Assembly: GCF_001644705.1 (NCBI RefSeq)
Contig: NZ_CP015137.1
Coordinates: 1,560,001 to 1,592,000, forward strand
Direction of reading: 5' to 3'
Source: Dickeya solani IPO 2222
Lineage (GTDB): Bacteria; Pseudomonadota; Gammaproteobacteria; Enterobacterales; Enterobacteriaceae
Length of the DNA: 32,000 bases
Shown: piece after piece, positions 1-32,000 of the stretch
Layout: the number at the start of each line of letters is the position of its first letter
Numbering within the stretch: position 1 is the first letter of the stretch
Notes under the pieces: generated by a model
Databases searched by the model: none
What the model was told of the DNA's origin: nothing
Seen by the model: only the letters and a program-made list of their open reading frames with translations
Made by a program: the position numbers and the translations under genes

Positions 1-230
1 GAAATCGAGAAAAATAGCGGGTCAAAGCTATCGATATCACTTAATGCCCCCAGCCACTTACAATATATCTTGCCGTCTTTGCTACGGTCAGTATCGAAAT
101 AGTGGTCGACGTCCCAACGCGCCTTAGGGACTTCACGAACGGCGTTGCGTCCATCCGCTAAGTTGTCCCAGTATTGATCCAGGTTTTCCGCATCGGGATA
201 GCGGCCCGACATGCCGATGATGGCAATTTT
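1..230 (-). other. PKS domain: N-terminal part of a further KS (continues off-window)
   Basis: Translation QVEKIAIIGMSGRYPDAENLDQYWDNLADGRNAVREVPKARWDVDHYFD..., a typical KS N-terminus, in frame with the 3920 start. Confidence 0.8.
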
Positions 231-3200
231 CTCGACCTGCCGGTTAATAACCCTGGCATCGTCTGGCATCGCCGCAGATACCGGGGCGGCCAACTTTTGT
301 GTATCCCGGGATAAATCCTCATGCTCCGGAACACAAGTTGAAGTGGCCGCGACCGGCTTTGGGGACAGCGTTACTCCATCAGGCTGGGTCGCAATATATT
401 CAGCCAAAACATGAACATTCGGATAATCGTACAAACGGGTGGCAGAAAGATGAGTTCCCAGCTGCTTGTTAATCTCATTGATCCATTCAGCGCCGATAAT
501 TGAATCCAGCCCCAACTCCGAGAATGTTCGATTGTGCAGGATTGCTTCTGGCGCAATGTAAAGCGCATCGGCCAGGCTGGTTTTCAGTAGCTGAGTTATC
601 TCTGTTACCAGCTCATTCTGAGCTGCTGATATAGGGGCAGCTTGTGGAGAATGGGTAGTTTTTGACGAATGGTTCGCTTGTGACGCATGGATTGCCTGTG
701 GCGTATGGTTCGCCTGTGGCGCATAGAAAGTTGCGCTGCTCTGTTCAGCGGCTATCTTCTTATCTTCATGCTGGAACGCAGCCCCGGTATTGTATGTTTC
801 CGGCAAGTGTTCATCCGCTGCTTCACTCTGCCCCCCATTGAGTACAACAAACTGTGCCAGCTGGCGAACACTGGAGTAATCATATAAACGAGTGGCAGAC
901 AACGAGCTTCCCAGTTGTCGATTGATTTCATGAACCCATTCAGCTCCGACAATCGAGTCCAGCCCCATCTCGGCGAAGGAGCGATCAACATGAATATCCG
1001 ACTCTGGAGAGCACAGCGCCTGGGCCAAACTCACCCGTAATTTTTCGATAACACTCGCCAGAGAAACGCCGCCATTCCTTTGTTCTGGGTGAAGGGCGCC
1101 ATTACCGTTTGTTGCTTTGACTCCGTTTATTCCCCTGGCGCTACGTGTAATCTGGGTATCCACCGCACCGCCATTTATGTCATGGCTTCGGTGAATATCA
1201 GCCTTCTTGCCGTTCCACCGTTCCGCTGCTGATACCGGCGTCTCGCTCGGCCCAGCTGACGGGCTAGCCTCTCTCTTCAGCTCCAGCGGCTGCAAAGTCA
1301 CTTTTCCAGAATCATTAACTTTTACAGAACGATCAGCTTTTACAGAATCGGGCGTTGGCTGTTCAACAGCCATTTCCAGTTCTGGTTTATGCCGGGTCTC
1401 TTTGATCCAGTAACGCTTACGGTCAAACGGATAGGTTGGCAGCGCCAAACGTGAGTAACGCTGACCTGCGTATAATTGCAGCCAGTCAACCGATCTCGTC
1501 TCAACCCATACCTGGGCAATTTTTGTCCACTGCCGGGTCTGCCACCAGCGCTCAATATCCAGAATATCAATGCCTGGTAAACGGCCAGATTCATCACAAT
1601 TGACAAAAATAGTCCCCTCACTGGCTGCAGCCTGCGGATCCCTGGAAATTACGGCCAGTTGACGCAAAAGCGATGCAACATCTTCGGCAACGAACGCGAC
1701 TCTGGCATCCATCGCATCCCGTCCGGTTTGCAGCGTGTAGGCAAATTGTCTGAAGTGGCTTTCTACATGAGCTGAATTTTCAGTGACATAGTGCATCAGA
1801 TGTTGCGCATAGACCCGCAACCTTTCGCTGTTTTTTGCCGATAGAACGATAATCTCCGGCTCATGCTCACGCGACGGAACCTTGTCAGGTTCCTGACGGT
1901 ATTCTTCAATGACCAGATGAACATTCGATCCGCCAGCGCCGAAAGAACTCACGCCGGCGCGTAAAGGCTGCTCAGCATATCCGATTGTCGGACGTTGCCA
2001 TGTCTGCCCCTCCTGGAGTACATAAAACGGGCTATCCTCCAGTTCAAGTAATGGGTTCAGCTTCTGGCAGTGTAGCGACTTGGGCAAATATTCATCCCGC
2101 ATCGCCAGCAGAACCTTTATGACACCGGCAACTCCGGCGGCACTTTCCGCATGCCCGATGTTCGATTTAACCGAACCTAAAGCACAATGTTTGACCACGG
2201 CTTTCCCTGAGTTAGCCGCTGGATTAAGTCCATGCTCCTGATAAAGATCGTTAAACGCCATTTTCAGGCCATTGACTTCAATAGGATCGCCTAGCGGCGT
2301 CCCGGTTCCATGGCACTCAATATAGGTAATGCTACGGGGGTCAACCCCGGACTTCATATGCGCATCGCGGACAAGCTGAGCCTGAGCATTCGGATTGGGA
2401 GCCATCAGAGACGTTGCCGCCCCACCATGATTCTCCGCCGAGCCGATAATCACACCGAGAATATTGTCTCTATCAGCCTGTGCATCTTTCAGTTTTTTCA
2501 GCAGCACGACGCCAACCCCTTCCCCACGGGCGTAACCATTGGCATCTTCAGAGAAAGTCTTACACCGTCCATCCTCGCAAATCATCTCTGCCTTACTGTA
2601 CAGAATATGCATTTTCGGACTCAGGATCAGATTGGCGCCACCGGCAATCGCCATTTCACAATCACCGTGCTGAATGCTCATCACCGCACGATGAATCGCC
2701 ACTAAAGAGCTTGAACACGCGGTATCGATAATTTCACTGGGGCCATGCACATCCAGCAGATAAGAGACGCGGTTCGGACAAAACATATGAGGAATCGCCG
2801 TTAGCTCCACAATATCGCGGGGCTGAGCGTTCAGTACGGTTTCTGCATAATCCTGTAAATTGATGCCGGCAAAGACTCCGACCTTTTTTCCAGCTAATGA
2901 TGAGGGGGCATAGCCGGATGACTCGATGAGTCGCCAGGTCGACTCCAGAAACAGTCGGTGCTGGGGATCCATGGTCTGCGCTTCACGGGGAGAAATGCCA
3001 AAAAATGCAGGATCGAACTTATCCACATCCTCAATAAAACCGGCATATTTAACATTGGTAAATTCACCGTCTTTAGGATTACCGTAAATGGCCTGCCAAT
3101 CCCAGCGTTCTCGGGGAATTTCGCTGATACAGTCCTGGCCCTGATAAAGATGACGTTGCAACTCTTCAACCGAAGAAGACTGGGCAAACATCCCATCCAT

Positions 3201-3920
3201 CCCGATAATGGCAACAGGTTCATAATTTCCGCCGAACTGATTTGCCTCGGTTTTGTTTGTCTGCTGGTGTTTATCGCTCGTCGAATGGAACCGATCGCGC
3301 TTTTGATTAAGTCGGTAGCTTCTCGCCATCAGCTCCCGAATCTGTCTGGCTGATGTTGTACCCGACGATGATGTTGTACCCGAAGACGATGTTGTACCCG
3401 AAGACGATGTTGTACCCGAAGACGGCGCTGGCGATCCGACAACGGCCGTCTGCCGAACGTCTTTTCGGGGTACATACCTGGCAGGCTCTCGGCCATCGTT
3501 GACGGGCTGACCATCATAGCGTTGCGCGACTTCCGGACCGAAGCGCTTGATGATGATATCTGTCAGTTCATCAATGTTTCTGGCTTCAAAGAAAATAGCG
3601 GCAGAAAGAGACACCCCCAGCGAGTCGGCAATACGTCCCATGATTTCTGTGATTACAATCGAATCAACACCATAGGTTGATATTTTTTCTTCTCTGTCAA
3701 TTTTTGCCGCCGGCAACTTTAATATCGCAGAAAAAATACCCAGTATGTCTTGCAGCAGTATCTCGCGGTAATCTCCACCGTTAACCTCAGAAAGCGGACT
3801 GTCCAGGGCAGTATCGGAAACCGTTTGCGAATGTTCCACGGCAGACTGCATCAGCTCAGCCTCCAGAATTTTCCGGGCTGACTCGTGTAAGTCTCGGGTT
3901 CTGTTCTCTTTGCCTGTCAT
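1..3920 (-). CDS. trans-AT type I polyketide synthase, N-terminal ~1306 codons (3' end off-window): ACP-KS-ACP-ACP-KS(partial)
   Basis: Minus-strand frame from ATG 3918-3920 (6 nt after the FMO stop) stays open to nt 1. It is absent from the ORF track because its stop lies off-window. Own translation: MTGKENRTRDLHESARKILEAEL... Motifs in order: YGVDSIVITE (ACP, Ser codon 3660-3662); (SSGTTS)x4 linker; IDTACSSSLVAIH (Cys codon 2715-2717), ECHGTGTPLGDP and SNIGHAESAAG (KS); GLDSIVGAEW (Ser 954-956) and GLDSIIGAEW (Ser 501-503) (ACPs); IAIIGMSGRYPDAENLDQYW (next KS). Confidence 0.9.
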   Translation of the reverse strand, partial: MTGKENRTRDLHESARKILEAELMQSAVEHSQTVSDTALDSPLSEVNGGDYREILLQDILGIFSAILKLPAAKIDREEKISTYGVDSIVITEIMGRIADSLGVSLSAAIFFEARNIDELTDIIIKRFGPEVAQRYDGQPVNDGREPARYVPRKDVRQTAVVGSPAPSSGTTSSSGTTSSSGTTSSSGTTSARQIRELMARSYRLNQKRDRFHSTSDKHQQTNKTEANQFGGNYEPVAIIGMDGMFAQSSSVEELQRHLYQGQDCISEIPRERWDWQAIYGNPKDGEFTNVKYAGFIEDVDKFDPAFFGISPREAQTMDPQHRLFLESTWRLIESSGYAPSSLAGKKVGVFAGINLQDYAETVLNAQPRDIVELTAIPHMFCPNRVSYLLDVHGPSEIIDTACSSSLVAIHRAVMSIQHGDCEMAIAGGANLILSPKMHILYSKAEMICEDGRCKTFSEDANGYARGEGVGVVLLKKLKDAQADRDNILGVIIGSAENHGGAATSLMAPNPNAQAQLVRDAHMKSGVDPRSITYIECHGTGTPLGDPIEVNGLKMAFNDLYQEHGLNPAANSGKAVVKHCALGSVKSNIGHAESAAGVAGVIKVLLAMRDEYLPKSLHCQKLNPLLELEDSPFYVLQEGQTWQRPTIGYAEQPLRAGVSSFGAGGSNVHLVIEEYRQEPDKVPSREHEPEIIVLSAKNSERLRVYAQHLMHYVTENSAHVESHFRQFAYTLQTGRDAMDARVAFVAEDVASLLRQLAVISRDPQAAASEGTIFVNCDESGRLPGIDILDIERWWQTRQWTKIAQVWVETRSVDWLQLYAGQRYSRLALPTYPFDRKRYWIKETRHKPELEMAVEQPTPDSVKADRSVKVNDSGKVTLQPLELKREASPSAGPSETPVSAAERWNGKKADIHRSHDINGGAVDTQITRSARGINGVKATNGNGALHPEQRNGGVSLASVIEKLRVSLAQALCSPESDIHVDRSFAEMGLDSIVGAEWVHEINRQLGSSLSATRLYDYSSVRQLAQFVVLNGGQSEAADEHLPETYNTGAAFQHEDKKIAAEQSSATFYAPQANHTPQAIHASQANHSSKTTHSPQAAPISAAQNELVTEITQLLKTSLADALYIAPEAILHNRTFSELGLDSIIGAEWINEINKQLGTHLSATRLYDYPNVHVLAEYIATQPDGVTLSPKPVAATSTCVPEHEDLSRDTQKLAAPVSAAMPDDARVINRQVEKIAIIGMSGRYPDAENLDQYWDNLADGRNAVREVPKARWDVDHYFDTDRSKDGKIYCKWLGALSDIDSFDPLFFSI
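390..615 (-). other. PKS domain: ACP (second of a tandem pair), Trp at +6 from the phosphopantetheine Ser
   Basis: ELVTEITQLLKTSLADAL...FSELGLDSIIGAEWINEINKQLG...LYDYPNVHVLAEYIA; Ser codon 501-503. Confidence 0.85.
669..722. repeat. 3 x 18-bp imperfect in-frame tandem repeat in the inter-ACP linker
   Basis: atggttcgcttgtgacgc / atggattgcctgtggcgt / atggttcgcctgtggcgc; minus-strand translation APQANH-TPQAIH-ASQANH. Confidence 0.85.
845..1070 (-). other. PKS domain: ACP (first of a tandem pair), Trp at +6 from Ser
   Basis: VSLASVIEKLRVSLAQAL...FAEMGLDSIVGAEWVHEINRQLG...LYDYSSVRQLAQFVV; Ser codon 954-956. Confidence 0.85.
1900..3221 (-). other. PKS domain: KS (canonical Cys-His-His)
   Basis: EPVAIIGMDG...DTACSSSL (Cys 2715-2717)...GSAENHGG...ECHGTGTPLGDP...SNIGHAESAAG...SSFGAGGSNVHLVIEEY. 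Confidence 0.9.
3352..3423. repeat. 4 x 18-bp near-perfect in-frame tandem repeat encoding (SSGTTS)4 in the ACP-KS linker
   Basis: gatgttgtacccgaagac repeated at 3370, 3388 and 3406 (identical), with a variant copy at 3352. In the PKS frame it reads SSGTTS x4. Confidence 0.95.
3546..3758 (-). other. PKS domain: N-terminal ACP of the downstream PKS (no Trp flag)
   Basis: LQDILGIFSAILKLPAAKIDREEKISTYGVDSIVITEIMGRIADSLGVSLSAAIFFEARNIDELTDIII; Ser codon 3660-3662. Confidence 0.85.
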
Positions 3921-3926
3921 CGTTGT

Positions 3927-5231
3927 CTACCTTCCATTGAGTACTTCACGGTACTGCGCCAATAACTTGAGGAACTTCCACAGATCAACTTCCCACTGAT
4001 GCCGGAAAGATCCGATGTAGTAGTTCTGCCCCAAGTCAGGATCCTGTTCTTTTTTCATCCGGCTAAAATCGTGCAACCCTTTGGCTTGTAAGAAGTAAGC
4101 CTTGAGATAGTCCACAACAAACAGACCATGAGAGCGGGCGGAAACACCGAGTCCGGTGGCAGAGTTGATGTAGCCGACAAATAAGAGGTTATCGAAGTTT
4201 TTGGGGACAATATGTAAGAAGCAATCGGGAATACCCTGCTTCATTTCCAGATATTTATTATCCAGAAACGGAAAATGGCGGTTATATCCTGTCGCATAAA
4301 TAATGGTATCGACTTCAATTTGTGAACCGTCTTCAAAGGTCACCGTCTGCCCTGAAAAAGCGCGCACATCTCCCTTAGGTTGAATATCGCCGTGACCAAT
4401 AAAATACAAAAGTTGCGAGTTCATGATTGGATGAGAAGCATCCAACGGATAATCCGGCTTTTTCAAGCCGTAATCCGTACCGTCATAACCGGCAAGCTTA
4501 AAAACCTGCTGTATATAAGCCAGCGTTTCTTCGCGGGTTTTAAATTTATTGCCCAGCCCTTCCATCCATCTCGGCGTCGGCATGCCATTGATAAATTTAG
4601 GCTGATAGTAATAACCACGGCGTGTACTGTGGTAAACAGCCGAACAATGATGAACCGCATCAACCGCAATATCGCAGCCGGAATTGCCGGCGCCGATAAT
4701 CAAGACCCGCTTCCCCTTGATGCGCTCCGGTGTCCGGTAATCGATAGAATGCATGATGTCACCGGCGAAGTGGCCGGGATAGGCAGGCTCAGGATAACGG
4801 CCTTCCCGCTGCATACCGTTGCTGACCAGCACAAAAGAATAGAACTTTCGCTCCCCTGTCGATAATTCAACCTGCCAGCCATCTGCCTGCGGTTCGATAC
4901 GGGTAACCGCAACATTGAAACGGGCCTTTTCATACACCCCAAACGTTTTCGCATAATCACAGACATACTGATGCATCAGTTTATGGCTGGGATAATGAGG
5001 GTAGTCTTCCGGCATGGGAAAATCTGGATACTGGGTATTAACCTTCGGCGAGATCAGATGTAGTGACGGATAGGTACGGCCACAGCGGCTGTCAGCATTC
5101 CATACTCCGCCAAAGTCAGACTCAGCTTCATACAGATCGTAATCGATACCGGCCTGGTTCAGTTCCTTACCGAGGCTGACACCGTAAGGGCCACCACCGA
5201 TAATGCATACTCGTTTTCCTTGTACATCCAT
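3927..5231 (-). CDS. FAD/NADPH-dependent class B flavoprotein monooxygenase (FMO-type; candidate Baeyer-Villiger oxygenase acting on ACP-bound intermediates, OocK-like)
   Basis: 434-aa ORF. GGGPYG (FAD Rossmann fold), FAGDIMHSIDY (FxGxxxHxxxY FMO signature), IIGAGNSGCDIAVD (NADPH fold), ATGY near the C-terminus. Sandwiched between two PKS genes with 63-nt and 6-nt gaps. Confidence 0.9.
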   Translation of the reverse strand: MDVQGKRVCIIGGGPYGVSLGKELNQAGIDYDLYEAESDFGGVWNADSRCGRTYPSLHLISPKVNTQYPDFPMPEDYPHYPSHKLMHQYVCDYAKTFGVYEKARFNVAVTRIEPQADGWQVELSTGERKFYSFVLVSNGMQREGRYPEPAYPGHFAGDIMHSIDYRTPERIKGKRVLIIGAGNSGCDIAVDAVHHCSAVYHSTRRGYYYQPKFINGMPTPRWMEGLGNKFKTREETLAYIQQVFKLAGYDGTDYGLKKPDYPLDASHPIMNSQLLYFIGHGDIQPKGDVRAFSGQTVTFEDGSQIEVDTIIYATGYNRHFPFLDNKYLEMKQGIPDCFLHIVPKNFDNLLFVGYINSATGLGVSARSHGLFVVDYLKAYFLQAKGLHDFSRMKKEQDPDLGQNYYIGSFRHQWEVDLWKFLKLLAQYREVLNGR

Positions 5232-5294
5232 GAATGAAATCCTTTTAACGTACTGGCTATCCGTACTGTTCGTTCGTCAGTAAGACCTTTTCGA

Positions 5295-8200
5295 TCACGC
5301 CTCAGACGGCTCAAGTGTGAGCAATGCGTCTTCTTTCGCCATTTTTAAGTTCCTGAGCCACAGACACAGCACACCCGACTCGTCGTACAACCTCAGGTCG
5401 TACCCCGGAAGATCGCCGGTGATAATCAAAGGTTCGTGCCCTACAGGCGTAGGAGAGATATAAACCATCACTCGTTCTGTTATCGGCTTAAAGGCGATGA
5501 TCGAATCCAGAGAGAACGGATACCACTGGTTGCGCCCTGTCGCCTGGGGATGACAATACTGGTTTAGTGCGCAAAGTAACTGCCAGCAGGTAGTCAGCAG
5601 GACCGGCCGGAAAGTCGGCACATTCAACTGACGGGGCAGTTCGGCAAGGGAATTGAATGTCACCAGCAACTGCTTACCATCAAAATCGACTTTTTCGATC
5701 AAAGCCTGATTCTTCAGACCGTCTTCATCGAATATCCGTCTGATTTGATGGGTTGTCTGATGGTTATGAGAGGCTTCCAGCTGCTTTTCCAGTTCCCGGA
5801 TATCCAGCGTGTCGCCCCCGCCGCCAGCAGTAGTGTTCAGGACAATTTGCCCAAAATTATGAGTCACGGATTCACCCGCTTTCTCAGTCACGCACTGGAA
5901 ATAGAGGCCATCATCTTCCCGGGAGATATAAGTCTGAATATGACCATTGAGGGCATCCTGCATACGGGCAGGCTGCCCCCACAGGATATAATTCAGTTCG
6001 GCAGTATGTTGCGGGGGCGCCATGTTTTCCCGGGTTGCCTGTTCCCAGGCACATCGTGCCGACTCCAGCAACAAGAGTCCAGGGAGTTGCCCCTGGGCGG
6101 CAATCACACCTGCCGCCATCATGTTCCCATAAGCGGAAAAATCGCCCGGAACATTAACTAACGCCTGAGCCGGCAACGTCTGTTGAAGCCCTCTGACGGT
6201 TTCTTCGGCCACCACGCTATTGCCGTGCGAAAACGCGGGGTGATCGGCAATGGAAACGGAAGACGCTGGACCAGAAGCGTCCGTCGTATCCGAAGAGAAA
6301 GCCGTCTCATCCGAAGCTATCGGGGAATGATCCGTATGCATGGTCGTCAGGTCGACCCAATAACGTTCGCGGGCAAAAGGGTACGTCGGCAGAGAAACCC
6401 GCTTGGGTCTGAGTGATGGCGCCACACTGGAATAGAGGATCTCCCAGTCGATATTCATGCCTTTCACCCATATATCCAGAAGCTTGGTAAATTTACCTTT
6501 ACTGGCCCATGCCTGAATCAGGTCATGCATATCTTCATCGACATCGAATACGGACAACGCATCACGATGCAATTTACTCTTTCCCTGATAGAGTAAATCG
6601 ACGGTCTGCTGCTCACCGGCAAGAACAGCTGAAAGCTTACGTTGCAATTCATCAAGAGTGTGGGCAACCAATCCCAAACGCTCATTCATCGCTTCACGTC
6701 CGGTTTGCAGGGTATAAGCCAGTGAGTGAAGGTATGCTTGCGCATGCCCTGCACTCTCTCCTTTCGCCTCTATCCGATTCGCATATTCGTTCACATGAGC
6801 CAGCAGATTGGCGGTCATCTGTTTGAGCTGTACATCATTTTTCGCCGACAACGGAATCAGTGCCGGATCGCGGGATAAATATTCTTCCGCAGAGATTTTC
6901 CTGGCCGATGGTTCCATCGCAGATAGCCCCTCAGTCGGGAATTGCTCAATGACTAAGTGGGCATTGGTTCCACTGAATCCGAAAGAACTCACGGCAGCCT
7001 GACGTCGCTGACCGGATTCCACTATCCAGTCTCTGAGTTCCCGGTTGACATAAAAAGGTGTGCCGTCCAACGTAATGTGCTCATTAAGTTCCTGATGATG
7101 CAGCGTTGGAGGAATCTGTTGGTTCTTCATTGCCAGCAACACTTTGAGCACCGAAGCGACCCCGGCGGCCCTCAGCGTGTGGCCGATGTTGCTCTTCACC
7201 GACCCCAGTGCGCAGTAGTTCTCTTTTTGGGTAAAGAGAGAGAAGGTCTGTTTTAGACCCACGACTTCCACAGGATCCCCCAGTTTGGTTCCTGTTCCGT
7301 GCGTCTCTACATACTGTATTTGCTCAGGATCGATACCAAAGCCGGTGTATACCGCCTGCTCCAGGCGAGACTGAGCATTGCCGTTCGGGGCCGTAATCCC
7401 ATTACTTTTACCATCCTGATTCACCCCCCAGCCTTTGATCACGCCGTGAATAACATCCTGATCTTCAATCGCATCTTCCAGGCGTTTTAACAGCACCACA
7501 CCAACGCCTTCTCCGGGGACAAAACCATTGGCTCGCTGATCAAAAGTAAAGCAGCGGCCATCTTCCGACAGCATTCCGGCCTTGCTGGTCATAATGTGCA
7601 TGCTTGGGCCAGCCAACACGGAGACCCCACCGGCCAGGGCCAGATCGCTATTTCCCAGCACCAGGCTGTCACAGGCAGATGCAATCGCCACCAGAGATGA
7701 CGAACAAGCCGTATCAATAGCCAGGCTCGGCCCCTGTAAATCCAGATGGTAGGCAATTCTTGCCGCTAAAATGGAAATCGCATTTCCCATAAAGGCTTGT
7801 GCATTGAGTTCCATTCCAAAGCGCGCGTCGTAGTCACCCTCCCCGCAACCGACGAAAACGCCGCACCGACTACCAGATAAATCAGCAGGGTTGTACCCAG
7901 CATCTTCAATACACCCCCAGCACGCCTCAAGAAATACCCGCTGCTGCGGATCCATCATCTCGGCTTCCCGGGGAGAAATATTAAAAAACAGCGGATCAAA
8001 CTTATCTGCATCTTCCAACACGCCCATCCATTTGGAATAGGTTTTGCCGGGTGTGTGACGATTACGATCGAAAAAGTCTTCAATCGCCCAGCGTTCCGCC
8101 GGAACTTCTGAAATACAATCGTCCCCTTTGCTCAAATTCTCCCAGAACTGTTGCAGATTCTTAGCCTTCGGGAACTGACCAGACATACCTACGATAGCAA

Positions 8201-11200
8201 TCGCCTGGCGCCTGGCAGGAGCCGGGCTTATAGCCAATTCTGTGTTTGCGGCGCAGGGGGTCGCCACTGCCTGTGGCTCGACACGTTCGGCCTTCAGGAG
8301 CGTCTGTTTGGCACTCGGTATCGATGTCTGAGACAGACCAGCCATAAGCTCAGCGCCGGTGTCAGAAGCAGAGGGCTGGGTCAATGTTGCTTCACCAAAA
8401 ACCGCAGAATCAGGAAGCGAAGATTGGCCAAGCCCGGAACAACGCTGAACCAGCAAGGCGAACTCTTGTAACGTTGGATGGCTGTATACTTCGGCAGCAT
8501 TCAGGTCCAGCCCGTAGTGCTGGTTGATCTTTCTGATCCAGGTGACACCGGTAATCGAATCCAGACCCAAATCGACAAACGCAACATTCGGATCGATCGC
8601 CTGAGGTTTGATTTGCAGCTCTTGAGACAGCGTTTGGCTTAAAAATTCCAGAATATTGGCTGGGGGCGTATTCGCGCGTTTCCGGGCATCAACCACATTT
8701 TCCCGAACATTGCTCCCAACAGTGACGTTGGATAACCCCACCGGTGCGGGTACAAAGCCGGGTGTCATCTCTGCCTCTATTTCCCGGCGTTCACCGGTTG
8801 CAGTATTTAGCCCCGCTTCTTTGATCACCAGCCCAGTGAATACTTTCAGACTGGGATAGCTGTACACGTCGGCAGCATTGAGAGTAAGCCCGTATTCCGC
8901 GTTGATGTTTCTAATCCAGGTGACGCCGGTAATCGAGTCCAGACCGAGATCAACAAAGGGTTGTTCACTTTCAATTTGTTCGGTTCTGATTTGCAACTCT
9001 TCTGCCAGCATGCGACGTAACAGGGAATAAACCTGTTCAAACACAGCATTACTGTCTTGTTCTTTCTGCACGGCACTCGTTGAATCCAACGCTTTCGTGC
9101 CCTGGACTCCAGAAACGCGCTGGTGACTGGCCTGCTCCTGACCACTGATTTGTTCCCGGTGGCTGAGCATCCCCTGGTTAAAATGCTGTTGGATACGAGC
9201 CAGCACCTCCTGATTGCCGACAAAAGTATGCTCATGCATCCGAAGCTCCAGAACATAATTCGCTTCGACTTGATTTCTGATGCGCCGCGAACGCTGTGTC
9301 TTCCTGGCAACCAGCTCATCTCGGGACATTCGGGCCATGGCATTGGCAGCCGCCAGAGCAAATGGCAGCACTTGAGCACGTTCAAGTACCGGGCTTTTGA
9401 GCCCGCGGGCCTGAAGTTCAAAACCTTTATACTCTTTGGCGGTAAACAGAACTTCTCTGGCAATATCCAGACCCAGGCGGCAGGGAAGAATGAGGGTTGA
9501 TCCGGCTCCCGGAGTGAATCCGTAGCGCATATAAGGACTGTAATAGACGCTTTCCTGACTGAAAATCGCATCGTCACAAAACATGCCCACAGCCCAGCCG
9601 GGACCAATACCATGCCCTTGCATGGCTGCGATCACCGGAATATCGCACTCCAGCGGTAAGGCAAAGATTTTCTCATCGGTAAACTTTGCGCTTCCCTTCT
9701 GGATCGCCTGCAACGTTTCCATCGTACCGCCGCTGGCAAAGTAGTGGTCATACCCGGTAAGCACCACCACTTTATAGGCCTGATTCTGGTGAATATGAGC
9801 AAAGATCTCTTCAAAACCGGCAACAAAGGCTTTCGAGAATTTATTACGACTTTCCCGCTCACACAACCGGACCAGCAGAACACCATTGTCATAGACTTCA
9901 GCGTCGATAACCGGAGAATTGAGCGCCACCTTGCGCGGCTTGCCCTGAGGTAATCCCAATTGCCCGGCCTTAAATGCCTGTAACCAGCTTTCCGTCAGTA
10001 CAGCGGATTCATGAGATTCAGGTACGGCCCTCTCGACAGCAAAAGCGAGCGGCCTCTCAGTCAACGCAACAGACTGACCGACAAGATTGGCTGCCAAATG
10101 TTGCTTCAATTGAATGAGCGCCTCTCTGGGCACGCTCGCCAGTTCCTGCGCCAGCTTCAGGCTTTCCTCGGCAACCTCCGTCGAAGGGAAAACCGGCATC
10201 AGCAAGCCCAGTTCTTTCAGATGGCGCCCTTCAATTCCCCGCCAATCGGTCAGCAATACCTGAGCCGCGGATGGTGTAAAACGCTCGCTAAGAAGATGAT
10301 ACAACTGCTGCGATACCATCTGTTTCTGGCTGACATACTGATAGCGGCCCGTGGTACTCAAAACAGCAAAATCGCACAGGCAGACAAACAACCACGCATA
10401 ACCTTTGCAATCGCCCGGTACAGAAGCGATCACTGGAAACGGCAACTCCAGAACGGTCCGATACAGCGCTTCTTGCAAAAACAGTTCGGTATCATCTTCG
10501 AGAGCGGGAAGAAAATGGTGTTCATCACCGCTGATCAGCAGAACGCTGATGTCCGTCCGATTTTTTATTTCATTGAGTAGACGGTGAAGATGACTGAGCC
10601 GGGCCATTCCCGGAGAATCCTCTATTAGCGAGCTGCCATTAGCATCATGAAGCCGAAGGCAAAATATGCCCTGGCCTTCATCCGTCAAACGAAATGGAGA
10701 GTTCTCAACGTTTAGATTCGAAACCTGAAATGGCGCTGCCACCTGAAATGCTTGCAGAGAAGCAAGTACCCGCTTGCCTTCTGCGCGTTCACCGGTTTTT
10801 TGACTGTCAGCTACGTCCAATACCGATAGCTCGGCATCTGCCGACATAACATCCGCCGACATAACATCTACCGACATAACAGTGGAGGCTCGTGCTGCCT
10901 GGCTATTCAGGGTATCCGGTGCCGAGTAGCGAGCGTCCTCTGGCAACCAGTACCGGTCTTGCTCAAAAGGATAAAGCGGCAAACCTGCCACACGTTGGCG
11001 CGGGGTCTGATACCATGCCGCCCAGTCGATTTGTCGACCTTCGAGCCATTGTCCGGCCAGCCCCCGTAAATCACGTCGCTGAATAGATGTATCGATGTCT
11101 GCCTGTTGCCGCCTGCTGTTACCTTTGTTTTTCTCTCCTTGCGCAACAGTGCCGGTAAGATAACTTTGAGCAAACGTATTCCGGTTTAGATAATCTTCCA

Positions 11201-14200
11201 GCCCAGTGAGTATCTCAGCATCGCTTTTTCCGGCAACAGCCAGGCGATGGCCTAAAGATTCACGTCCCAGTTGTAACGTATAAGCAATGTCTTTTAACCC
11301 ATTGGTTGTCAGATGCGGATGCTGCTGAATATACACTTTCAGTTGCCGGGCTAAGACATGCAATTGCGCTTCACTTCTGGCAGAAAGCAGTAATAGCGCG
11401 GGCTCAGGATCCAATTCCGGGAATTGGCTTGCTGGCGACACTTCCGACGGTCGGAATTCTTCAAGCACCATATGGACATTGGTCCCGCTAAAGCCGAAAG
11501 AACTCACTGCTGCGATCCGCTTTCCCTGAGAATTCGGTTGCCAATCCTTAACCTGGGTATTGACGACAAAAGGCGTGTCTTCAAAGGGAATCAGTGGATT
11601 CGGCTTTTCATAGTTCACGCTGGGAGCCAACTTACGATGCTTGAAAGACAGCAGGAGCTTGATCAGCGCACTGACCCCAGAAGCATGGACACAATGGCCG
11701 ATGTTACTTTTTACCGATCCAATTGCACAAAAACCGGTACGCTGGGTCTGTCTGCGGAAGGCATCTGTCAGGGCGGTGATCTCGATTGGATCACCTAGCT
11801 TCGTTCCGGTGCCGTGAGCTTCAATATAGGTCAGATCGTCAGCACTGAGATTCAGCTCATCGTATACCTGGCAAATCAACTCGGTCTGCGAGCGACTGCT
11901 TGGCGCTGTAATCCCGTTCGTCTTACCATCCTGGTTCATGCCTGAGCCTTTGATCACACTATAAATGTGGTCTTTATCGTCAATTGCATCCTGCAACCGC
12001 TTTAGGATCACGACACCAACCGCTTCGCCCGGCACAAAACCATCAGCCCGGTGATCAAAAGGCTTACAACGCCCATCGGCCGACAACATCCCGGCTTTGG
12101 CACACAAAATGTGGAAGTTGGCCGTGGTATGGATTGAAACACCACCGGCAATTGCCATATCGATAGCGCCGTTTCTCAAACTTTCACAAGCCAAATGTAC
12201 CGCAGCCAATGACGATGAAGAGGCGGTATCGATCGCCATCGCCGGGCCTTTCATGTCCATAAAATAGGCAATCCGGGCAGCCAAAATCGATGAGTCGTTC
12301 CCCATAAATGAAGAGGCATCGAGTGGGATATCATGCTGTCGCAGATTAGCCTGATAGTCCCCGGCATCGGCACCGGCATAAACGGCCCATTTTTTGTCTT
12401 TTATCTCACGGTTGGCATATCCAGCATCTTCCAGCGCGTGCCAACTTTCCTGTAAAAACAAACGTTGCTGAGGGTCCATTTGCCTGGCTTCTTTGCCGGA
12501 AATTCCAAAAAAAGAAGCATCAAATTTATCAATATCTTCAATAAACCCGCCCCATCGGCCATAGGTCTTATTTGGCTTCGTACGGTCTTCATCAAAATAG
12601 GCAGCAATATTCCAACGCTCTGCCGGGACTTCGGAAATACAATCGCCACCGTCCAGTAACAAGGACCAGAACGCATCGACATTCACCACGCCGGGGAAAC
12701 GTGCGGACACTCCGATAACGGCAATATCCCCCTCATAACCCCCCTCATAGATAGGCCGGGCCGTCTTGCTGGTATCATCCGTTTTTTGCAGGATTTTTCT
12801 TGTCTGGTTGGCTTCGCTGCGTTGTACCGTATCATCCTGAATATCGATTTCCCGCCACTCCGACTGCATACGCGTCACAATAGCATTCTGATAATTTTCC
12901 ATCAGATAGCAGCGTAAATCATTCACACAGCCATAATCGAAGAGCACCGTACTGGGAAGTTTTATCGCAAAAGCGCCGTTCAGTTTTACAACCAAATTAA
13001 TTGCTGCAAAGGAGTCAACGCCATACTCAGAAAATGCTTTAGCCTCGTCGATATCAACCTTTTTCTTCAGACATTCAAGCAAGTTCTTCACGAGCACTGC
13101 GTTGATATAATTCAGGATGGCGTCTTCGTCGATGTCGACGGATTGCGGCACAATCTCTTGTTCTGTCTGCTGATACTCTGCCTGTTCATATTCCGATTCA
13201 GACCGGAGAGTCGGTAACCGCCCACGATGATCACCGATCTGTTGCATCAGGATCGTATCTGTCGACGGCAACCTTTGCTGCGAAGCTGTTGCAGACTCAG
13301 ATTGTGCATTTTCATTACTTGAAGCAATCGTCTGTGATGAGGGAGTAAAAACCAGTTCGGCTAACACAGTGGCTGGTATGGTGTAAGTCCACACGCCGGA
13401 AGATTCTGATACATACTGGATTGAGTCGATACTGCGCAGGAATATTTCAGCCGGTTTGTTTTTATCACTTGCCGCAAATCGGATTTCAACGGTCTCTTTC
13501 TTCCGTTCCAGAGCTTTCCGACCTAGTACATTCAGCATCTGATATTCAACACCACGCCCCAGCACACGACAACTGAGCAATCCCCCATCAACGGATAGCA
13601 CATTTTCCCGCTCGGAGAAAAAGCACAAACCGCAAATACCATAATCGCCGAATCGATCAGCGACACGGATACTCAGACAACCCTGTTCTGGGCTCTGAAT
13701 TCTGGCAAGAATATCGGCAACGGTGTATGGCGCTTTGACAAAGTTAAACTGATTGGTGCGATGCGTCAGTTGAGATAGTCTCTCAGCCTGGTCTTGCGTC
13801 GCTGGCTGGATTGTAATTTCAAGTTCCAGTCCGCGAATGAACGCCTCCATACTGAATGCACTCTGACGGAACGCTTCACGCCGAACCTGCTCCTGATACA
13901 TGTGGGTACGTTTTGCGTCTTCATTCGTTTGGCGATGCACCTGATCAAAGCCCCAGACATGAGCAAGGAATCCCGGAATATCGTTACTATTTTCAGGCAA
14001 TCGCAAACTTAATACCTGTGGGCAGCCAGCAGAAACTTCAGCGTATTCAATCGGACTATCATCCAGAAAAATAAAGCTATCCAAGCCCAGGTTTAGGTTT
14101 TTTGCCAGACGTTGAAGATTATCGGACTTGGCATTCCAGTTGATTTTTGTGTCAACAAAATCATGCCATTGCAAAATCATGTCGTCACGACTGTCAAATA

Positions 14201-16847
14201 CCCGCTTGACGTCCTCATGATTATTCTTGCTCACCAGACATAAAAGCATGCCCTGCTCTTTCTGGCGTAACATGAACTGTTGCAACGCACGATAATTCGA
14301 ATCGATCTTGATGCCTTCGGCCCCCTGTTCACCAACCACGCCAGACCACAGCGTGTTATCGCAATCAAGGGCGATCACTTTATAAGGGGGGCGCTGGAAG
14401 GCATGGATATGACGCACAAGAACCGATGCAATGATCTCAAAAAACTCTGGTGTATAAGGAATATGCCCCATCTCATCACGAACGGCATCGTGGTATTCGG
14501 TGACATCATAAGCCGCCGACTCGCTGTTCAGATCAATGCCGATAATATCCGTCTTATCCCCCAGAATCTGTTGCATCATCTGAGGCATGTTCTCAAGCAG
14601 ATCGGTAGAAAACCTTTCCCGCATCTCTGGGGACGGAGGGCAAAGCACAAAGAGCGTAGGCCCCCGACGGCTACCTTGTGTCTCTCTGACCAGGGTCAGC
14701 AGTTCCTTAAAGTTATCGCTGATCCCCTGCTCAAATGGAGTAAGGCGATGCTGATTGTCAGCATGAGCAACAGGACGTCTGGCATAAAAATTGGCTAAAC
14801 CTGAAGACTTAAGCATCTCTTCTTCAACAATCGCCAGCTCAAAGCCTTTATCCCGCAGTAACCGGGCTATTTTATCCGCGGTTGTACCTTCTTTATCATG
14901 AACTTCAACGACAACCTGACGAATATTCGGCCATATTTCATCAGCAATACTGCTTAAAATGTCCCATTCGCATTTTTCGGCATCCACTTTCAGCAGATCG
15001 ATAGTCTCAATATGATGCTCTTGCATAATACTGGCTAACGAACGCATCTGAACCTGATAGGTTTGTTTTTGCAGACGCTCACTGATCATGGCATCCAAAT
15101 GTTCCCGAATAGCTTCACTATCCGTATCGCCGAAACGCTTGGTCACTTCATTTTCCATTGATTTTTTCAGCGCTTCGCCATCTTCTGTTTCATCGGTATG
15201 AAACCCTGACCAGACCGAAGAATTCGGGTAAAAAACAAATTCGGCTTCCCCGTCCTTGTCGGCAATACCCACTTGCAAAGCTTTCGCCTGAGGCGCATAC
15301 AATGCGAGGTTCTTTCGAAGAATGGCGTAAGAAATCGGTGAAGGTTCGCAAGAAAAAATACGTAAATCAGGACATTGGGTTGTAGCAAACAGAGAGAACA
15401 TTCCGATGTTGCCGCCAATATCGACTATCACATCTCCCTGTTGAAAAGAAATGCCGTGCTTCGCGTATGTTTTCTCTACGAAAATCTCTTCATAGAGATA
15501 GCTGGTTTCATAAGGTTTTAGATGTGCGACCTCCATACCGTTAGGCAGTACAAAGCGTTCACAATCCGTCAAATGATGCTCAATTTGCTCCGAAGAAACC
15601 TGGGGTACCTCACCTTTCCCCGAGGTCGCAGTTATCGGAGGCATAGTTGTCGGAGGCATAGTTGTCGGAGGCATAGTTATCGAAGGAATAGTTATCGGGC
15701 CATTGGCAACCAGATCTTCTAACCGACAGAGAATCGCATTTACACCTTCGGTGTTCGCGGTCAGTAAACGTTGTTGATCCAGAAGTTCCTGATAAACTTG
15801 GTTATATGGCGCAAATTTAATCTGATCGTTCCAGTTCAGGCGAGAGAACCATACTTGCAAAGGTTCAGCGATCGGCTCTGCGGTGAAGGTCGCAGCAATG
15901 GCCCATGATTGACCAGCAACACTCCCCGTTTGATTTTGTTGACCAAAGCCCGATTGGTTGTCTGTCAGTTGTTCTATTTCCACCGTCTGCTCACTTTGTT
16001 CGGCTCTTTGATATGAGCGAATATGTAACCCTTTCATTTCCACCAATATCTCTCCCGACTCATTAGCTAAAAACACATCAAAAACTCCCTTTTCGGGCGT
16101 GTCTGAAACGGCCTGTCTGGGTATGACAAACACATCACACTTTGGCGTTAAATGTGTGTAAATCACGATATTTTCTAACGAAAAAGGCACATAAACCTGA
16201 TGTTGATGATCGCACCGCCGGGTTTCTCTGACGCCAAGTAAAACAGTTTGAACTGCGGCATCGAGTATGTAGGGAGAAGGGAGGTCTGTCAGACTCGCTT
16301 CATCAGCCACGATCCGACCCCAAAAAAGATCCTGGCTGCAGTGAAGCTCGTCCAGACACTGAAACTGTTCCCGGTAGTTGATTCCGCCGGCCAGAAACAA
16401 GCGGTAAATTTCATCGCGGTTCAGCCGATGAGTGAAGGTGTGAGATGACGTATCAGGAAGACGAAAAACAGGTGCTTCGGCATTGTTTGTAGCCAGTTTC
16501 TTATTCAAACCAGGCTCATTGTTTAAACCTGAGAAAACAACACCTGTCGCATGGCGTTTTGTCGCGTTTCCCGGAACCTTGGATGTGACCCAATAGGTGG
16601 TGCCATCCCCATCAGTATCCAGATGAATATTAACCTGGCAAACGCCCTCCGCAATGGCTAGTGGCGCAAACCATACGGCATCTTTTACCCGAAAAGGGTA
16701 GATAGAAAGCTCATGATTACTTTGCCTTTTATCCAAGAGGGAGGCCGCGACAAAATGAATATATCCCATCGCCGGTAGGATTGGTTCATCTAATACTATG
16801 TGTCCAGAAATAATAGTGCTTCTATTATTTAATGTGTATTCTGACAT
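5295..16847 (-). CDS. trans-AT type I polyketide synthase, 3850 aa: DH-like / FkbM-MT / FkbH / ACP / KS(Cys->Ser) / ECH-degenerate / ECH2 / ACP / ACP / KS / DH-degenerate
   Basis: Single 11.5-kb ORF; AAGGAGG Shine-Dalgarno sequence (complement of 16853-16859) upstream of the ATG. Motifs in order: HIVLDEPILP and LDAAVQ; VIVDIGGNIGMF; LDCDNTLW and LLSCRVLGRG; YGVDSF; DTASSSSL/EAHGTGT/SNIGH; two crotonase folds; GLDSITGVTW x2; DTACSSSL/ETHGTGT/SNIGH; hot-dog-like C-terminus. No GHSxG acyltransferase motif seen. Confidence 0.95.
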   Translation of the reverse strand: MSEYTLNNRSTIISGHIVLDEPILPAMGYIHFVAASLLDKRQSNHELSIYPFRVKDAVWFAPLAIAEGVCQVNIHLDTDGDGTTYWVTSKVPGNATKRHATGVVFSGLNNEPGLNKKLATNNAEAPVFRLPDTSSHTFTHRLNRDEIYRLFLAGGINYREQFQCLDELHCSQDLFWGRIVADEASLTDLPSPYILDAAVQTVLLGVRETRRCDHQHQVYVPFSLENIVIYTHLTPKCDVFVIPRQAVSDTPEKGVFDVFLANESGEILVEMKGLHIRSYQRAEQSEQTVEIEQLTDNQSGFGQQNQTGSVAGQSWAIAATFTAEPIAEPLQVWFSRLNWNDQIKFAPYNQVYQELLDQQRLLTANTEGVNAILCRLEDLVANGPITIPSITMPPTTMPPTTMPPITATSGKGEVPQVSSEQIEHHLTDCERFVLPNGMEVAHLKPYETSYLYEEIFVEKTYAKHGISFQQGDVIVDIGGNIGMFSLFATTQCPDLRIFSCEPSPISYAILRKNLALYAPQAKALQVGIADKDGEAEFVFYPNSSVWSGFHTDETEDGEALKKSMENEVTKRFGDTDSEAIREHLDAMISERLQKQTYQVQMRSLASIMQEHHIETIDLLKVDAEKCEWDILSSIADEIWPNIRQVVVEVHDKEGTTADKIARLLRDKGFELAIVEEEMLKSSGLANFYARRPVAHADNQHRLTPFEQGISDNFKELLTLVRETQGSRRGPTLFVLCPPSPEMRERFSTDLLENMPQMMQQILGDKTDIIGIDLNSESAAYDVTEYHDAVRDEMGHIPYTPEFFEIIASVLVRHIHAFQRPPYKVIALDCDNTLWSGVVGEQGAEGIKIDSNYRALQQFMLRQKEQGMLLCLVSKNNHEDVKRVFDSRDDMILQWHDFVDTKINWNAKSDNLQRLAKNLNLGLDSFIFLDDSPIEYAEVSAGCPQVLSLRLPENSNDIPGFLAHVWGFDQVHRQTNEDAKRTHMYQEQVRREAFRQSAFSMEAFIRGLELEITIQPATQDQAERLSQLTHRTNQFNFVKAPYTVADILARIQSPEQGCLSIRVADRFGDYGICGLCFFSERENVLSVDGGLLSCRVLGRGVEYQMLNVLGRKALERKKETVEIRFAASDKNKPAEIFLRSIDSIQYVSESSGVWTYTIPATVLAELVFTPSSQTIASSNENAQSESATASQQRLPSTDTILMQQIGDHRGRLPTLRSESEYEQAEYQQTEQEIVPQSVDIDEDAILNYINAVLVKNLLECLKKKVDIDEAKAFSEYGVDSFAAINLVVKLNGAFAIKLPSTVLFDYGCVNDLRCYLMENYQNAIVTRMQSEWREIDIQDDTVQRSEANQTRKILQKTDDTSKTARPIYEGGYEGDIAVIGVSARFPGVVNVDAFWSLLLDGGDCISEVPAERWNIAAYFDEDRTKPNKTYGRWGGFIEDIDKFDASFFGISGKEARQMDPQQRLFLQESWHALEDAGYANREIKDKKWAVYAGADAGDYQANLRQHDIPLDASSFMGNDSSILAARIAYFMDMKGPAMAIDTASSSSLAAVHLACESLRNGAIDMAIAGGVSIHTTANFHILCAKAGMLSADGRCKPFDHRADGFVPGEAVGVVILKRLQDAIDDKDHIYSVIKGSGMNQDGKTNGITAPSSRSQTELICQVYDELNLSADDLTYIEAHGTGTKLGDPIEITALTDAFRRQTQRTGFCAIGSVKSNIGHCVHASGVSALIKLLLSFKHRKLAPSVNYEKPNPLIPFEDTPFVVNTQVKDWQPNSQGKRIAAVSSFGFSGTNVHMVLEEFRPSEVSPASQFPELDPEPALLLLSARSEAQLHVLARQLKVYIQQHPHLTTNGLKDIAYTLQLGRESLGHRLAVAGKSDAEILTGLEDYLNRNTFAQSYLTGTVAQGEKNKGNSRRQQADIDTSIQRRDLRGLAGQWLEGRQIDWAAWYQTPRQRVAGLPLYPFEQDRYWLPEDARYSAPDTLNSQAARASTVMSVDVMSADVMSADAELSVLDVADSQKTGERAEGKRVLASLQAFQVAAPFQVSNLNVENSPFRLTDEGQGIFCLRLHDANGSSLIEDSPGMARLSHLHRLLNEIKNRTDISVLLISGDEHHFLPALEDDTELFLQEALYRTVLELPFPVIASVPGDCKGYAWLFVCLCDFAVLSTTGRYQYVSQKQMVSQQLYHLLSERFTPSAAQVLLTDWRGIEGRHLKELGLLMPVFPSTEVAEESLKLAQELASVPREALIQLKQHLAANLVGQSVALTERPLAFAVERAVPESHESAVLTESWLQAFKAGQLGLPQGKPRKVALNSPVIDAEVYDNGVLLVRLCERESRNKFSKAFVAGFEEIFAHIHQNQAYKVVVLTGYDHYFASGGTMETLQAIQKGSAKFTDEKIFALPLECDIPVIAAMQGHGIGPGWAVGMFCDDAIFSQESVYYSPYMRYGFTPGAGSTLILPCRLGLDIAREVLFTAKEYKGFELQARGLKSPVLERAQVLPFALAAANAMARMSRDELVARKTQRSRRIRNQVEANYVLELRMHEHTFVGNQEVLARIQQHFNQGMLSHREQISGQEQASHQRVSGVQGTKALDSTSAVQKEQDSNAVFEQVYSLLRRMLAEELQIRTEQIESEQPFVDLGLDSITGVTWIRNINAEYGLTLNAADVYSYPSLKVFTGLVIKEAGLNTATGERREIEAEMTPGFVPAPVGLSNVTVGSNVRENVVDARKRANTPPANILEFLSQTLSQELQIKPQAIDPNVAFVDLGLDSITGVTWIRKINQHYGLDLNAAEVYSHPTLQEFALLVQRCSGLGQSSLPDSAVFGEATLTQPSASDTGAELMAGLSQTSIPSAKQTLLKAERVEPQAVATPCAANTELAISPAPARRQAIAIVGMSGQFPKAKNLQQFWENLSKGDDCISEVPAERWAIEDFFDRNRHTPGKTYSKWMGVLEDADKFDPLFFNISPREAEMMDPQQRVFLEACWGCIEDAGYNPADLSGSRCGVFVGCGEGDYDARFGMELNAQAFMGNAISILAARIAYHLDLQGPSLAIDTACSSSLVAIASACDSLVLGNSDLALAGGVSVLAGPSMHIMTSKAGMLSEDGRCFTFDQRANGFVPGEGVGVVLLKRLEDAIEDQDVIHGVIKGWGVNQDGKSNGITAPNGNAQSRLEQAVYTGFGIDPEQIQYVETHGTGTKLGDPVEVVGLKQTFSLFTQKENYCALGSVKSNIGHTLRAAGVASVLKVLLAMKNQQIPPTLHHQELNEHITLDGTPFYVNRELRDWIVESGQRRQAAVSSFGFSGTNAHLVIEQFPTEGLSAMEPSARKISAEEYLSRDPALIPLSAKNDVQLKQMTANLLAHVNEYANRIEAKGESAGHAQAYLHSLAYTLQTGREAMNERLGLVAHTLDELQRKLSAVLAGEQQTVDLLYQGKSKLHRDALSVFDVDEDMHDLIQAWASKGKFTKLLDIWVKGMNIDWEILYSSVAPSLRPKRVSLPTYPFARERYWVDLTTMHTDHSPIASDETAFSSDTTDASGPASSVSIADHPAFSHGNSVVAEETVRGLQQTLPAQALVNVPGDFSAYGNMMAAGVIAAQGQLPGLLLLESARCAWEQATRENMAPPQHTAELNYILWGQPARMQDALNGHIQTYISREDDGLYFQCVTEKAGESVTHNFGQIVLNTTAGGGGDTLDIRELEKQLEASHNHQTTHQIRRIFDEDGLKNQALIEKVDFDGKQLLVTFNSLAELPRQLNVPTFRPVLLTTCWQLLCALNQYCHPQATGRNQWYPFSLDSIIAFKPITERVMVYISPTPVGHEPLIITGDLPGYDLRLYDESGVLCLWLRNLKMAKEDALLTLEPSEA
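5313..6185 (-). other. PKS domain: C-terminal degenerate DH-like (hot-dog) domain
   Basis: AAGVIAAQGQLPGLLLLE aligns to the DH HxxxGxxxxP box with Gly (codon 6108-6110) where the catalytic His should be. The second-box position reads LLTTCWQ instead of DxxxQ/H. Confidence 0.6.
6945..8207 (-). other. PKS domain: KS2 (canonical)
   Basis: AIAIVGMSGQFP...IDTACSSSLVAI (Cys codon 7704-7706)...VETHGTGTKLGDP...SNIGHTLRAAG...SSFGFSGTNAHLVIEQ. Confidence 0.92.
8442..8660 (-). other. PKS domain: ACP (second of a tandem pair), Trp flag
   Basis: ILEFLSQTLSQELQIKPQAIDPNVAFVDLGLDSITGVTWIRKINQHYGLDLNAAEVYSHPTLQEFALLV. Confidence 0.88.
8817..9044 (-). other. PKS domain: ACP (first of a tandem pair), Trp flag
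   Basis: VFEQVYSLLRRMLAEELQIRTEQIESEQPFVDLGLDSITGVTWIRNINAEYGLTLNAADVYSYPSLKVFTGLV; Ser codon 8934-8936. Confidence 0.88.
9180..9911 (-). other. PKS domain: in-line enoyl-CoA hydratase/crotonase, ECH2 (decarboxylase, PksI/CurF type)
   Basis: YKVVVLTGYDHYFASGGT...PVIAAMQGHGIGPGWAVGMFCDDAIFSQESVYYSPYMRYGFTPGAGST. Closely parallels the free-standing ECH2 at 21581-22330 (VILTGYDSYFATGGT...PVISAMQGHAVGGGLVMGLFADFVIMSQESIYTANFMKYGFTPGMGGT). Confidence 0.85.
10068..10715 (-). other. PKS domain: degenerate crotonase-fold domain (ECH*)
   Basis: Crotonase-like spacing (ISVLLISGDEHHFLPALEDD ... PFPVIASVPGDCKGYAWLFVCLCDFAVLS ... LASVPREALIQLKQHL), but the FxAGxD and GxxxGGG oxyanion-hole boxes are not conserved. 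Confidence 0.6.
10841..10880. repeat. ~2.7 x 15-bp in-frame tandem repeat encoding (MS[VA]DV)n in the KS1-ECH linker
   Basis: ccgacataacatcNN at 10841 and 10856, with a partial copy at 10871. PKS frame reads MSVDV-MSADV-MSAD. Confidence 0.9.
11457..12728 (-). other. PKS domain: KS1 with active-site Cys replaced by Ser
   Basis: DIAVIGVSARFPG...AMAIDTASSSSLAAVH (Ser codon TCT = complement of 12219-12221, where DTACSSS is expected)...EAHGTGTKLGDP...SNIGHCVHASG...SSFGFSGTNVHMVLEE. Confidence 0.9.
12894..13130 (-). other. PKS domain: loading ACP
   Basis: ILNYINAVLVKNLLECLKKKVDIDEAKAFSEYGVDSFAAINLVVKLNGAFAIKLPSTVLFDYGCVNDLRCYL; Ser codon 13011-13013. Confidence 0.85.
13353..14705 (-). other. PKS domain: FkbH-like glyceryl-ACP synthase/phosphatase (HAD-IIIC core plus catalytic-Cys domain)
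   Basis: YKVIALDCDNTLWSGVVGE (DxDxT; first Asp codon 14364-14366), LVSKNN, FLDDSP, GLLSCRVLGRGVEYQML (Cys codon 13569-13571). Confidence 0.85.
14778..15560 (-). other. PKS domain: FkbM-family SAM-dependent methyltransferase
   Basis: GDVIVDIGGNIGMFSLFATTQCPDLRIFSCEPSPISYAILRKNL...EAEFVFYPNSSVWSGF...IDLLKVDAEKCEWDIL. This matches my memory of the FkbM (Methyltransf_21) pattern. Confidence 0.75.
15625..15696. repeat. ~4.8 x 15-bp in-frame tandem repeat encoding ([TI][TI]MPP)n
   Basis: ggaggcatagttgtc at 15637 and 15652 (identical), ggaggcatagttatc at 15667, gaaggaatagttatc at 15682, partial copy at 15625-15636. PKS frame reads PITIPSITMPPTTMPPTTMPPITAT. Confidence 0.95.
15993..16847 (-). other. 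PKS domain: N-terminal DH-like hot-dog domain
   Basis: ISGHIVLDEPILPAMGY gives HxxxDxxxxP (His codon 16800-16802), i.e. the DH HxxxGxxxxP box with Gly->Asp. PYILDAAVQTVL supplies the DxxxQ box. Confidence 0.6.
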
Positions 16848-17653
16848 CTCGACCTCCTTGTCACCAATATGTTTAAACCATTTTGGTTAAATCTCGAAAG
16901 CTTCGTTCCTGAAAGTTTCGTTACTGACGTATTTAAAAAATATAATAAAAATTCAAATAAAATATTGGAAACAAAAATATAGACTGAGATGAATATTAGA
17001 AAACCCAAAGGAAACTCCGGGTCTAAAAAGAAAACTCTAGGTATGAAATGAGATCATACTTTATTAATTGAAAACATATGCGTGTTACCAGCGTGTTATA
17101 GATGTGTTTTTTACTCAATGGGAAAATTATTACAAATTATTTCTAACATTATATTAAATTATTTTTCCCCAATAAAAACAGACGAATAACCGCTCAAAAT
17201 AATAGCCTCTTTTGAGGGGAACAGGCCGAGTTGAGCGATTTGGCCAATCGCCACAAAGATATATCATCAACCGGACTGAGCGATGCTGAATATCGCCCGC
17301 GCCGAACGGCGCCTGAGACAGAAAAAGCTCCACAAAACATTCGACAAGAGCCATGCACACAGGCTCATAGCGATGTTGATACTGCATCGGGGTAACCGTG
17401 TTGGCGATGTTCCAGGATGCTCCACTGCGCCCTGTTATTACAGCTTGAATGGCTGAATAAGGTTCAGCATTTTATGACAATCGTTAGTCTCTTCCCCGGA
17501 GAGGGCATAGAAGATGAGTGGCCTGTTGAGTATTAAGTTGGTGTTCAGCTTTTATTGATAAGAACACTGATTGACACGCCTTTCTTCGCTGATATAGAGT
17601 TGCTTATAAGTTAAAGAGATAAAATCGCATTCATTTATCCCAAAAGAAATATC

Positions 17654-17779
17654 TATATCCAAAATAATTCGAGTTGCAGGAATACAGCGATGCAACTAAT
17701 CCCCTGGAGCTTACAAAAGTGAGTGACTGGGATGGATAAGGAAAGTCAACGCCCTGCAACGTGAGACATGATGGGTATA
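17654..17779. repeat. ERIC/IRU element (enterobacterial repetitive intergenic consensus, MITE-like), ~126 bp
   Basis: tatatccaaaataattcgagttgcagg...cccctggagcttacaaaagtgagtgactggg...cctgcaacgtgagacatgatgggtata. The core matches the ERIC consensus behind the classic ERIC1R/ERIC2 primers (CCCCAGGAGCTTACAT / AAGTAAGTGACTGGGGTGAGCG), and the ends are inverted repeats. Confidence 0.75.
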
Positions 17780-17930
17780 ACCATTAAGGAAAATAATCAA
17801 AACAACCGGTTAGATTCTCGAATTTCATTATCAGTCGGTAATTAGTTTGATAGTTTTATTTGTAGATGAATTTTCTCTACCTGTAGTCATTTTTAATTAA
17901 GTCAGTCATGCACAAGTTAAGGAGCATCAT

Positions 17931-18182
17931 ATGAGCCACAAAAGCAAGGAAGATATTTTCAATATTATCGTGCATAACTTACTGGAAATCCTCCCATATC
18001 TGGATACCAGTACCATTGCTCTAGAACAGAGCATGAAAGACTTAGGAGCCAATTCAATTGACCGGGCTGATGTTCTGCTCTCTAGCATGGAAACCCTCGA
18101 TCTCATGTTCCCTCTCCATGAAGCCGGAGACCTCAAAAATATCGGAGAATTAGTGGATTTCCTGCACGCCAAAGCACAGTAG
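17931..18182 (+). CDS. discrete acyl carrier protein of the beta-branching cassette (donor ACP, AcpK/CurB type)
   Basis: 83 aa; AAGGAG Shine-Dalgarno sequence 6 nt upstream. MKDLGANSIDRADVLLSSME phosphopantetheine site (Asn-Ser instead of Asp-Ser). Immediately precedes KS(Ser)-HMGS-ECH1-ECH2. Confidence 0.85.
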   Translation: MSHKSKEDIFNIIVHNLLEILPYLDTSTIALEQSMKDLGANSIDRADVLLSSMETLDLMFPLHEAGDLKNIGELVDFLHAKAQ

Positions 18183-18245
18183 TCATCCACACTATGCTGA
18201 TCTTCTGGCGAATATGGCCTTTCAGTGAATCAAAGCAGGATGCGT

Positions 18246-19502
18246 ATGAAGAACAATGTCGTTGTGACCGGCTTAGGCGTAGCAGCTGCGAATGGAATCG
18301 GAATACCAGCTTTTACCCAATCACTGAAAACAGGTATCAGTGGAATCAACAGGCATACCAACGAATTTCCAGAAATCAAGGCAAGCCTGGCTGATTACAA
18401 CTATAAGGCGGCATTAGAGTCTTTATCTCTCACTCAGGAAGAGCGAAAAGATGCTTTGCGCCTGGGGGCCAGAGTGCCGTTGAGTACCCGGGTATCACTC
18501 GCAACTGCACTTGAAGCCTGGCATGATGCTTTTGCCGACGGATGCCCTTACCCTCCAGAACAAAGGGGAATCATCATTGCCGGGCATAACGTCGAGCAAA
18601 AATATCAATATCAAATCCGACAATCCTTCATCGACCAACCCGAATTTGTTCCTGCAAGTTATGCGCTGTACTTTATGGACACAAATCAGTTAGGTCTGAT
18701 CAGCGAGCTTTTAACTATCCGTGGAGAAGGCTGTACTGTTGGTGGCGCTTCAGCCAGCGGAAACTCCGGCATTATCCAGGCATACAGGCAAGTCGCATCA
18801 GGAATCACCCAGTCTTGTCTGGTCGTCGGAGCAATGGCAGATTTATCACCTCCAGAGATACAGGCATTCAAAAACAGCGGCGCCCTGCTGACCCAAAGCG
18901 ACTCTAGTGATCCCGCACAGCTTTGTCGCCCCTTTGATCAAGATCGAAAAGGGTTTGTTTACGGTCAAGGATGTGCCTGTCTGTTGCTGGAAAATGAACA
19001 AAGTGCCCGTGAACGCCACGCACCGATTTGGGGACGAATTCTTGGTGGCAGTATCTGCCTGGATGCCAATCGAGGCAGTAATCCAAGTTGTGAAGGTGAG
19101 TCTCGGGTGATGCAACAGGCGCTGTTGACTGCCTGTTGTCCCTATGATTCGGTCGACTACATCAATACGCATGGCACCAGTTCACTTATGGGCGATGAAA
19201 CTGAAATCGCCGCCATCAAGCGTGTTTTTGGCCCTTACCATCAACGGATTTGGCTCAATTCAACCAAAAGCCTCACGGGGCACTGCCTGTATGCCGCCGC
19301 TGCCGTAGAGACGGTAGCCACATTGATACAAATGAAAGAGCGCTTTCTTCACCCAAACTTGAACCTGGAAACACCGATCAACGATGAATGCCGTTTTGTC
19401 GGGCAACATGCCCAACACCAGGAAATCAAAGTCGCTTTGAATAATGCCTTCGGTTTCGGCGGCATTAATACCTGTGTTGTGTTGGCGCATGCCAGCCAAT
19501 AG
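18246..19502 (+). CDS. free-standing KS-like malonyl-ACP decarboxylase (KS with Cys->Ser; PksF/CurC type)
   Basis: FabF-like fold. TVGGASASGNSG, where STACATG is expected (Ser codon TCA 18750-18752); NTHGTSSLMGD and SLTGHCLYAAA histidines retained. The ORF track starts at GTG 18225. I prefer ATG 18246 (MKNNVVVTGLG) because AGGA sits 5 nt upstream. Confidence 0.85.
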   Translation: MKNNVVVTGLGVAAANGIGIPAFTQSLKTGISGINRHTNEFPEIKASLADYNYKAALESLSLTQEERKDALRLGARVPLSTRVSLATALEAWHDAFADGCPYPPEQRGIIIAGHNVEQKYQYQIRQSFIDQPEFVPASYALYFMDTNQLGLISELLTIRGEGCTVGGASASGNSGIIQAYRQVASGITQSCLVVGAMADLSPPEIQAFKNSGALLTQSDSSDPAQLCRPFDQDRKGFVYGQGCACLLLENEQSARERHAPIWGRILGGSICLDANRGSNPSCEGESRVMQQALLTACCPYDSVDYINTHGTSSLMGDETEIAAIKRVFGPYHQRIWLNSTKSLTGHCLYAAAAVETVATLIQMKERFLHPNLNLETPINDECRFVGQHAQHQEIKVALNNAFGFGGINTCVVLAHASQ

Positions 19503-19533
19503 CGTTCACCTAATTTAGCATAAGAGGGACCTT

Positions 19534-20796
19534 ATGATTTCTGTTGGAATTGAAGCGATAAACGCATTTTGTGGTACCAGCTACATTAATGTCAGAGATC
19601 TGGCTCAACACCGCCAGCTAGATATGTCCCGTTTTGATAATCTCTTGATGAAGCAAAAAACGGTGAGTTTGCCTTGTGAAGATCCTGTCAGCTTTGCCGT
19701 CAATGCAGCAAAACCCATTGTGGATTCGTTAAGTGAGCAAGAAAAAAACAGCATTGAACTGTTGATCACCTGTACAGAATCAGGAATCGACTTCGGCAAA
19801 TCAATCAGTACCTATGTTCACCACTATCTGGGGCTAAAGCGAAACTGTCGCTTGTTCGAATTGAAAACTGCCTGTTACTCCGGTGTTGCCGGCTTGCAAA
19901 TGGCTGTCAATACAATCCTTTCCCAGACATCTCCCGGCAGCAAAGCTTTAGTTATTGCCACAGATATGACGCGCTTTATTCTGGAGGAAGAAAACGGTGA
20001 CCATACCAGCCAGGACTGGTCTTTTGCCGAGCCGAGCGGTGGCTCCGGCGCTGTTGCCATGCTGGTCAGCGACTCCCCTCACGTTTTTCAGATCGATGTG
20101 GGTGCAAACGGCTATTACGGTTATGAAGTGATGGATACATGCAGGCCTGTCCCGGATAGAGAAACCGGCGATTCGGATCTGTCATTACTGGCTTATCTGG
20201 AATGTTGTGAAAAGGCCTACCTGGAGTACGAAAAACGCGTTGCTGGCATTGATTATGTCAACACATTTGGTTATCTGGCATTCCATACGCCTTTCGGTGG
20301 AATGGTCAAAGGCGCTCACCGTAACATGATGCGTAAACTGATTCGCGCCACCCCCCAGGATACAGAAGCCGATTTTAATCGTCGCGTGGCTCCTGGGCTG
20401 AATTATTGTCAGCGCGTCGGTAATATCATGGGGGCAACATTAGCACTTTCCCTGCTCAGCACCTTGTCGAATGCGGATATTCAGTCACCACAGCGGATTG
20501 GGTGTTTTTCTTACGGTTCTGGATGTTGTTCCGAGTTTTTCAGTGGTGTCGTTACCCCTGAAGGCTGTCAGCGTGTAAGACAGCTGGAAATCGGGGCTCA
20601 TCTTGACAGACGCCGCGAACTGACGATGAGTGAATATGACGCGCTGCTTTACGGCAACCATGGGGTCCGCTTCGGTACCCAAAATGTCACTCTGGACCTG
20701 AGTCATTTCCCCCAGATCCATTCCGCTACCCAGAAAGCCCGTCATCTCGTACTGAGCCGAATCAACGAATTTCACCGTGAATATGAGTGGGTCTGA
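19534..20796 (+). CDS. HMG-CoA synthase homologue (PksG/CurD-type beta-branching HMGS)
   Basis: 420 aa. ELKTACYSGVAGLQ (catalytic Cys), LAFHTPFGGMV, CFSYGSGCCSEFFSG. AGAGGGA Shine-Dalgarno sequence upstream. Confidence 0.92.
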   Translation: MISVGIEAINAFCGTSYINVRDLAQHRQLDMSRFDNLLMKQKTVSLPCEDPVSFAVNAAKPIVDSLSEQEKNSIELLITCTESGIDFGKSISTYVHHYLGLKRNCRLFELKTACYSGVAGLQMAVNTILSQTSPGSKALVIATDMTRFILEEENGDHTSQDWSFAEPSGGSGAVAMLVSDSPHVFQIDVGANGYYGYEVMDTCRPVPDRETGDSDLSLLAYLECCEKAYLEYEKRVAGIDYVNTFGYLAFHTPFGGMVKGAHRNMMRKLIRATPQDTEADFNRRVAPGLNYCQRVGNIMGATLALSLLSTLSNADIQSPQRIGCFSYGSGCCSEFFSGVVTPEGCQRVRQLEIGAHLDRRRELTMSEYDALLYGNHGVRFGTQNVTLDLSHFPQIHSATQKARHLVLSRINEFHREYEWV

Positions 20797-20798
20797 CA

Positions 20799-21575
20799 AT
20801 GCCATCTTATCAAACAATCCGGTTAAGGCAGGAAGGGGCCGTGTTGTACTTGCAGATATACCGACCTGAAGCCAGTAACACCATCAATGAAAACTTTGCA
20901 ATAGAGTGCCGGGAGGTTATCCGGCAATACCGGGATAAAATCAGTATATTAGTCGTTGAAGGATTACCTGAAGTCTTTTGCTTTGGCGCTGATTTGCAGG
21001 CAATAGAGCAAGGCAACATTGCCGGCAACGGCAGTAGTGGTCGTCCCCAGGATCCAGAGATCCTTTATGAGGTCTGGCAAGATATGATGAGCGGACCTTA
21101 CATCAGCATCGCTCATGTCAGAGGCAAAGCCAACGCGGGAGGAATAGGTTTCGTTGCCGCCAGTGATATCGTCATTGCAGACACTGGAGCCATGTTCAGC
21201 CTGTCTGAAATGTTGTTCGGTTTGCTGCCTGCCTGTGTACTTCCCTTTCTGGTACACAAGATAGGGAAACAAAAAGCTCACTATATGACGTTAATGACAA
21301 AACCCGTGTCAGCAGAACAGGCTCACAACTGGGGTTTAGTCGACGACTACGGTGACAACAGTGACTTGATTCTCAAAAAGCACATACAACGGCTCAACTG
21401 CTTATCAAAACGCGCCATTGCTCGCTACAAATCATACATGAGTGAGCTGGATACTATTACCCGAGATCAAAAACCTGCAGCCCTGGCTCTGAATGTGGAA
21501 ATTTTTTCCGATCAGGAAAACCTCAGCAAAATATCCCGTTACATCCAAACGGGAAAATACCCTTGGGAGGCATAA
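20799..21575 (+). CDS. enoyl-CoA hydratase/crotonase ECH1 (dehydratase, PksH/CurE type)
   Basis: VLYLQIYRPEASNTIN...EVFCFGADLQ...VRGKANAGGIGFVAASDIVIAD. ATG 20799 lies 2 nt after the HMGS stop; the ORF track's alternative start is GTG 20787. Confidence 0.85.
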   Translation: MPSYQTIRLRQEGAVLYLQIYRPEASNTINENFAIECREVIRQYRDKISILVVEGLPEVFCFGADLQAIEQGNIAGNGSSGRPQDPEILYEVWQDMMSGPYISIAHVRGKANAGGIGFVAASDIVIADTGAMFSLSEMLFGLLPACVLPFLVHKIGKQKAHYMTLMTKPVSAEQAHNWGLVDDYGDNSDLILKKHIQRLNCLSKRAIARYKSYMSELDTITRDQKPAALALNVEIFSDQENLSKISRYIQTGKYPWEA

Positions 21576-21580
21576 AGAGA

Positions 21581-22330
21581 ATGTCCACAAATGTCGTTGA
21601 TTTTCAGGAAATAGAGCCGGGTATTGTTCACATAAAAATGCAGGACAGGGCCCATAAAAACACGTTCTCCCGCGCATTGATCCACGAGTTGATCCAGATA
21701 TTCAAACATATCGAAACGTCAGAACAATATAAGGCGGTCATTCTGACAGGTTACGACAGCTATTTTGCTACAGGAGGAACCCAGGAAGATCTGTTTGCCT
21801 TACAGGAAGGAAAAGGAAAATTCACTGATACCAACATTTACAGCTTACCTCTGGAGTGCCCAATTCCGGTCATTTCCGCTATGCAGGGACACGCCGTCGG
21901 AGGTGGTCTGGTGATGGGGCTGTTTGCCGACTTTGTAATTATGAGTCAGGAAAGCATTTATACAGCCAATTTTATGAAATACGGCTTCACTCCCGGCATG
22001 GGGGGAACACTTATCGTACCCGAAAAACTGGGACTGGCTCTGGGACAAGAGATGTTGATGCTGGGTAATAACTATCGGGGTGAGGAGTTGAAGCGACGAG
22101 GAATTCCCTTTCCGGTTTACCCAAGGGAACAGGTTGCAGAAGCAGCCTTGTACAGCGCCAGGGATCTGGTCAAAAAGCCACGGACATCACTCATCACGTT
22201 AAAAGATCACCTGACTCAGCATCTTCGGGCTAAGTTACCAAAGTACACAGCACAGGAAGTCATCATGCATGAGAAGACCTTTTTTCAGCAGGAAGTCAGA
22301 CAAAACATCTCCAACTTATTCAGCAACTAA
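21581..22330 (+). CDS. enoyl-CoA hydratase/crotonase ECH2 (decarboxylase, PksI type)
   Basis: IVHIKMQDRAHKNTFS...VILTGYDSYFATGG...ISAMQGHAVGGGLVMGLFADFVIMS...FMKYGFTPGMGGT. ATG 21581 lies 5 nt after the ECH1 stop; the ORF track's alternative start is TTG 21563. Confidence 0.88.
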   Translation: MSTNVVDFQEIEPGIVHIKMQDRAHKNTFSRALIHELIQIFKHIETSEQYKAVILTGYDSYFATGGTQEDLFALQEGKGKFTDTNIYSLPLECPIPVISAMQGHAVGGGLVMGLFADFVIMSQESIYTANFMKYGFTPGMGGTLIVPEKLGLALGQEMLMLGNNYRGEELKRRGIPFPVYPREQVAEAALYSARDLVKKPRTSLITLKDHLTQHLRAKLPKYTAQEVIMHEKTFFQQEVRQNISNLFSN

Positions 22331-22446
22331 GTGAATTCAGCACACCCTTCCCAAAATGGGGGGAGTACTGACTACCATCGGGTTATCGGTCGGCAGTTTT
22401 CTGGAAAACTGCAACCTCAAGCTTATGGCCACAAGCAATCTTTTCA

Positions 22447-23055
22447 CTAAAACATAACTGACACCGATTTATAAAACATTGAAGCAGCGAAAAGGGAGAT
22501 AACGAGCGAAGCGCCGCGATAAAACAATTTCGGTTTTAGTCTGTGCTGACTTGAAGCGTCACTGAGACTCATCAACGTGCCGAAGTAGATCCATATAAAA
22601 GAAATTGGCAACAATGCCAACAACAGACAAAGCATCGCCTGAATATAACTGTTTTGATATATGAAAGCTGACGGAGGAATGATGGAATCAGCAAACACAA
22701 AGGCTTTTGGGTTGAGTAAGGTCGTGATAAAGACAGTACTGAAAGTGATCTTTCCGTTAGTTTGATGCAGCGAAAAATTCCACACTTTTATTGCCAAATA
22801 GATGACGTAAAATGCTGATAAAAATTTAATGACGCTCAGCACCGGATTTCCATGTTGGGATAAATAGTTAAATAATAGCCCCCATGCAGTGACGGCCAAT
22901 AGATACCCGAGCCATTCTGATAAAGTCAGTTTTATACTTTTAACAAAACCTTGGGTATAACCAGAGCAAAGAAGCAATGTGTTGGTCGGTCCTGGAATGC
23001 TCAGAAATAACGCGATGTATAATGCAACATTTATATATTCACTTCCATGAATCAT
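22447..23055 (-). CDS. LysE/RhtB-family small-molecule exporter
   Basis: 202 aa, about six hydrophobic segments. N-terminal LFLSIPGPTNTLLL matches the LysE-family PGP(N/A) motif. Convergent with the cassette. Confidence 0.75.
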   Translation of the reverse strand: MIHGSEYINVALYIALFLSIPGPTNTLLLCSGYTQGFVKSIKLTLSEWLGYLLAVTAWGLLFNYLSQHGNPVLSVIKFLSAFYVIYLAIKVWNFSLHQTNGKITFSTVFITTLLNPKAFVFADSIIPPSAFIYQNSYIQAMLCLLLALLPISFIWIYFGTLMSLSDASSQHRLKPKLFYRGASLVISLFAASMFYKSVSVMF

Positions 23056-23243
23056 TTTGATATTCCCTTTATTAAAGATAATAGCGTGTGGCTTGGTGTT
23101 GTTCCGAGATCAGCACCCCAATATAATCTGCTTCCTAAAACAAAACTGCCGCCTTTCTCTCTGATTCGACTAAACCGAACACCTTGTGTGATAACTCATT
23201 TAGTTTGTTGATAAAAACCTCTCAACGTCACGATAAAAAATAA

Positions 23244-23904
23244 AAACATTTATTAAAAAAACAAACAACATCTATCAAAATCAGAAAAAATAAAATAATT
23301 AATAATATAACCCAAATCATTCGAGTTGCATTGGCCATTCAGGGCAAGGCGAGTAACGAGCGTTGTCATGCGGCGACGCAACGAATTCCCAGGAGCTGAC
23401 ATAAGTAGGTGACTGGGGTGAGCAAGGACAACCGACACACCTACAACCTGAAGTATGACGGGTATAACCAGAAATATTTCCCTTAATGAGCTTTCCAGGT
23501 TATCAGGCATGTCGAAATCAACCTTGCCCAGACTGGAGTCTAATAACTCAAATTCGTGAATCGATGCATTGAATGCTATTGACAACCCCCTGCAAGTACC
23601 CTTAAGCGATTGGCCTGCTATTAATACCAGCTCTTACCTTTATATGGGAAAAAACACGCCAATACAAGGAGGATACGCCTAAAAGATGAAACTCCGCATC
23701 GGACTGAACAATGCCTCTAAAATATGACATTTGCCAATAAATCCCGGTGTCATTATCAATAGCCGTATATGTATCTGGAAACATGAACATATTCTGATGC
23801 ATTCCGGTTCATTAATGCCTAAACTTACCGATGATGAAGGCATCGAGCTTAAAGCGGGCAATTTTATTTTTTTCGGAAACATATCTTATTCATATATATC
23901 TTAA
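23244..23904 (+). pseudogene. XRE-family HTH + cupin transcriptional regulator, inactivated (ERIC insertion, three in-frame stops, no start codon)
   Basis: A single frame reads ...SIKIRKNKIINNIT [ERIC 23306-23466] RNISLNELSRLSGMSKSTLPRLESNNSNS*(TGA 23557)IDALNAIDNPLQVPLSDW...GGYA*(TAA 23680)...*(TGA 23725)HLPINPGVIINS..WKHEHILMHSGSLMPKLTDDEGIELKAGNFIFFGN, ending at TAA 23902. HTH and cupin patterns are both recognisable. Confidence 0.6.
23306..23466. repeat. ERIC/IRU element, long (~161 bp) variant
   Basis: tataacccaaatcattcgagttgca...gaattcccaggagctgacataagtaggtgactggggtgagcaaggac...ctacaacctgaagtatgacgggtata. Strong match to the ERIC core, with inverted ends. Confidence 0.8.
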
Positions 23905-23945
23905 ATAGTTCGAGTTGCAAGACAACACGCTGGCGTGTTGAACAA
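23895..23945. repeat. ERIC-like left-end fragment
   Basis: tatatcttaaatagttcgagttgcaag shares the left terminal ~25 nt with the two full copies, then diverges into the small palindrome caacacgc-tgg-cgtgttg. Confidence 0.4.
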
Positions 23946-24123
23946 CATCAAAAGCGATACACATCTCCCGGCCTTTGAGATGATGTGCGCTTTTGCACGC
24001 GTTCTTAATATGCCTGAAGGCTATTGTTATACTGTCGATGACAGCTTCGCAGAATTCATTCTGAAGTTATATGAAGGCGAAGTCGTTCAGTGGAAAAGAG
24101 ATCAACCGTTCAACACAGAGTAA
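23935..24123 (+). CDS. 62-aa hypothetical; resembles the C-terminal half of an XRE-type regulator (probable gene remnant)
   Basis: GTG-started ORF MLNNIKSDTHLPAFEMMCAFARVLNMPEGYCYTVDDSFAEFI.... The pattern P..e.l..iA.vLn.p.gYfY..dD..Ae.I is typical of the region following an HTH, but no HTH is present upstream. Followed by a good terminator. Confidence 0.35.
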   Translation: MLNNIKSDTHLPAFEMMCAFARVLNMPEGYCYTVDDSFAEFILKLYEGEVVQWKRDQPFNTE

Positions 24124-24150
24124 CTCCATGTAGAAACGACGAGCAGAAAC

Positions 24151-24175
24151 AAAAAAACCACCTTTCGGTGGTTTT
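24151..24175. terminator. bidirectional rho-independent terminator
   Basis: aaaaaaaccacc-tttc-ggtggtttt: GC-containing stem flanked by an A-run and a T-run. Serves the small plus-strand ORF and the minus-strand tRNA. Confidence 0.6.
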
Positions 24176-24211
24176 CTGCATTATGCAGATGACTCTCTGC
24201 ACAACTGAATT

Positions 24212-24287
<76 letters not shown>

Positions 24288-24335
24288 TTGGGTGAGTCAT
24301 AACGCGGCACGGTGTGCTGTCGTTATGTGGGGCGC

Positions 24336-24363
24336 ATTATACGAAAAACGTTTCGTCTCGCAA
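24336..24363 (-). promoter_or_regulatory. sigma70 promoter for the tRNA-Gly gene
   Basis: Minus strand: TTGCGA (24363-24358), 16-nt spacer, TATAAT (24341-24336), then the GC-rich discriminator GCGCCCC typical of stringently controlled stable-RNA promoters. Confidence 0.55.
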
Positions 24364-24469
24364 CCCCTTAAATGAAAAATACGGTTCAACCGCTGACAAA
24401 ACCGGCAGCTCGCAGAAAAAAACCGCTACCGCCGATTTTCCACTCGGCCCTGAGCACAAGTTTCCCGCA

Positions 24470-25012
24470 CTACAACTGAATGAAATGCTCGCGGTAGTAA
24501 GCCAGTTCCGCCACCGACTCGCGGATATCGTCCAGCGCCTGATGGGTGTTGCGCTTTTTGAACCCGGCCAGCATCTCCGGTTTCCAGCGGCGCGCCAGTT
24601 CCTTGAGCGTGCTGACGTCCAGATAGCGGTAGTGGAAGTAGGCTTCCAGTTCCGGCATGTAACGGAACAGAAAACGCCGGTCCTGCCCGATGCTATTGCC
24701 GCAAATCGGCGATTTGCCCGCCGGCACCCACTGCTGCAGGAACGCGATGGTTTCCCGTTCCGCGGCACCTTCGGCAAAGGTGCTGGCTTTAACCCGATCC
24801 ACCAGCCCGCTGGCGGTGTGAGTGCGCACGTTCCAGTCATCCATCAACGCCAGTTGGCTGTCCGGCTGATGCACCGCCAGCGTTGGGCCTTCCGCCAGTA
24901 CGTTCAGGTTGGCATCGGTCACCAGCGTTGCGATCTCGATGATCCGATCCCGCTCGGGATCCAGCCCCGTCATTTCCAAATCGATCCAGATCAGGTTGTT
25001 TTCATTTACCAT
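24470..25012 (-). CDS. orn: oligoribonuclease
   Basis: [35 protein letters not shown]...[11 protein letters not shown]...[12 protein letters not shown] is collinear with E. coli Orn. The ORF track extends to 25027 (MGMATM...). I chose Met at 25012 by N-terminal alignment (E. coli MSANENN); the start is uncertain by 15 nt. Confidence 0.93.
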
Positions 25013-25146
25013 CGTCGCCATTCCCATGGGGTTTCGCCGCCAGCGGGCTGACAGCCCTACTGGCGGCGGTTAATTAAAATAAAATAGCGTGTATTATAGT
25101 CGCTTCCATCGCCACCGGCGATAAGCGCCGAACCAAGAGAGACTGC

Positions 25147-26196
25147 GTGAGTAAAAAGAAACTGTCAAAAGGTCAGCAACGGCGGGTCAGCGCCAACCAT
25201 CAGCGCCGCCTGAAACATGCCGACAGTAAGATCGAGTGGGATGACAGCCAACTGAGCGAACCGCAGGAAGGCATCATCATCAGCCGTTTCGGCATGCACG
25301 CCGATGTGGAAGCGCCGAATGGCGAGCTGCACCGCTGCAACATTCGCCGCACCATCCACTCACTGGTCACCGGCGATCGGGTGGTCTGGCGCGCCGGCAA
25401 CGAAACGCTGGCCGGCATCAGCGGCATCGTCGAAGCGGTGCACCCGCGCCAGTCGGTGCTGACCCGCCCGGACTACTATGACGGTATCAAACCCATCGCC
25501 GCCAACATCGACCAGATTGTGATTGTCTCCGCCATTCTGCCGGAACTGTCGCTCAATATTATCGATCGTTATCTGGTGGCCTGCGAAACGCTGGAAATCG
25601 AGCCGCTGATCGTGCTCAACAAAATCGACCTGCTGGATGACGAAGGCCGGGCGTTTGTGGAAGAGGTGATGGATATCTATCGCGCGCTGCATTACCGGGT
25701 GTTGATGATGTCCAGCCACAGCCAGCAGGGCGTCGCCGAGCTGGAAGCTGCGCTTACCGGCCGGATCAGTATCTTCGCCGGTCAGTCTGGCGTCGGTAAA
25801 TCGAGCCTGCTCAACTCGCTGCTCTACCCTGACGGCGCCAAAATTCTGGTCAACGACGTATCCAACGCTTCCGGGCTGGGCCAGCACACCACCACCGCCG
25901 CTCGTCTGTACCATTTCCCGCACGGCGGCGATGTCATCGACTCGCCGGGCGTGCGCGAATTCGGGCTGTGGCACCTGGAGCCGGAACAGGTCACGCGCGG
26001 TTTTATCGAGTTCCGCGAATACCTGGGCAGTTGCAAATTCCGCGACTGCAAACACGACACCGACCCCGGCTGTGCCATTCACGCCGCGCTGGAACGCGGT
26101 GAGATCGCACCGGAGCGTTTCGATAATTATCACCGTATCCTTGAGAGCATGGCGCAGGTAAAAACGCGTAAATCCTTTTCTACTCCGGATAACTGA
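25147..26196 (+). CDS. rsgA: ribosome small-subunit-dependent GTPase A
   Basis: GTG start. [22 protein letters not shown]..., [14 protein letters not shown] (P-loop), [15 protein letters not shown] zinc motif. Collinear with E. coli RsgA. Confidence 0.95.
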
Positions 26197-26266
26197 CATT
26201 TATCGTATCCACCGCTACAATGCGCCCCTTTTTATGGCGTACCCTAAAAAAACAACGAGGCCCACA

Positions 26267-27181
26267 GTGCTGGACAGAATCAAGATTGCGCTACAACATC
26301 TGCTCCCGAAAGTCTGGCTGACGCAGTTGGCCGGCTGGGGAGCCGACCGCCAGGCCGGCATGCTCACCAAACTGGTGATTGACCTGTTTGCCCGCATCTA
26401 TAAGGTCAATATGCAGGACGCGCAGCAGCCGGACACCGCGTCCTACCGCTCGTTCAACGACTTCTTTGTGCGCCCGCTGAAACTCGGTATTCGTCCGGTG
26501 GACCCGCTGCCAAACCGGCTGGTGTTGCCTGCCGACGGCACCATTTCCCAGTTGGGCACCATTGACGACGACCGGATCCTGCAGGCCAAACAGCACGATT
26601 ACACGCTGGAAGCGCTGCTGGCCGGCAACTACATTATTGCCGACCTGTTTCGCGACGGCCTGTTTGTCACCACCTATCTCTCCCCGCGTGATTACCACCG
26701 CGTCCACATGCCGTGCGACGGCATTTTACGCGACATGATTTACGTGCCGGGCGACCTGTTTTCTGTCAACCCACTGACGGCCGCCAATGTGCCGAACCTG
26801 TTTGCCCGCAACGAACGCGTGATCTGCCTGTTCGATACGCCGTTTGGGCCGATGGTGCAGATTCTGGTCGGCGCCACCATCGTCGGTAGCATCGAAACCG
26901 TCTGGGCAGGTGTGGTCACGCCGCCGCGCGAAGGCATCATCAAACGCTGGGCCTATCCGATGGAAGGCGAAGGCGCGGTGATTCTGGAGAAAGGCGACGA
27001 AATGGGGCGTTTCAAACTCGGTTCCACGGTGATTAACCTGTTCGCAAAAGACCGTGTGCAATTGATGCCTGGACTGACCAGCCAAAGCGTAACCCGCATG
27101 GGTGAAGCCATGGCTGAAGCGCTGGATGAGGACATTCTGGCAGGCATGAGCGCCAACGACGACACTGATACCACCCCCTGA
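26267..27181 (+). CDS. psd: phosphatidylserine decarboxylase proenzyme
   Basis: [23 protein letters not shown] (LGST self-cleavage site). Collinear with E. coli Psd. GTG 26267 (GAGG 6 nt upstream) fits the E. coli N-terminus better than the track's ATG 26234. Confidence 0.92.
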
Positions 27182-27210
27182 CCCCATCAATACGCCTGAG
27201 GAGGCCAGCC

Positions 27211-30200
27211 GTGCGTCTGATCCTGATTTTCCTGCTGGGGTGCCTGTTATCAACCACGTCGCTGGCCGCCCTGTTGCCTGACGAAACGCAACTGAAGCAA
27301 GACCTGCAACAGGCTGAAGCCAACAAGAACGCCCCGGCGCAGGCCGACATCGTCAAAGAGTTACAGTCGGCGTTGCGCCTGCTGGACGAACGCCGGGACA
27401 CCCGCCAGCGTGCCGACCAGTACCAGCGCGCGATTGACGACTTTCCCAAACTGACCCGCGACCTGCGCCAGCAGCTAGACGCCGAAAACGCCAAACCGGC
27501 GGCGCCACCGAAAGCGACATCGGTCAACGAGCTGGAACAACAGATAGTTCAGCTTAGCAGTCAGTTGCTGGAACAGAGCCGTCAGTTACAACAGGAACAG
27601 GACCGCCAGCGGGAAATCAGCGATTCGCTGGCCCAGTTGCCGCAGCAGCAAACCGAAGCCAACCGCGCGCTGAGCGATGCCGAACGGCGCGTGCAAGCGC
27701 TGGGTAATCCCGCCACCGCACTAGGTCAGGCACAACTGGCCGCACTGCAGGCCGAAGCGGCGTTGCGAAAAAGCCGGGTGGAAGAACTGGAACTGGCGCA
27801 GCTTTCCGCCAGCAACCGTCAGGAACTGTCGCGTTTGCTGGCGGATGTCTACAAAAAACGGCGCGACCGGCTGGATAATCAGCTCCAGTTGTTGCGCAGC
27901 ACGCTGAATACCCTGCGCCAGCGCGAGGCGGAGCAGGCGCTGGAGCGTACTGAACAACTGGCGGAACAGGAAGGACAGTTGCCCACGGCGGTCGCCGGCC
28001 TGCTGCAAACCAACCGCGAGCTTTCTCTGGCGCTCAACCAGCAAGCGCAGCGCATGGATCAGATTGCCGCCCGTCAGCGCCAGACCGCCGCCCAAACGTT
28101 ACAGGTACGCCAGGCACTGAGCACGCTGCGCGAACAGGCGCAATGGCTCGGCTCTTCGCCGGCGCTGGGGGAAACCCTGCGCGCACAGGTGGCGCGGCTG
28201 CCGGAAATGCCCAAGCCCCAGCAACTGGATGGCGACATGGCGCAACTGCGCGCCCAGCGCCTGCATTACGAAGACCTGCTCAACAAGCTGTCGGCGAGCG
28301 GCGAACCCGCCCGGCAGGACGACGGCACCCCGCTGACCACCGCTCAGCAAAAGATCGTCAACGATCAGCAACGCACCCAGCGCGATCTGCTCACGTCGCT
28401 GATTTCCGGTTGCGACACCCAGATTCTGGAACTGACCAAGCTGAAAGTCGCCAGCAGCCAGCTGGAGGACGCGCTGACCGAGATCCGCGACGCAGCGCAC
28501 CGTTATTTGTTCTGGGTGGCGGATGTCGACCCGATCGGTTTCGCCTACCCGCTCAACCTGCTGCGCGACCTGTCGCGCCTGTTGTCGCTGGATACCTTCA
28601 CCCAACTTAGCGGCGCGATGCTGATGATGGCAACCAGCCAGAGCACGCTGTTGCCGCTGTTGGGCGCATTGCTGCTGGTCGGGCTCAGCATCAGCTCTCG
28701 CCGTCATTATCATGCCTTTCTGGAACGCGCCAGCAGCCGGGTGGGCAAAGTCACTCTCGACTATTTCATGCTGACGCTGCGTACCGTGTTTTGGTCGGTA
28801 ATGGTGGCGATGCCGCTACCGGTGCTGTGGGCCGCACTCGGCTACGGCCTGCAAAACGCCTGGCCCTACCCGGTGGCGGTGGCGATCGGCGACAGCGTTA
28901 CCGCCACCGTGCCGCTGATGTGGGTGGTGATGATCTGCGCCGCGTTTTCCCACCGTCAGGGGCTGTTCATCGTGCATTTCGGCTGGTCGCCGAAACAGGT
29001 AGCGCGCGCCATGCGCTACTACCGGTTGTCCATCGGTCTTATCGTGCCGCTGGTAATGGCGCTGATCACCTTTGATAACCTCAACGACCGCGAATTTTCC
29101 AGCACGCTGGGGCGGCTGTGTTTTATCCTGCTGTGTATGGCGCTCAGTCTGGTGACCACCAGCCTGAAACGCGCCGGTATACCGCTGTATCTGGATAAAG
29201 AAGGCTCCGGCGAAAATCCGGTGAACCGCGCGATGTGGAATCTGATGATCTGCATCCCACTCATTGCCGCACTGGCGTCTTGCCTGGGCTACCTCACTAC
29301 GTCGCAGGCGTTGCTGGCGCGACTGGAAACCTCGGTCGCCATCTGGTTCTTCCTGCTGGTGATTTATCACATCATCCGCCGCTGGATGTGGATTCAGCGA
29401 CGCCGCATCGCCTTTGACCGCGCCAGACAGCGCCGGGCGGACATGCTGGCGCAACGCGCCCGAGGCGAGGAAGACACGAACCCGTTGTCGCACGAAGCCG
29501 GCGGGGAGGTGGTGGAAGAACCGGTGGTGGATCTGGACGCCATCAGCGCCCGCTCGCTGAAACTGGTGCGCTCTATCTTGACGTTGATCGCGCTGGTGTC
29601 AGTAATTGCACTGTGGTCGGAAATCCATTCCGCTTTCGCCTTTATGGAAAACATCAGCCTGTGGGATGTCACCAGCACGGTGAAAGGCGTGGAGAGCGTG
29701 CAGCCGATTACCCTTGCCGCGGTACTGATCGCGCTGCTGGTATTTGTCATCACCGCGCAGCTGGTGCGCAACCTGCCTGCGCTGCTGGAGCTGGCGGTGC
29801 TACAACATATCGAGCTGTCGCCCGGCACCGGATACGCCATTATCACCGTCAGCAAATACCTGATGATGCTGGTGGGCGGGCTAATGGGGTTCTCGCTGAT
29901 CGGTATCGAATGGTCGAAACTACAGTGGCTGGTGGCGGCACTCGGCGTGGGGCTGGGGTTCGGTTTACAGGAGATCTTCGCCAACTTTATCTCCGGCCTG
30001 ATCATTCTGTTTGAAAAACCGATCCGCATCGGCGATACCGTGACCATCCGCGATCTGACCGGCAGCGTGATGCGCATCAATACCCGCGCCACCACTATTT
30101 CCGACTGGGACCGCAAAGAGATCATCGTGCCCAACAAGGCTTTCATCACCGAACAGTTCATCAACTGGTCGCTGTCCGACTCGGTCACCCGCGTGGTGCT

Positions 30201-30534
30201 GACCATCCCGGCGCCCGCCGACGCCAGTACGCAGGAGGTCACGACACTGCTGCTGGACGCGGTGAAACGCTGCTCGCTGGTGTTGGATAACCCACCGCCG
30301 GAAGTGTTTCTGGTGGACCTGCGTCAGGGCATCCAGATTTTCGAACTGCGTATCTTCGCCGCGGAAATGGGCCACCGTATGCCGCTACGTCATGAACTGC
30401 ACCAGCTGATTCTGGAAAGCTACCGCGAGCACCATCTGGTGATGCCGTTCCCGCCCTTCCAGGTACAGATGGATTCGGTGCAGATCGCCGGGCGCAACGC
30501 CGCGACCGCAACCCGTACTACGGGTGGGTTGTAA
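27211..30534 (+). CDS. mscM: miniconductance mechanosensitive channel MscM (YjeP family)
   Basis: 1107 aa, the same length as E. coli MscM as I recall. Signal-like N-terminus MRLILIFLLGCLL, long Gln/Leu-rich coiled-coil periplasmic region, multiple TM segments, C-terminal MscS domain (GFGLQEIFANFISGLIILFEKPIRIGD). Confidence 0.92.
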   Translation: MRLILIFLLGCLLSTTSLAALLPDETQLKQDLQQAEANKNAPAQADIVKELQSALRLLDERRDTRQRADQYQRAIDDFPKLTRDLRQQLDAENAKPAAPPKATSVNELEQQIVQLSSQLLEQSRQLQQEQDRQREISDSLAQLPQQQTEANRALSDAERRVQALGNPATALGQAQLAALQAEAALRKSRVEELELAQLSASNRQELSRLLADVYKKRRDRLDNQLQLLRSTLNTLRQREAEQALERTEQLAEQEGQLPTAVAGLLQTNRELSLALNQQAQRMDQIAARQRQTAAQTLQVRQALSTLREQAQWLGSSPALGETLRAQVARLPEMPKPQQLDGDMAQLRAQRLHYEDLLNKLSASGEPARQDDGTPLTTAQQKIVNDQQRTQRDLLTSLISGCDTQILELTKLKVASSQLEDALTEIRDAAHRYLFWVADVDPIGFAYPLNLLRDLSRLLSLDTFTQLSGAMLMMATSQSTLLPLLGALLLVGLSISSRRHYHAFLERASSRVGKVTLDYFMLTLRTVFWSVMVAMPLPVLWAALGYGLQNAWPYPVAVAIGDSVTATVPLMWVVMICAAFSHRQGLFIVHFGWSPKQVARAMRYYRLSIGLIVPLVMALITFDNLNDREFSSTLGRLCFILLCMALSLVTTSLKRAGIPLYLDKEGSGENPVNRAMWNLMICIPLIAALASCLGYLTTSQALLARLETSVAIWFFLLVIYHIIRRWMWIQRRRIAFDRARQRRADMLAQRARGEEDTNPLSHEAGGEVVEEPVVDLDAISARSLKLVRSILTLIALVSVIALWSEIHSAFAFMENISLWDVTSTVKGVESVQPITLAAVLIALLVFVITAQLVRNLPALLELAVLQHIELSPGTGYAIITVSKYLMMLVGGLMGFSLIGIEWSKLQWLVAALGVGLGFGLQEIFANFISGLIILFEKPIRIGDTVTIRDLTGSVMRINTRATTISDWDRKEIIVPNKAFITEQFINWSLSDSVTRVVLTIPAPADASTQEVTTLLLDAVKRCSLVLDNPPPEVFLVDLRQGIQIFELRIFAAEMGHRMPLRHELHQLILESYREHHLVMPFPPFQVQMDSVQIAGRNAATATRTTGGL

Positions 30535-30569
30535 TTCCTCTTAAGCAGATTGAAATTTCTCAGAAAAAG

Positions 30570-30602
30570 AAAACCACGGTAAGCGATGGCTTCCGTGGTT
30601 TT
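30570..30602. terminator. bidirectional rho-independent terminator between convergent mscM and epmA
   Basis: aaaaccacgg-(13 nt with inner aagc/gctt pairing)-ccgtggtttt; A-run and T-run on either side. Confidence 0.6.
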
Positions 30603-30635
30603 CAGTCAGACCCGAGTAATAAAGGAAAAGCGGCT

Positions 30636-31613
30636 TCAGGCGCGATCCACCGTAAACGCCATCACCTCGCCGATAGACTCGGCGTTCAGCGCCAGCATCA
30701 CCAGACGATCAACGCCCAGCGCCACGCCGGAACACGGCGGGATACCGGCTTCCAGCGCCGCCAGCAGGTTTTCGTCGATCGGCTGCACCGGCAGGCTGCG
30801 CGCCGCGCGTTTGCGATTATCCTGCTCGAAACGCTGCCGCTGCTCTTTACTGTCGGTCAGTTCGCAGAAACCGTTAGCCAGTTCGATGCCTTTGTAATAG
30901 ACCTCGAAACGCTCCGCCACCCGGTGATCCTCGGTGCTGATTTCCGCCAGCGCTGCCTGCGTCGCCGGGAAATGGTAGACAAACGCCGGTTTGTCGCGGC
31001 CGATGTGCGGCTCCACGCCAAACGCGAACAGCAGTTGCAACAGGGTGTCGCGATCCTCTTCCCGGCTGGCGACATTCCCCACGCCGATTTTCTCCGCCGC
31101 TTCACGCAGTTGCGCCTTGTCCGCCGACAGCGGATCCACGTCCAGATGGCGCTGGAACGCCTGCTGATAGGACAGCATCTCCGCGCTGTCGTACTCCAGC
31201 ACCTGCTGCAACAGGTCATCCATTTCGTTCATCAGCCGGTACATGTCATAGTGCGGGCGATACCACTCCAGCATGGTGAACTCAGGGTTGTGATAACGGC
31301 CGGATTCTTCGTTGCGGAAACTGCGGCACAGTTGGTAAATCGGCCCGCTGCCCGCCGCCAGCAGGCGTTTCATGTGGTATTCCGGGCTGGTCATCAGATA
31401 CAGCGCCATGCCATCGGCAGCGCCGGGACCGACAAAGTGGGTCTGGAATGGGAACAGATGCACATCCGTCACCGTCGCCTGGCTCATGGCCGGCGTTTCC
31501 ACCTCCAGCACGCCGCGGTCTGAGAAGAAACGCCGGATTTCTTTCATTATCGACGCCCGCTTCAACAGATTAGCGACAGGGGCACTGGGCTGCCAACTTG
31601 CCGTTTCGCTCAT
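30636..31613 (-). CDS. epmA: EF-P beta-lysyltransferase (elongation factor P--(R)-beta-lysine ligase)
   Basis: [41 protein letters not shown]...[11 protein letters not shown]...[14 protein letters not shown] is collinear with E. coli EpmA (325 aa). ATG 31613 has GGAG upstream. The track's extension to 31673 adds 20 non-homologous residues. Confidence 0.93.
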
Positions 31614-31872
31614 GATTTCCACTCCACACTCAAACTGGAGGTGCAGTCTACCCGCATCACCACAGCCAGACAAATTTATCCCGTGAAGGGCTTTCTTCTA
31701 TTTGGCTTACCTATATTCATAATTACGGGGCACCCTCTAATCTACGATCCTGGGGATTCACTTGGTTGCCGTCTTCCCGCCACCCGAATTATTTGGGCGA
31801 TGAAAGTACTATTTGCGGATAAATCACATTTTCCGGAATATGTCCGGATAGATATTAAAAAACAGCAAAATA

Positions 31873-31914
31873 CTGGATCACATCAAATTTCAGGCATCTG
31901 CAAATCGCTATAAT
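31873..31914 (+). promoter_or_regulatory. putative class II FNR-dependent promoter (probably for an frd-like operon starting off-window)
   Basis: ctggaTCACATCAA (31873-31886; right half-site ATCAA perfect) is centred ~41.5 nt upstream of the start predicted from TATAAT (31909-31914). It resembles the E. coli frdA promoter region as I recall it (..TCGATCTCGTCAAATTTCAG..). In E. coli frdA is divergent from epmA. Confidence 0.4.
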
Positions 31915-32000
31915 CATTTCCATACAAAAAAAGGGTGATTGAATCTCTCTTTATAGGTAGTTCGGATATTTTTTCACTCGATTTAATGTCTTGGAAATTA

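Follow-up and report, generated by a model that had tools for sequence, protein, structure and literature searches.

Positions 1-23055 of the sequence analysed here (the window, a stretch of 32,000 nucleotides), from strain IPO 2222 of Dickeya solani, a pathogen of potato, are almost certainly the right-hand third of the D. solani oocydin A/B (haterumalide) trans-AT PKS cluster, and the same reading, held with the same near certainty, takes the ooc cluster here to have been horizontally acquired, beside a tRNA-Gly(GCC) gene. The window covers the end of the cluster that carries oocB, oocC-G and oocJ-K-L. An initial annotation, made from the raw sequence without tools, had proposed an oocydin/haterumalide-type trans-AT PKS island, for which the locus can serve as a positive control, and this is borne out by the comparison with the proven oocydin producer Serratia marcescens MSU97, in which all ten genes occur in equal order and orientation with 68-91% protein identity. 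Matches to other D. solani assemblies are nearly or fully exact (100.000% identity over 15,231 bp to GCA_013339815.1, and 99.99% to CP017454.1 and CM001839.1), and the 90% clusters of the window proteins include other D. solani members.

Identity of the locus and its place in the literature

D. solani's ooc cluster is already published, and the present finding is not new: the cluster has been on record since 2015, and its genetic tie to anti-ascomycete activity dates from 2023. The cluster and antifungal activity were reported in D. solani MK10, MK16 and IPO 2222 (PMC4552970), and deletion of oocL in D. solani led to loss of the anti-ascomycete activity, the product being termed an “oocydin-like molecule” (PMC10168573). 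Genetics and bioassay from this literature (PMC4552970, PMC10168573) suggest that D. solani produces oocydin A/B. We found no structure of the D. solani metabolite in the literature consulted, including PMC10168573, and one may ask whether the locus is an ooc orthologue whose product is a congener distinct from oocydin A and B. Such a congener would fit with an OocJ identity to Serratia of only 68% and with the different fusion of the downstream PKS genes in D. solani (6897-aa product). However, the domain order in the window is identical to that of Serratia, with variation only in linker length, and oocydin A has been reported from Dickeya Ech703 (PMC4552970), and we therefore consider a distinct congener unlikely. 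The reading as an oocydin A/B cluster is also in keeping with the domain set of the window PKS, which equals the published ooc set, and with catalytic domains that share 84-94% identity with those of Serratia, the differences being confined to linkers.

PKS coding sequence amounts to 15.47 kb, close to the ~15.5 kb first estimated, and is made up of the 5' part of oocL (3-3920, minus strand) and the whole of oocJ (5295-16847, minus strand). Neither PKS product matched Pfam AT, KR, ER or TE models in an HMM search of the window, and PF00698 and GHSxG are both absent from its 5156 aa of PKS sequence; RhiE-like and CurL-like post-KS linker domains occupy the place of AT in the PKS modules. Modules in the window are hence without integrated AT, the feature by which trans-AT systems are recognised, and the trans-acting acyltransferases OocV and OocW, described in PMC4552970, would lie beyond the window together with the halogenase genes, as does the far end of the island. 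The earlier statement that no AT, KR, ER or TE is present holds for the window and fails for the full OocL, in which a KR lies ~2.4 kb further left.

Domain organisation of OocJ

OocJ (3850 aa) has the architecture DH-MT-FkbH-ACP, KS-ECH-ECH-ACP-ACP, KS-pseudoDH, in agreement with PMC4552970 and PMC6174933; module 1 in particular has been published as DH-MT-FkbH-ACP (PMC4552970). On the minus strand, the protein begins with the DH (15993-16823), followed by the FkbM-type MT (14835-15422; PF05050 and TIGR01444, 90 bits), the FkbH domain (13428-14384; TIGR01686, 294.8 bits, cut-off 146.65) and the loading ACP (12915-13061), and the FkbH and FkbM-MT assignments of the initial annotation are thereby confirmed. 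A GLDSF motif at OocJ residue 921 was considered as an ACP and rejected, as it falls within FkbH. The second module, on the same strand, comprises KS1 (11598-12728), two ECH domains and a tandem of ACPs (8835-9023 and 8457-8645). Two crotonase domains had been claimed and both are found, one strong (the ECH2-type domain at 9219-9887, ECH_1, 151 bits) and one degenerate (10080-10472, 47 bits, with PksI and CurF as its best PDB matches).

KS2 (7095-8207, minus strand) and a C-terminal pseudo-DH (5349-6131, minus strand) complete the protein. Of the two hot-dog domains first described, the second is this pseudo-DH, and it stands less firmly than the first: it has no Pfam match, and only modest sequence similarity to 5j6o, a trans-AT PKS dehydratase in the PDB (E 5e-7), speaks for it. 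The canonical HxxxGxxxxP motif is absent from both DH-like domains of OocJ.

OocJ is colinear with MSU97 OocJ across residues 1-3848 at 68% identity. Length differences from MSU97 consist only of 10-20 aa linker indels, and the ~200 residues that D. solani OocJ has in excess of Serratia are located in linkers. A protein search with the OocJ N-terminus returned no match above 43% identity, and the listed matches were all of at most 2160 aa, with no OocJ orthologue among them; giant PKS proteins may be absent from the index used for that search, and OocJ orthologues were recovered via a scan of genome contigs. The same search showed DH-MT-FkbH-ACP loaders to be widespread. The draft assembly CM001839.1 has oocJ split into three ORF calls.

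OocK, OocL and the split oxygen-insertion module

Between the PKS genes oocL and oocJ lies oocK (3927-5231, minus strand), whose 434-aa product belongs to the PedG/OocK clade of flavin-dependent Baeyer-Villiger monooxygenases (PF00743, E 2e-49). This PKS-FMO-PKS order and the FkbH loader had been taken as a match to ooc, rightly, as they equal the published organisation (PMC4552970, PMC6174933). OocK is 92% identical to SOD_c22890 of S. plymuthica 4Rx13, which answers the call of the initial annotation for high-identity Ooc matches, and 91% identical to OocK of MSU97; its 90%-identity cluster includes A153 AFX60333.1 and proteins of D. dianthicola, D. chrysanthemi and Musicola paradisiaca. Insertion of oxygen into the chain by Baeyer-Villiger oxidation has been shown in vitro for the S. 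plymuthica 4Rx13 OocK, and a split oxygen-insertion module formed by OocJ, OocK and OocL has been published (PMC6174933). The layout of such a module is found here, with a KS and a pseudo-DH lacking the HxxxGxxxxP histidine upstream, and an ACP that opens the next protein.

The left edge of the window cuts oocL, leaving 1306 of its 2540 codons. On the minus strand, these encode ACP1 (3555-3749, OocL residues 58-122), KS3 (2067-3221), two beta-branching ACPs in tandem (846-1043 and 393-590) and the first part of KS4 (3-230), which is itself cut by the edge. The N-terminus is 70% identical to that of MSU97. Full-length D. solani OocL has 2540 aa and the C-terminal order KS-KR-ACP, and two further D. 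solani loci hold the full OocL together with the luciferase-like OocM (PF00296) and the beginning of a PKS of 6897 aa. The downstream set expected of an ooc cluster is oocM-W, with OocN, a halogenase (OocP/Q), OocR/S and the trans-ATs OocV/W besides OocM. In the D. ananatis locus, which has ~85% DNA identity, oocL is called as two ORFs.

Four in-line KS lie in the window (two in OocJ, and in OocL one complete and one edge-cut), with six in-line ACPs (three in each protein). The five and seven of the initial annotation are arrived at only when the free-standing KS and ACP of the cassette described below are counted in. Both tandem ACP pairs, and none of the three remaining ACPs, have a Trp at +6 after the Ser (OocJ Ser2638 and Ser2764; OocL Ser989 and Ser1140). 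A Trp six residues past the Ser reportedly marks beta-branching acceptor ACPs (a rule attributed to Haines et al. 2013).

The divergent beta-branching cassette

The complete divergent ACP/KS(Ser)/HMGS/ECH1/ECH2 cassette that had been claimed is present, with matches to PksG, PksH and PksI and a GASASG motif. It occupies 17931-22330 on the plus strand, divergent from oocJ-K-L (16847-3, minus strand), as oocG-C has been published to be divergent from oocJ-W (PMC4552970). All five components are on the plus strand. The donor ACP is encoded by oocG (17931-18182; 83 aa; PF00550; 73% to MSU97), and its GANS motif is part of a GANSIDRAD motif kept in Serratia, D. oryzae and Leptolyngbya. It is followed by oocF (18225-19502; NF005490, 559 bits; 81% to MSU97), for a free-standing decarboxylating KS whose start codon, GTG, was assigned mechanically and whose GASASG motif places a Ser at the active-site Cys. 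The HMG-ACP synthase (HMGS/HCS) gene oocE (19534-20796; 88% to MSU97) has PksG (E 9e-192) and CurD as the best PDB matches of its product, with the catalytic Cys in the context ACYSG. The dehydrating crotonase ECH1 is encoded by oocD (20787-21575; PksH, 3hp0, E 5e-89) and the decarboxylating crotonase ECH2 by oocC (21563-22330; PksI, E 1e-98, and CurF, E 5e-67), each 84% identical to its MSU97 counterpart.

Proposed biosynthesis

Architecture and the published proposal together suggest that module 1 (DH-MT-FkbH-ACP of OocJ) would convert a glycerate unit from 1,3-bisphosphoglycerate into a 2-methoxyacrylyl starter. Module 2, with KS1, the two ECH domains and the two ACPs, would then add one malonate unit, and OocG, OocF, OocE and OocD, together with the in-line ECH2, would install an exomethylene beta-branch on its Trp-flagged tandem ACPs. 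Module 3 would be split among three proteins, with KS2 and the pseudo-DH contributed by OocJ, a trans-acting OocK, and the ACP1 with which OocL starts. Its elongation would yield a beta-ketoacyl-ACP, which OocK would turn into a malonyl ester by Baeyer-Villiger insertion of oxygen, a prediction drawn from the in vitro result for the 92%-identical Serratia enzyme. Further elongation by module 4 (OocL KS3 and two ACPs) would be accompanied by a second branching event, in which the common cassette with the discrete ECH2 (OocC) would produce the C17 methyl. Hydrolysis of the ester would release oocydin A and remove the “cryptic starter”. Malonyl units would be supplied by the trans-acting acyltransferases OocV and OocW, and OocB is a putative exporter, one that is dispensable in Serratia.

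Intergenic region, oocB and the tRNA border

The divergent operons oocJ-W and oocG-C are separated by an intergenic region of 1.08 kb (16848-17930, 38% GC), which should hold the promoters of both; Serratia PoocG and PoocJ fusions map to the oocJ/oocG intergenic region (PMC4552970). A promoter/terminator scan of 16848-17930 gave promoter-like matches no commoner than in shuffled sequence. The region is 74-75% identical to that of D. oryzae and appears unrelated to that of Serratia, to which no DNA similarity was detectable.

Beyond the cassette, oocB (22447-23055, minus strand) encodes a LysE-family putative efflux protein (PF01810; 71% to MSU97, in the same position). Unlike the Serratia ooc clusters, D. 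solani is without oocA, the absence of which from all Dickeya clusters has been published (PMC4552970). Homology to the Serratia loci stops at oocB, and the flanking sequence therefore differs. An AT-rich junction between cluster and core follows (23056-24211, 40% GC), in which there is no intact gene and which includes a hairpin terminator immediately downstream of the tRNA. Small ORFs of the intergenic region and of the tRNA junction gave no family matches.

The right border of the inserted region is a tRNA-Gly(GCC) gene (24212-24287, minus strand; ARAGORN; Rfam 69 bits), the only feature returned by the Rfam scan. Its 3' end points toward the cluster, the core genes orn, rsgA, psd, mscM and epmA lie beyond it, and GC content is 48.8% in the cluster versus 58.9% in the core flank. 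The combination of a tRNA 3' end with deviant composition, by which islands are recognised, is thus found at this border; no integrase or direct repeat proving tRNA-targeted integration was found within the window. D. oryzae ZYY5 shares the insertion site (orn and tRNA-Gly) with D. solani, at 82-97% protein identity, and differs at the tRNA junction, where transposase fragments of IS3 and IS110 type amount to ~2.8 kb.

Comparison with known systems

Serratia ooc clusters are among the closest known systems. MSU97 and Serratia sp. NPDC078593 have the gene order and orientation of D. solani at 68-92% identity. A153, 4Rx13 and MSU97 share this arrangement, with the same domain architecture in OocJ and in the N-terminal part of OocL, and against the Serratia clusters OocK is at 91-92%, the cassette proteins at 73-88% and OocJ at 68%. 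On the Dickeya side, ooc clusters are also known from D. dianthicola, D. chrysanthemi and Musicola paradisiaca.

More distant systems share parts of the locus. Phormidolide, leptolyngbyalide and gynuellalide PKSs have a DH-MT-FkbH-ACP-KS(Ser)-ECH-ECH-ACP-ACP-KS block in common with OocJ, and it has been published that the first module block is common to ooc and phormidolide-type PKSs (PMC7930024). The cassette ACP and KS of phormidolide-type PKSs are related to OocG and OocF. Overall identity to these systems is only 42-46%, and they are without the OocK-type oxygenase module. In pederin and diaphorin, a PedG-clade FMO lies between two PKS genes, preceded by a KS and a pseudo-DH (PMC6174933); the remaining pederin assembly line is unrelated.

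One could thus imagine a new trans-AT PKS cluster, phormidolide/gynuellalide- or pederin-type, that shares only a module block with ooc, given that the loader and exomethylene block is common to the PKSs of Leptolyngbya PCC 7375 and Adonisia and that the FMO is 61% identical to PedG. Yet the cyanobacterial PKS reaches only 46% identity and ends after KS2 as far as OocJ is concerned, with unaligned sequence replacing the pseudo-DH, whereas Serratia ooc offers 68-92% identity over all ten genes in full synteny, and oocL and oocM follow downstream likewise as in ooc. We rejected a phormidolide-like or pederin-like cluster on Serratia synteny and identity, OocK identity and the D. solani assembly matches, and regard it as practically out of the question.

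The cassette of the oocydin cluster has the same five components, in equal order and with equal catalytic signatures, as bacillaene PksFGHI/AcpK and curacin CurB-F. Unlike those systems, ooc would use a single cassette for two branching sites, and the division of labour that we infer would assign the exomethylene at the first site to the in-line ECH2 and the methyl at the second to the discrete one.

A ketosynthase with serine at the catalytic position

In KS1 of OocJ, the catalytic Cys is replaced by Ser, while both catalytic His are retained. The residue is Ser1543 (codon TCT, 12219-12221, minus strand), in the motif DTASSSS. It is invariant in all OocJ and phormidolide-type homologues recovered, and in every recovered DH-MT-FkbH-ACP-KS-ECH-ECH-ACP block, the comparison covering Dickeya, Serratia, cyanobacteria, two acidobacterial MAGs, a metagenome contig and a 6819-aa protein. 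No other segment of OocJ is as well conserved as KS1, which is 88-94% identical to Serratia. In a census of ~445 KS motifs, 404 had Cys versus 6 with genuine Ser, and only 2/6 of the Ser-type motifs had both His; the census was drawn from the KS1 representative-protein search, in which multi-KS giants were ranked by summed score and KS1 orthologues were not isolated.

The lack of Cys in KS1, the lack of HxxxGxxxxP in both DH-like domains, and the split calls of oocJ in draft CM001839.1 and of oocL in D. ananatis might together be taken to indicate a decaying, non-functional ooc remnant. Such decay seems very improbable to us, however: the ORFs of the window are intact (10/10), the apparent motif defects are also kept in proven producers, the supposedly defective KS1 is the very segment that is most conserved, and antifungal activity in D. 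solani strains depends on oocL (PMC10168573). We rejected a pseudogenised remnant on the intact ORFs and on the conservation of these “defects” in producers.

In a functional ooc cluster, elongation by module 2 is unexplained by the textbook KS mechanism, because KS1 has Ser for Cys, and oocydin B and haterumalide B have structures that demand a C2 extension at the KS1 step. KS1 could conceivably be a working condensing ketosynthase that does without a thioester acyl-enzyme intermediate, a tentative idea that we would sooner doubt than assume. It may use an acyl-O-Ser intermediate, or decarboxylated malonyl-ACP may attack the acyl-ACP directly. Were the residue a Cys, the electrophilic 2-methoxyacrylyl starter might trap its thiol, and we propose that Ser could be preferred in KS1 for this reason. 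We found no discussion of the KS1 Ser in the literature consulted, to which the first descriptions of the clusters (Matilla 2012, Bertin 2016) do not belong, and it may already have been noted. S. plymuthica 4Rx13 is already in use as a PKS engineering platform (PMC11260071), and the conserved Cys-to-Ser KS in a chain-elongating module is the one point of this locus that merits specialist attention.

Identity of the cluster

The initial annotation read this region as a trans-AT PKS island, likely of oocydin/haterumalide type, a reading supported by synteny with Serratia marcescens MSU97, which produces oocydin A (PMC4552970), by the 92% pairwise identity of OocK to that of S. plymuthica 4Rx13, and by the published architecture. 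The cluster is already known and published for D. solani. By ORF listing and translation, oocL (3–3920, minus strand; 1306 codons visible) is a PKS gene running past the left edge, followed on the same strand by oocK (3927–5231; 434 aa, an FMO by PF00743) and the PKS gene oocJ (5295–16847; 3850 aa). A 1.08-kb spacer of 38% GC (16848–17930) separates oocJ from oocG, with which five closely packed plus-strand cassette genes begin (17931–22330), and oocB (22447–23055, minus strand; 202 aa) encodes a LysE-family transporter by profile match. Three ooc transcription units have been described (oocA-B, the HCS cassette oocG-C, and the divergent oocJ-W), and all Dickeya clusters lack oocA (PMC4552970).

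Synteny with MSU97 is complete, gene by gene, in tblastn: OocJ is 68% identical and colinear over residues 1–3848, followed by OocK (91%), the OocL N-terminus (70%), the ACP OocG (73%), the KS OocF (81%), the HMGS OocE (88%), ECH1 (OocD, 84%), ECH2 (OocC, 84%), and the LysE protein OocB (71%). In a four-way alignment, linker indels of 10–20 aa are the sole differences in length between D. solani and Serratia OocJ, and the MT, FkbH, KS1, ECH, and KS2 segments are 79–94% identical. A loader-region scan with one genome per species gave identities over 1260 aa of 88% in D. oryzae ZYY5, 70% in MSU97, 69% in Serratia sp. NPDC078593, and 42% in a phormidolide-type PKS of Leptolyngbya PCC 7375; the OocJ module block is common to phormidolide-type PKSs (PMC7930024). 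The closest cluster representative to OocK is a D. ananatis protein (94%), and its 90% cluster includes OocK of 4Rx13 (SOD_c22890) and of A153 (AFX60333.1), along with members from S. marcescens, D. dianthicola, D. chrysanthemi, D. oryzae, and Musicola paradisiaca. In vitro, 4Rx13 OocK converts beta-ketoacyl thioesters to malonyl esters (PMC6174933). A metagenome contig (L002; ENA ERZ25069286 contig_1, 920 kb) carries an ooc-like locus (FMO 80%, OocJ 56%, OocL 52% identical) that is followed by a 7053-aa fused PKS and may represent an oocydin-type cluster of greater divergence.

Within D. solani, the cluster is 100% conserved among strains, and deletion of oocL abolishes activity against ascomycete fungi (PMC10168573); cluster and antifungal activity have been reported in MK10, MK16, IPO 2222, and other strains (PMC4552970). 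The window is 100.000% identical to GCA_013339815.1 over 15,231 bp and 99.99% identical to CP017454.1 and CM001839.1, and its psd allele was matched on CP017454.1 only in an exact-sequence look-up. In the matching D. solani loci, oocL encodes 2540 aa ending in KS-KR-ACP, and downstream lie a luciferase-like monooxygenase (OocM) and then a 6897-aa PKS. In D. ananatis (L001 11312–18799), the oocL call consists of two ORFs of 2088 and 406 aa, with KR-ACP on the latter. In draft CM001839.1 (L083 1–9937), two single-base gaps relative to the window split oocJ into three called ORFs. Either split may reflect faulty assembly or a genuine frameshift.

Domain organization of OocJ and OocL

Pfam, NCBIfam, and PDB sequence searches place in OocJ a DH (residues 9–285), an FkbM-type MT (476–671), an FkbH domain (about 822–1140; TIGR01686, 294.8 bits), an ACP, and KS1. 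Two crotonase domains come next, the first degenerate (47 bits, matching PksI and CurF best in the PDB) and the second a strong match of ECH2 type (151 bits). They precede ACP-ACP-KS2 and a C-terminal region that escapes Pfam but matches, at E 5e-7, the structure 5j6o of a trans-AT PKS dehydratase. Visible OocL reads ACP-KS-ACP-ACP-KS(partial). The overall set listed initially was found, including two crotonase domains, FkbH, and FkbM-MT, as was the claimed lack of in-line AT, KR, ER, and TE: neither PKS product of the window has a Pfam or NCBIfam match to these families or, by motif search, a GHSxG. That inventory is only partly confirmed, because its counts were off by one and the second of its two hot-dog domains, the C-terminal one, is weakly supported, while the N-terminal DH stands. 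OocJ and visible OocL together contain four in-line KS, one of them partial, along with six in-line ACPs; the five KS and seven ACPs claimed are reached only by adding the discrete cassette KS and ACP.

Module 1 of OocJ has been described as DH-MT-FkbH-ACP (PMC4552970); modules 1–2 build a cryptic starter that is retained in oocydin B, and an oxygen-insertion module is split over OocJ/OocK/OocL (PMC6174933). The C-terminal DH-like domain of OocJ lacks HxxxGxxxxP, in line with what has been published for that module. The N-terminal DH reads HIVLDEPILP, i.e., HxxxDxxxxP (residues 16–25; 16776–16802, minus strand). Here the His is retained and Gly alone is replaced, alike in Dickeya, Serratia, and Leptolyngbya. 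Since this His and the DIGxNIG motif of the MT are retained, and the MT and FkbH domains are 79–88% identical to Serratia, we favor on sequence grounds the later view of an active loading module, against the 2015 suggestion of a non-functional loader. In-frame tandem repeats of 18- or 15-nt units occur in PKS linkers at 3352–3424, 10835–10881, and 15630–15698, as (GTTSSS)x4 in OocL and (VMSAD)x3 and (MPPTT)x4.6 in OocJ; the sites coincide with stretches where Serratia OocJ is shorter, and the repeats likely differ in length from strain to strain.

A conserved serine in KS1

KS1 (11598–12728, minus strand), the best-conserved part of OocJ in the four-way alignment, reads DTASSSS, with a Ser codon (TCT, 12219–12221) where KS2 and KS3 carry the catalytic Cys (DTACSSS); HGTGT and NIGH are intact, so both His are retained. 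The Ser recurs in D. ananatis, D. oryzae, both Serratia loci, metagenome contig L002, Leptolyngbya, Adonisia, two acidobacterial MAGs (L009, L053), and P0347, a 6819-aa representative protein with the same module block. Every recovered homologue of the full DH-MT-FkbH-ACP-KS-ECH-ECH-ACP block, spanning Proteobacteria, Cyanobacteria, and Acidobacteria, thus has Ser; Cys is found instead in two contigs with the same loader that are truncated before the region downstream of the KS. A census of 150 large PKSs covered about 445 KS motifs, of which 404 carry Cys and six a genuine Ser; only two of these six, P0347 being one, retain both His. Despite the Ser, the published product logic calls for extension by C2 at the KS1 step. 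The substitution was not discussed in the literature searched, which did not include the two original cluster papers.

Beta-branching

The complete ACP/KS(Ser)/HMGS/ECH1/ECH2 cassette recognized initially is borne out on the plus strand by a PF00550 match for the donor ACP (oocG, 17931–18182), NF005490 (559 bits) for the KS (oocF; GASASG, Ser in place of Cys), PksG (E 9e-192; ACYSG Cys) for the HMG-ACP synthase (oocE), PksH (E 5e-89) for ECH1 (oocD), and PksI (E 1e-98) for ECH2 (oocC). The donor ACP has GANS around its phosphopantetheinyl Ser in place of the usual GxDS, and GANSIDRAD is conserved in Serratia, D. oryzae, and Leptolyngbya homologues. A Trp six residues after the phosphopantetheinyl Ser flags beta-branching acceptor ACPs. 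It marks exactly two tandem pairs, OocJ Ser2638 and Ser2764 and OocL Ser989 and Ser1140, and is absent from all other ACPs of the window, which fits two branching events served by a single cassette. The first would install an exomethylene in module 2 with the built-in ECH2; the second, in module 4, would give the methyl branch at C17 and would be served by the discrete ECH2.

Intergenic region and island context

The divergent promoter region (16848–17930) is 74–75% identical to D. oryzae and has no DNA similarity to Serratia, though the flanking genes are 73–88% identical in protein; this divergence may explain why regulation has been described as strain-dependent. On the other side, the junction from oocB to a tRNA-Gly(GCC) gene (24212–24287, minus strand; detected by ARAGORN and Rfam) spans 23056–24211 and holds a hairpin terminator at about 24150–24180 and a 62-aa ORF (23935–24123) with no family match. 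Past the tRNA lie the core enterobacterial genes orn (NF003765, 308 bits), rsgA (606 bits), psd, mscM (2006 bits), and epmA (571 bits). GC content is 48.8% in 1–23055, 40.1% in the junction, and 58.9% in the core flank. The D. oryzae ZYY5 junction (L005 468–3266) contains transposase fragments of the IS3 and IS110 types; the window itself shows neither an integrase nor an att repeat. With the 3' end of the tRNA-Gly facing the cluster, an AT-rich junction lacking any intact gene, the D. oryzae ZYY5 cluster at the same orn/tRNA-Gly site, and homology to the Serratia loci ending at oocB, the tRNA-side context is compatible with the proposal that the ooc cluster was transferred horizontally (PMC4552970).

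Follow-up and report, generated by a model that had tools for sequence, protein, structure and literature searches.

A predicted split oxygen-insertion module in the oocydin A-type trans-AT polyketide synthase of Dickeya solani IPO 2222

Backbone oxygen insertion is an unusual and useful polyketide synthase (PKS) reaction, giving rise to internal esters, pseudostarter carboxylates and terminal alcohols, and it was found and characterised in 2018 in exactly the pathway considered here, that of oocydin. The flavoprotein monooxygenase (FMO) OocK of Serratia plymuthica 4Rx13 converts beta-keto thioesters into malonyl esters by Baeyer-Villiger oxidation, as assayed in vitro on SNAC surrogates, with the structure of the malonyl-ester products established by NMR, and deletion of oocK abolishes production, with complementation also reported (PMC6174933); activity is likewise lost in the OOK mutant (PMC4552970). 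OocJ, OocK and OocL were described together as a split oxygen-insertion module, the C-terminal domain of OocJ was termed a pseudo-dehydratase, and ooc KS3 was placed in a ketosynthase (KS) clade shared with ped KS10 (PMC6174933). In that scheme no part of oocydin A corresponds to OocJ, whose product is lost through ester hydrolysis, and an ester-retaining congener (24) that bears the upstream fragment exists (PMC6174933).

The ooc cluster has also been reported in D. solani MK10, MK16, IPO 2222, 3337, D s0432-1 and GBBC 2040 (PMC4552970), and antifungal activity is lost when oocL is deleted in D. solani (PMC10168573). The split module is already known, having been published for this pathway in 2018 (PMC6174933), and the identification of ooc in D. 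solani adds no new biology; we regard the locus as a positive control, in which a published non-canonical module was reconstructed from sequence alone.

Gene layout and orthology of the locus

We analysed a window of 32,000 nucleotides of the D. solani IPO 2222 genome (that is, the whole stretch of DNA under study, to which all positions refer; Table 1). All genes of the split module lie on the minus strand. A ribosome-binding site (AAAGGA) stands 8 nt ahead of the oocK ATG, inside the gap that separates it from oocJ, and the oocK stop codon TAG (3927-3929) is followed by only 6 nt (ACAACG) and then by the oocL ATG at 3918-3920. A search of these 63-nt and 6-nt gaps for promoter-like or terminator-like sites on the minus strand found none. 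The length of the open reading frames (ORFs) and the very strong domain scores together argue that the arrangement is not a chance pattern. Three plus-strand ORFs (4380-4865, 5745-6161 and 6509-6826) were taken as spurious, as they run antisense inside strongly supported genes.

Table 1. Features of the D. solani IPO 2222 oocydin locus, by position in the window
Feature	Position	Strand	Basis or remark
OocL orthologue, N-terminal 1306 aa, continues beyond window	1..3920	-	Pfam and comparison with 4Rx13
KS3, predicted acceptor of the ester-containing intermediate, Cys/His/His intact	2067..3221	-	Motifs, KS comparison
Split-module ACP, residues 55-127 of OocL	3546..3758 (3540-3758 by Pfam)	-	Pfam
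OocK orthologue, 434-aa FAD/NAD(P)H class B flavoprotein monooxygenase, predicted Baeyer-Villiger enzyme in trans	3927..5231	-	Motifs, Pfam, identity
oocJ-oocK gap, 63 nt	5232..5294	-	Between PKS stop codon 5295-5297 and FMO ATG 5229-5231
OocJ orthologue, 3850-aa trans-AT PKS	5295..16847	-	ORF, Pfam and comparison with 4Rx13
Pseudo-dehydratase (DH*), hot-dog type, no ACP after	5349..6131	-	phmmer to PDB 5j6o
KS2 flanking subdomain: KS C-terminal extension and RhiE/CurL-type linker	6612..7094	-	Pfam
KS2, ketosynthase of the split module, catalytic triad intact (DTACSSS, HGTGT, NIGH)	7095..8204	-	Pfam ketoacyl-synt N and C
Beta-branching (HCS) cassette, divergently transcribed	17931..22330	+	Corresponds to oocG-C operon (PMC4552970)
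Free-standing ACP of HCS cassette	17931-18182	+	
KS of HCS cassette	18225-19502	+	
HMG-CoA-synthase homologue of HCS cassette	19534-20796	+	
First ECH of HCS cassette	20787-21575	+	
Second ECH of HCS cassette	21563-22330	+	

Positions 927-8231 (7.3 kb) are 100% identical at the DNA level to two D. solani assemblies, and the FMO exactly matches D. solani ANE74997.1 and others, the D. solani protein being present on 42 contigs. The gene order is that of the 4Rx13 locus (OocJ, OocK, OocL, the luciferase-like OocM and OocN), and OocJ with its DH-MT-FkbH-ACP loading module, OocK, OocL and the divergent HCS cassette are all present and collinear with ooc. The FMO falls into one 90% cluster with S. 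plymuthica 4Rx13 SOD_c22890 and A153 AFX60333.1 and is 92% identical to the OocK of both strains (34 of the 434 residues differ from 4Rx13); the corresponding identities to 4Rx13 are 71% for OocJ (over 3500 aa), 66% for OocL and 90% for KS3. Judged by its sequence, the locus is the D. solani orthologue of the published oocydin A system, which goes beyond the presence of a mere analogue of OocK.

Anatomy of the split module

OocJ is an intact ORF, free of frameshifts, with the domain order DH-like, FkbM-type MT, FkbH-like region, ACP(L), KS1, degenerate ECH, ECH, ACP, ACP, KS2, flanking subdomain and pseudo-dehydratase; KS2, the last KS of the protein, covers residues of about 2882-3251 (Pfam). 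The last 320 aa gave a weak Pfam PKS_DH_N match (E 0.012, with the C-terminal 370 aa searched), so the hot-dog assignment was confirmed with phmmer against PDB sequences, in which ~260 residues aligned with the solved PKS dehydratase 5j6o (E 4.3e-7). In that alignment the histidine of the HxxxGxxxxP motif is replaced by Gly (GVIAAQGQLP, codons 6081-6110), and the catalytic Asp of the second motif (the D of LMDSALQ in 5j6o) by Thr (LLTTCWQ), so that OocJ ends in a dead hot-dog domain. Pfam detected neither a PP-binding domain after KS2 in OocJ nor any KR or adh_short match in the module.

OocK carries the motifs GGGPYG, FAGDIMHSIDY (FxGxxxHxxxY), GAGNSG and ATGY, i.e., the dinucleotide-binding motifs for FAD and NAD(P)H together with the FMO fingerprint. 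Its match to the Pfam FMO-like family is strong (E 2.4e-49), at 168.7 bits vs. 28.3 bits for Lys/Orn oxygenase; on these scores it does not group with N-hydroxylating or YUCCA-type enzymes, and its identity to OocK and PedG places it in the OocK/PedG clade of class B monooxygenases.

The part of OocL inside the window consists of an ACP, a Ser/Thr-rich linker, KS3, a flanking subdomain, two further ACPs and the start of KS4. The first ACP shares 74% identity with its counterpart in 4Rx13 OocL and has its phosphopantetheine-bearing Ser87 in a GVDS motif (codon 3660-3662). KS3 shares 64% identity with the KS encoded after the FMO gene in an unrelated PKS locus (L005), vs. 38-47% with other KSs, and the comparison with this KS and with 4Rx13 KS3 suggests that it belongs to the clade of ped KS10 and ooc KS3.

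The original prediction had described the same anatomy, and each part of it held: a 3850-aa PKS that ends with KS2, a flanking subdomain and a dead hot-dog domain and lacks a following ACP (from Pfam and the phmmer alignment), a 434-aa FMO with the GGGPYG, FxGxxxHxxxY and GAGNSG motifs beginning 63 nt later (from coordinates and motifs), and a next PKS, 6 nt past the FMO stop, that opens with an ACP (located by Pfam).

Predicted chemistry and alternative readings

It is very probable that the third module of the D. solani oocydin A trans-AT PKS lies here, split over OocJ (KS2, flanking subdomain and pseudo-dehydratase), the free-standing OocK and OocL (N-terminal ACP), and that it carries out oxygen insertion. 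The chain built by OocJ, from an FkbH-loaded, glycerate-derived starter that is extended once and beta-branched, would be condensed by KS2 with the malonyl unit borne by the first ACP of OocL. With no KR in the module and a dead DH, a beta-ketoacyl-S-ACP would persist as the substrate. OocK, using FAD, NADPH and O2, would then subject the beta-keto group to a Baeyer-Villiger oxidation that inserts oxygen into the bond linking the ketone carbon to the upstream chain, leaving a malonyl ester that is still ACP-bound; its 92% identity to the Serratia enzyme argues for this conversion of beta-ketoacyl thioester to malonyl ester in D. solani, and the split-module ACP, by orthology, probably carries both substrate and product. 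The ester would be taken up by KS3, a KS type specialised for such intermediates, so that elongation goes on. Later hydrolysis of the internal ester would lose the OocJ-derived alcohol fragment and leave oocydin A with its C19 carboxylate “pseudostarter”, and uncleaved products would be esters of the oocydin B/haterumalide B type. From the orthology of the two loci, we infer that the D. solani proteins work as the Serratia ones do.

Two further proposals of the original prediction agree with this scheme. The view that the FMO is an OocK-like oxygen-insertion enzyme is borne out by its identity to the biochemically characterised OocK and by the collinearity of the flanking PKS genes with OocJ and OocL, and the suggestion that everything made by OocJ is cleaved off, making this protein a “hidden” part of the pathway, corresponds to the ester hydrolysis to a carboxylate pseudostarter stated in the published work (PMC6174933).

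In KS1 of OocJ the active-site Cys is replaced by Ser (Ser1543, within a DTASSSS motif that begins at residue 1540), as it is in Serratia. Among 120 KS matches retrieved by homology to KS1, four likewise carry Ser at this position and another carries Gln; the two Ser-bearing matches that were examined are both free-standing KS proteins, in contexts without a link to FkbH, and showed no pattern, and literature searches on Ser-KSs together with FkbH found nothing relevant. Because of this substitution, the structure of the fragment that KS2 receives from upstream is not secure in its details; the ester side chain as published needs two elongations ahead of oxygen insertion. It is conceivable, if unlikely, that the upstream half of OocJ differs from the current scheme, in one of two ways. 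KS1 might perform a genuine Claisen condensation as a Ser-ketosynthase, perhaps avoiding thiol addition to an acrylyl-type starter, or KS2 of the split module might be used twice, which would make the oxygen-insertion module iterative.

The Ser of KS1 would also suit a more radical reading, in which insertion of the FMO breaks the assembly line, OocJ is a non-functional relic and biosynthesis begins on OocL with a malonyl starter. An earlier model took this line: it predicted malonyl as the starter and, given the missing DH and MT motifs, regarded module 1 of OocJ as inactive (PMC4552970). However, a point mutation in ACP(L) of OocJ abolishes activity (PMC4552970), the ester congener with the upstream fragment has been isolated (PMC6174933), and the unbroken 3850-aa reading frame is 71% conserved between genera; taken together, we consider a relic OocJ highly improbable. 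That the FMO instead serves as a tailoring hydroxylase or assists halogenation, with the chain or the released product as its target and its position between PKS genes a coincidence, was the annotation-level view before 2018 and draws on the heteroatom hydroxylation common among class B FMOs (as in the PDB matches), but it is barely credible given that the 92%-identical OocK was assayed directly and yielded malonyl esters of NMR-established structure (PMC6174933) and that unrelated clusters show the same split-module context and the same specialised KS downstream.

Comparison with described oxygen-insertion systems

Read as a split oxygen-insertion module, the locus is closest to OocJ/OocK/OocL of S. 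plymuthica 4Rx13, with which it shares gene order, the division into KS-DH*, FMO and ACP-KS, and the divergent HCS cassette. The two differ in genus, in the size of OocJ (3850 aa in D. solani vs. 3663 aa in 4Rx13) and in that oocA, encoding a hydrolase dispensable in Serratia, is missing from the Dickeya clusters, unlike those of Serratia (PMC4552970). The same KS-DH*/FMO/ACP-KS split is also found around FMO homologues that are 80% (L006) and 67% (L005) identical to the D. solani protein.

The clade I trans-acting oxygenases PedG (pederin), the Profftella homologue (diaphorin) and TobD (toblerol), whose modules have been described (PMC7586987), resemble OocK in being free-standing FMOs whose genes lie between PKS genes and follow a KS-DH*-type module, and the D. 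solani FMO is 61% identical to PedG and 60-61% identical to the Profftella homologues. After ester cleavage, the retained part carries a terminal alcohol in these pathways, whereas in oocydin a carboxylate pseudostarter results. In lobatamide biosynthesis, LbmC-Ox is likewise a flavoprotein that catalyses a Baeyer-Villiger oxygenation while the trans-AT PKS elongates its chain (Ueoka et al., 2020; PMC7586987), but it is a module-integrated Ox domain of clade II, whereas OocK is free-standing and of the other clade, and its ester has the opposite orientation, glycolyl as compared with malonyl for OocK (PMC7586987).

The ooc locus and anatomy of the split module

The FMO (a class B flavin monooxygenase) is identical in sequence to a Dickeya solani protein found on 42 contigs, and two D. 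solani assemblies share 100% DNA identity with window positions 927-8231. It falls into one 90% cluster with Serratia plymuthica 4Rx13 SOD_c22890 and A153 AFX60333.1, with a full-length identity of 92% to both. The 4Rx13 chromosome has the same order as the window (3663-aa PKS, FMO, 2377-aa PKS, luciferase-like protein, further PKS), and the flanking PKSs are 71% (OocJ) and 66% (OocL) identical between the two. A cassette for beta-branching, made up of an ACP, a KS, an HMG-CoA-synthase homologue and two ECHs, lies upstream and divergent, and past it come a LysE-type exporter gene and then housekeeping genes. These similarities identify the locus as the ooc (oocydin A) cluster, and the PKS, FMO and PKS of the split module as OocJ, OocK and OocL.

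Features of the ooc locus in window coordinates
Feature	Position	Strand	Remark
OocL	start 3920, past left end	minus	ORF reading
OocK (FMO), 434 aa	3927-5231	minus	ORF reading
OocJ, 3850 aa	5295-16847	minus	ORF reading
SSGTT x4 repeat	3352-3424		3' of OocL ACP; in-frame, low-complexity linker
VMSAD-type and TMPPT-type repeats	10835-10881, 15630-15698		OocJ; in-frame, low-complexity linkers
KS1 active site, DTASSSS	~12219-12239	minus	OocJ residues 1540-1546
Cassette free-standing KS	18225-19502	plus	
Low-GC stretch	22000-24200		cluster side; 39-44% GC
LysE-type exporter	22447-23055	minus	cluster edge
tRNA-Gly(GCC)	24212-24287	minus	between cluster side and housekeeping genes

All genes relevant to the split module lie on the minus strand, with the junctions originally predicted: 63 nt from the OocJ stop codon to the OocK ATG, and 6 nt (ACAACG) from the OocK stop TAG to the OocL ATG. 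Neither gap contains minus-strand promoter-like or terminator-like sites, and a purine-rich ribosome-binding site stands immediately 5' of both ATGs, which fits co-transcription of the three genes and, at the second junction, translational coupling.

By Pfam, OocJ opens with a DH-like region, an FkbM-type methyltransferase, a stretch that yields only faint HAD-type matches (called FkbH-like in the literature), an ACP and KS1, its first ketosynthase; these are followed by a degenerate ECH, an ECH, two ACPs and KS2, whose catalytic Cys/His/His are intact, with its C-terminal extension and linker. The final ~320 aa are barely recognised by Pfam, and had been read as a dead hot-dog domain with no ACP after it. 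This is correct, since about 260 residues align with the solved PKS dehydratase 5j6o (E 4.3e-7), the HxxxGxxxxP histidine being replaced by glycine (GVIAAQGQLP) and the aspartate of the second catalytic motif by threonine. In-frame tandem repeats of 15-18 nt units encode low-complexity linker peptides in OocL and OocJ, and probably contribute to the difference in OocJ length (3850 aa in D. solani vs 3663 aa in Serratia).

OocK carries the motifs already listed for it (GGGPYG, FxGxxxHxxxY in the form FAGDIMHSIDY, GAGNSG) as well as ATGY, and scores 168.7 bits against the Pfam FMO-like family vs 28.3 bits against the Lys/Orn N-oxygenase family. OocL does open with an ACP (residues 55-127, GVDS Ser87), after which come a linker rich in Ser/Thr, KS3 (intact), two ACPs and the beginning of a further KS.

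Proposed oxygen insertion by OocK

In the proposed mechanism, KS2 would join the OocJ-built chain to the malonyl unit carried by the first ACP of OocL, and the resulting beta-ketoacyl-S-ACP would persist, as the module lacks a KR and its DH is inactive. Baeyer-Villiger oxidation by OocK (FAD, NADPH, O2) would then give an ACP-bound malonyl ester, to be passed onward by KS3, and later hydrolysis would remove the OocJ-derived alcohol. The module anatomy and orthology come from the present analysis; the chemistry was demonstrated in the literature for the 92%-identical enzyme, and is inferred by orthology for D. solani.

Purified OocK is a FAD protein that turns beta-keto-SNAC thioesters into malonyl esters, by MS and NMR, and oocK has been deleted and complemented in 4Rx13 (Meoded et al., 2018; PMC6174933). 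This assay contradicts a role for the FMO as a tailoring hydroxylase. A broken assembly line with a malonyl starter is likewise contradicted, both by the point mutant in the OocJ loading ACP, in which activity was lost as in the in-frame oocK mutant (Matilla et al., 2015; PMC4552970), and by the isolation of an uncleaved ester congener (PMC6174933). The C19 carboxylate was proposed to arise when the ester of an extended precursor is hydrolysed (PMC6174933), and such oxygen-insertion modules were classed as clade I (Ueoka et al., 2020; PMC7586987). D. solani strains carrying ooc were listed by Matilla et al. (2015; PMC4552970), and oocL has been deleted in D. solani (Brual et al., 2023; PMC10168573). 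Because these studies treat this same system, the original prediction, confirmed in its split module and supported in its oxygen-insertion interpretation, was already published (PMC6174933), as was its view of the large PKS as a "hidden" part of the pathway.

KS1 serine and the cluster edge

KS1 has serine in place of the active-site cysteine, unlike KS2 and KS3, with both catalytic His motifs intact. KS1 of 4Rx13 OocJ has the same serine, as do 4 of the 120 closest KS matches (two were looked up, and their genomic contexts were uninformative). The published model requires two elongations on OocJ for the ester side chain, KS1 included, so that the serine is unexplained; no discussion of it in relation to the oocydin model was found in the literature searched. 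Separately, the free-standing cassette KS, by eye, reads ...VGGASASG... at this position, which would be the Ser for Cys expected of decarboxylating HCS-cassette KSs.

The cluster edge adjoins a tRNA-Gly gene and a stretch of low GC in which no ORF is convincing, beyond which lie rsgA-, psd- and mscM-like housekeeping genes (58-64% GC); the boundary resembles the margin of a horizontally acquired island. The exporter probably corresponds to the efflux protein OocB. A gene for the alpha/beta-hydrolase OocA was not seen beside it, in agreement with the reported absence of oocA from Dickeya clusters.

The same split in other loci

Independent support comes from two other loci, at which FMO homologues 80% and 67% identical to OocK likewise lie between giant PKS genes. 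The latter, in an uncharacterised assembly line (L005; ENA ERZ25072979 contig_2, 1999568-2012875), is inserted between 10466-aa and 9536-aa PKS genes. The upstream PKS has a KS at its end, with a DH-like domain that lacks the catalytic His, and the downstream one opens with an ACP sharing 49% identity with that of the window, giving the same KS-DH* / FMO / ACP-KS split (DH*, pseudo-dehydratase); it is probably another oxygen-insertion module, of unassigned pathway. The KS that comes next in L005 shares 64% identity with KS3, whereas the others compared, KS1 and KS2 among them, reach only 38-47%. This matches the proposal in the literature that KSs receiving the ester intermediate form a specialised clade.

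Follow-up and report, generated by a model that had tools for sequence, protein, structure and literature searches.

A conserved Ser at the nucleophile position of the first in-line ketosynthase of OocJ, and its possible role in condensation without Cys

The Cys-His-His triad is regarded as the feature that a ketosynthase (KS) of a FAS or PKS must have to condense, and a KS without the Cys is scored as non-condensing by annotation tools and engineers. In KSs engineered from Cys to Ser (e.g. E. coli FabB C163S and animal FAS KS C161S) decarboxylation is kept and condensation is essentially lost, and oxoesters are weaker electrophiles than thioesters in Claisen chemistry. The KS(Ser) of nystatin NysA is a loading-module KS of the KSQ/KS(Ser) kind, and DpsC, the daunorubicin priming KASIII-like enzyme, has a Ser-His-Asp triad and a reported Ser acyl-enzyme. 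Trans-AT PKSs are known to depart from colinearity, for instance when a KS from elsewhere acts at a module. For the oocydin PKS, modules 1–2 of OocJ have been modelled as supplying a methoxyacrylyl starter, an elongation and a methylene branch (PMC6174933).

The oocydin genes of Dickeya solani analysed here lie in a window of 32,000 nucleotides (the whole stretch examined), and the relevant features are listed in Table 1. The first in-line KS of OocJ (KS1) is preceded by a DH-MT(FkbM)-FkbH-ACP loading module and followed by two ECH domains and two ACPs, both of which carry the GxDSxxxxxW beta-branching flag. An earlier note on this DNA had placed KS1 between an FkbH-loaded ACP and a beta-branching ACP pair, and the Pfam and NCBIfam matches and the ACP motifs bear this out. 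KS1 also matches KAsynt_C_assoc and a RhiE-like linker in Pfam, and KS2 of OocJ has an ordinary Cys-His-His set. The cluster encodes its own full ACP/KS(Ser)/HMGS/ECH cassette, including the free-standing Cys-to-Ser KS that the note had located at 18246–19502 (our ORF 18225–19502), which has the motif GGASASG and a PksF-type NCBIfam match above cut-off. No further Cys-bearing free-standing KS is present within the window, as judged by ORFs and domain search.

Table 1. Features of the oocydin locus in the window, with the evidence for each.
Feature	Coordinates	Strand	Evidence
oocK, FMO-type Baeyer-Villiger monooxygenase	3927..5231	-	Pfam PF00743; function from PMC6174933
oocJ, first PKS gene of oocydin cluster, 3850 aa	5295..16847	-	exact protein in Dickeya solani records
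KS2 of OocJ, normal Cys, DTACSSS, Cys3048 at 7704-7706	6924..8201	-	translation, Pfam, alignment
Tandem beta-branching ACPs, GLDSITGVTW in both	8439..9041	-	Pfam and motif reading
Second in-line ECH domain (ECHb, PksI-like)	9177..9914	-	NCBIfam NF005496 and Pfam ECH_1; dN/dS 0.05-0.12
First in-line ECH-like domain (ECHa), relaxed constraint	10059..10496	-	domain matches; dN/dS 0.23-0.34
KS1 domain of OocJ, aa 1374-1797, Ser variant	11457..12728	-	Pfam PF00109 and PF02801, complete KS; AF2 model
Lys1713 and His1718 of VKSNIGH (catalytic Lys, second His), intact	11694..11711	-	translation and alignment
His1678 of HGTGT, first catalytic His, intact	11814..11816	-	translation and alignment
KS1 nucleophile codon TCT, Ser1543 replacing Cys, motif DTASSSS	12219..12221	-	direct reading, gapless alignments, predicted elbow position (AF2)
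Loading ACP (ACP_L), GVDS, no Trp flag	12894..13118	-	Pfam PP-binding and motif position
FkbH domain (HAD-IIIC phosphatase / glyceryl loader)	13428..14384	-	NCBIfam TIGR01686, 293 bits, cut-off 147
FkbM-type methyltransferase domain (MT)	14835..15422	-	Pfam PF05050; dN/dS 0.03-0.13
N-terminal DH-like domain, loading module	15993..16823	-	Pfam PS-DH and PKS_DH_N; His of HxxxDxxxxP and DxxxQ motif present
Free-standing donor ACP of HMGS cassette	17931..18182	+	NCBIfam NF005502, 84 bits, cut-off 79
OocF, free-standing decarboxylating KS, GGASASG (Ser for Cys)	18225..19502	+	NCBIfam NF005490, 559 bits, cut-off 445
HMG-CoA-synthase homologue and two free-standing ECH genes	19534..22330	+	domain search

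The minus strand from 12260 to 12200, with TCT between GCC and TCA, reads ATG GAC ATG AAA GGC CCG GCG ATG GCG ATC GAT ACC GCC TCT TCA TCG TCA TTG and corresponds to MDMKGPAMAIDTASSSSL. As the note had observed, KS1 thus has Ser (Ser1543 of the 3850-aa ORF) where DTACSSS is expected, TCT is one transversion (a single G-to-C change) from TGT, and the HGTGT and NIGH motifs are intact; Lys1713 (codon 11709–11711), His1718 (codon 11694–11696) and the FGFSGTN motif are likewise kept. The Ser1543 column is gap-free against KS2 of OocJ, against a Cys-bearing sister KS from a Desulfobacteraceae locus (L004) and against solved trans-AT KS structures; there are no gaps near the site, and by alignment Ser1543 is therefore the exact counterpart of the nucleophilic Cys, with none of the offset Cys residues that the note had allowed for. 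In an AlphaFold2 model of KS1 (pLDDT 95.4), which superposes on bacillaene KS2 (4NA2) with a TM of 0.96 and an rmsd of 1.6 Å, the Ser lies at the start of helix 173–189, right after strand 167–170, and is predicted to sit at the nucleophilic elbow. The Cys that follows the second His (NIGHC) was considered as a relocated nucleophile and rejected; GHC is present in 90 of 853 KS domains, all with a normal Cys, and in the Cys-bearing L004 KS, and is not compensatory.

The Ser is shared by all seven homologues examined, none of which has Cys: those of D. solani, D. oryzae, Musicola paradisiaca, Serratia sp., the oocydin producer S. marcescens MSU97, Gynuella sunshinyii (the gynuellalide PKS GynD) and a Pseudanabaenales PKS of the phormidolide type from cyanobacteria. 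Six use TCT and one the synonymous TCA. The Ser-KS1 domains are 69–96% identical to each other and at most 59% identical to any Cys KS, and they form one clade (NJ bootstrap 98.5%) nested among ordinary in-line Cys KSs, with the L004 KS as its sister. In the alignment the two His, the Lys and FGFSGTN do not vary, and within the clade neither do residues at pocket positions such as H1573, C1582 and V1720. The dN/dS of KS1 is 0.03–0.05 (dS up to 1.4), the lowest of the OocJ domains, and that of KS2 is 0.05–0.08. The Ser has a single origin and its domain is under purifying selection; the Cys-to-Ser change is old, conserved and under strong selection across a whole family of related pathways. That the Ser is instead a sequencing error or a recent inactivating mutation in the D. 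solani strain, as the note had allowed and as the single transversion might suggest, is refuted: the identical OocJ protein is present on 28 D. solani contigs and its cluster members all have Ser, Ser recurs in six further homologues with identities as low as 69%, one of them through TCA, dN/dS is low, and the D. solani ooc cluster is functional and biologically active (PMC10168573).

The clade, which we refer to as the oocydin/gynuellalide/phormidolide-type KS1 clade, is a grouping defined in this analysis, and KS1 shares its features: the Ser, at least 69% identity, DH-MT-FkbH-ACP upstream, and ECH-ECH with flagged tandem ACPs downstream. GynD, whose domain order is given in the SI of PMC7930024, and the cyanobacterial protein both retain the whole block DH-MT-FkbH-ACP-KS(Ser)-ECH-ECH-ACPx2–3-KS; PhmE (Leptolyngbya sp. 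ISBN3-Nov-94-8), the PCC 7375 protein and S. plymuthica OocJ lie outside the sample. A protein homology search for more members returned only proteins shorter than about 750 aa, none above 56% identity, long PKS proteins evidently being missed; a metagenome scan with generic patterns gave nothing above 55% identity, plasmid tblastn gave no match of at least 60%, and plasmid megablast gave none.

Ser at the nucleophile position is rare, with 17 examples among 853 KS domains from collected proteins, three among 256 in genome loci (all three orthologues of KS1) and one among 145 in metagenome loci. The remaining Ser KSs in the survey are N-terminal (starting in the first 90 residues; e.g. L094, P0129, P0190) or stand-alone, and the KS1 clade is therefore alone in being located behind an ACP. 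Presence of the Ser goes together with an ECH-ECH-ACP-ACP module downstream. In L004 the sister KS keeps its Cys behind the same DH-MT-FkbH-ACP loader, so the starter itself does not demand Ser, which also weakens the idea of the Ser as a guard against Michael addition by a 2-methoxyacrylyl starter.

The Ser, its conservation and single origin, the purifying selection and the module architecture are established here, and the structures of the products and the finding that ACP_L is essential come from the literature. The structures of oocydin B and phormidolide contain an exomethylene branch, and oocydin B keeps the cryptic starter with its branch (PMC6174933; PMC7930024). Because the products carry this branch, which needs a beta-keto intermediate at the KS1 module, KS1 most likely condenses, and we consider it probable that it is a functional elongating KS, maintained by selection, in which Ser stands in for the Cys nucleophile. 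The loading module (DH, O-methyltransferase, FkbH and ACP_L) would provide a glycerate-derived 2-methoxyacrylyl-ACP_L, and KS1 would either accept the acyl group on Ser1543 as an oxoester or bind the ACP_L thioester in its active site. Malonyl-ACP would be decarboxylated by the intact His-His-Lys machinery, and KS1 would leave a 4-methoxy-3-oxopent-4-enoyl chain on the tandem pair of flagged ACPs. The beta-keto group so formed would be turned into the exomethylene branch by the HMGS cassette together with the in-line ECH domains, with chain extension and oxygen insertion by KS2, OocK and OocL. As to the route, a Ser oxoester acyl-enzyme is a tentative proposal, and a direct, non-covalent reaction on the ACP-bound starter seems rather unlikely. 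The note had raised condensation via an oxoester; condensation by the Ser enzyme stands as the best reading, and we add to it two variants, one with no covalent acyl-enzyme and one in which another KS acts. That there is a natural family of modular-PKS KSs that elongate (Claisen) without Cys, via a Ser oxoester or non-covalent attack on the upstream ACP thioester, has in our view not quite an even chance. Elongation of this kind may be tied to the passing of the electrophilic 4-methoxy-3-oxopent-4-enoyl intermediate to the beta-branching machinery.

Cys-to-Ser with both His retained is also the signature of decarboxylating KSs, is carried by the free-standing OocF, and is otherwise found in our survey only in loading or stand-alone positions, all of which would fit a KS1 whose sole reaction is the conversion of malonyl-ACP to acetyl-ACP, whether as a primer of the KSQ/KSS type or as an in-line counterpart of the HMGS-cassette KS, with the FkbH-derived unit left unincorporated. 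We think this quite improbable. KS1 groups with in-line elongating KSs in the NJ tree, with OocF very distant, a complete ACP/KS(Ser)/HMGS/ECH cassette is already present in the cluster, and acetyl on the flagged ACPs gives no beta-keto group for branching. Decarboxylation with acetyl as its sole outcome, as entertained in the note, is further disfavoured by the published structures, with a starter-derived exomethylene-branched unit in oocydin B, haterumalide B and phormidolide (PMC6174933, PMC7930024), and by the ACP_L point mutant of S. plymuthica, in which activity is abolished (PMC4552970). The MT and FkbH domains are, moreover, under purifying selection.

A KS1 that does not condense at all could serve in scaffolding, docking or gatekeeping, perhaps with decarboxylase activity, the first Claisen reaction being carried out by another KS (KS2 acting twice, or a KS in trans); this would agree with the loss of condensation in the engineered Cys-to-Ser mutants, with iterative or non-colinear module use in trans-AT PKSs, and with the normal Cys-His-His set of KS2. 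Yet invariance of the two His, the Lys and the pocket residues in three bacterial orders, and the tightest constraint of any OocJ domain, are not what one would expect of a mere scaffold; KS0 domains show the reverse pattern of Cys kept and His lost (PMC7327777), and the window offers no additional Cys-bearing free-standing KS to act in trans. We therefore hold a non-condensing KS1 to be unlikely, and condensation by KS1 remains our preferred reading.

KS1 is a Cys-less KS at a step for which C-C bond formation is needed in four characterised pathway families (oocydin/haterumalide, gynuellalide, phormidolide and leptolyngbyalide). Cys-less elongation, if true, would be without precedent in the condensing domains of type I PKSs or FASs. 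If KS1 condenses, the mechanistic repertoire of ketosynthases would be broadened to an oxoester or non-covalent route, the criterion for calling KSs inactive would have to change, and a natural system would be at hand in which to study why thioesters are used everywhere else. The Ser of KS1 is not mentioned in the accessible literature, which does not include the primary ooc and phm cluster papers, so an earlier mention is possible. Its role can be tested directly, since genetic work on the oocydin PKS is already established in Serratia plymuthica 4Rx13 (PMC11260071).

Compared with canonical elongating trans-AT KSs (e.g. bacillaene PksJ KS2, PDB 4NA1-3), KS1 has the same thiolase fold, the same two His, Lys and FGFSGTN, and the RhiE-like C-terminal linker, is likewise flanked by an ACP ahead of it and ACPs behind it, and is up to 59% identical to Cys-bearing in-line KSs, but it lacks the nucleophilic Cys, the Ser being fixed across its clade. 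It shares with the non-elongating KS0 domains of trans-AT PKSs an in-line position and a defective catalytic set; these typically lose the HGTG His, in line with what the note had said of them, and keep the Cys for transacylation (PMC7327777), whereas in KS1 the His is present and the Cys absent. The PksF/CurC/MupG-type free-standing decarboxylating KSs also have Ser for Cys with both His kept, but OocF stands alone as a FabF-like protein of about 420 aa, matches NF005490 and is encoded beside the donor ACP and HMGS, whereas KS1 is built into a PKS, has a linker, sits behind a loaded ACP and lies at an NJ distance of about 1.7 from OocF. Loading-module KSQ/KS(Ser) domains (pikromycin, GfsA KSQ; PDB 7UWR, 7VEE) are integrated KSs with a replaced nucleophile and retained decarboxylation residues, but they open the assembly line, and neither an ACP nor an acyl donor precedes them; KS1 belongs to a different lineage and has a complete DH-MT-FkbH-ACP loading module ahead of it in the same polypeptide. 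DpsC is a thiolase-superfamily condensing enzyme and a precedent for oxoester chemistry, but is FabH-like and free-standing, works in a type II system and has another catalytic triad. The bacillaene PksL KS C167S construct (PDB 5E5N/5E6K), a trans-AT KS with the motif DTASSSSL and 48% identity to KS1, resembles it at the site itself, but there the Ser is an artificial mutation made for structural work and not a natural, selected state.

The window covers the left-hand portion of the trans-AT PKS cluster for oocydin (ooc), since its 3850-aa ORF encodes the exact OocJ protein of Dickeya solani, which is found in 28 contigs of this species. The FkbH domain of OocJ matches TIGR01686 with 293 bits, and both tandem ACPs carry the beta-branching flag GLDSITGVTW. 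A divergently oriented set of genes (ACP, KS, HMGS and two ECHs) lies on the other side of oocJ; past it come a gene for a LysE exporter and housekeeping genes, namely rsgA, psd and one for an mscM-type channel. The cluster is functional in D. solani, where deletion of oocL abolishes antifungal activity (PMC10168573).

Features of the ooc region and of surveyed ketosynthase loci (coordinates for L004, L094 and L160 belong to those loci)
Feature	Coordinates	Strand	Remarks
FMO-type monooxygenase	3927-5231		next after oocJ
oocJ ORF	5295-16847	minus	3850 aa; DH-like, FkbM-type methyltransferase, FkbH, ACP, KS + linker, ECH x2, ACP x2, second KS, C-terminal region
OocJ C-terminal ~500 aa past KS2	5295-6900	minus	aa ~3330-3850; no Pfam match
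ECHb, second in-line ECH	9177-9914	minus	dN/dS 0.05-0.12
ECHa, first in-line ECH	~9948-10669	minus	dN/dS 0.23-0.34
Linker repeat VMSVDVMSADVMSAD	10836-10880	minus	aa ~1990-2004
Codon of Ser1543	12221..12219		TCT; within AIDTASSSSLAAVH of KS1
Linker repeat TMPPTTMPPTTMPP	15618-15686	minus	aa ~391-408
Free-standing KS	18225-19502		Ser
Cluster border	within 22447-30534		LysE-type exporter, ORF without Pfam match, then rsgA, psd, mscM/kefA-type channel
LysE-type exporter	22447-23055	minus
ORF without Pfam match	24314-25051
L004	JAAEMC010001111.1, nt 802-8489		HMGS, then DH-MT-FkbH-ACP-KS(Cys)-DH
L094	8001-9272		N-terminal KS(Ser); L094 is KS(Ser)-ACP-ACP-KS-C-A
L160	2188-3984		stand-alone KS(Ser)-linker protein

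The first in-line ketosynthase of OocJ (KS1) has Ser1543 at the Cys position and keeps both His residues, as the earlier note had read; the Lys and FGFSGTN are also present. Alignments with the second ketosynthase (KS2, DTACSSS), the nearest Cys-bearing KS and solved trans-AT KS structures are gap-free around the site, and there is no offset Cys that could serve as a displaced nucleophile. In an AlphaFold2 model of KS1 (pLDDT 95.4; TM 0.96 against bacillaene KS2), the Ser lies at the N-terminus of the helix following strand 167-170, the nucleophilic elbow. The Cys after the second His (NIGHC) was rejected as a substitute nucleophile, being common in ordinary Cys KSs (90 of 853). The free-standing KS of the cluster likewise has Ser, as previously noted, and it conforms to the PksF-type model. 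Among PDB sequences, the best single-domain match (5E5N/5E6K, compared with 5ERF) reads IDTASSSSL; its Ser is not natural, but an engineered C167S change in KS6 of bacillaene PksL.

The substitution is widely conserved. Every D. solani member of the 90% cluster that spans this position carries Ser in KS1 and Cys in KS2. Ser is present in D. oryzae and Musicola paradisiaca (KS1 96% identical in each), in Serratia sp. (91%) and in S. marcescens MSU97 (89%), which PMC5334600 describes as producing oocydin A. It recurs in Gynuella sunshinyii, in GynD, and in a cyanobacterium of the Pseudanabaenales, in a PKS of 4999 aa (both 69%); six of these seven sequences use TCT and the cyanobacterium TCA. 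Among enterobacterial OocJ orthologues, Nei-Gojobori estimates over eleven segments give KS1 the lowest dN/dS (0.03-0.05, at dS up to 1.4), with 0.05-0.08 for KS2 and 0.2-0.3 for linkers, ACPs and the first ECH. A sequencing error or recent mutation, one of the options previously offered, is refuted by this conservation and constraint.

Elsewhere in OocJ, ECHb is tightly conserved and ECHa is under relaxed constraint; ECHa may be degenerate or purely structural. The C-terminal region, part of a split oxygen-insertion module in the published model, is fast evolving (dN/dS 0.20-0.29). The inter-domain linkers contain short tandem peptide repeats, and TMPPTTMPPTTMPP is missing from the M. paradisiaca orthologue, so that linkers vary in length.

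Neighbour-joining of 118 KS domains (200 bootstraps) makes the seven Ser sequences, the oocydin/gynuellalide/phormidolide-type (ooc/gyn/phm) clade, monophyletic (98.5%), and their sister (96.5%) is the Cys-bearing KS of L004, a Desulfobacteraceae MAG locus. This KS, the closest Cys-bearing relative and part of an uncharacterised cluster, follows the same DH-MT-FkbH-ACP loader, yet has a DH downstream rather than ECH-ECH-ACP-ACP. A stop near nt 5086, perhaps an error of assembly, interrupts the FkbH reading frame of L004. GynD and the cyanobacterial PKS retain the entire block DH-MT-FkbH-ACP-KS(Ser)-ECH-ECH-ACPx2-3-KS; GynD has been annotated with this string, its Ser domain as an ordinary 'KS' (SI of PMC7930024). 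FkbH-primed PKSs without the DH (P0122, P0154, P0235) have Cys. Among the sequences seen, Ser goes with the beta-branching module. An attractive explanation, that Ser guards the KS against thiol-Michael addition to an acrylyl-type starter, is weakened by the Cys-bearing sister, whose loader has the same make-up.

The remaining surveyed Ser KSs belong to unrelated lineages and are N-terminal in PKS proteins or stand-alone, positions that suit a decarboxylative priming role; only the ooc/gyn/phm clade was found to place a Ser KS behind a loaded ACP. N-terminal KSs of large trans-AT-like PKSs have His (DAAHASSL), Gln or Ser where the nucleophile is expected (P0126, P0193, P0099, P0129, P0173, P0190, P0228, P0252, P0265 and L094), and are probably decarboxylative loading domains of several independent origins. 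L160 and P0074 (JGI contig, 10.5 kb) are stand-alone proteins, 530-600 aa long, that consist of KS(Ser) and linker, and the neighbours of P0074 encode NB-ARC/TPR proteins and kinases but no PKS; P0102, also a KS-linker protein, is the first gene of an operon.

In the reinterpretation by Meoded et al. (PMC6174933), OocJ module 1 yields a 2-methoxyacrylyl starter, as in the phormidolide PKS, module 2 performs elongation and methylene beta-branching, and oxygen insertion is assigned to the KS2/OocK/OocL module. The same study showed that OocK carries out Baeyer-Villiger oxidation of beta-ketoacyl thioesters, and isolated an uncleaved congener from S. plymuthica. According to Helfrich et al. (PMC7930024), oocydin B keeps the cryptic starter and oocydin A is its cleaved form; they list an exomethylene beta-branch as the first feature common to oocydins and phormidolide-type compounds. 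As HMGS branching requires a beta-ketoacyl-ACP, this module must include a Claisen condensation of the starter carbonyl with a malonate unit, and colinearity favours KS1 as its catalyst. Condensation by another KS, with KS1 kept for other reasons, is unlikely and fits poorly with the full His-His-Lys set of KS1 and with its rank as the most constrained domain. Decarboxylation alone, an option raised in the earlier note, is more doubtful still: it is contradicted by the published product structures, by the loading ACP point mutation that abolishes activity (PMC4552970) and by the phylogenetic position of KS1, and the cluster already has a separate complete cassette.

The KS1 sequences are already public. 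In the accessible literature, which did not include the two primary cluster papers, we found no mention of the Ser substitution or its family-wide conservation, and the domain is drawn as a normal KS. The bare substitution may have been noted earlier, because the whole first module has been termed non-functional (PMC4552970) and the primary cluster papers lie outside the literature covered. What is new here is that Ser is conserved throughout the ooc/gyn/phm family and arose once, with a Cys-bearing KS as sister, that selection on KS1 is strong, and that Ser conflicts with the post-2018 biosynthetic model.

We favour, with some reserve, KS1 as an active condensing domain in which Ser replaces Cys. 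Its His-His-Lys decarboxylation and enolate machinery is intact; the starter acyl group could be transferred to Ser as an oxoester, or the malonyl-derived enolate could attack the loading ACP thioester directly, with no covalent enzyme intermediate. Acyl-pocket residues unlike those of other KSs, including H1573, C1582 (which we take to match Phe202 of E. coli FabF) and V1720, are invariant within the Ser clade, which argues for continued binding of an acyl group. The main argument against an active Ser KS1 is that condensation is lost in FabB and animal FAS when Cys is changed to Ser by engineering; DpsC, a condensing enzyme of the KASIII type, is a precedent for an acyl-enzyme formed on Ser.

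Follow-up and report, generated by a model that had tools for sequence, protein, structure and literature searches.

The loading module of the oocydin/haterumalide (ooc) polyketide synthase (PKS) raises a question of domain topology: does the methyltransferase that lies between its dehydratase (DH) and FkbH domains simply precede FkbH, or is it nested inside the FkbH N-terminal domain (FkbH_N)? Published accounts of OocJ write the domain order linearly and leave an interruption of FkbH_N by the methyltransferase unmentioned (PMC4552970, PMC6174933). We addressed the question in a window of 32,000 nucleotides from Dickeya solani IPO 2222 (NZ_CP015137.1, positions 1,560,001 to 1,592,000), to which all nucleotide positions below refer. 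With a probability of roughly 0.86, we read the region as the loading module of OocJ, with a methyltransferase nested in FkbH_N and a proposed glycerate-derived starter route.

The Locus and Its Neighbors

Positions 12894–16847 (minus strand) code for residues 1–1318 of a 3850-aa trans-AT PKS, the whole open reading frame of which (5295..16847, minus strand) is uninterrupted and reads DH-[FkbH_N::MT]-FkbH-ACP / KS-ECH-ECH-ACP-ACP / KS-DH-like region. Sequence similarity and gene neighborhood identify it as the OocJ orthologue, the first PKS of the ooc cluster, and the region as its loading module. The first 1318 residues are 88% identical to those of Dickeya oryzae ZYY5 and 70% identical to those of Serratia marcescens MSU97; the gene order around OocJ is kept in oocydin-cluster relatives, in which the upstream KS and HMGS are 81–96% identical and identically arranged (KS 94% and HMGS 96% identical to the D. 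oryzae counterparts). The neighbors and the domain string DH-MT-FkbH-ACP are those published for OocJ of the Serratia and Dickeya ooc PKSs (Matilla 2012/2015; Meoded 2018), from which the D. solani copy differs in an expanded (T/I)TMPP linker repeat.

Gene-by-gene domain calls place a divergent beta-branching (HMG-CoA synthase) cassette at 17931..22330 (plus strand), comprising an ACP (17931–18182), a KS (18225–19502), an HMGS (19534–20796) and two ECHs (20787–21575 and 21563–22330), all on the plus strand and in agreement with the published oocG-C operon (PMC4552970). Directly downstream of the OocJ reading frame, an FMO-like monooxygenase gene (3927..5231, minus strand; PF00743, E 2.4e-49) sits at the OocK position and is a candidate OocK by position and family, OocK having been assigned a Baeyer–Villiger oxygen insertion that later permits starter removal (PMC6174933). 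Beyond it lies a further, partial PKS gene (ACP-KS).

Within the loading module, the domain order is DH (residues 9–285), a first part of FkbH_N (312–383), a linker with the (T/I)TMPP repeat (384–406), an FkbM-type methyltransferase (428–692), a second part of FkbH_N (704–821), the HAD core (822–1000), a Cys-bearing C-terminal domain (1001–1145) and an ACP (1245–1318). A preliminary description, made from the letters of the DNA and their translations, had listed these elements in this order, and domain models and motifs recover all of them in the one uninterrupted reading frame.

Evidence for a Methyltransferase Nested within FkbH_N

The segment that follows the DH (15699..15914, minus strand) takes a strand-helix-strand-helix-strand order in the AlphaFold2 model and is recognizable by BLASTP and hhalign as the beginning of an FkbH protein. 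Residues 312–383 alone are 53% identical (BLASTP, E 4e-22) to residues 15–86 of a methyltransferase-less FkbH from Aquisphaera, and the segment alone also reaches the FkbH domain of a Burkholderia PKS (E 2e-4). As a family profile, it aligns in register (24–66 to 24–66; hhalign E 3e-5) with the N-domain of the family of BF1531 from Bacteroides fragilis (PDB 3slr; PF21211), which is the only solved structure related to the OocJ FkbH; its N-domain and HAD core both align, whereas identity is ~24–26% and the protein has neither methyltransferase nor carrier protein. The second part (14385..14738, minus strand), which is collinear with the stretch that follows the first part directly in methyltransferase-less FkbH, begins in the AlphaFold2 model with a helix (704–726) and a strand (731–736, LFVLCP) and continues through more helices and strands until the HAD core. 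Compared alone with the BF1531 N-domain, this post-methyltransferase segment is not significant (hhalign E 0.34), and the match becomes convincing only with the flanking parts as anchors.

The relation between the two parts becomes plain in a spliced OocJ construct, in which residues 311–383 are joined to 703–1142 and those between are removed. The construct gives single-piece tblastn alignments (query 1–511) to methyltransferase-less FkbH sequences, with 44.8% identity to Aquisphaera (511 aa, 1545 nt), 41.6% to Streptomyces, 40% to Ralstonia and 34.7% to the plasmid p1 PKS of Burkholderia sp. FERM BP-3421. In a MAFFT alignment, every methyltransferase-less sequence shows a gap of ~320 aa that falls exactly after RLEDL/W and before the helix that follows. 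At the level of profiles, the spliced family yields one HMMER alignment to residues 51–376 of 3slr (E 1.9e-39), where the unspliced profile reaches residues 148–375 only; likewise, hhalign of the spliced family against the BF1531 family returns one alignment (26–524 to 26–530, E 3e-68) and that of the unspliced family two collinear pieces. The OocJ FkbH_N is thus homologous, in register and over its whole length (spliced profile, hhalign), to the N-domain of proteins that match PF21211. The Pfam FkbH_N model PF21211 itself matches neither native nor spliced OocJ (hmmscan, E <= 10), although it scores 297 bits on a BF1531-like protein (P0131); the model is too narrow for OocJ, so the link to FkbH_N was drawn by profile and pairwise comparison.

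These comparisons indicate that FkbH_N breaks off where its third strand ends (..CRLEDL, residue 382) and resumes with the next helix at residue 704, as a domain-in-domain insertion and not a linear fusion of methyltransferase to FkbH. The inserted ~320 residues comprise an entire SAM methyltransferase of the FkbM type, preceded by a disordered linker and followed by a second, short one. In the AlphaFold2 model (mean pLDDT 88.8), both halves of FkbH_N are confident, the first with pLDDT 93–98, and the linkers are disordered; the order of secondary-structure elements, b-a-b-a-b then a-b-a-b-a, is that expected of one alpha/beta domain. On the basis of this order and of homology to Pfam FkbH_N and 3slr, the two halves are predicted to form one folded domain. 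Duplication of the N-domain was considered in place of insertion and rejected because the two parts align to consecutive, non-overlapping portions of FkbH_N and together have its length.

The preliminary description had proposed just such an insertion, with flanking segments that resemble the contiguous N-terminal extension of long FkbH proteins. Both proposals hold: the resemblance is far beyond chance (BLASTP E 4e-22; hhalign E 3e-5), the spliced sequence is collinear with methyltransferase-less FkbH, and residues 312–383 are homologous to the very N-terminus of such proteins, where the counterpart of 704–821 follows them directly.

Two other readings of the same residues deserve consideration. 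The published strings (DH-MT-FkbH-ACP) would be taken at face value if residues 312–383, between DH and methyltransferase, served only for linking domains or for docking and the FkbH N-terminal domain began past the methyltransferase; Pfam and NCBIfam indeed place no model on these residues, and true MT-FkbH and FkbH-MT arrangements exist in other proteins. Against this, residues 312–383 share 53% identity (E 4e-22) with the N-terminal 86 residues of a methyltransferase-less FkbH and are collinear with 704–821 in every methyltransferase-less comparator. The post-methyltransferase segment (118 aa) is, moreover, too short for the 192-position FkbH_N and aligns to its second part only, and truly linear proteins keep both parts together, 7–22 aa apart, which leaves the linear order with next to no credibility. 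It is likewise very improbable, if marginally conceivable, that the two FkbH_N-derived segments no longer fold together, the first having been co-opted (for instance as a DH-MT adaptor) while the second alone supports the HAD core. The best Foldseek match of the native model, 3slr (E 4.9e-16), does cover only 279 of 376 residues, a length that fits everything past the insertion point; a local alignment is unable to bridge a 320-residue insertion, however, so this partial coverage is uninformative on the first part either way. Few stretches of the family are conserved as strongly as the two halves, which is unexpected of a mere adaptor, and the first part keeps its high pLDDT despite disordered flanks. 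We accordingly retain the nested arrangement, with co-folding halves, as the working model.

Catalytic Residues of the Module

Profile models for FkbH, the FkbM methyltransferase and the DH all score above their cutoffs. The DH (15993..16823, minus strand) matches PF14765 (67.6 bits, cutoff 23.7; residues 136–285) and PF21089 (residues 9–84) and carries the catalytic His and Asp motifs (H16xxxD20xxxxP25 and D196xxxQ200), with YRE at the position of the usual YGP; its family profile matches the CurF, CurK and CurJ DH structures (E 1e-44 to 1e-41). The inserted domain (14772..15566, minus strand) is a class I methyltransferase by Foldseek matches and of the FkbM type by TIGR01444 (89.5 bits, cutoff 37.7; full model 1–143/143, residues 473–650) and PF05050 (56.9 bits, cutoff 22.7; model 1–173/173), and it has no significant relative among PDB sequences (best E 0.19). 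Its motifs are VDIGGNIG (475), CEPSP (500), KVDAEKCE (620) and EVHD (648), and a 55-sequence family alignment shows no variation at D476, G478, N480, G482, E501-P502, K620/D622/E624 or E648/H650/D651. No residue that the family holds invariant is lost from the methyltransferase, and its glycine-rich SAM-binding motif, VDIGGNIG, is intact.

The FkbH HAD-IIIC phosphatase core (13848..14384, minus strand) is assigned by TIGR01686 (291.7 bits, cutoff 146.65; residues 822–1140, model positions 3–317/323), by TIGR01681 and by its match to 3slr in sequence and fold, and contains LDCDNTLW from 827 (D828, D830), S873-KNN and L928-DDSP (D929, D930). The C-terminal domain (13413..13847, minus strand) is covered by TIGR01686 up to residue 1140, is GNAT-like by Foldseek matches to GNAT acetyltransferases and carries the conserved Cys, C1093, within SCRVLGRG (from 1092). 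The HAD aspartates, S873 and C1093 are invariant in the 55-sequence alignment, as are G1276 and S1279 (GVDS, 1276–1279) of the loading ACP (ACP_L; PF00550; 12894..13115, minus strand). Site-directed mutation in S. plymuthica showed the equivalent ACP_L to be essential (PMC4552970). Judged by these motifs, all of the catalytic residues checked in the OocJ loader are intact.

Proposed Starter Chemistry

A route to the starter can be suggested from the established chemistry of FkbH, FkbM and PKS-DH domains and from the published ooc/phormidolide model. FkbH would take 1,3-bisphosphoglycerate, remove the 3-phosphate (D828/D830) and use C1093 to hand the glyceryl unit on to the loading ACP at Ser1279; the nested methyltransferase would O-methylate the C2 hydroxyl, and the N-terminal DH (H16, D196) would then eliminate the C3 hydroxyl to give 2-methoxyacrylyl-ACP. 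We infer that methylation comes before dehydration. Module 2 (KS-ECH-ECH-ACP-ACP with the HMGS cassette) would add a beta-branch, and the KS/DH-like region of OocJ, together with the monooxygenase OocK and with OocL, would insert oxygen. The starter portion would later be lost via ester hydrolysis and be retained only in uncleaved congeners, which would explain its absence from oocydin A. A 2-methoxyacrylyl starter from 1,3-bisphosphoglycerate has been proposed for module 1 of OocJ, and an uncleaved congener has been reported (PMC6174933). The O-methylated, dehydrated glycerate starter suggested in the preliminary description agrees with this proposal, made for both OocJ and phormidolide (PMC6174933), and is thus correct but not new.

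An earlier view (2012/2015) regards the module as a degenerate relic with an inactive DH, an inactive methyltransferase, an ACP that alone matters and a malonyl starter. It was argued that the DH and the methyltransferase lack their characteristic motifs and are non-functional, and a malonyl starter was predicted (PMC4552970); the YRE of the DH and the lack of any glycerate-derived unit in oocydin A would fit. Against this, the DH His and Asp, the FkbH Cys, the HAD aspartates and every invariant residue of the methyltransferase are retained, and the module is 70–88% conserved between Serratia and Dickeya. Furthermore, the C19 carboxylate arises through Baeyer–Villiger oxygen insertion and hydrolysis, and the uncleaved ester congener fits an active loader (PMC6174933). 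We therefore consider a relic unlikely, with only a small chance of being right, and an active glycerate loader the better description of the module.

Distribution and Comparison with Related Loaders

The nested layout is not peculiar to OocJ. A census found 204 proteins with the FkbH_N halves 259–323 aa apart and a methyltransferase between them. In 15 others, a homologous methyltransferase precedes or follows FkbH, and the halves lie 7–22 aa apart. Nested proteins (at least 204) occur in cyanobacteria, Pseudomonadota, Acidobacteriota, Chloroflexota, Ignavibacteriota and Desulfobacteraceae, and DH-less forms (Nseg-MT-post-HAD-Cterm-CP) are among those counted. In a neighbor-joining tree of the FkbH core, computed without support values, nested, linear and methyltransferase-less sequences are interleaved.

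A close system in domain content is the phormidolide PKS (Bertin 2016, as cited in PMC6174933), which shares the domain set of modules 1 and 2, the proposed 2-methoxyacrylyl starter and the beta-branch, but has no oxygen-insertion module after module 2, so that the starter stays in the product. In putative phormidolide-type loci of Leptolyngbya PCC 7375 and Adonisia, the loader is 43% and module 2 ~50% identical to the OocJ counterparts, and the order is likewise nested, the methyltransferase coming after the N-terminal segment. The OMT-FkbH-PCP loading modules of nonribosomal peptide synthetases (NRPSs; dysinosin DysB, suomilide/banyaside BslA), compared by domain content, also combine FkbH with an O-methyltransferase acting on carrier-bound glyceryl; unlike OocJ they have no DH, so their product is 2-O-methylglycerate, which is then sulfated, instead of an enol ether.

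Methyltransferase-less FkbH proteins (the PKS on plasmid p1 of FERM BP-3421, a Ralstonia megaplasmid protein and the stand-alone Aquisphaera protein) have the same three-part FkbH, collinear with spliced OocJ at 35–45% identity, whereas their FkbH_N is uninterrupted, with 10–35 residues in place of the ~320 of OocJ and no O-methylation domain there. In Burkholderia sp. FERM BP-3421, the FkbH domain stands at the start of a plasmid-borne PKS; we take this strain to be the FR901464/spliceostatin producer, and this PKS to be its glycerate-starter loader.

In interrupted adenylation domains of NRPSs, a methyltransferase is embedded between core motifs. The likeness to OocJ lies in a tailoring methyltransferase carried in a loop of a substrate-loading assembly-line domain; the host fold (ANL adenylation), the methyltransferase family and the chemistry all differ. 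We found no relevant description of a nested FkbH topology, of the FkbH_N N-terminal region or of BF1531 (3slr) in the literature searched. Only the nested topology appears to be undescribed; since the module, the gene cluster and the proposed chemistry are published, the window adds nothing to knowledge of oocydin biosynthesis.

We hypothesize, at about even odds, that "interrupted FkbH" is a distinct, ancient, common and unremarked assembly-line architecture, in which the methyltransferase occupies the loop between the third strand of FkbH_N and the following helix, coexists with MT-FkbH and FkbH-MT forms and is held close to the glyceryl-loading site, an arrangement that would couple O-methylation to loading and place it ahead of dehydration. 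If so, FkbH would have its own equivalent of interrupted adenylation domains, and the uncharacterized FkbH_N domain would gain a first role, as a scaffold for tailoring domains. The three natural permutations (methyltransferase nested, before or after) offer a ready comparison of its placement with the coupling of loading and methylation.

There is also a practical side to the boundaries. Domain annotators put FkbH on the HAD and C-terminal parts only and leave residues 312–383 unassigned, and in loaders of the OocJ, phormidolide or dysinosin type, excision of the "FkbH" or "methyltransferase" at its apparent boundaries would halve a folded domain. Expressing such loaders, studying their structure and engineering enol-ether or O-methylglycerate starters all call for correct boundaries.

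A Lineage-Specific Linker Repeat

Between the first part of FkbH_N and the methyltransferase, the DNA contains an in-frame 15-bp tandem repeat (15630..15698, minus strand; 4.6 copies, 90% matches, TRF) that translates as ITIPS-ITMPP-TTMPP-TTMPP-ITATS and falls in a linker (residues 383–411) with pLDDT < 50. The D. solani copy has five units and that of D. oryzae ~1–2, and Serratia orthologues have none; the repeat is a recent, lineage-specific slippage expansion in a flexible linker and is probably without function. In the preliminary description, a recently expanded repeat bounded the insertion. Its recency is borne out by the absence in Serratia and the shorter form in D. oryzae; the tie to the ancient insertion event is not, and we rejected the repeat as a boundary or scar of the insertion because it is lineage-specific and because comparable in-frame repeats occur in other linkers, both elsewhere in the OocJ gene and in the partial downstream PKS gene.

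Domain organization of the OocJ loading module

The loading module is encoded by the first 1318 codons (12894-16847, minus strand) of a single ORF of 3850 codons (5295-16847, minus strand). Sequence comparison identifies this ORF as OocJ of the oocydin (ooc) cluster of a Dickeya-like strain, since residues 1-1318 share 88% identity with Dickeya oryzae ZYY5 and 70% with Serratia marcescens MSU97 in a scan of species-representative genomes, the divergent KS/HMGS genes are likewise shared (94-96% and 81-88% identity, respectively), and the oocydin A producers include MSU97 (PMC4552970). Curated domain models and repeat detection recovered every element listed in the preliminary description, in the order stated there: a PKS dehydratase (DH; residues 9-285, PF21089 and PF14765), an FkbM-family methyltransferase (residues 473-671; TIGR01444, 89.5 bits against a cutoff of 37.7, and PF05050), an FkbH domain (residues 822-1140; TIGR01686, 291.7 bits against a cutoff of 146.65) and a carrier protein (residues ~1250-1315), all on the minus strand. 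The remainder of OocJ comprises, by the same models, a KS, two ECH domains, two ACPs, a KS and a DH-like region. The loading ACP (12894-13115) carries an ACP-type GVDS motif, and the carrier at the end of stand-alone DH-MT-FkbH proteins is of the PCP type (FFExGGTSL) and matches NRPS PCP structures.

Through point mutation, Matilla et al. established that the module cannot do without its loading ACP, and they judged the DH and methyltransferase to be non-functional (PMC4552970), which would make the module degenerate; this view was revised by Meoded et al. 2018 (PMC6174933). The residues themselves speak against degeneracy: every position invariant in our 55-sequence family alignment is kept in OocJ, namely VDIGGNIG (D476, G478, N480, G482), E501-P502, K620/D622/E624 and E648/H650/D651 in the methyltransferase, D828, D830, S873, D929 and D930 in the HAD core, C1093 in the FkbH C-terminal domain and S1279 in the ACP. 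The DH motifs H16xxxD20xxxxP25 and D196xxxQ200 are also kept, and the only deviation noticed is YRE in place of the DH YGP motif.

A methyltransferase nested within the FkbH N-terminal domain

The segments that flank the methyltransferase (residues 312-383 and 704-821) belong to the most highly conserved parts of the family. We joined these halves, removing residues 384-702, and compared the spliced sequence with FkbH proteins that lack the methyltransferase. Searches of plasmids with tblastn returned single-piece alignments over query 1-511, with 44.8% identity in Aquisphaera giovannonii (where 511 aa are matched by 1545 nt, leaving no room for an insertion), 41.6% in Streptomyces anulatus, 40% in Ralstonia megaplasmids and 34.7% in a PKS encoded by plasmid p1 in Burkholderia sp. 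FERM BP-3421, a producer of FR901464/spliceostatin in which the matched domain would be the glycerate-starter loader. When native OocJ and one stand-alone homologue were aligned with methyltransferase-less proteins (MAFFT), every one of the latter showed a gap of ~320 columns, placed precisely after ..RLEDL/W and before the helix that follows. Even residues 312-383 alone matched residues 15-86 of the Aquisphaera protein (53% identity, E 4e-22) and the FkbH domain of the Burkholderia PKS (E 2e-4).

In comparisons with solved structures, the unspliced family profile covers only residues 148-375 of 3slr, the solved structure of the methyltransferase-less relative BF1531 (Bacteroides fragilis), whereas the spliced profile covers residues 51-376 in one stretch, with AEYNQVERQIMDPTS opposite FAPYNQVFQELLDPES. 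Against the BF1531-family alignment, hhalign gave one alignment for the spliced family (26-524 to 26-530, E 3e-68), two collinear pieces for the unspliced family (23-74 to 23-74 and 445-834 to 135-530), and an in-register match for the N-terminal segment alone (E 3e-5). PF21211 ("FkbH, N-terminal domain", 192 positions) lies on residues 22-213 of BF1531-like proteins, and the two OocJ segments correspond to consecutive, non-overlapping parts of this single domain. The flanking segments are thus contiguous in methyltransferase-less FkbH proteins, and these sequence comparisons support the domain-in-domain interpretation proposed in the preliminary description.

An AlphaFold2 model of residues 301-1171 (81 aligned sequences; mean pLDDT 88.8) predicts strand-helix-strand-helix-strand for the first segment (pLDDT 93-98), a repeat and linker at 383-411 with pLDDT below 50, the methyltransferase at ~419-690 and a short low-confidence linker, followed by a long helix (704-726), a strand (731-736) and further helix-strand units into the HAD core. 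This b-a-b-a-b and a-b-a-b-a order is as would be expected of one alpha/beta domain. The best PDB match in Foldseek is 3slr (E 4.9e-16, 279 of 376 residues aligned), a length consistent with everything that follows the insertion. In the same search the C-terminal domain matched GNAT acetyltransferases, and the insert matched class I methyltransferases.

The N-terminal junction of the insert lies in a disordered linker containing a tandem repeat (15630-15698, minus strand; 15 bp, 4.6 copies, 90% matches) that encodes ITIPS-ITMPP-TTMPP-TTMPP-ITATS. Three units are identical or one base apart, Serratia orthologues lack the repeat, and one or two degenerate units are present in D. oryzae. Slippage in disordered linkers seems common in this strain's ooc genes, with further in-frame repeats in OocJ (10835-10881; VMSAD-type, 15 bp x 3.1) and three arrays in the downstream partial PKS gene (3352-3424, 635-724 and 1300-1349), one of which encodes SSGTTS units (18 bp x 4.1, 96% matches). 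As had been proposed, the repeat expanded recently; it is a product of slippage of the kind typical of linkers in this strain. Its suggested association with the insertion does not hold, because the repeat is lineage-specific whereas the insertion is common to several phyla and hence ancient.

Distribution and permutations of the nested arrangement

We scanned 257 relatives from OocJ-derived searches with one HMM per block. The order N-terminal segment, methyltransferase, second segment was found in 204, with 259-323 residues (median 299) between the halves; in 15 others the halves are 7-22 residues apart and a homologous methyltransferase lies before FkbH, after it or elsewhere in the protein. 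Three permutations thus exist in nature, and among relatives of the OocJ methyltransferase the nested one far outnumbers the other two. The uninterrupted FkbH is immediately preceded by the methyltransferase in P0346, P0350, P0300, P0341, P0323, P0332 and P0375, and followed by it at a distance in P0351, P0363, P0368 and P0374; in a rough neighbour-joining tree built from FkbH cores, the permutations do not separate cleanly. Some giant synthases begin with the nested arrangement, which is also found in stand-alone proteins of ~1300 aa (DH-MT-FkbH-PCP) or ~1000 aa (no DH); one stand-alone protein, in Symploca, is encoded immediately upstream of genes for cis-AT PKS and NRPS enzymes. An exhaustive representative search gave 1652 cluster representatives matching residues 301-830 at E <= 1e-30, an upper bound that includes methyltransferase-only matches.

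Many large synthases (P0243, P0249, P0251, P0259, P0262, P0284 and others) match the methyltransferase part only (query about 121-400), internally and often within MT-CP repeats, so members of this family are also used in line, with no relation to FkbH. The nearest FkbH without a methyltransferase (44.8% identity) is a stand-alone protein of 1003 aa on Aquisphaera giovannonii plasmid pOJF2_1 (locus L001, 5962-8973), whose neighbours (glycosyltransferases, dTDP-rhamnose genes and an ABC transporter) suggest a polysaccharide-modifying rather than polyketide role.

The domain-in-domain topology is real and general, and we found no description of it for FkbH and methyltransferase in the searchable literature. 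It is useful for domain-boundary annotation but is not a first-order surprise. The oocydin loading system itself is already known.

Proposed starter formation

OocJ module 1 is among the architectures with 1,3-bisphosphoglycerate-derived starters, modules 1-2 share their domain set with the phormidolide PKS, in which module 1 yields a 2-methoxyacrylyl starter, and OocJ module 2 generates a methylene beta-branch (PMC6174933). The O-methylated, dehydrated glycerate starter anticipated in the preliminary description is thus correct and already published.

To the split FkbH N-terminal domain and the intact catalytic residues observed here we add an inferred reaction sequence, which draws on the known chemistry of FkbH, FkbM and DH enzymes and on PMC6174933. 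FkbH would dephosphorylate 1,3-bisphosphoglycerate and pass the glyceryl unit via C1093 to the loading ACP; the nested methyltransferase would methylate the 2-OH, and ordinary alpha,beta-elimination at the DH would remove the 3-OH to give 2-methoxyacrylyl-ACP. Methylation presumably precedes dehydration, as a free enol would tautomerise to pyruvyl. After beta-branching, Baeyer-Villiger oxygen insertion, carried out jointly by OocJ, OocK and OocL (PMC6174933), would turn the starter portion into an ester-linked leaving group, which would explain why oocydin A contains none of it; ester hydrolysis later removes this portion, and an uncleaved congener has been isolated (PMC6174933).

Genomic surroundings

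OocJ is followed downstream by an FMO-like monooxygenase gene (3927-5231) and a further PKS gene, partial in the window, that begins with an ACP and a KS; upstream and divergent are ACP, KS, HMG-CoA synthase and two ECH genes, with a LysE-type exporter beyond them. The region between OocJ and this beta-branching cassette (16848-17930, about 1.1 kb) has a low G+C content (about 39%) and should contain the promoters that drive oocJ and oocG in opposite directions, which Matilla et al. 2015 investigated. Near position 24000, G+C climbs from 39-53% to about 60%; a tRNA-Gly(GCC) (24212-24287, minus strand) sits at this jump (about 39% to about 60%), followed by an oligoribonuclease-like orn ORF (24470-25027, minus strand) and then, at 25147-30534 on the plus strand, by rsgA, psd and a large gene for an MscS-type channel. 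The ooc island appears to have inserted beside the tRNA-Gly/orn locus. A 245-aa ORF at 24314-25051 (plus strand) has no Pfam match, is antisense to the orn-like ORF that it overlaps, and is probably not a gene.
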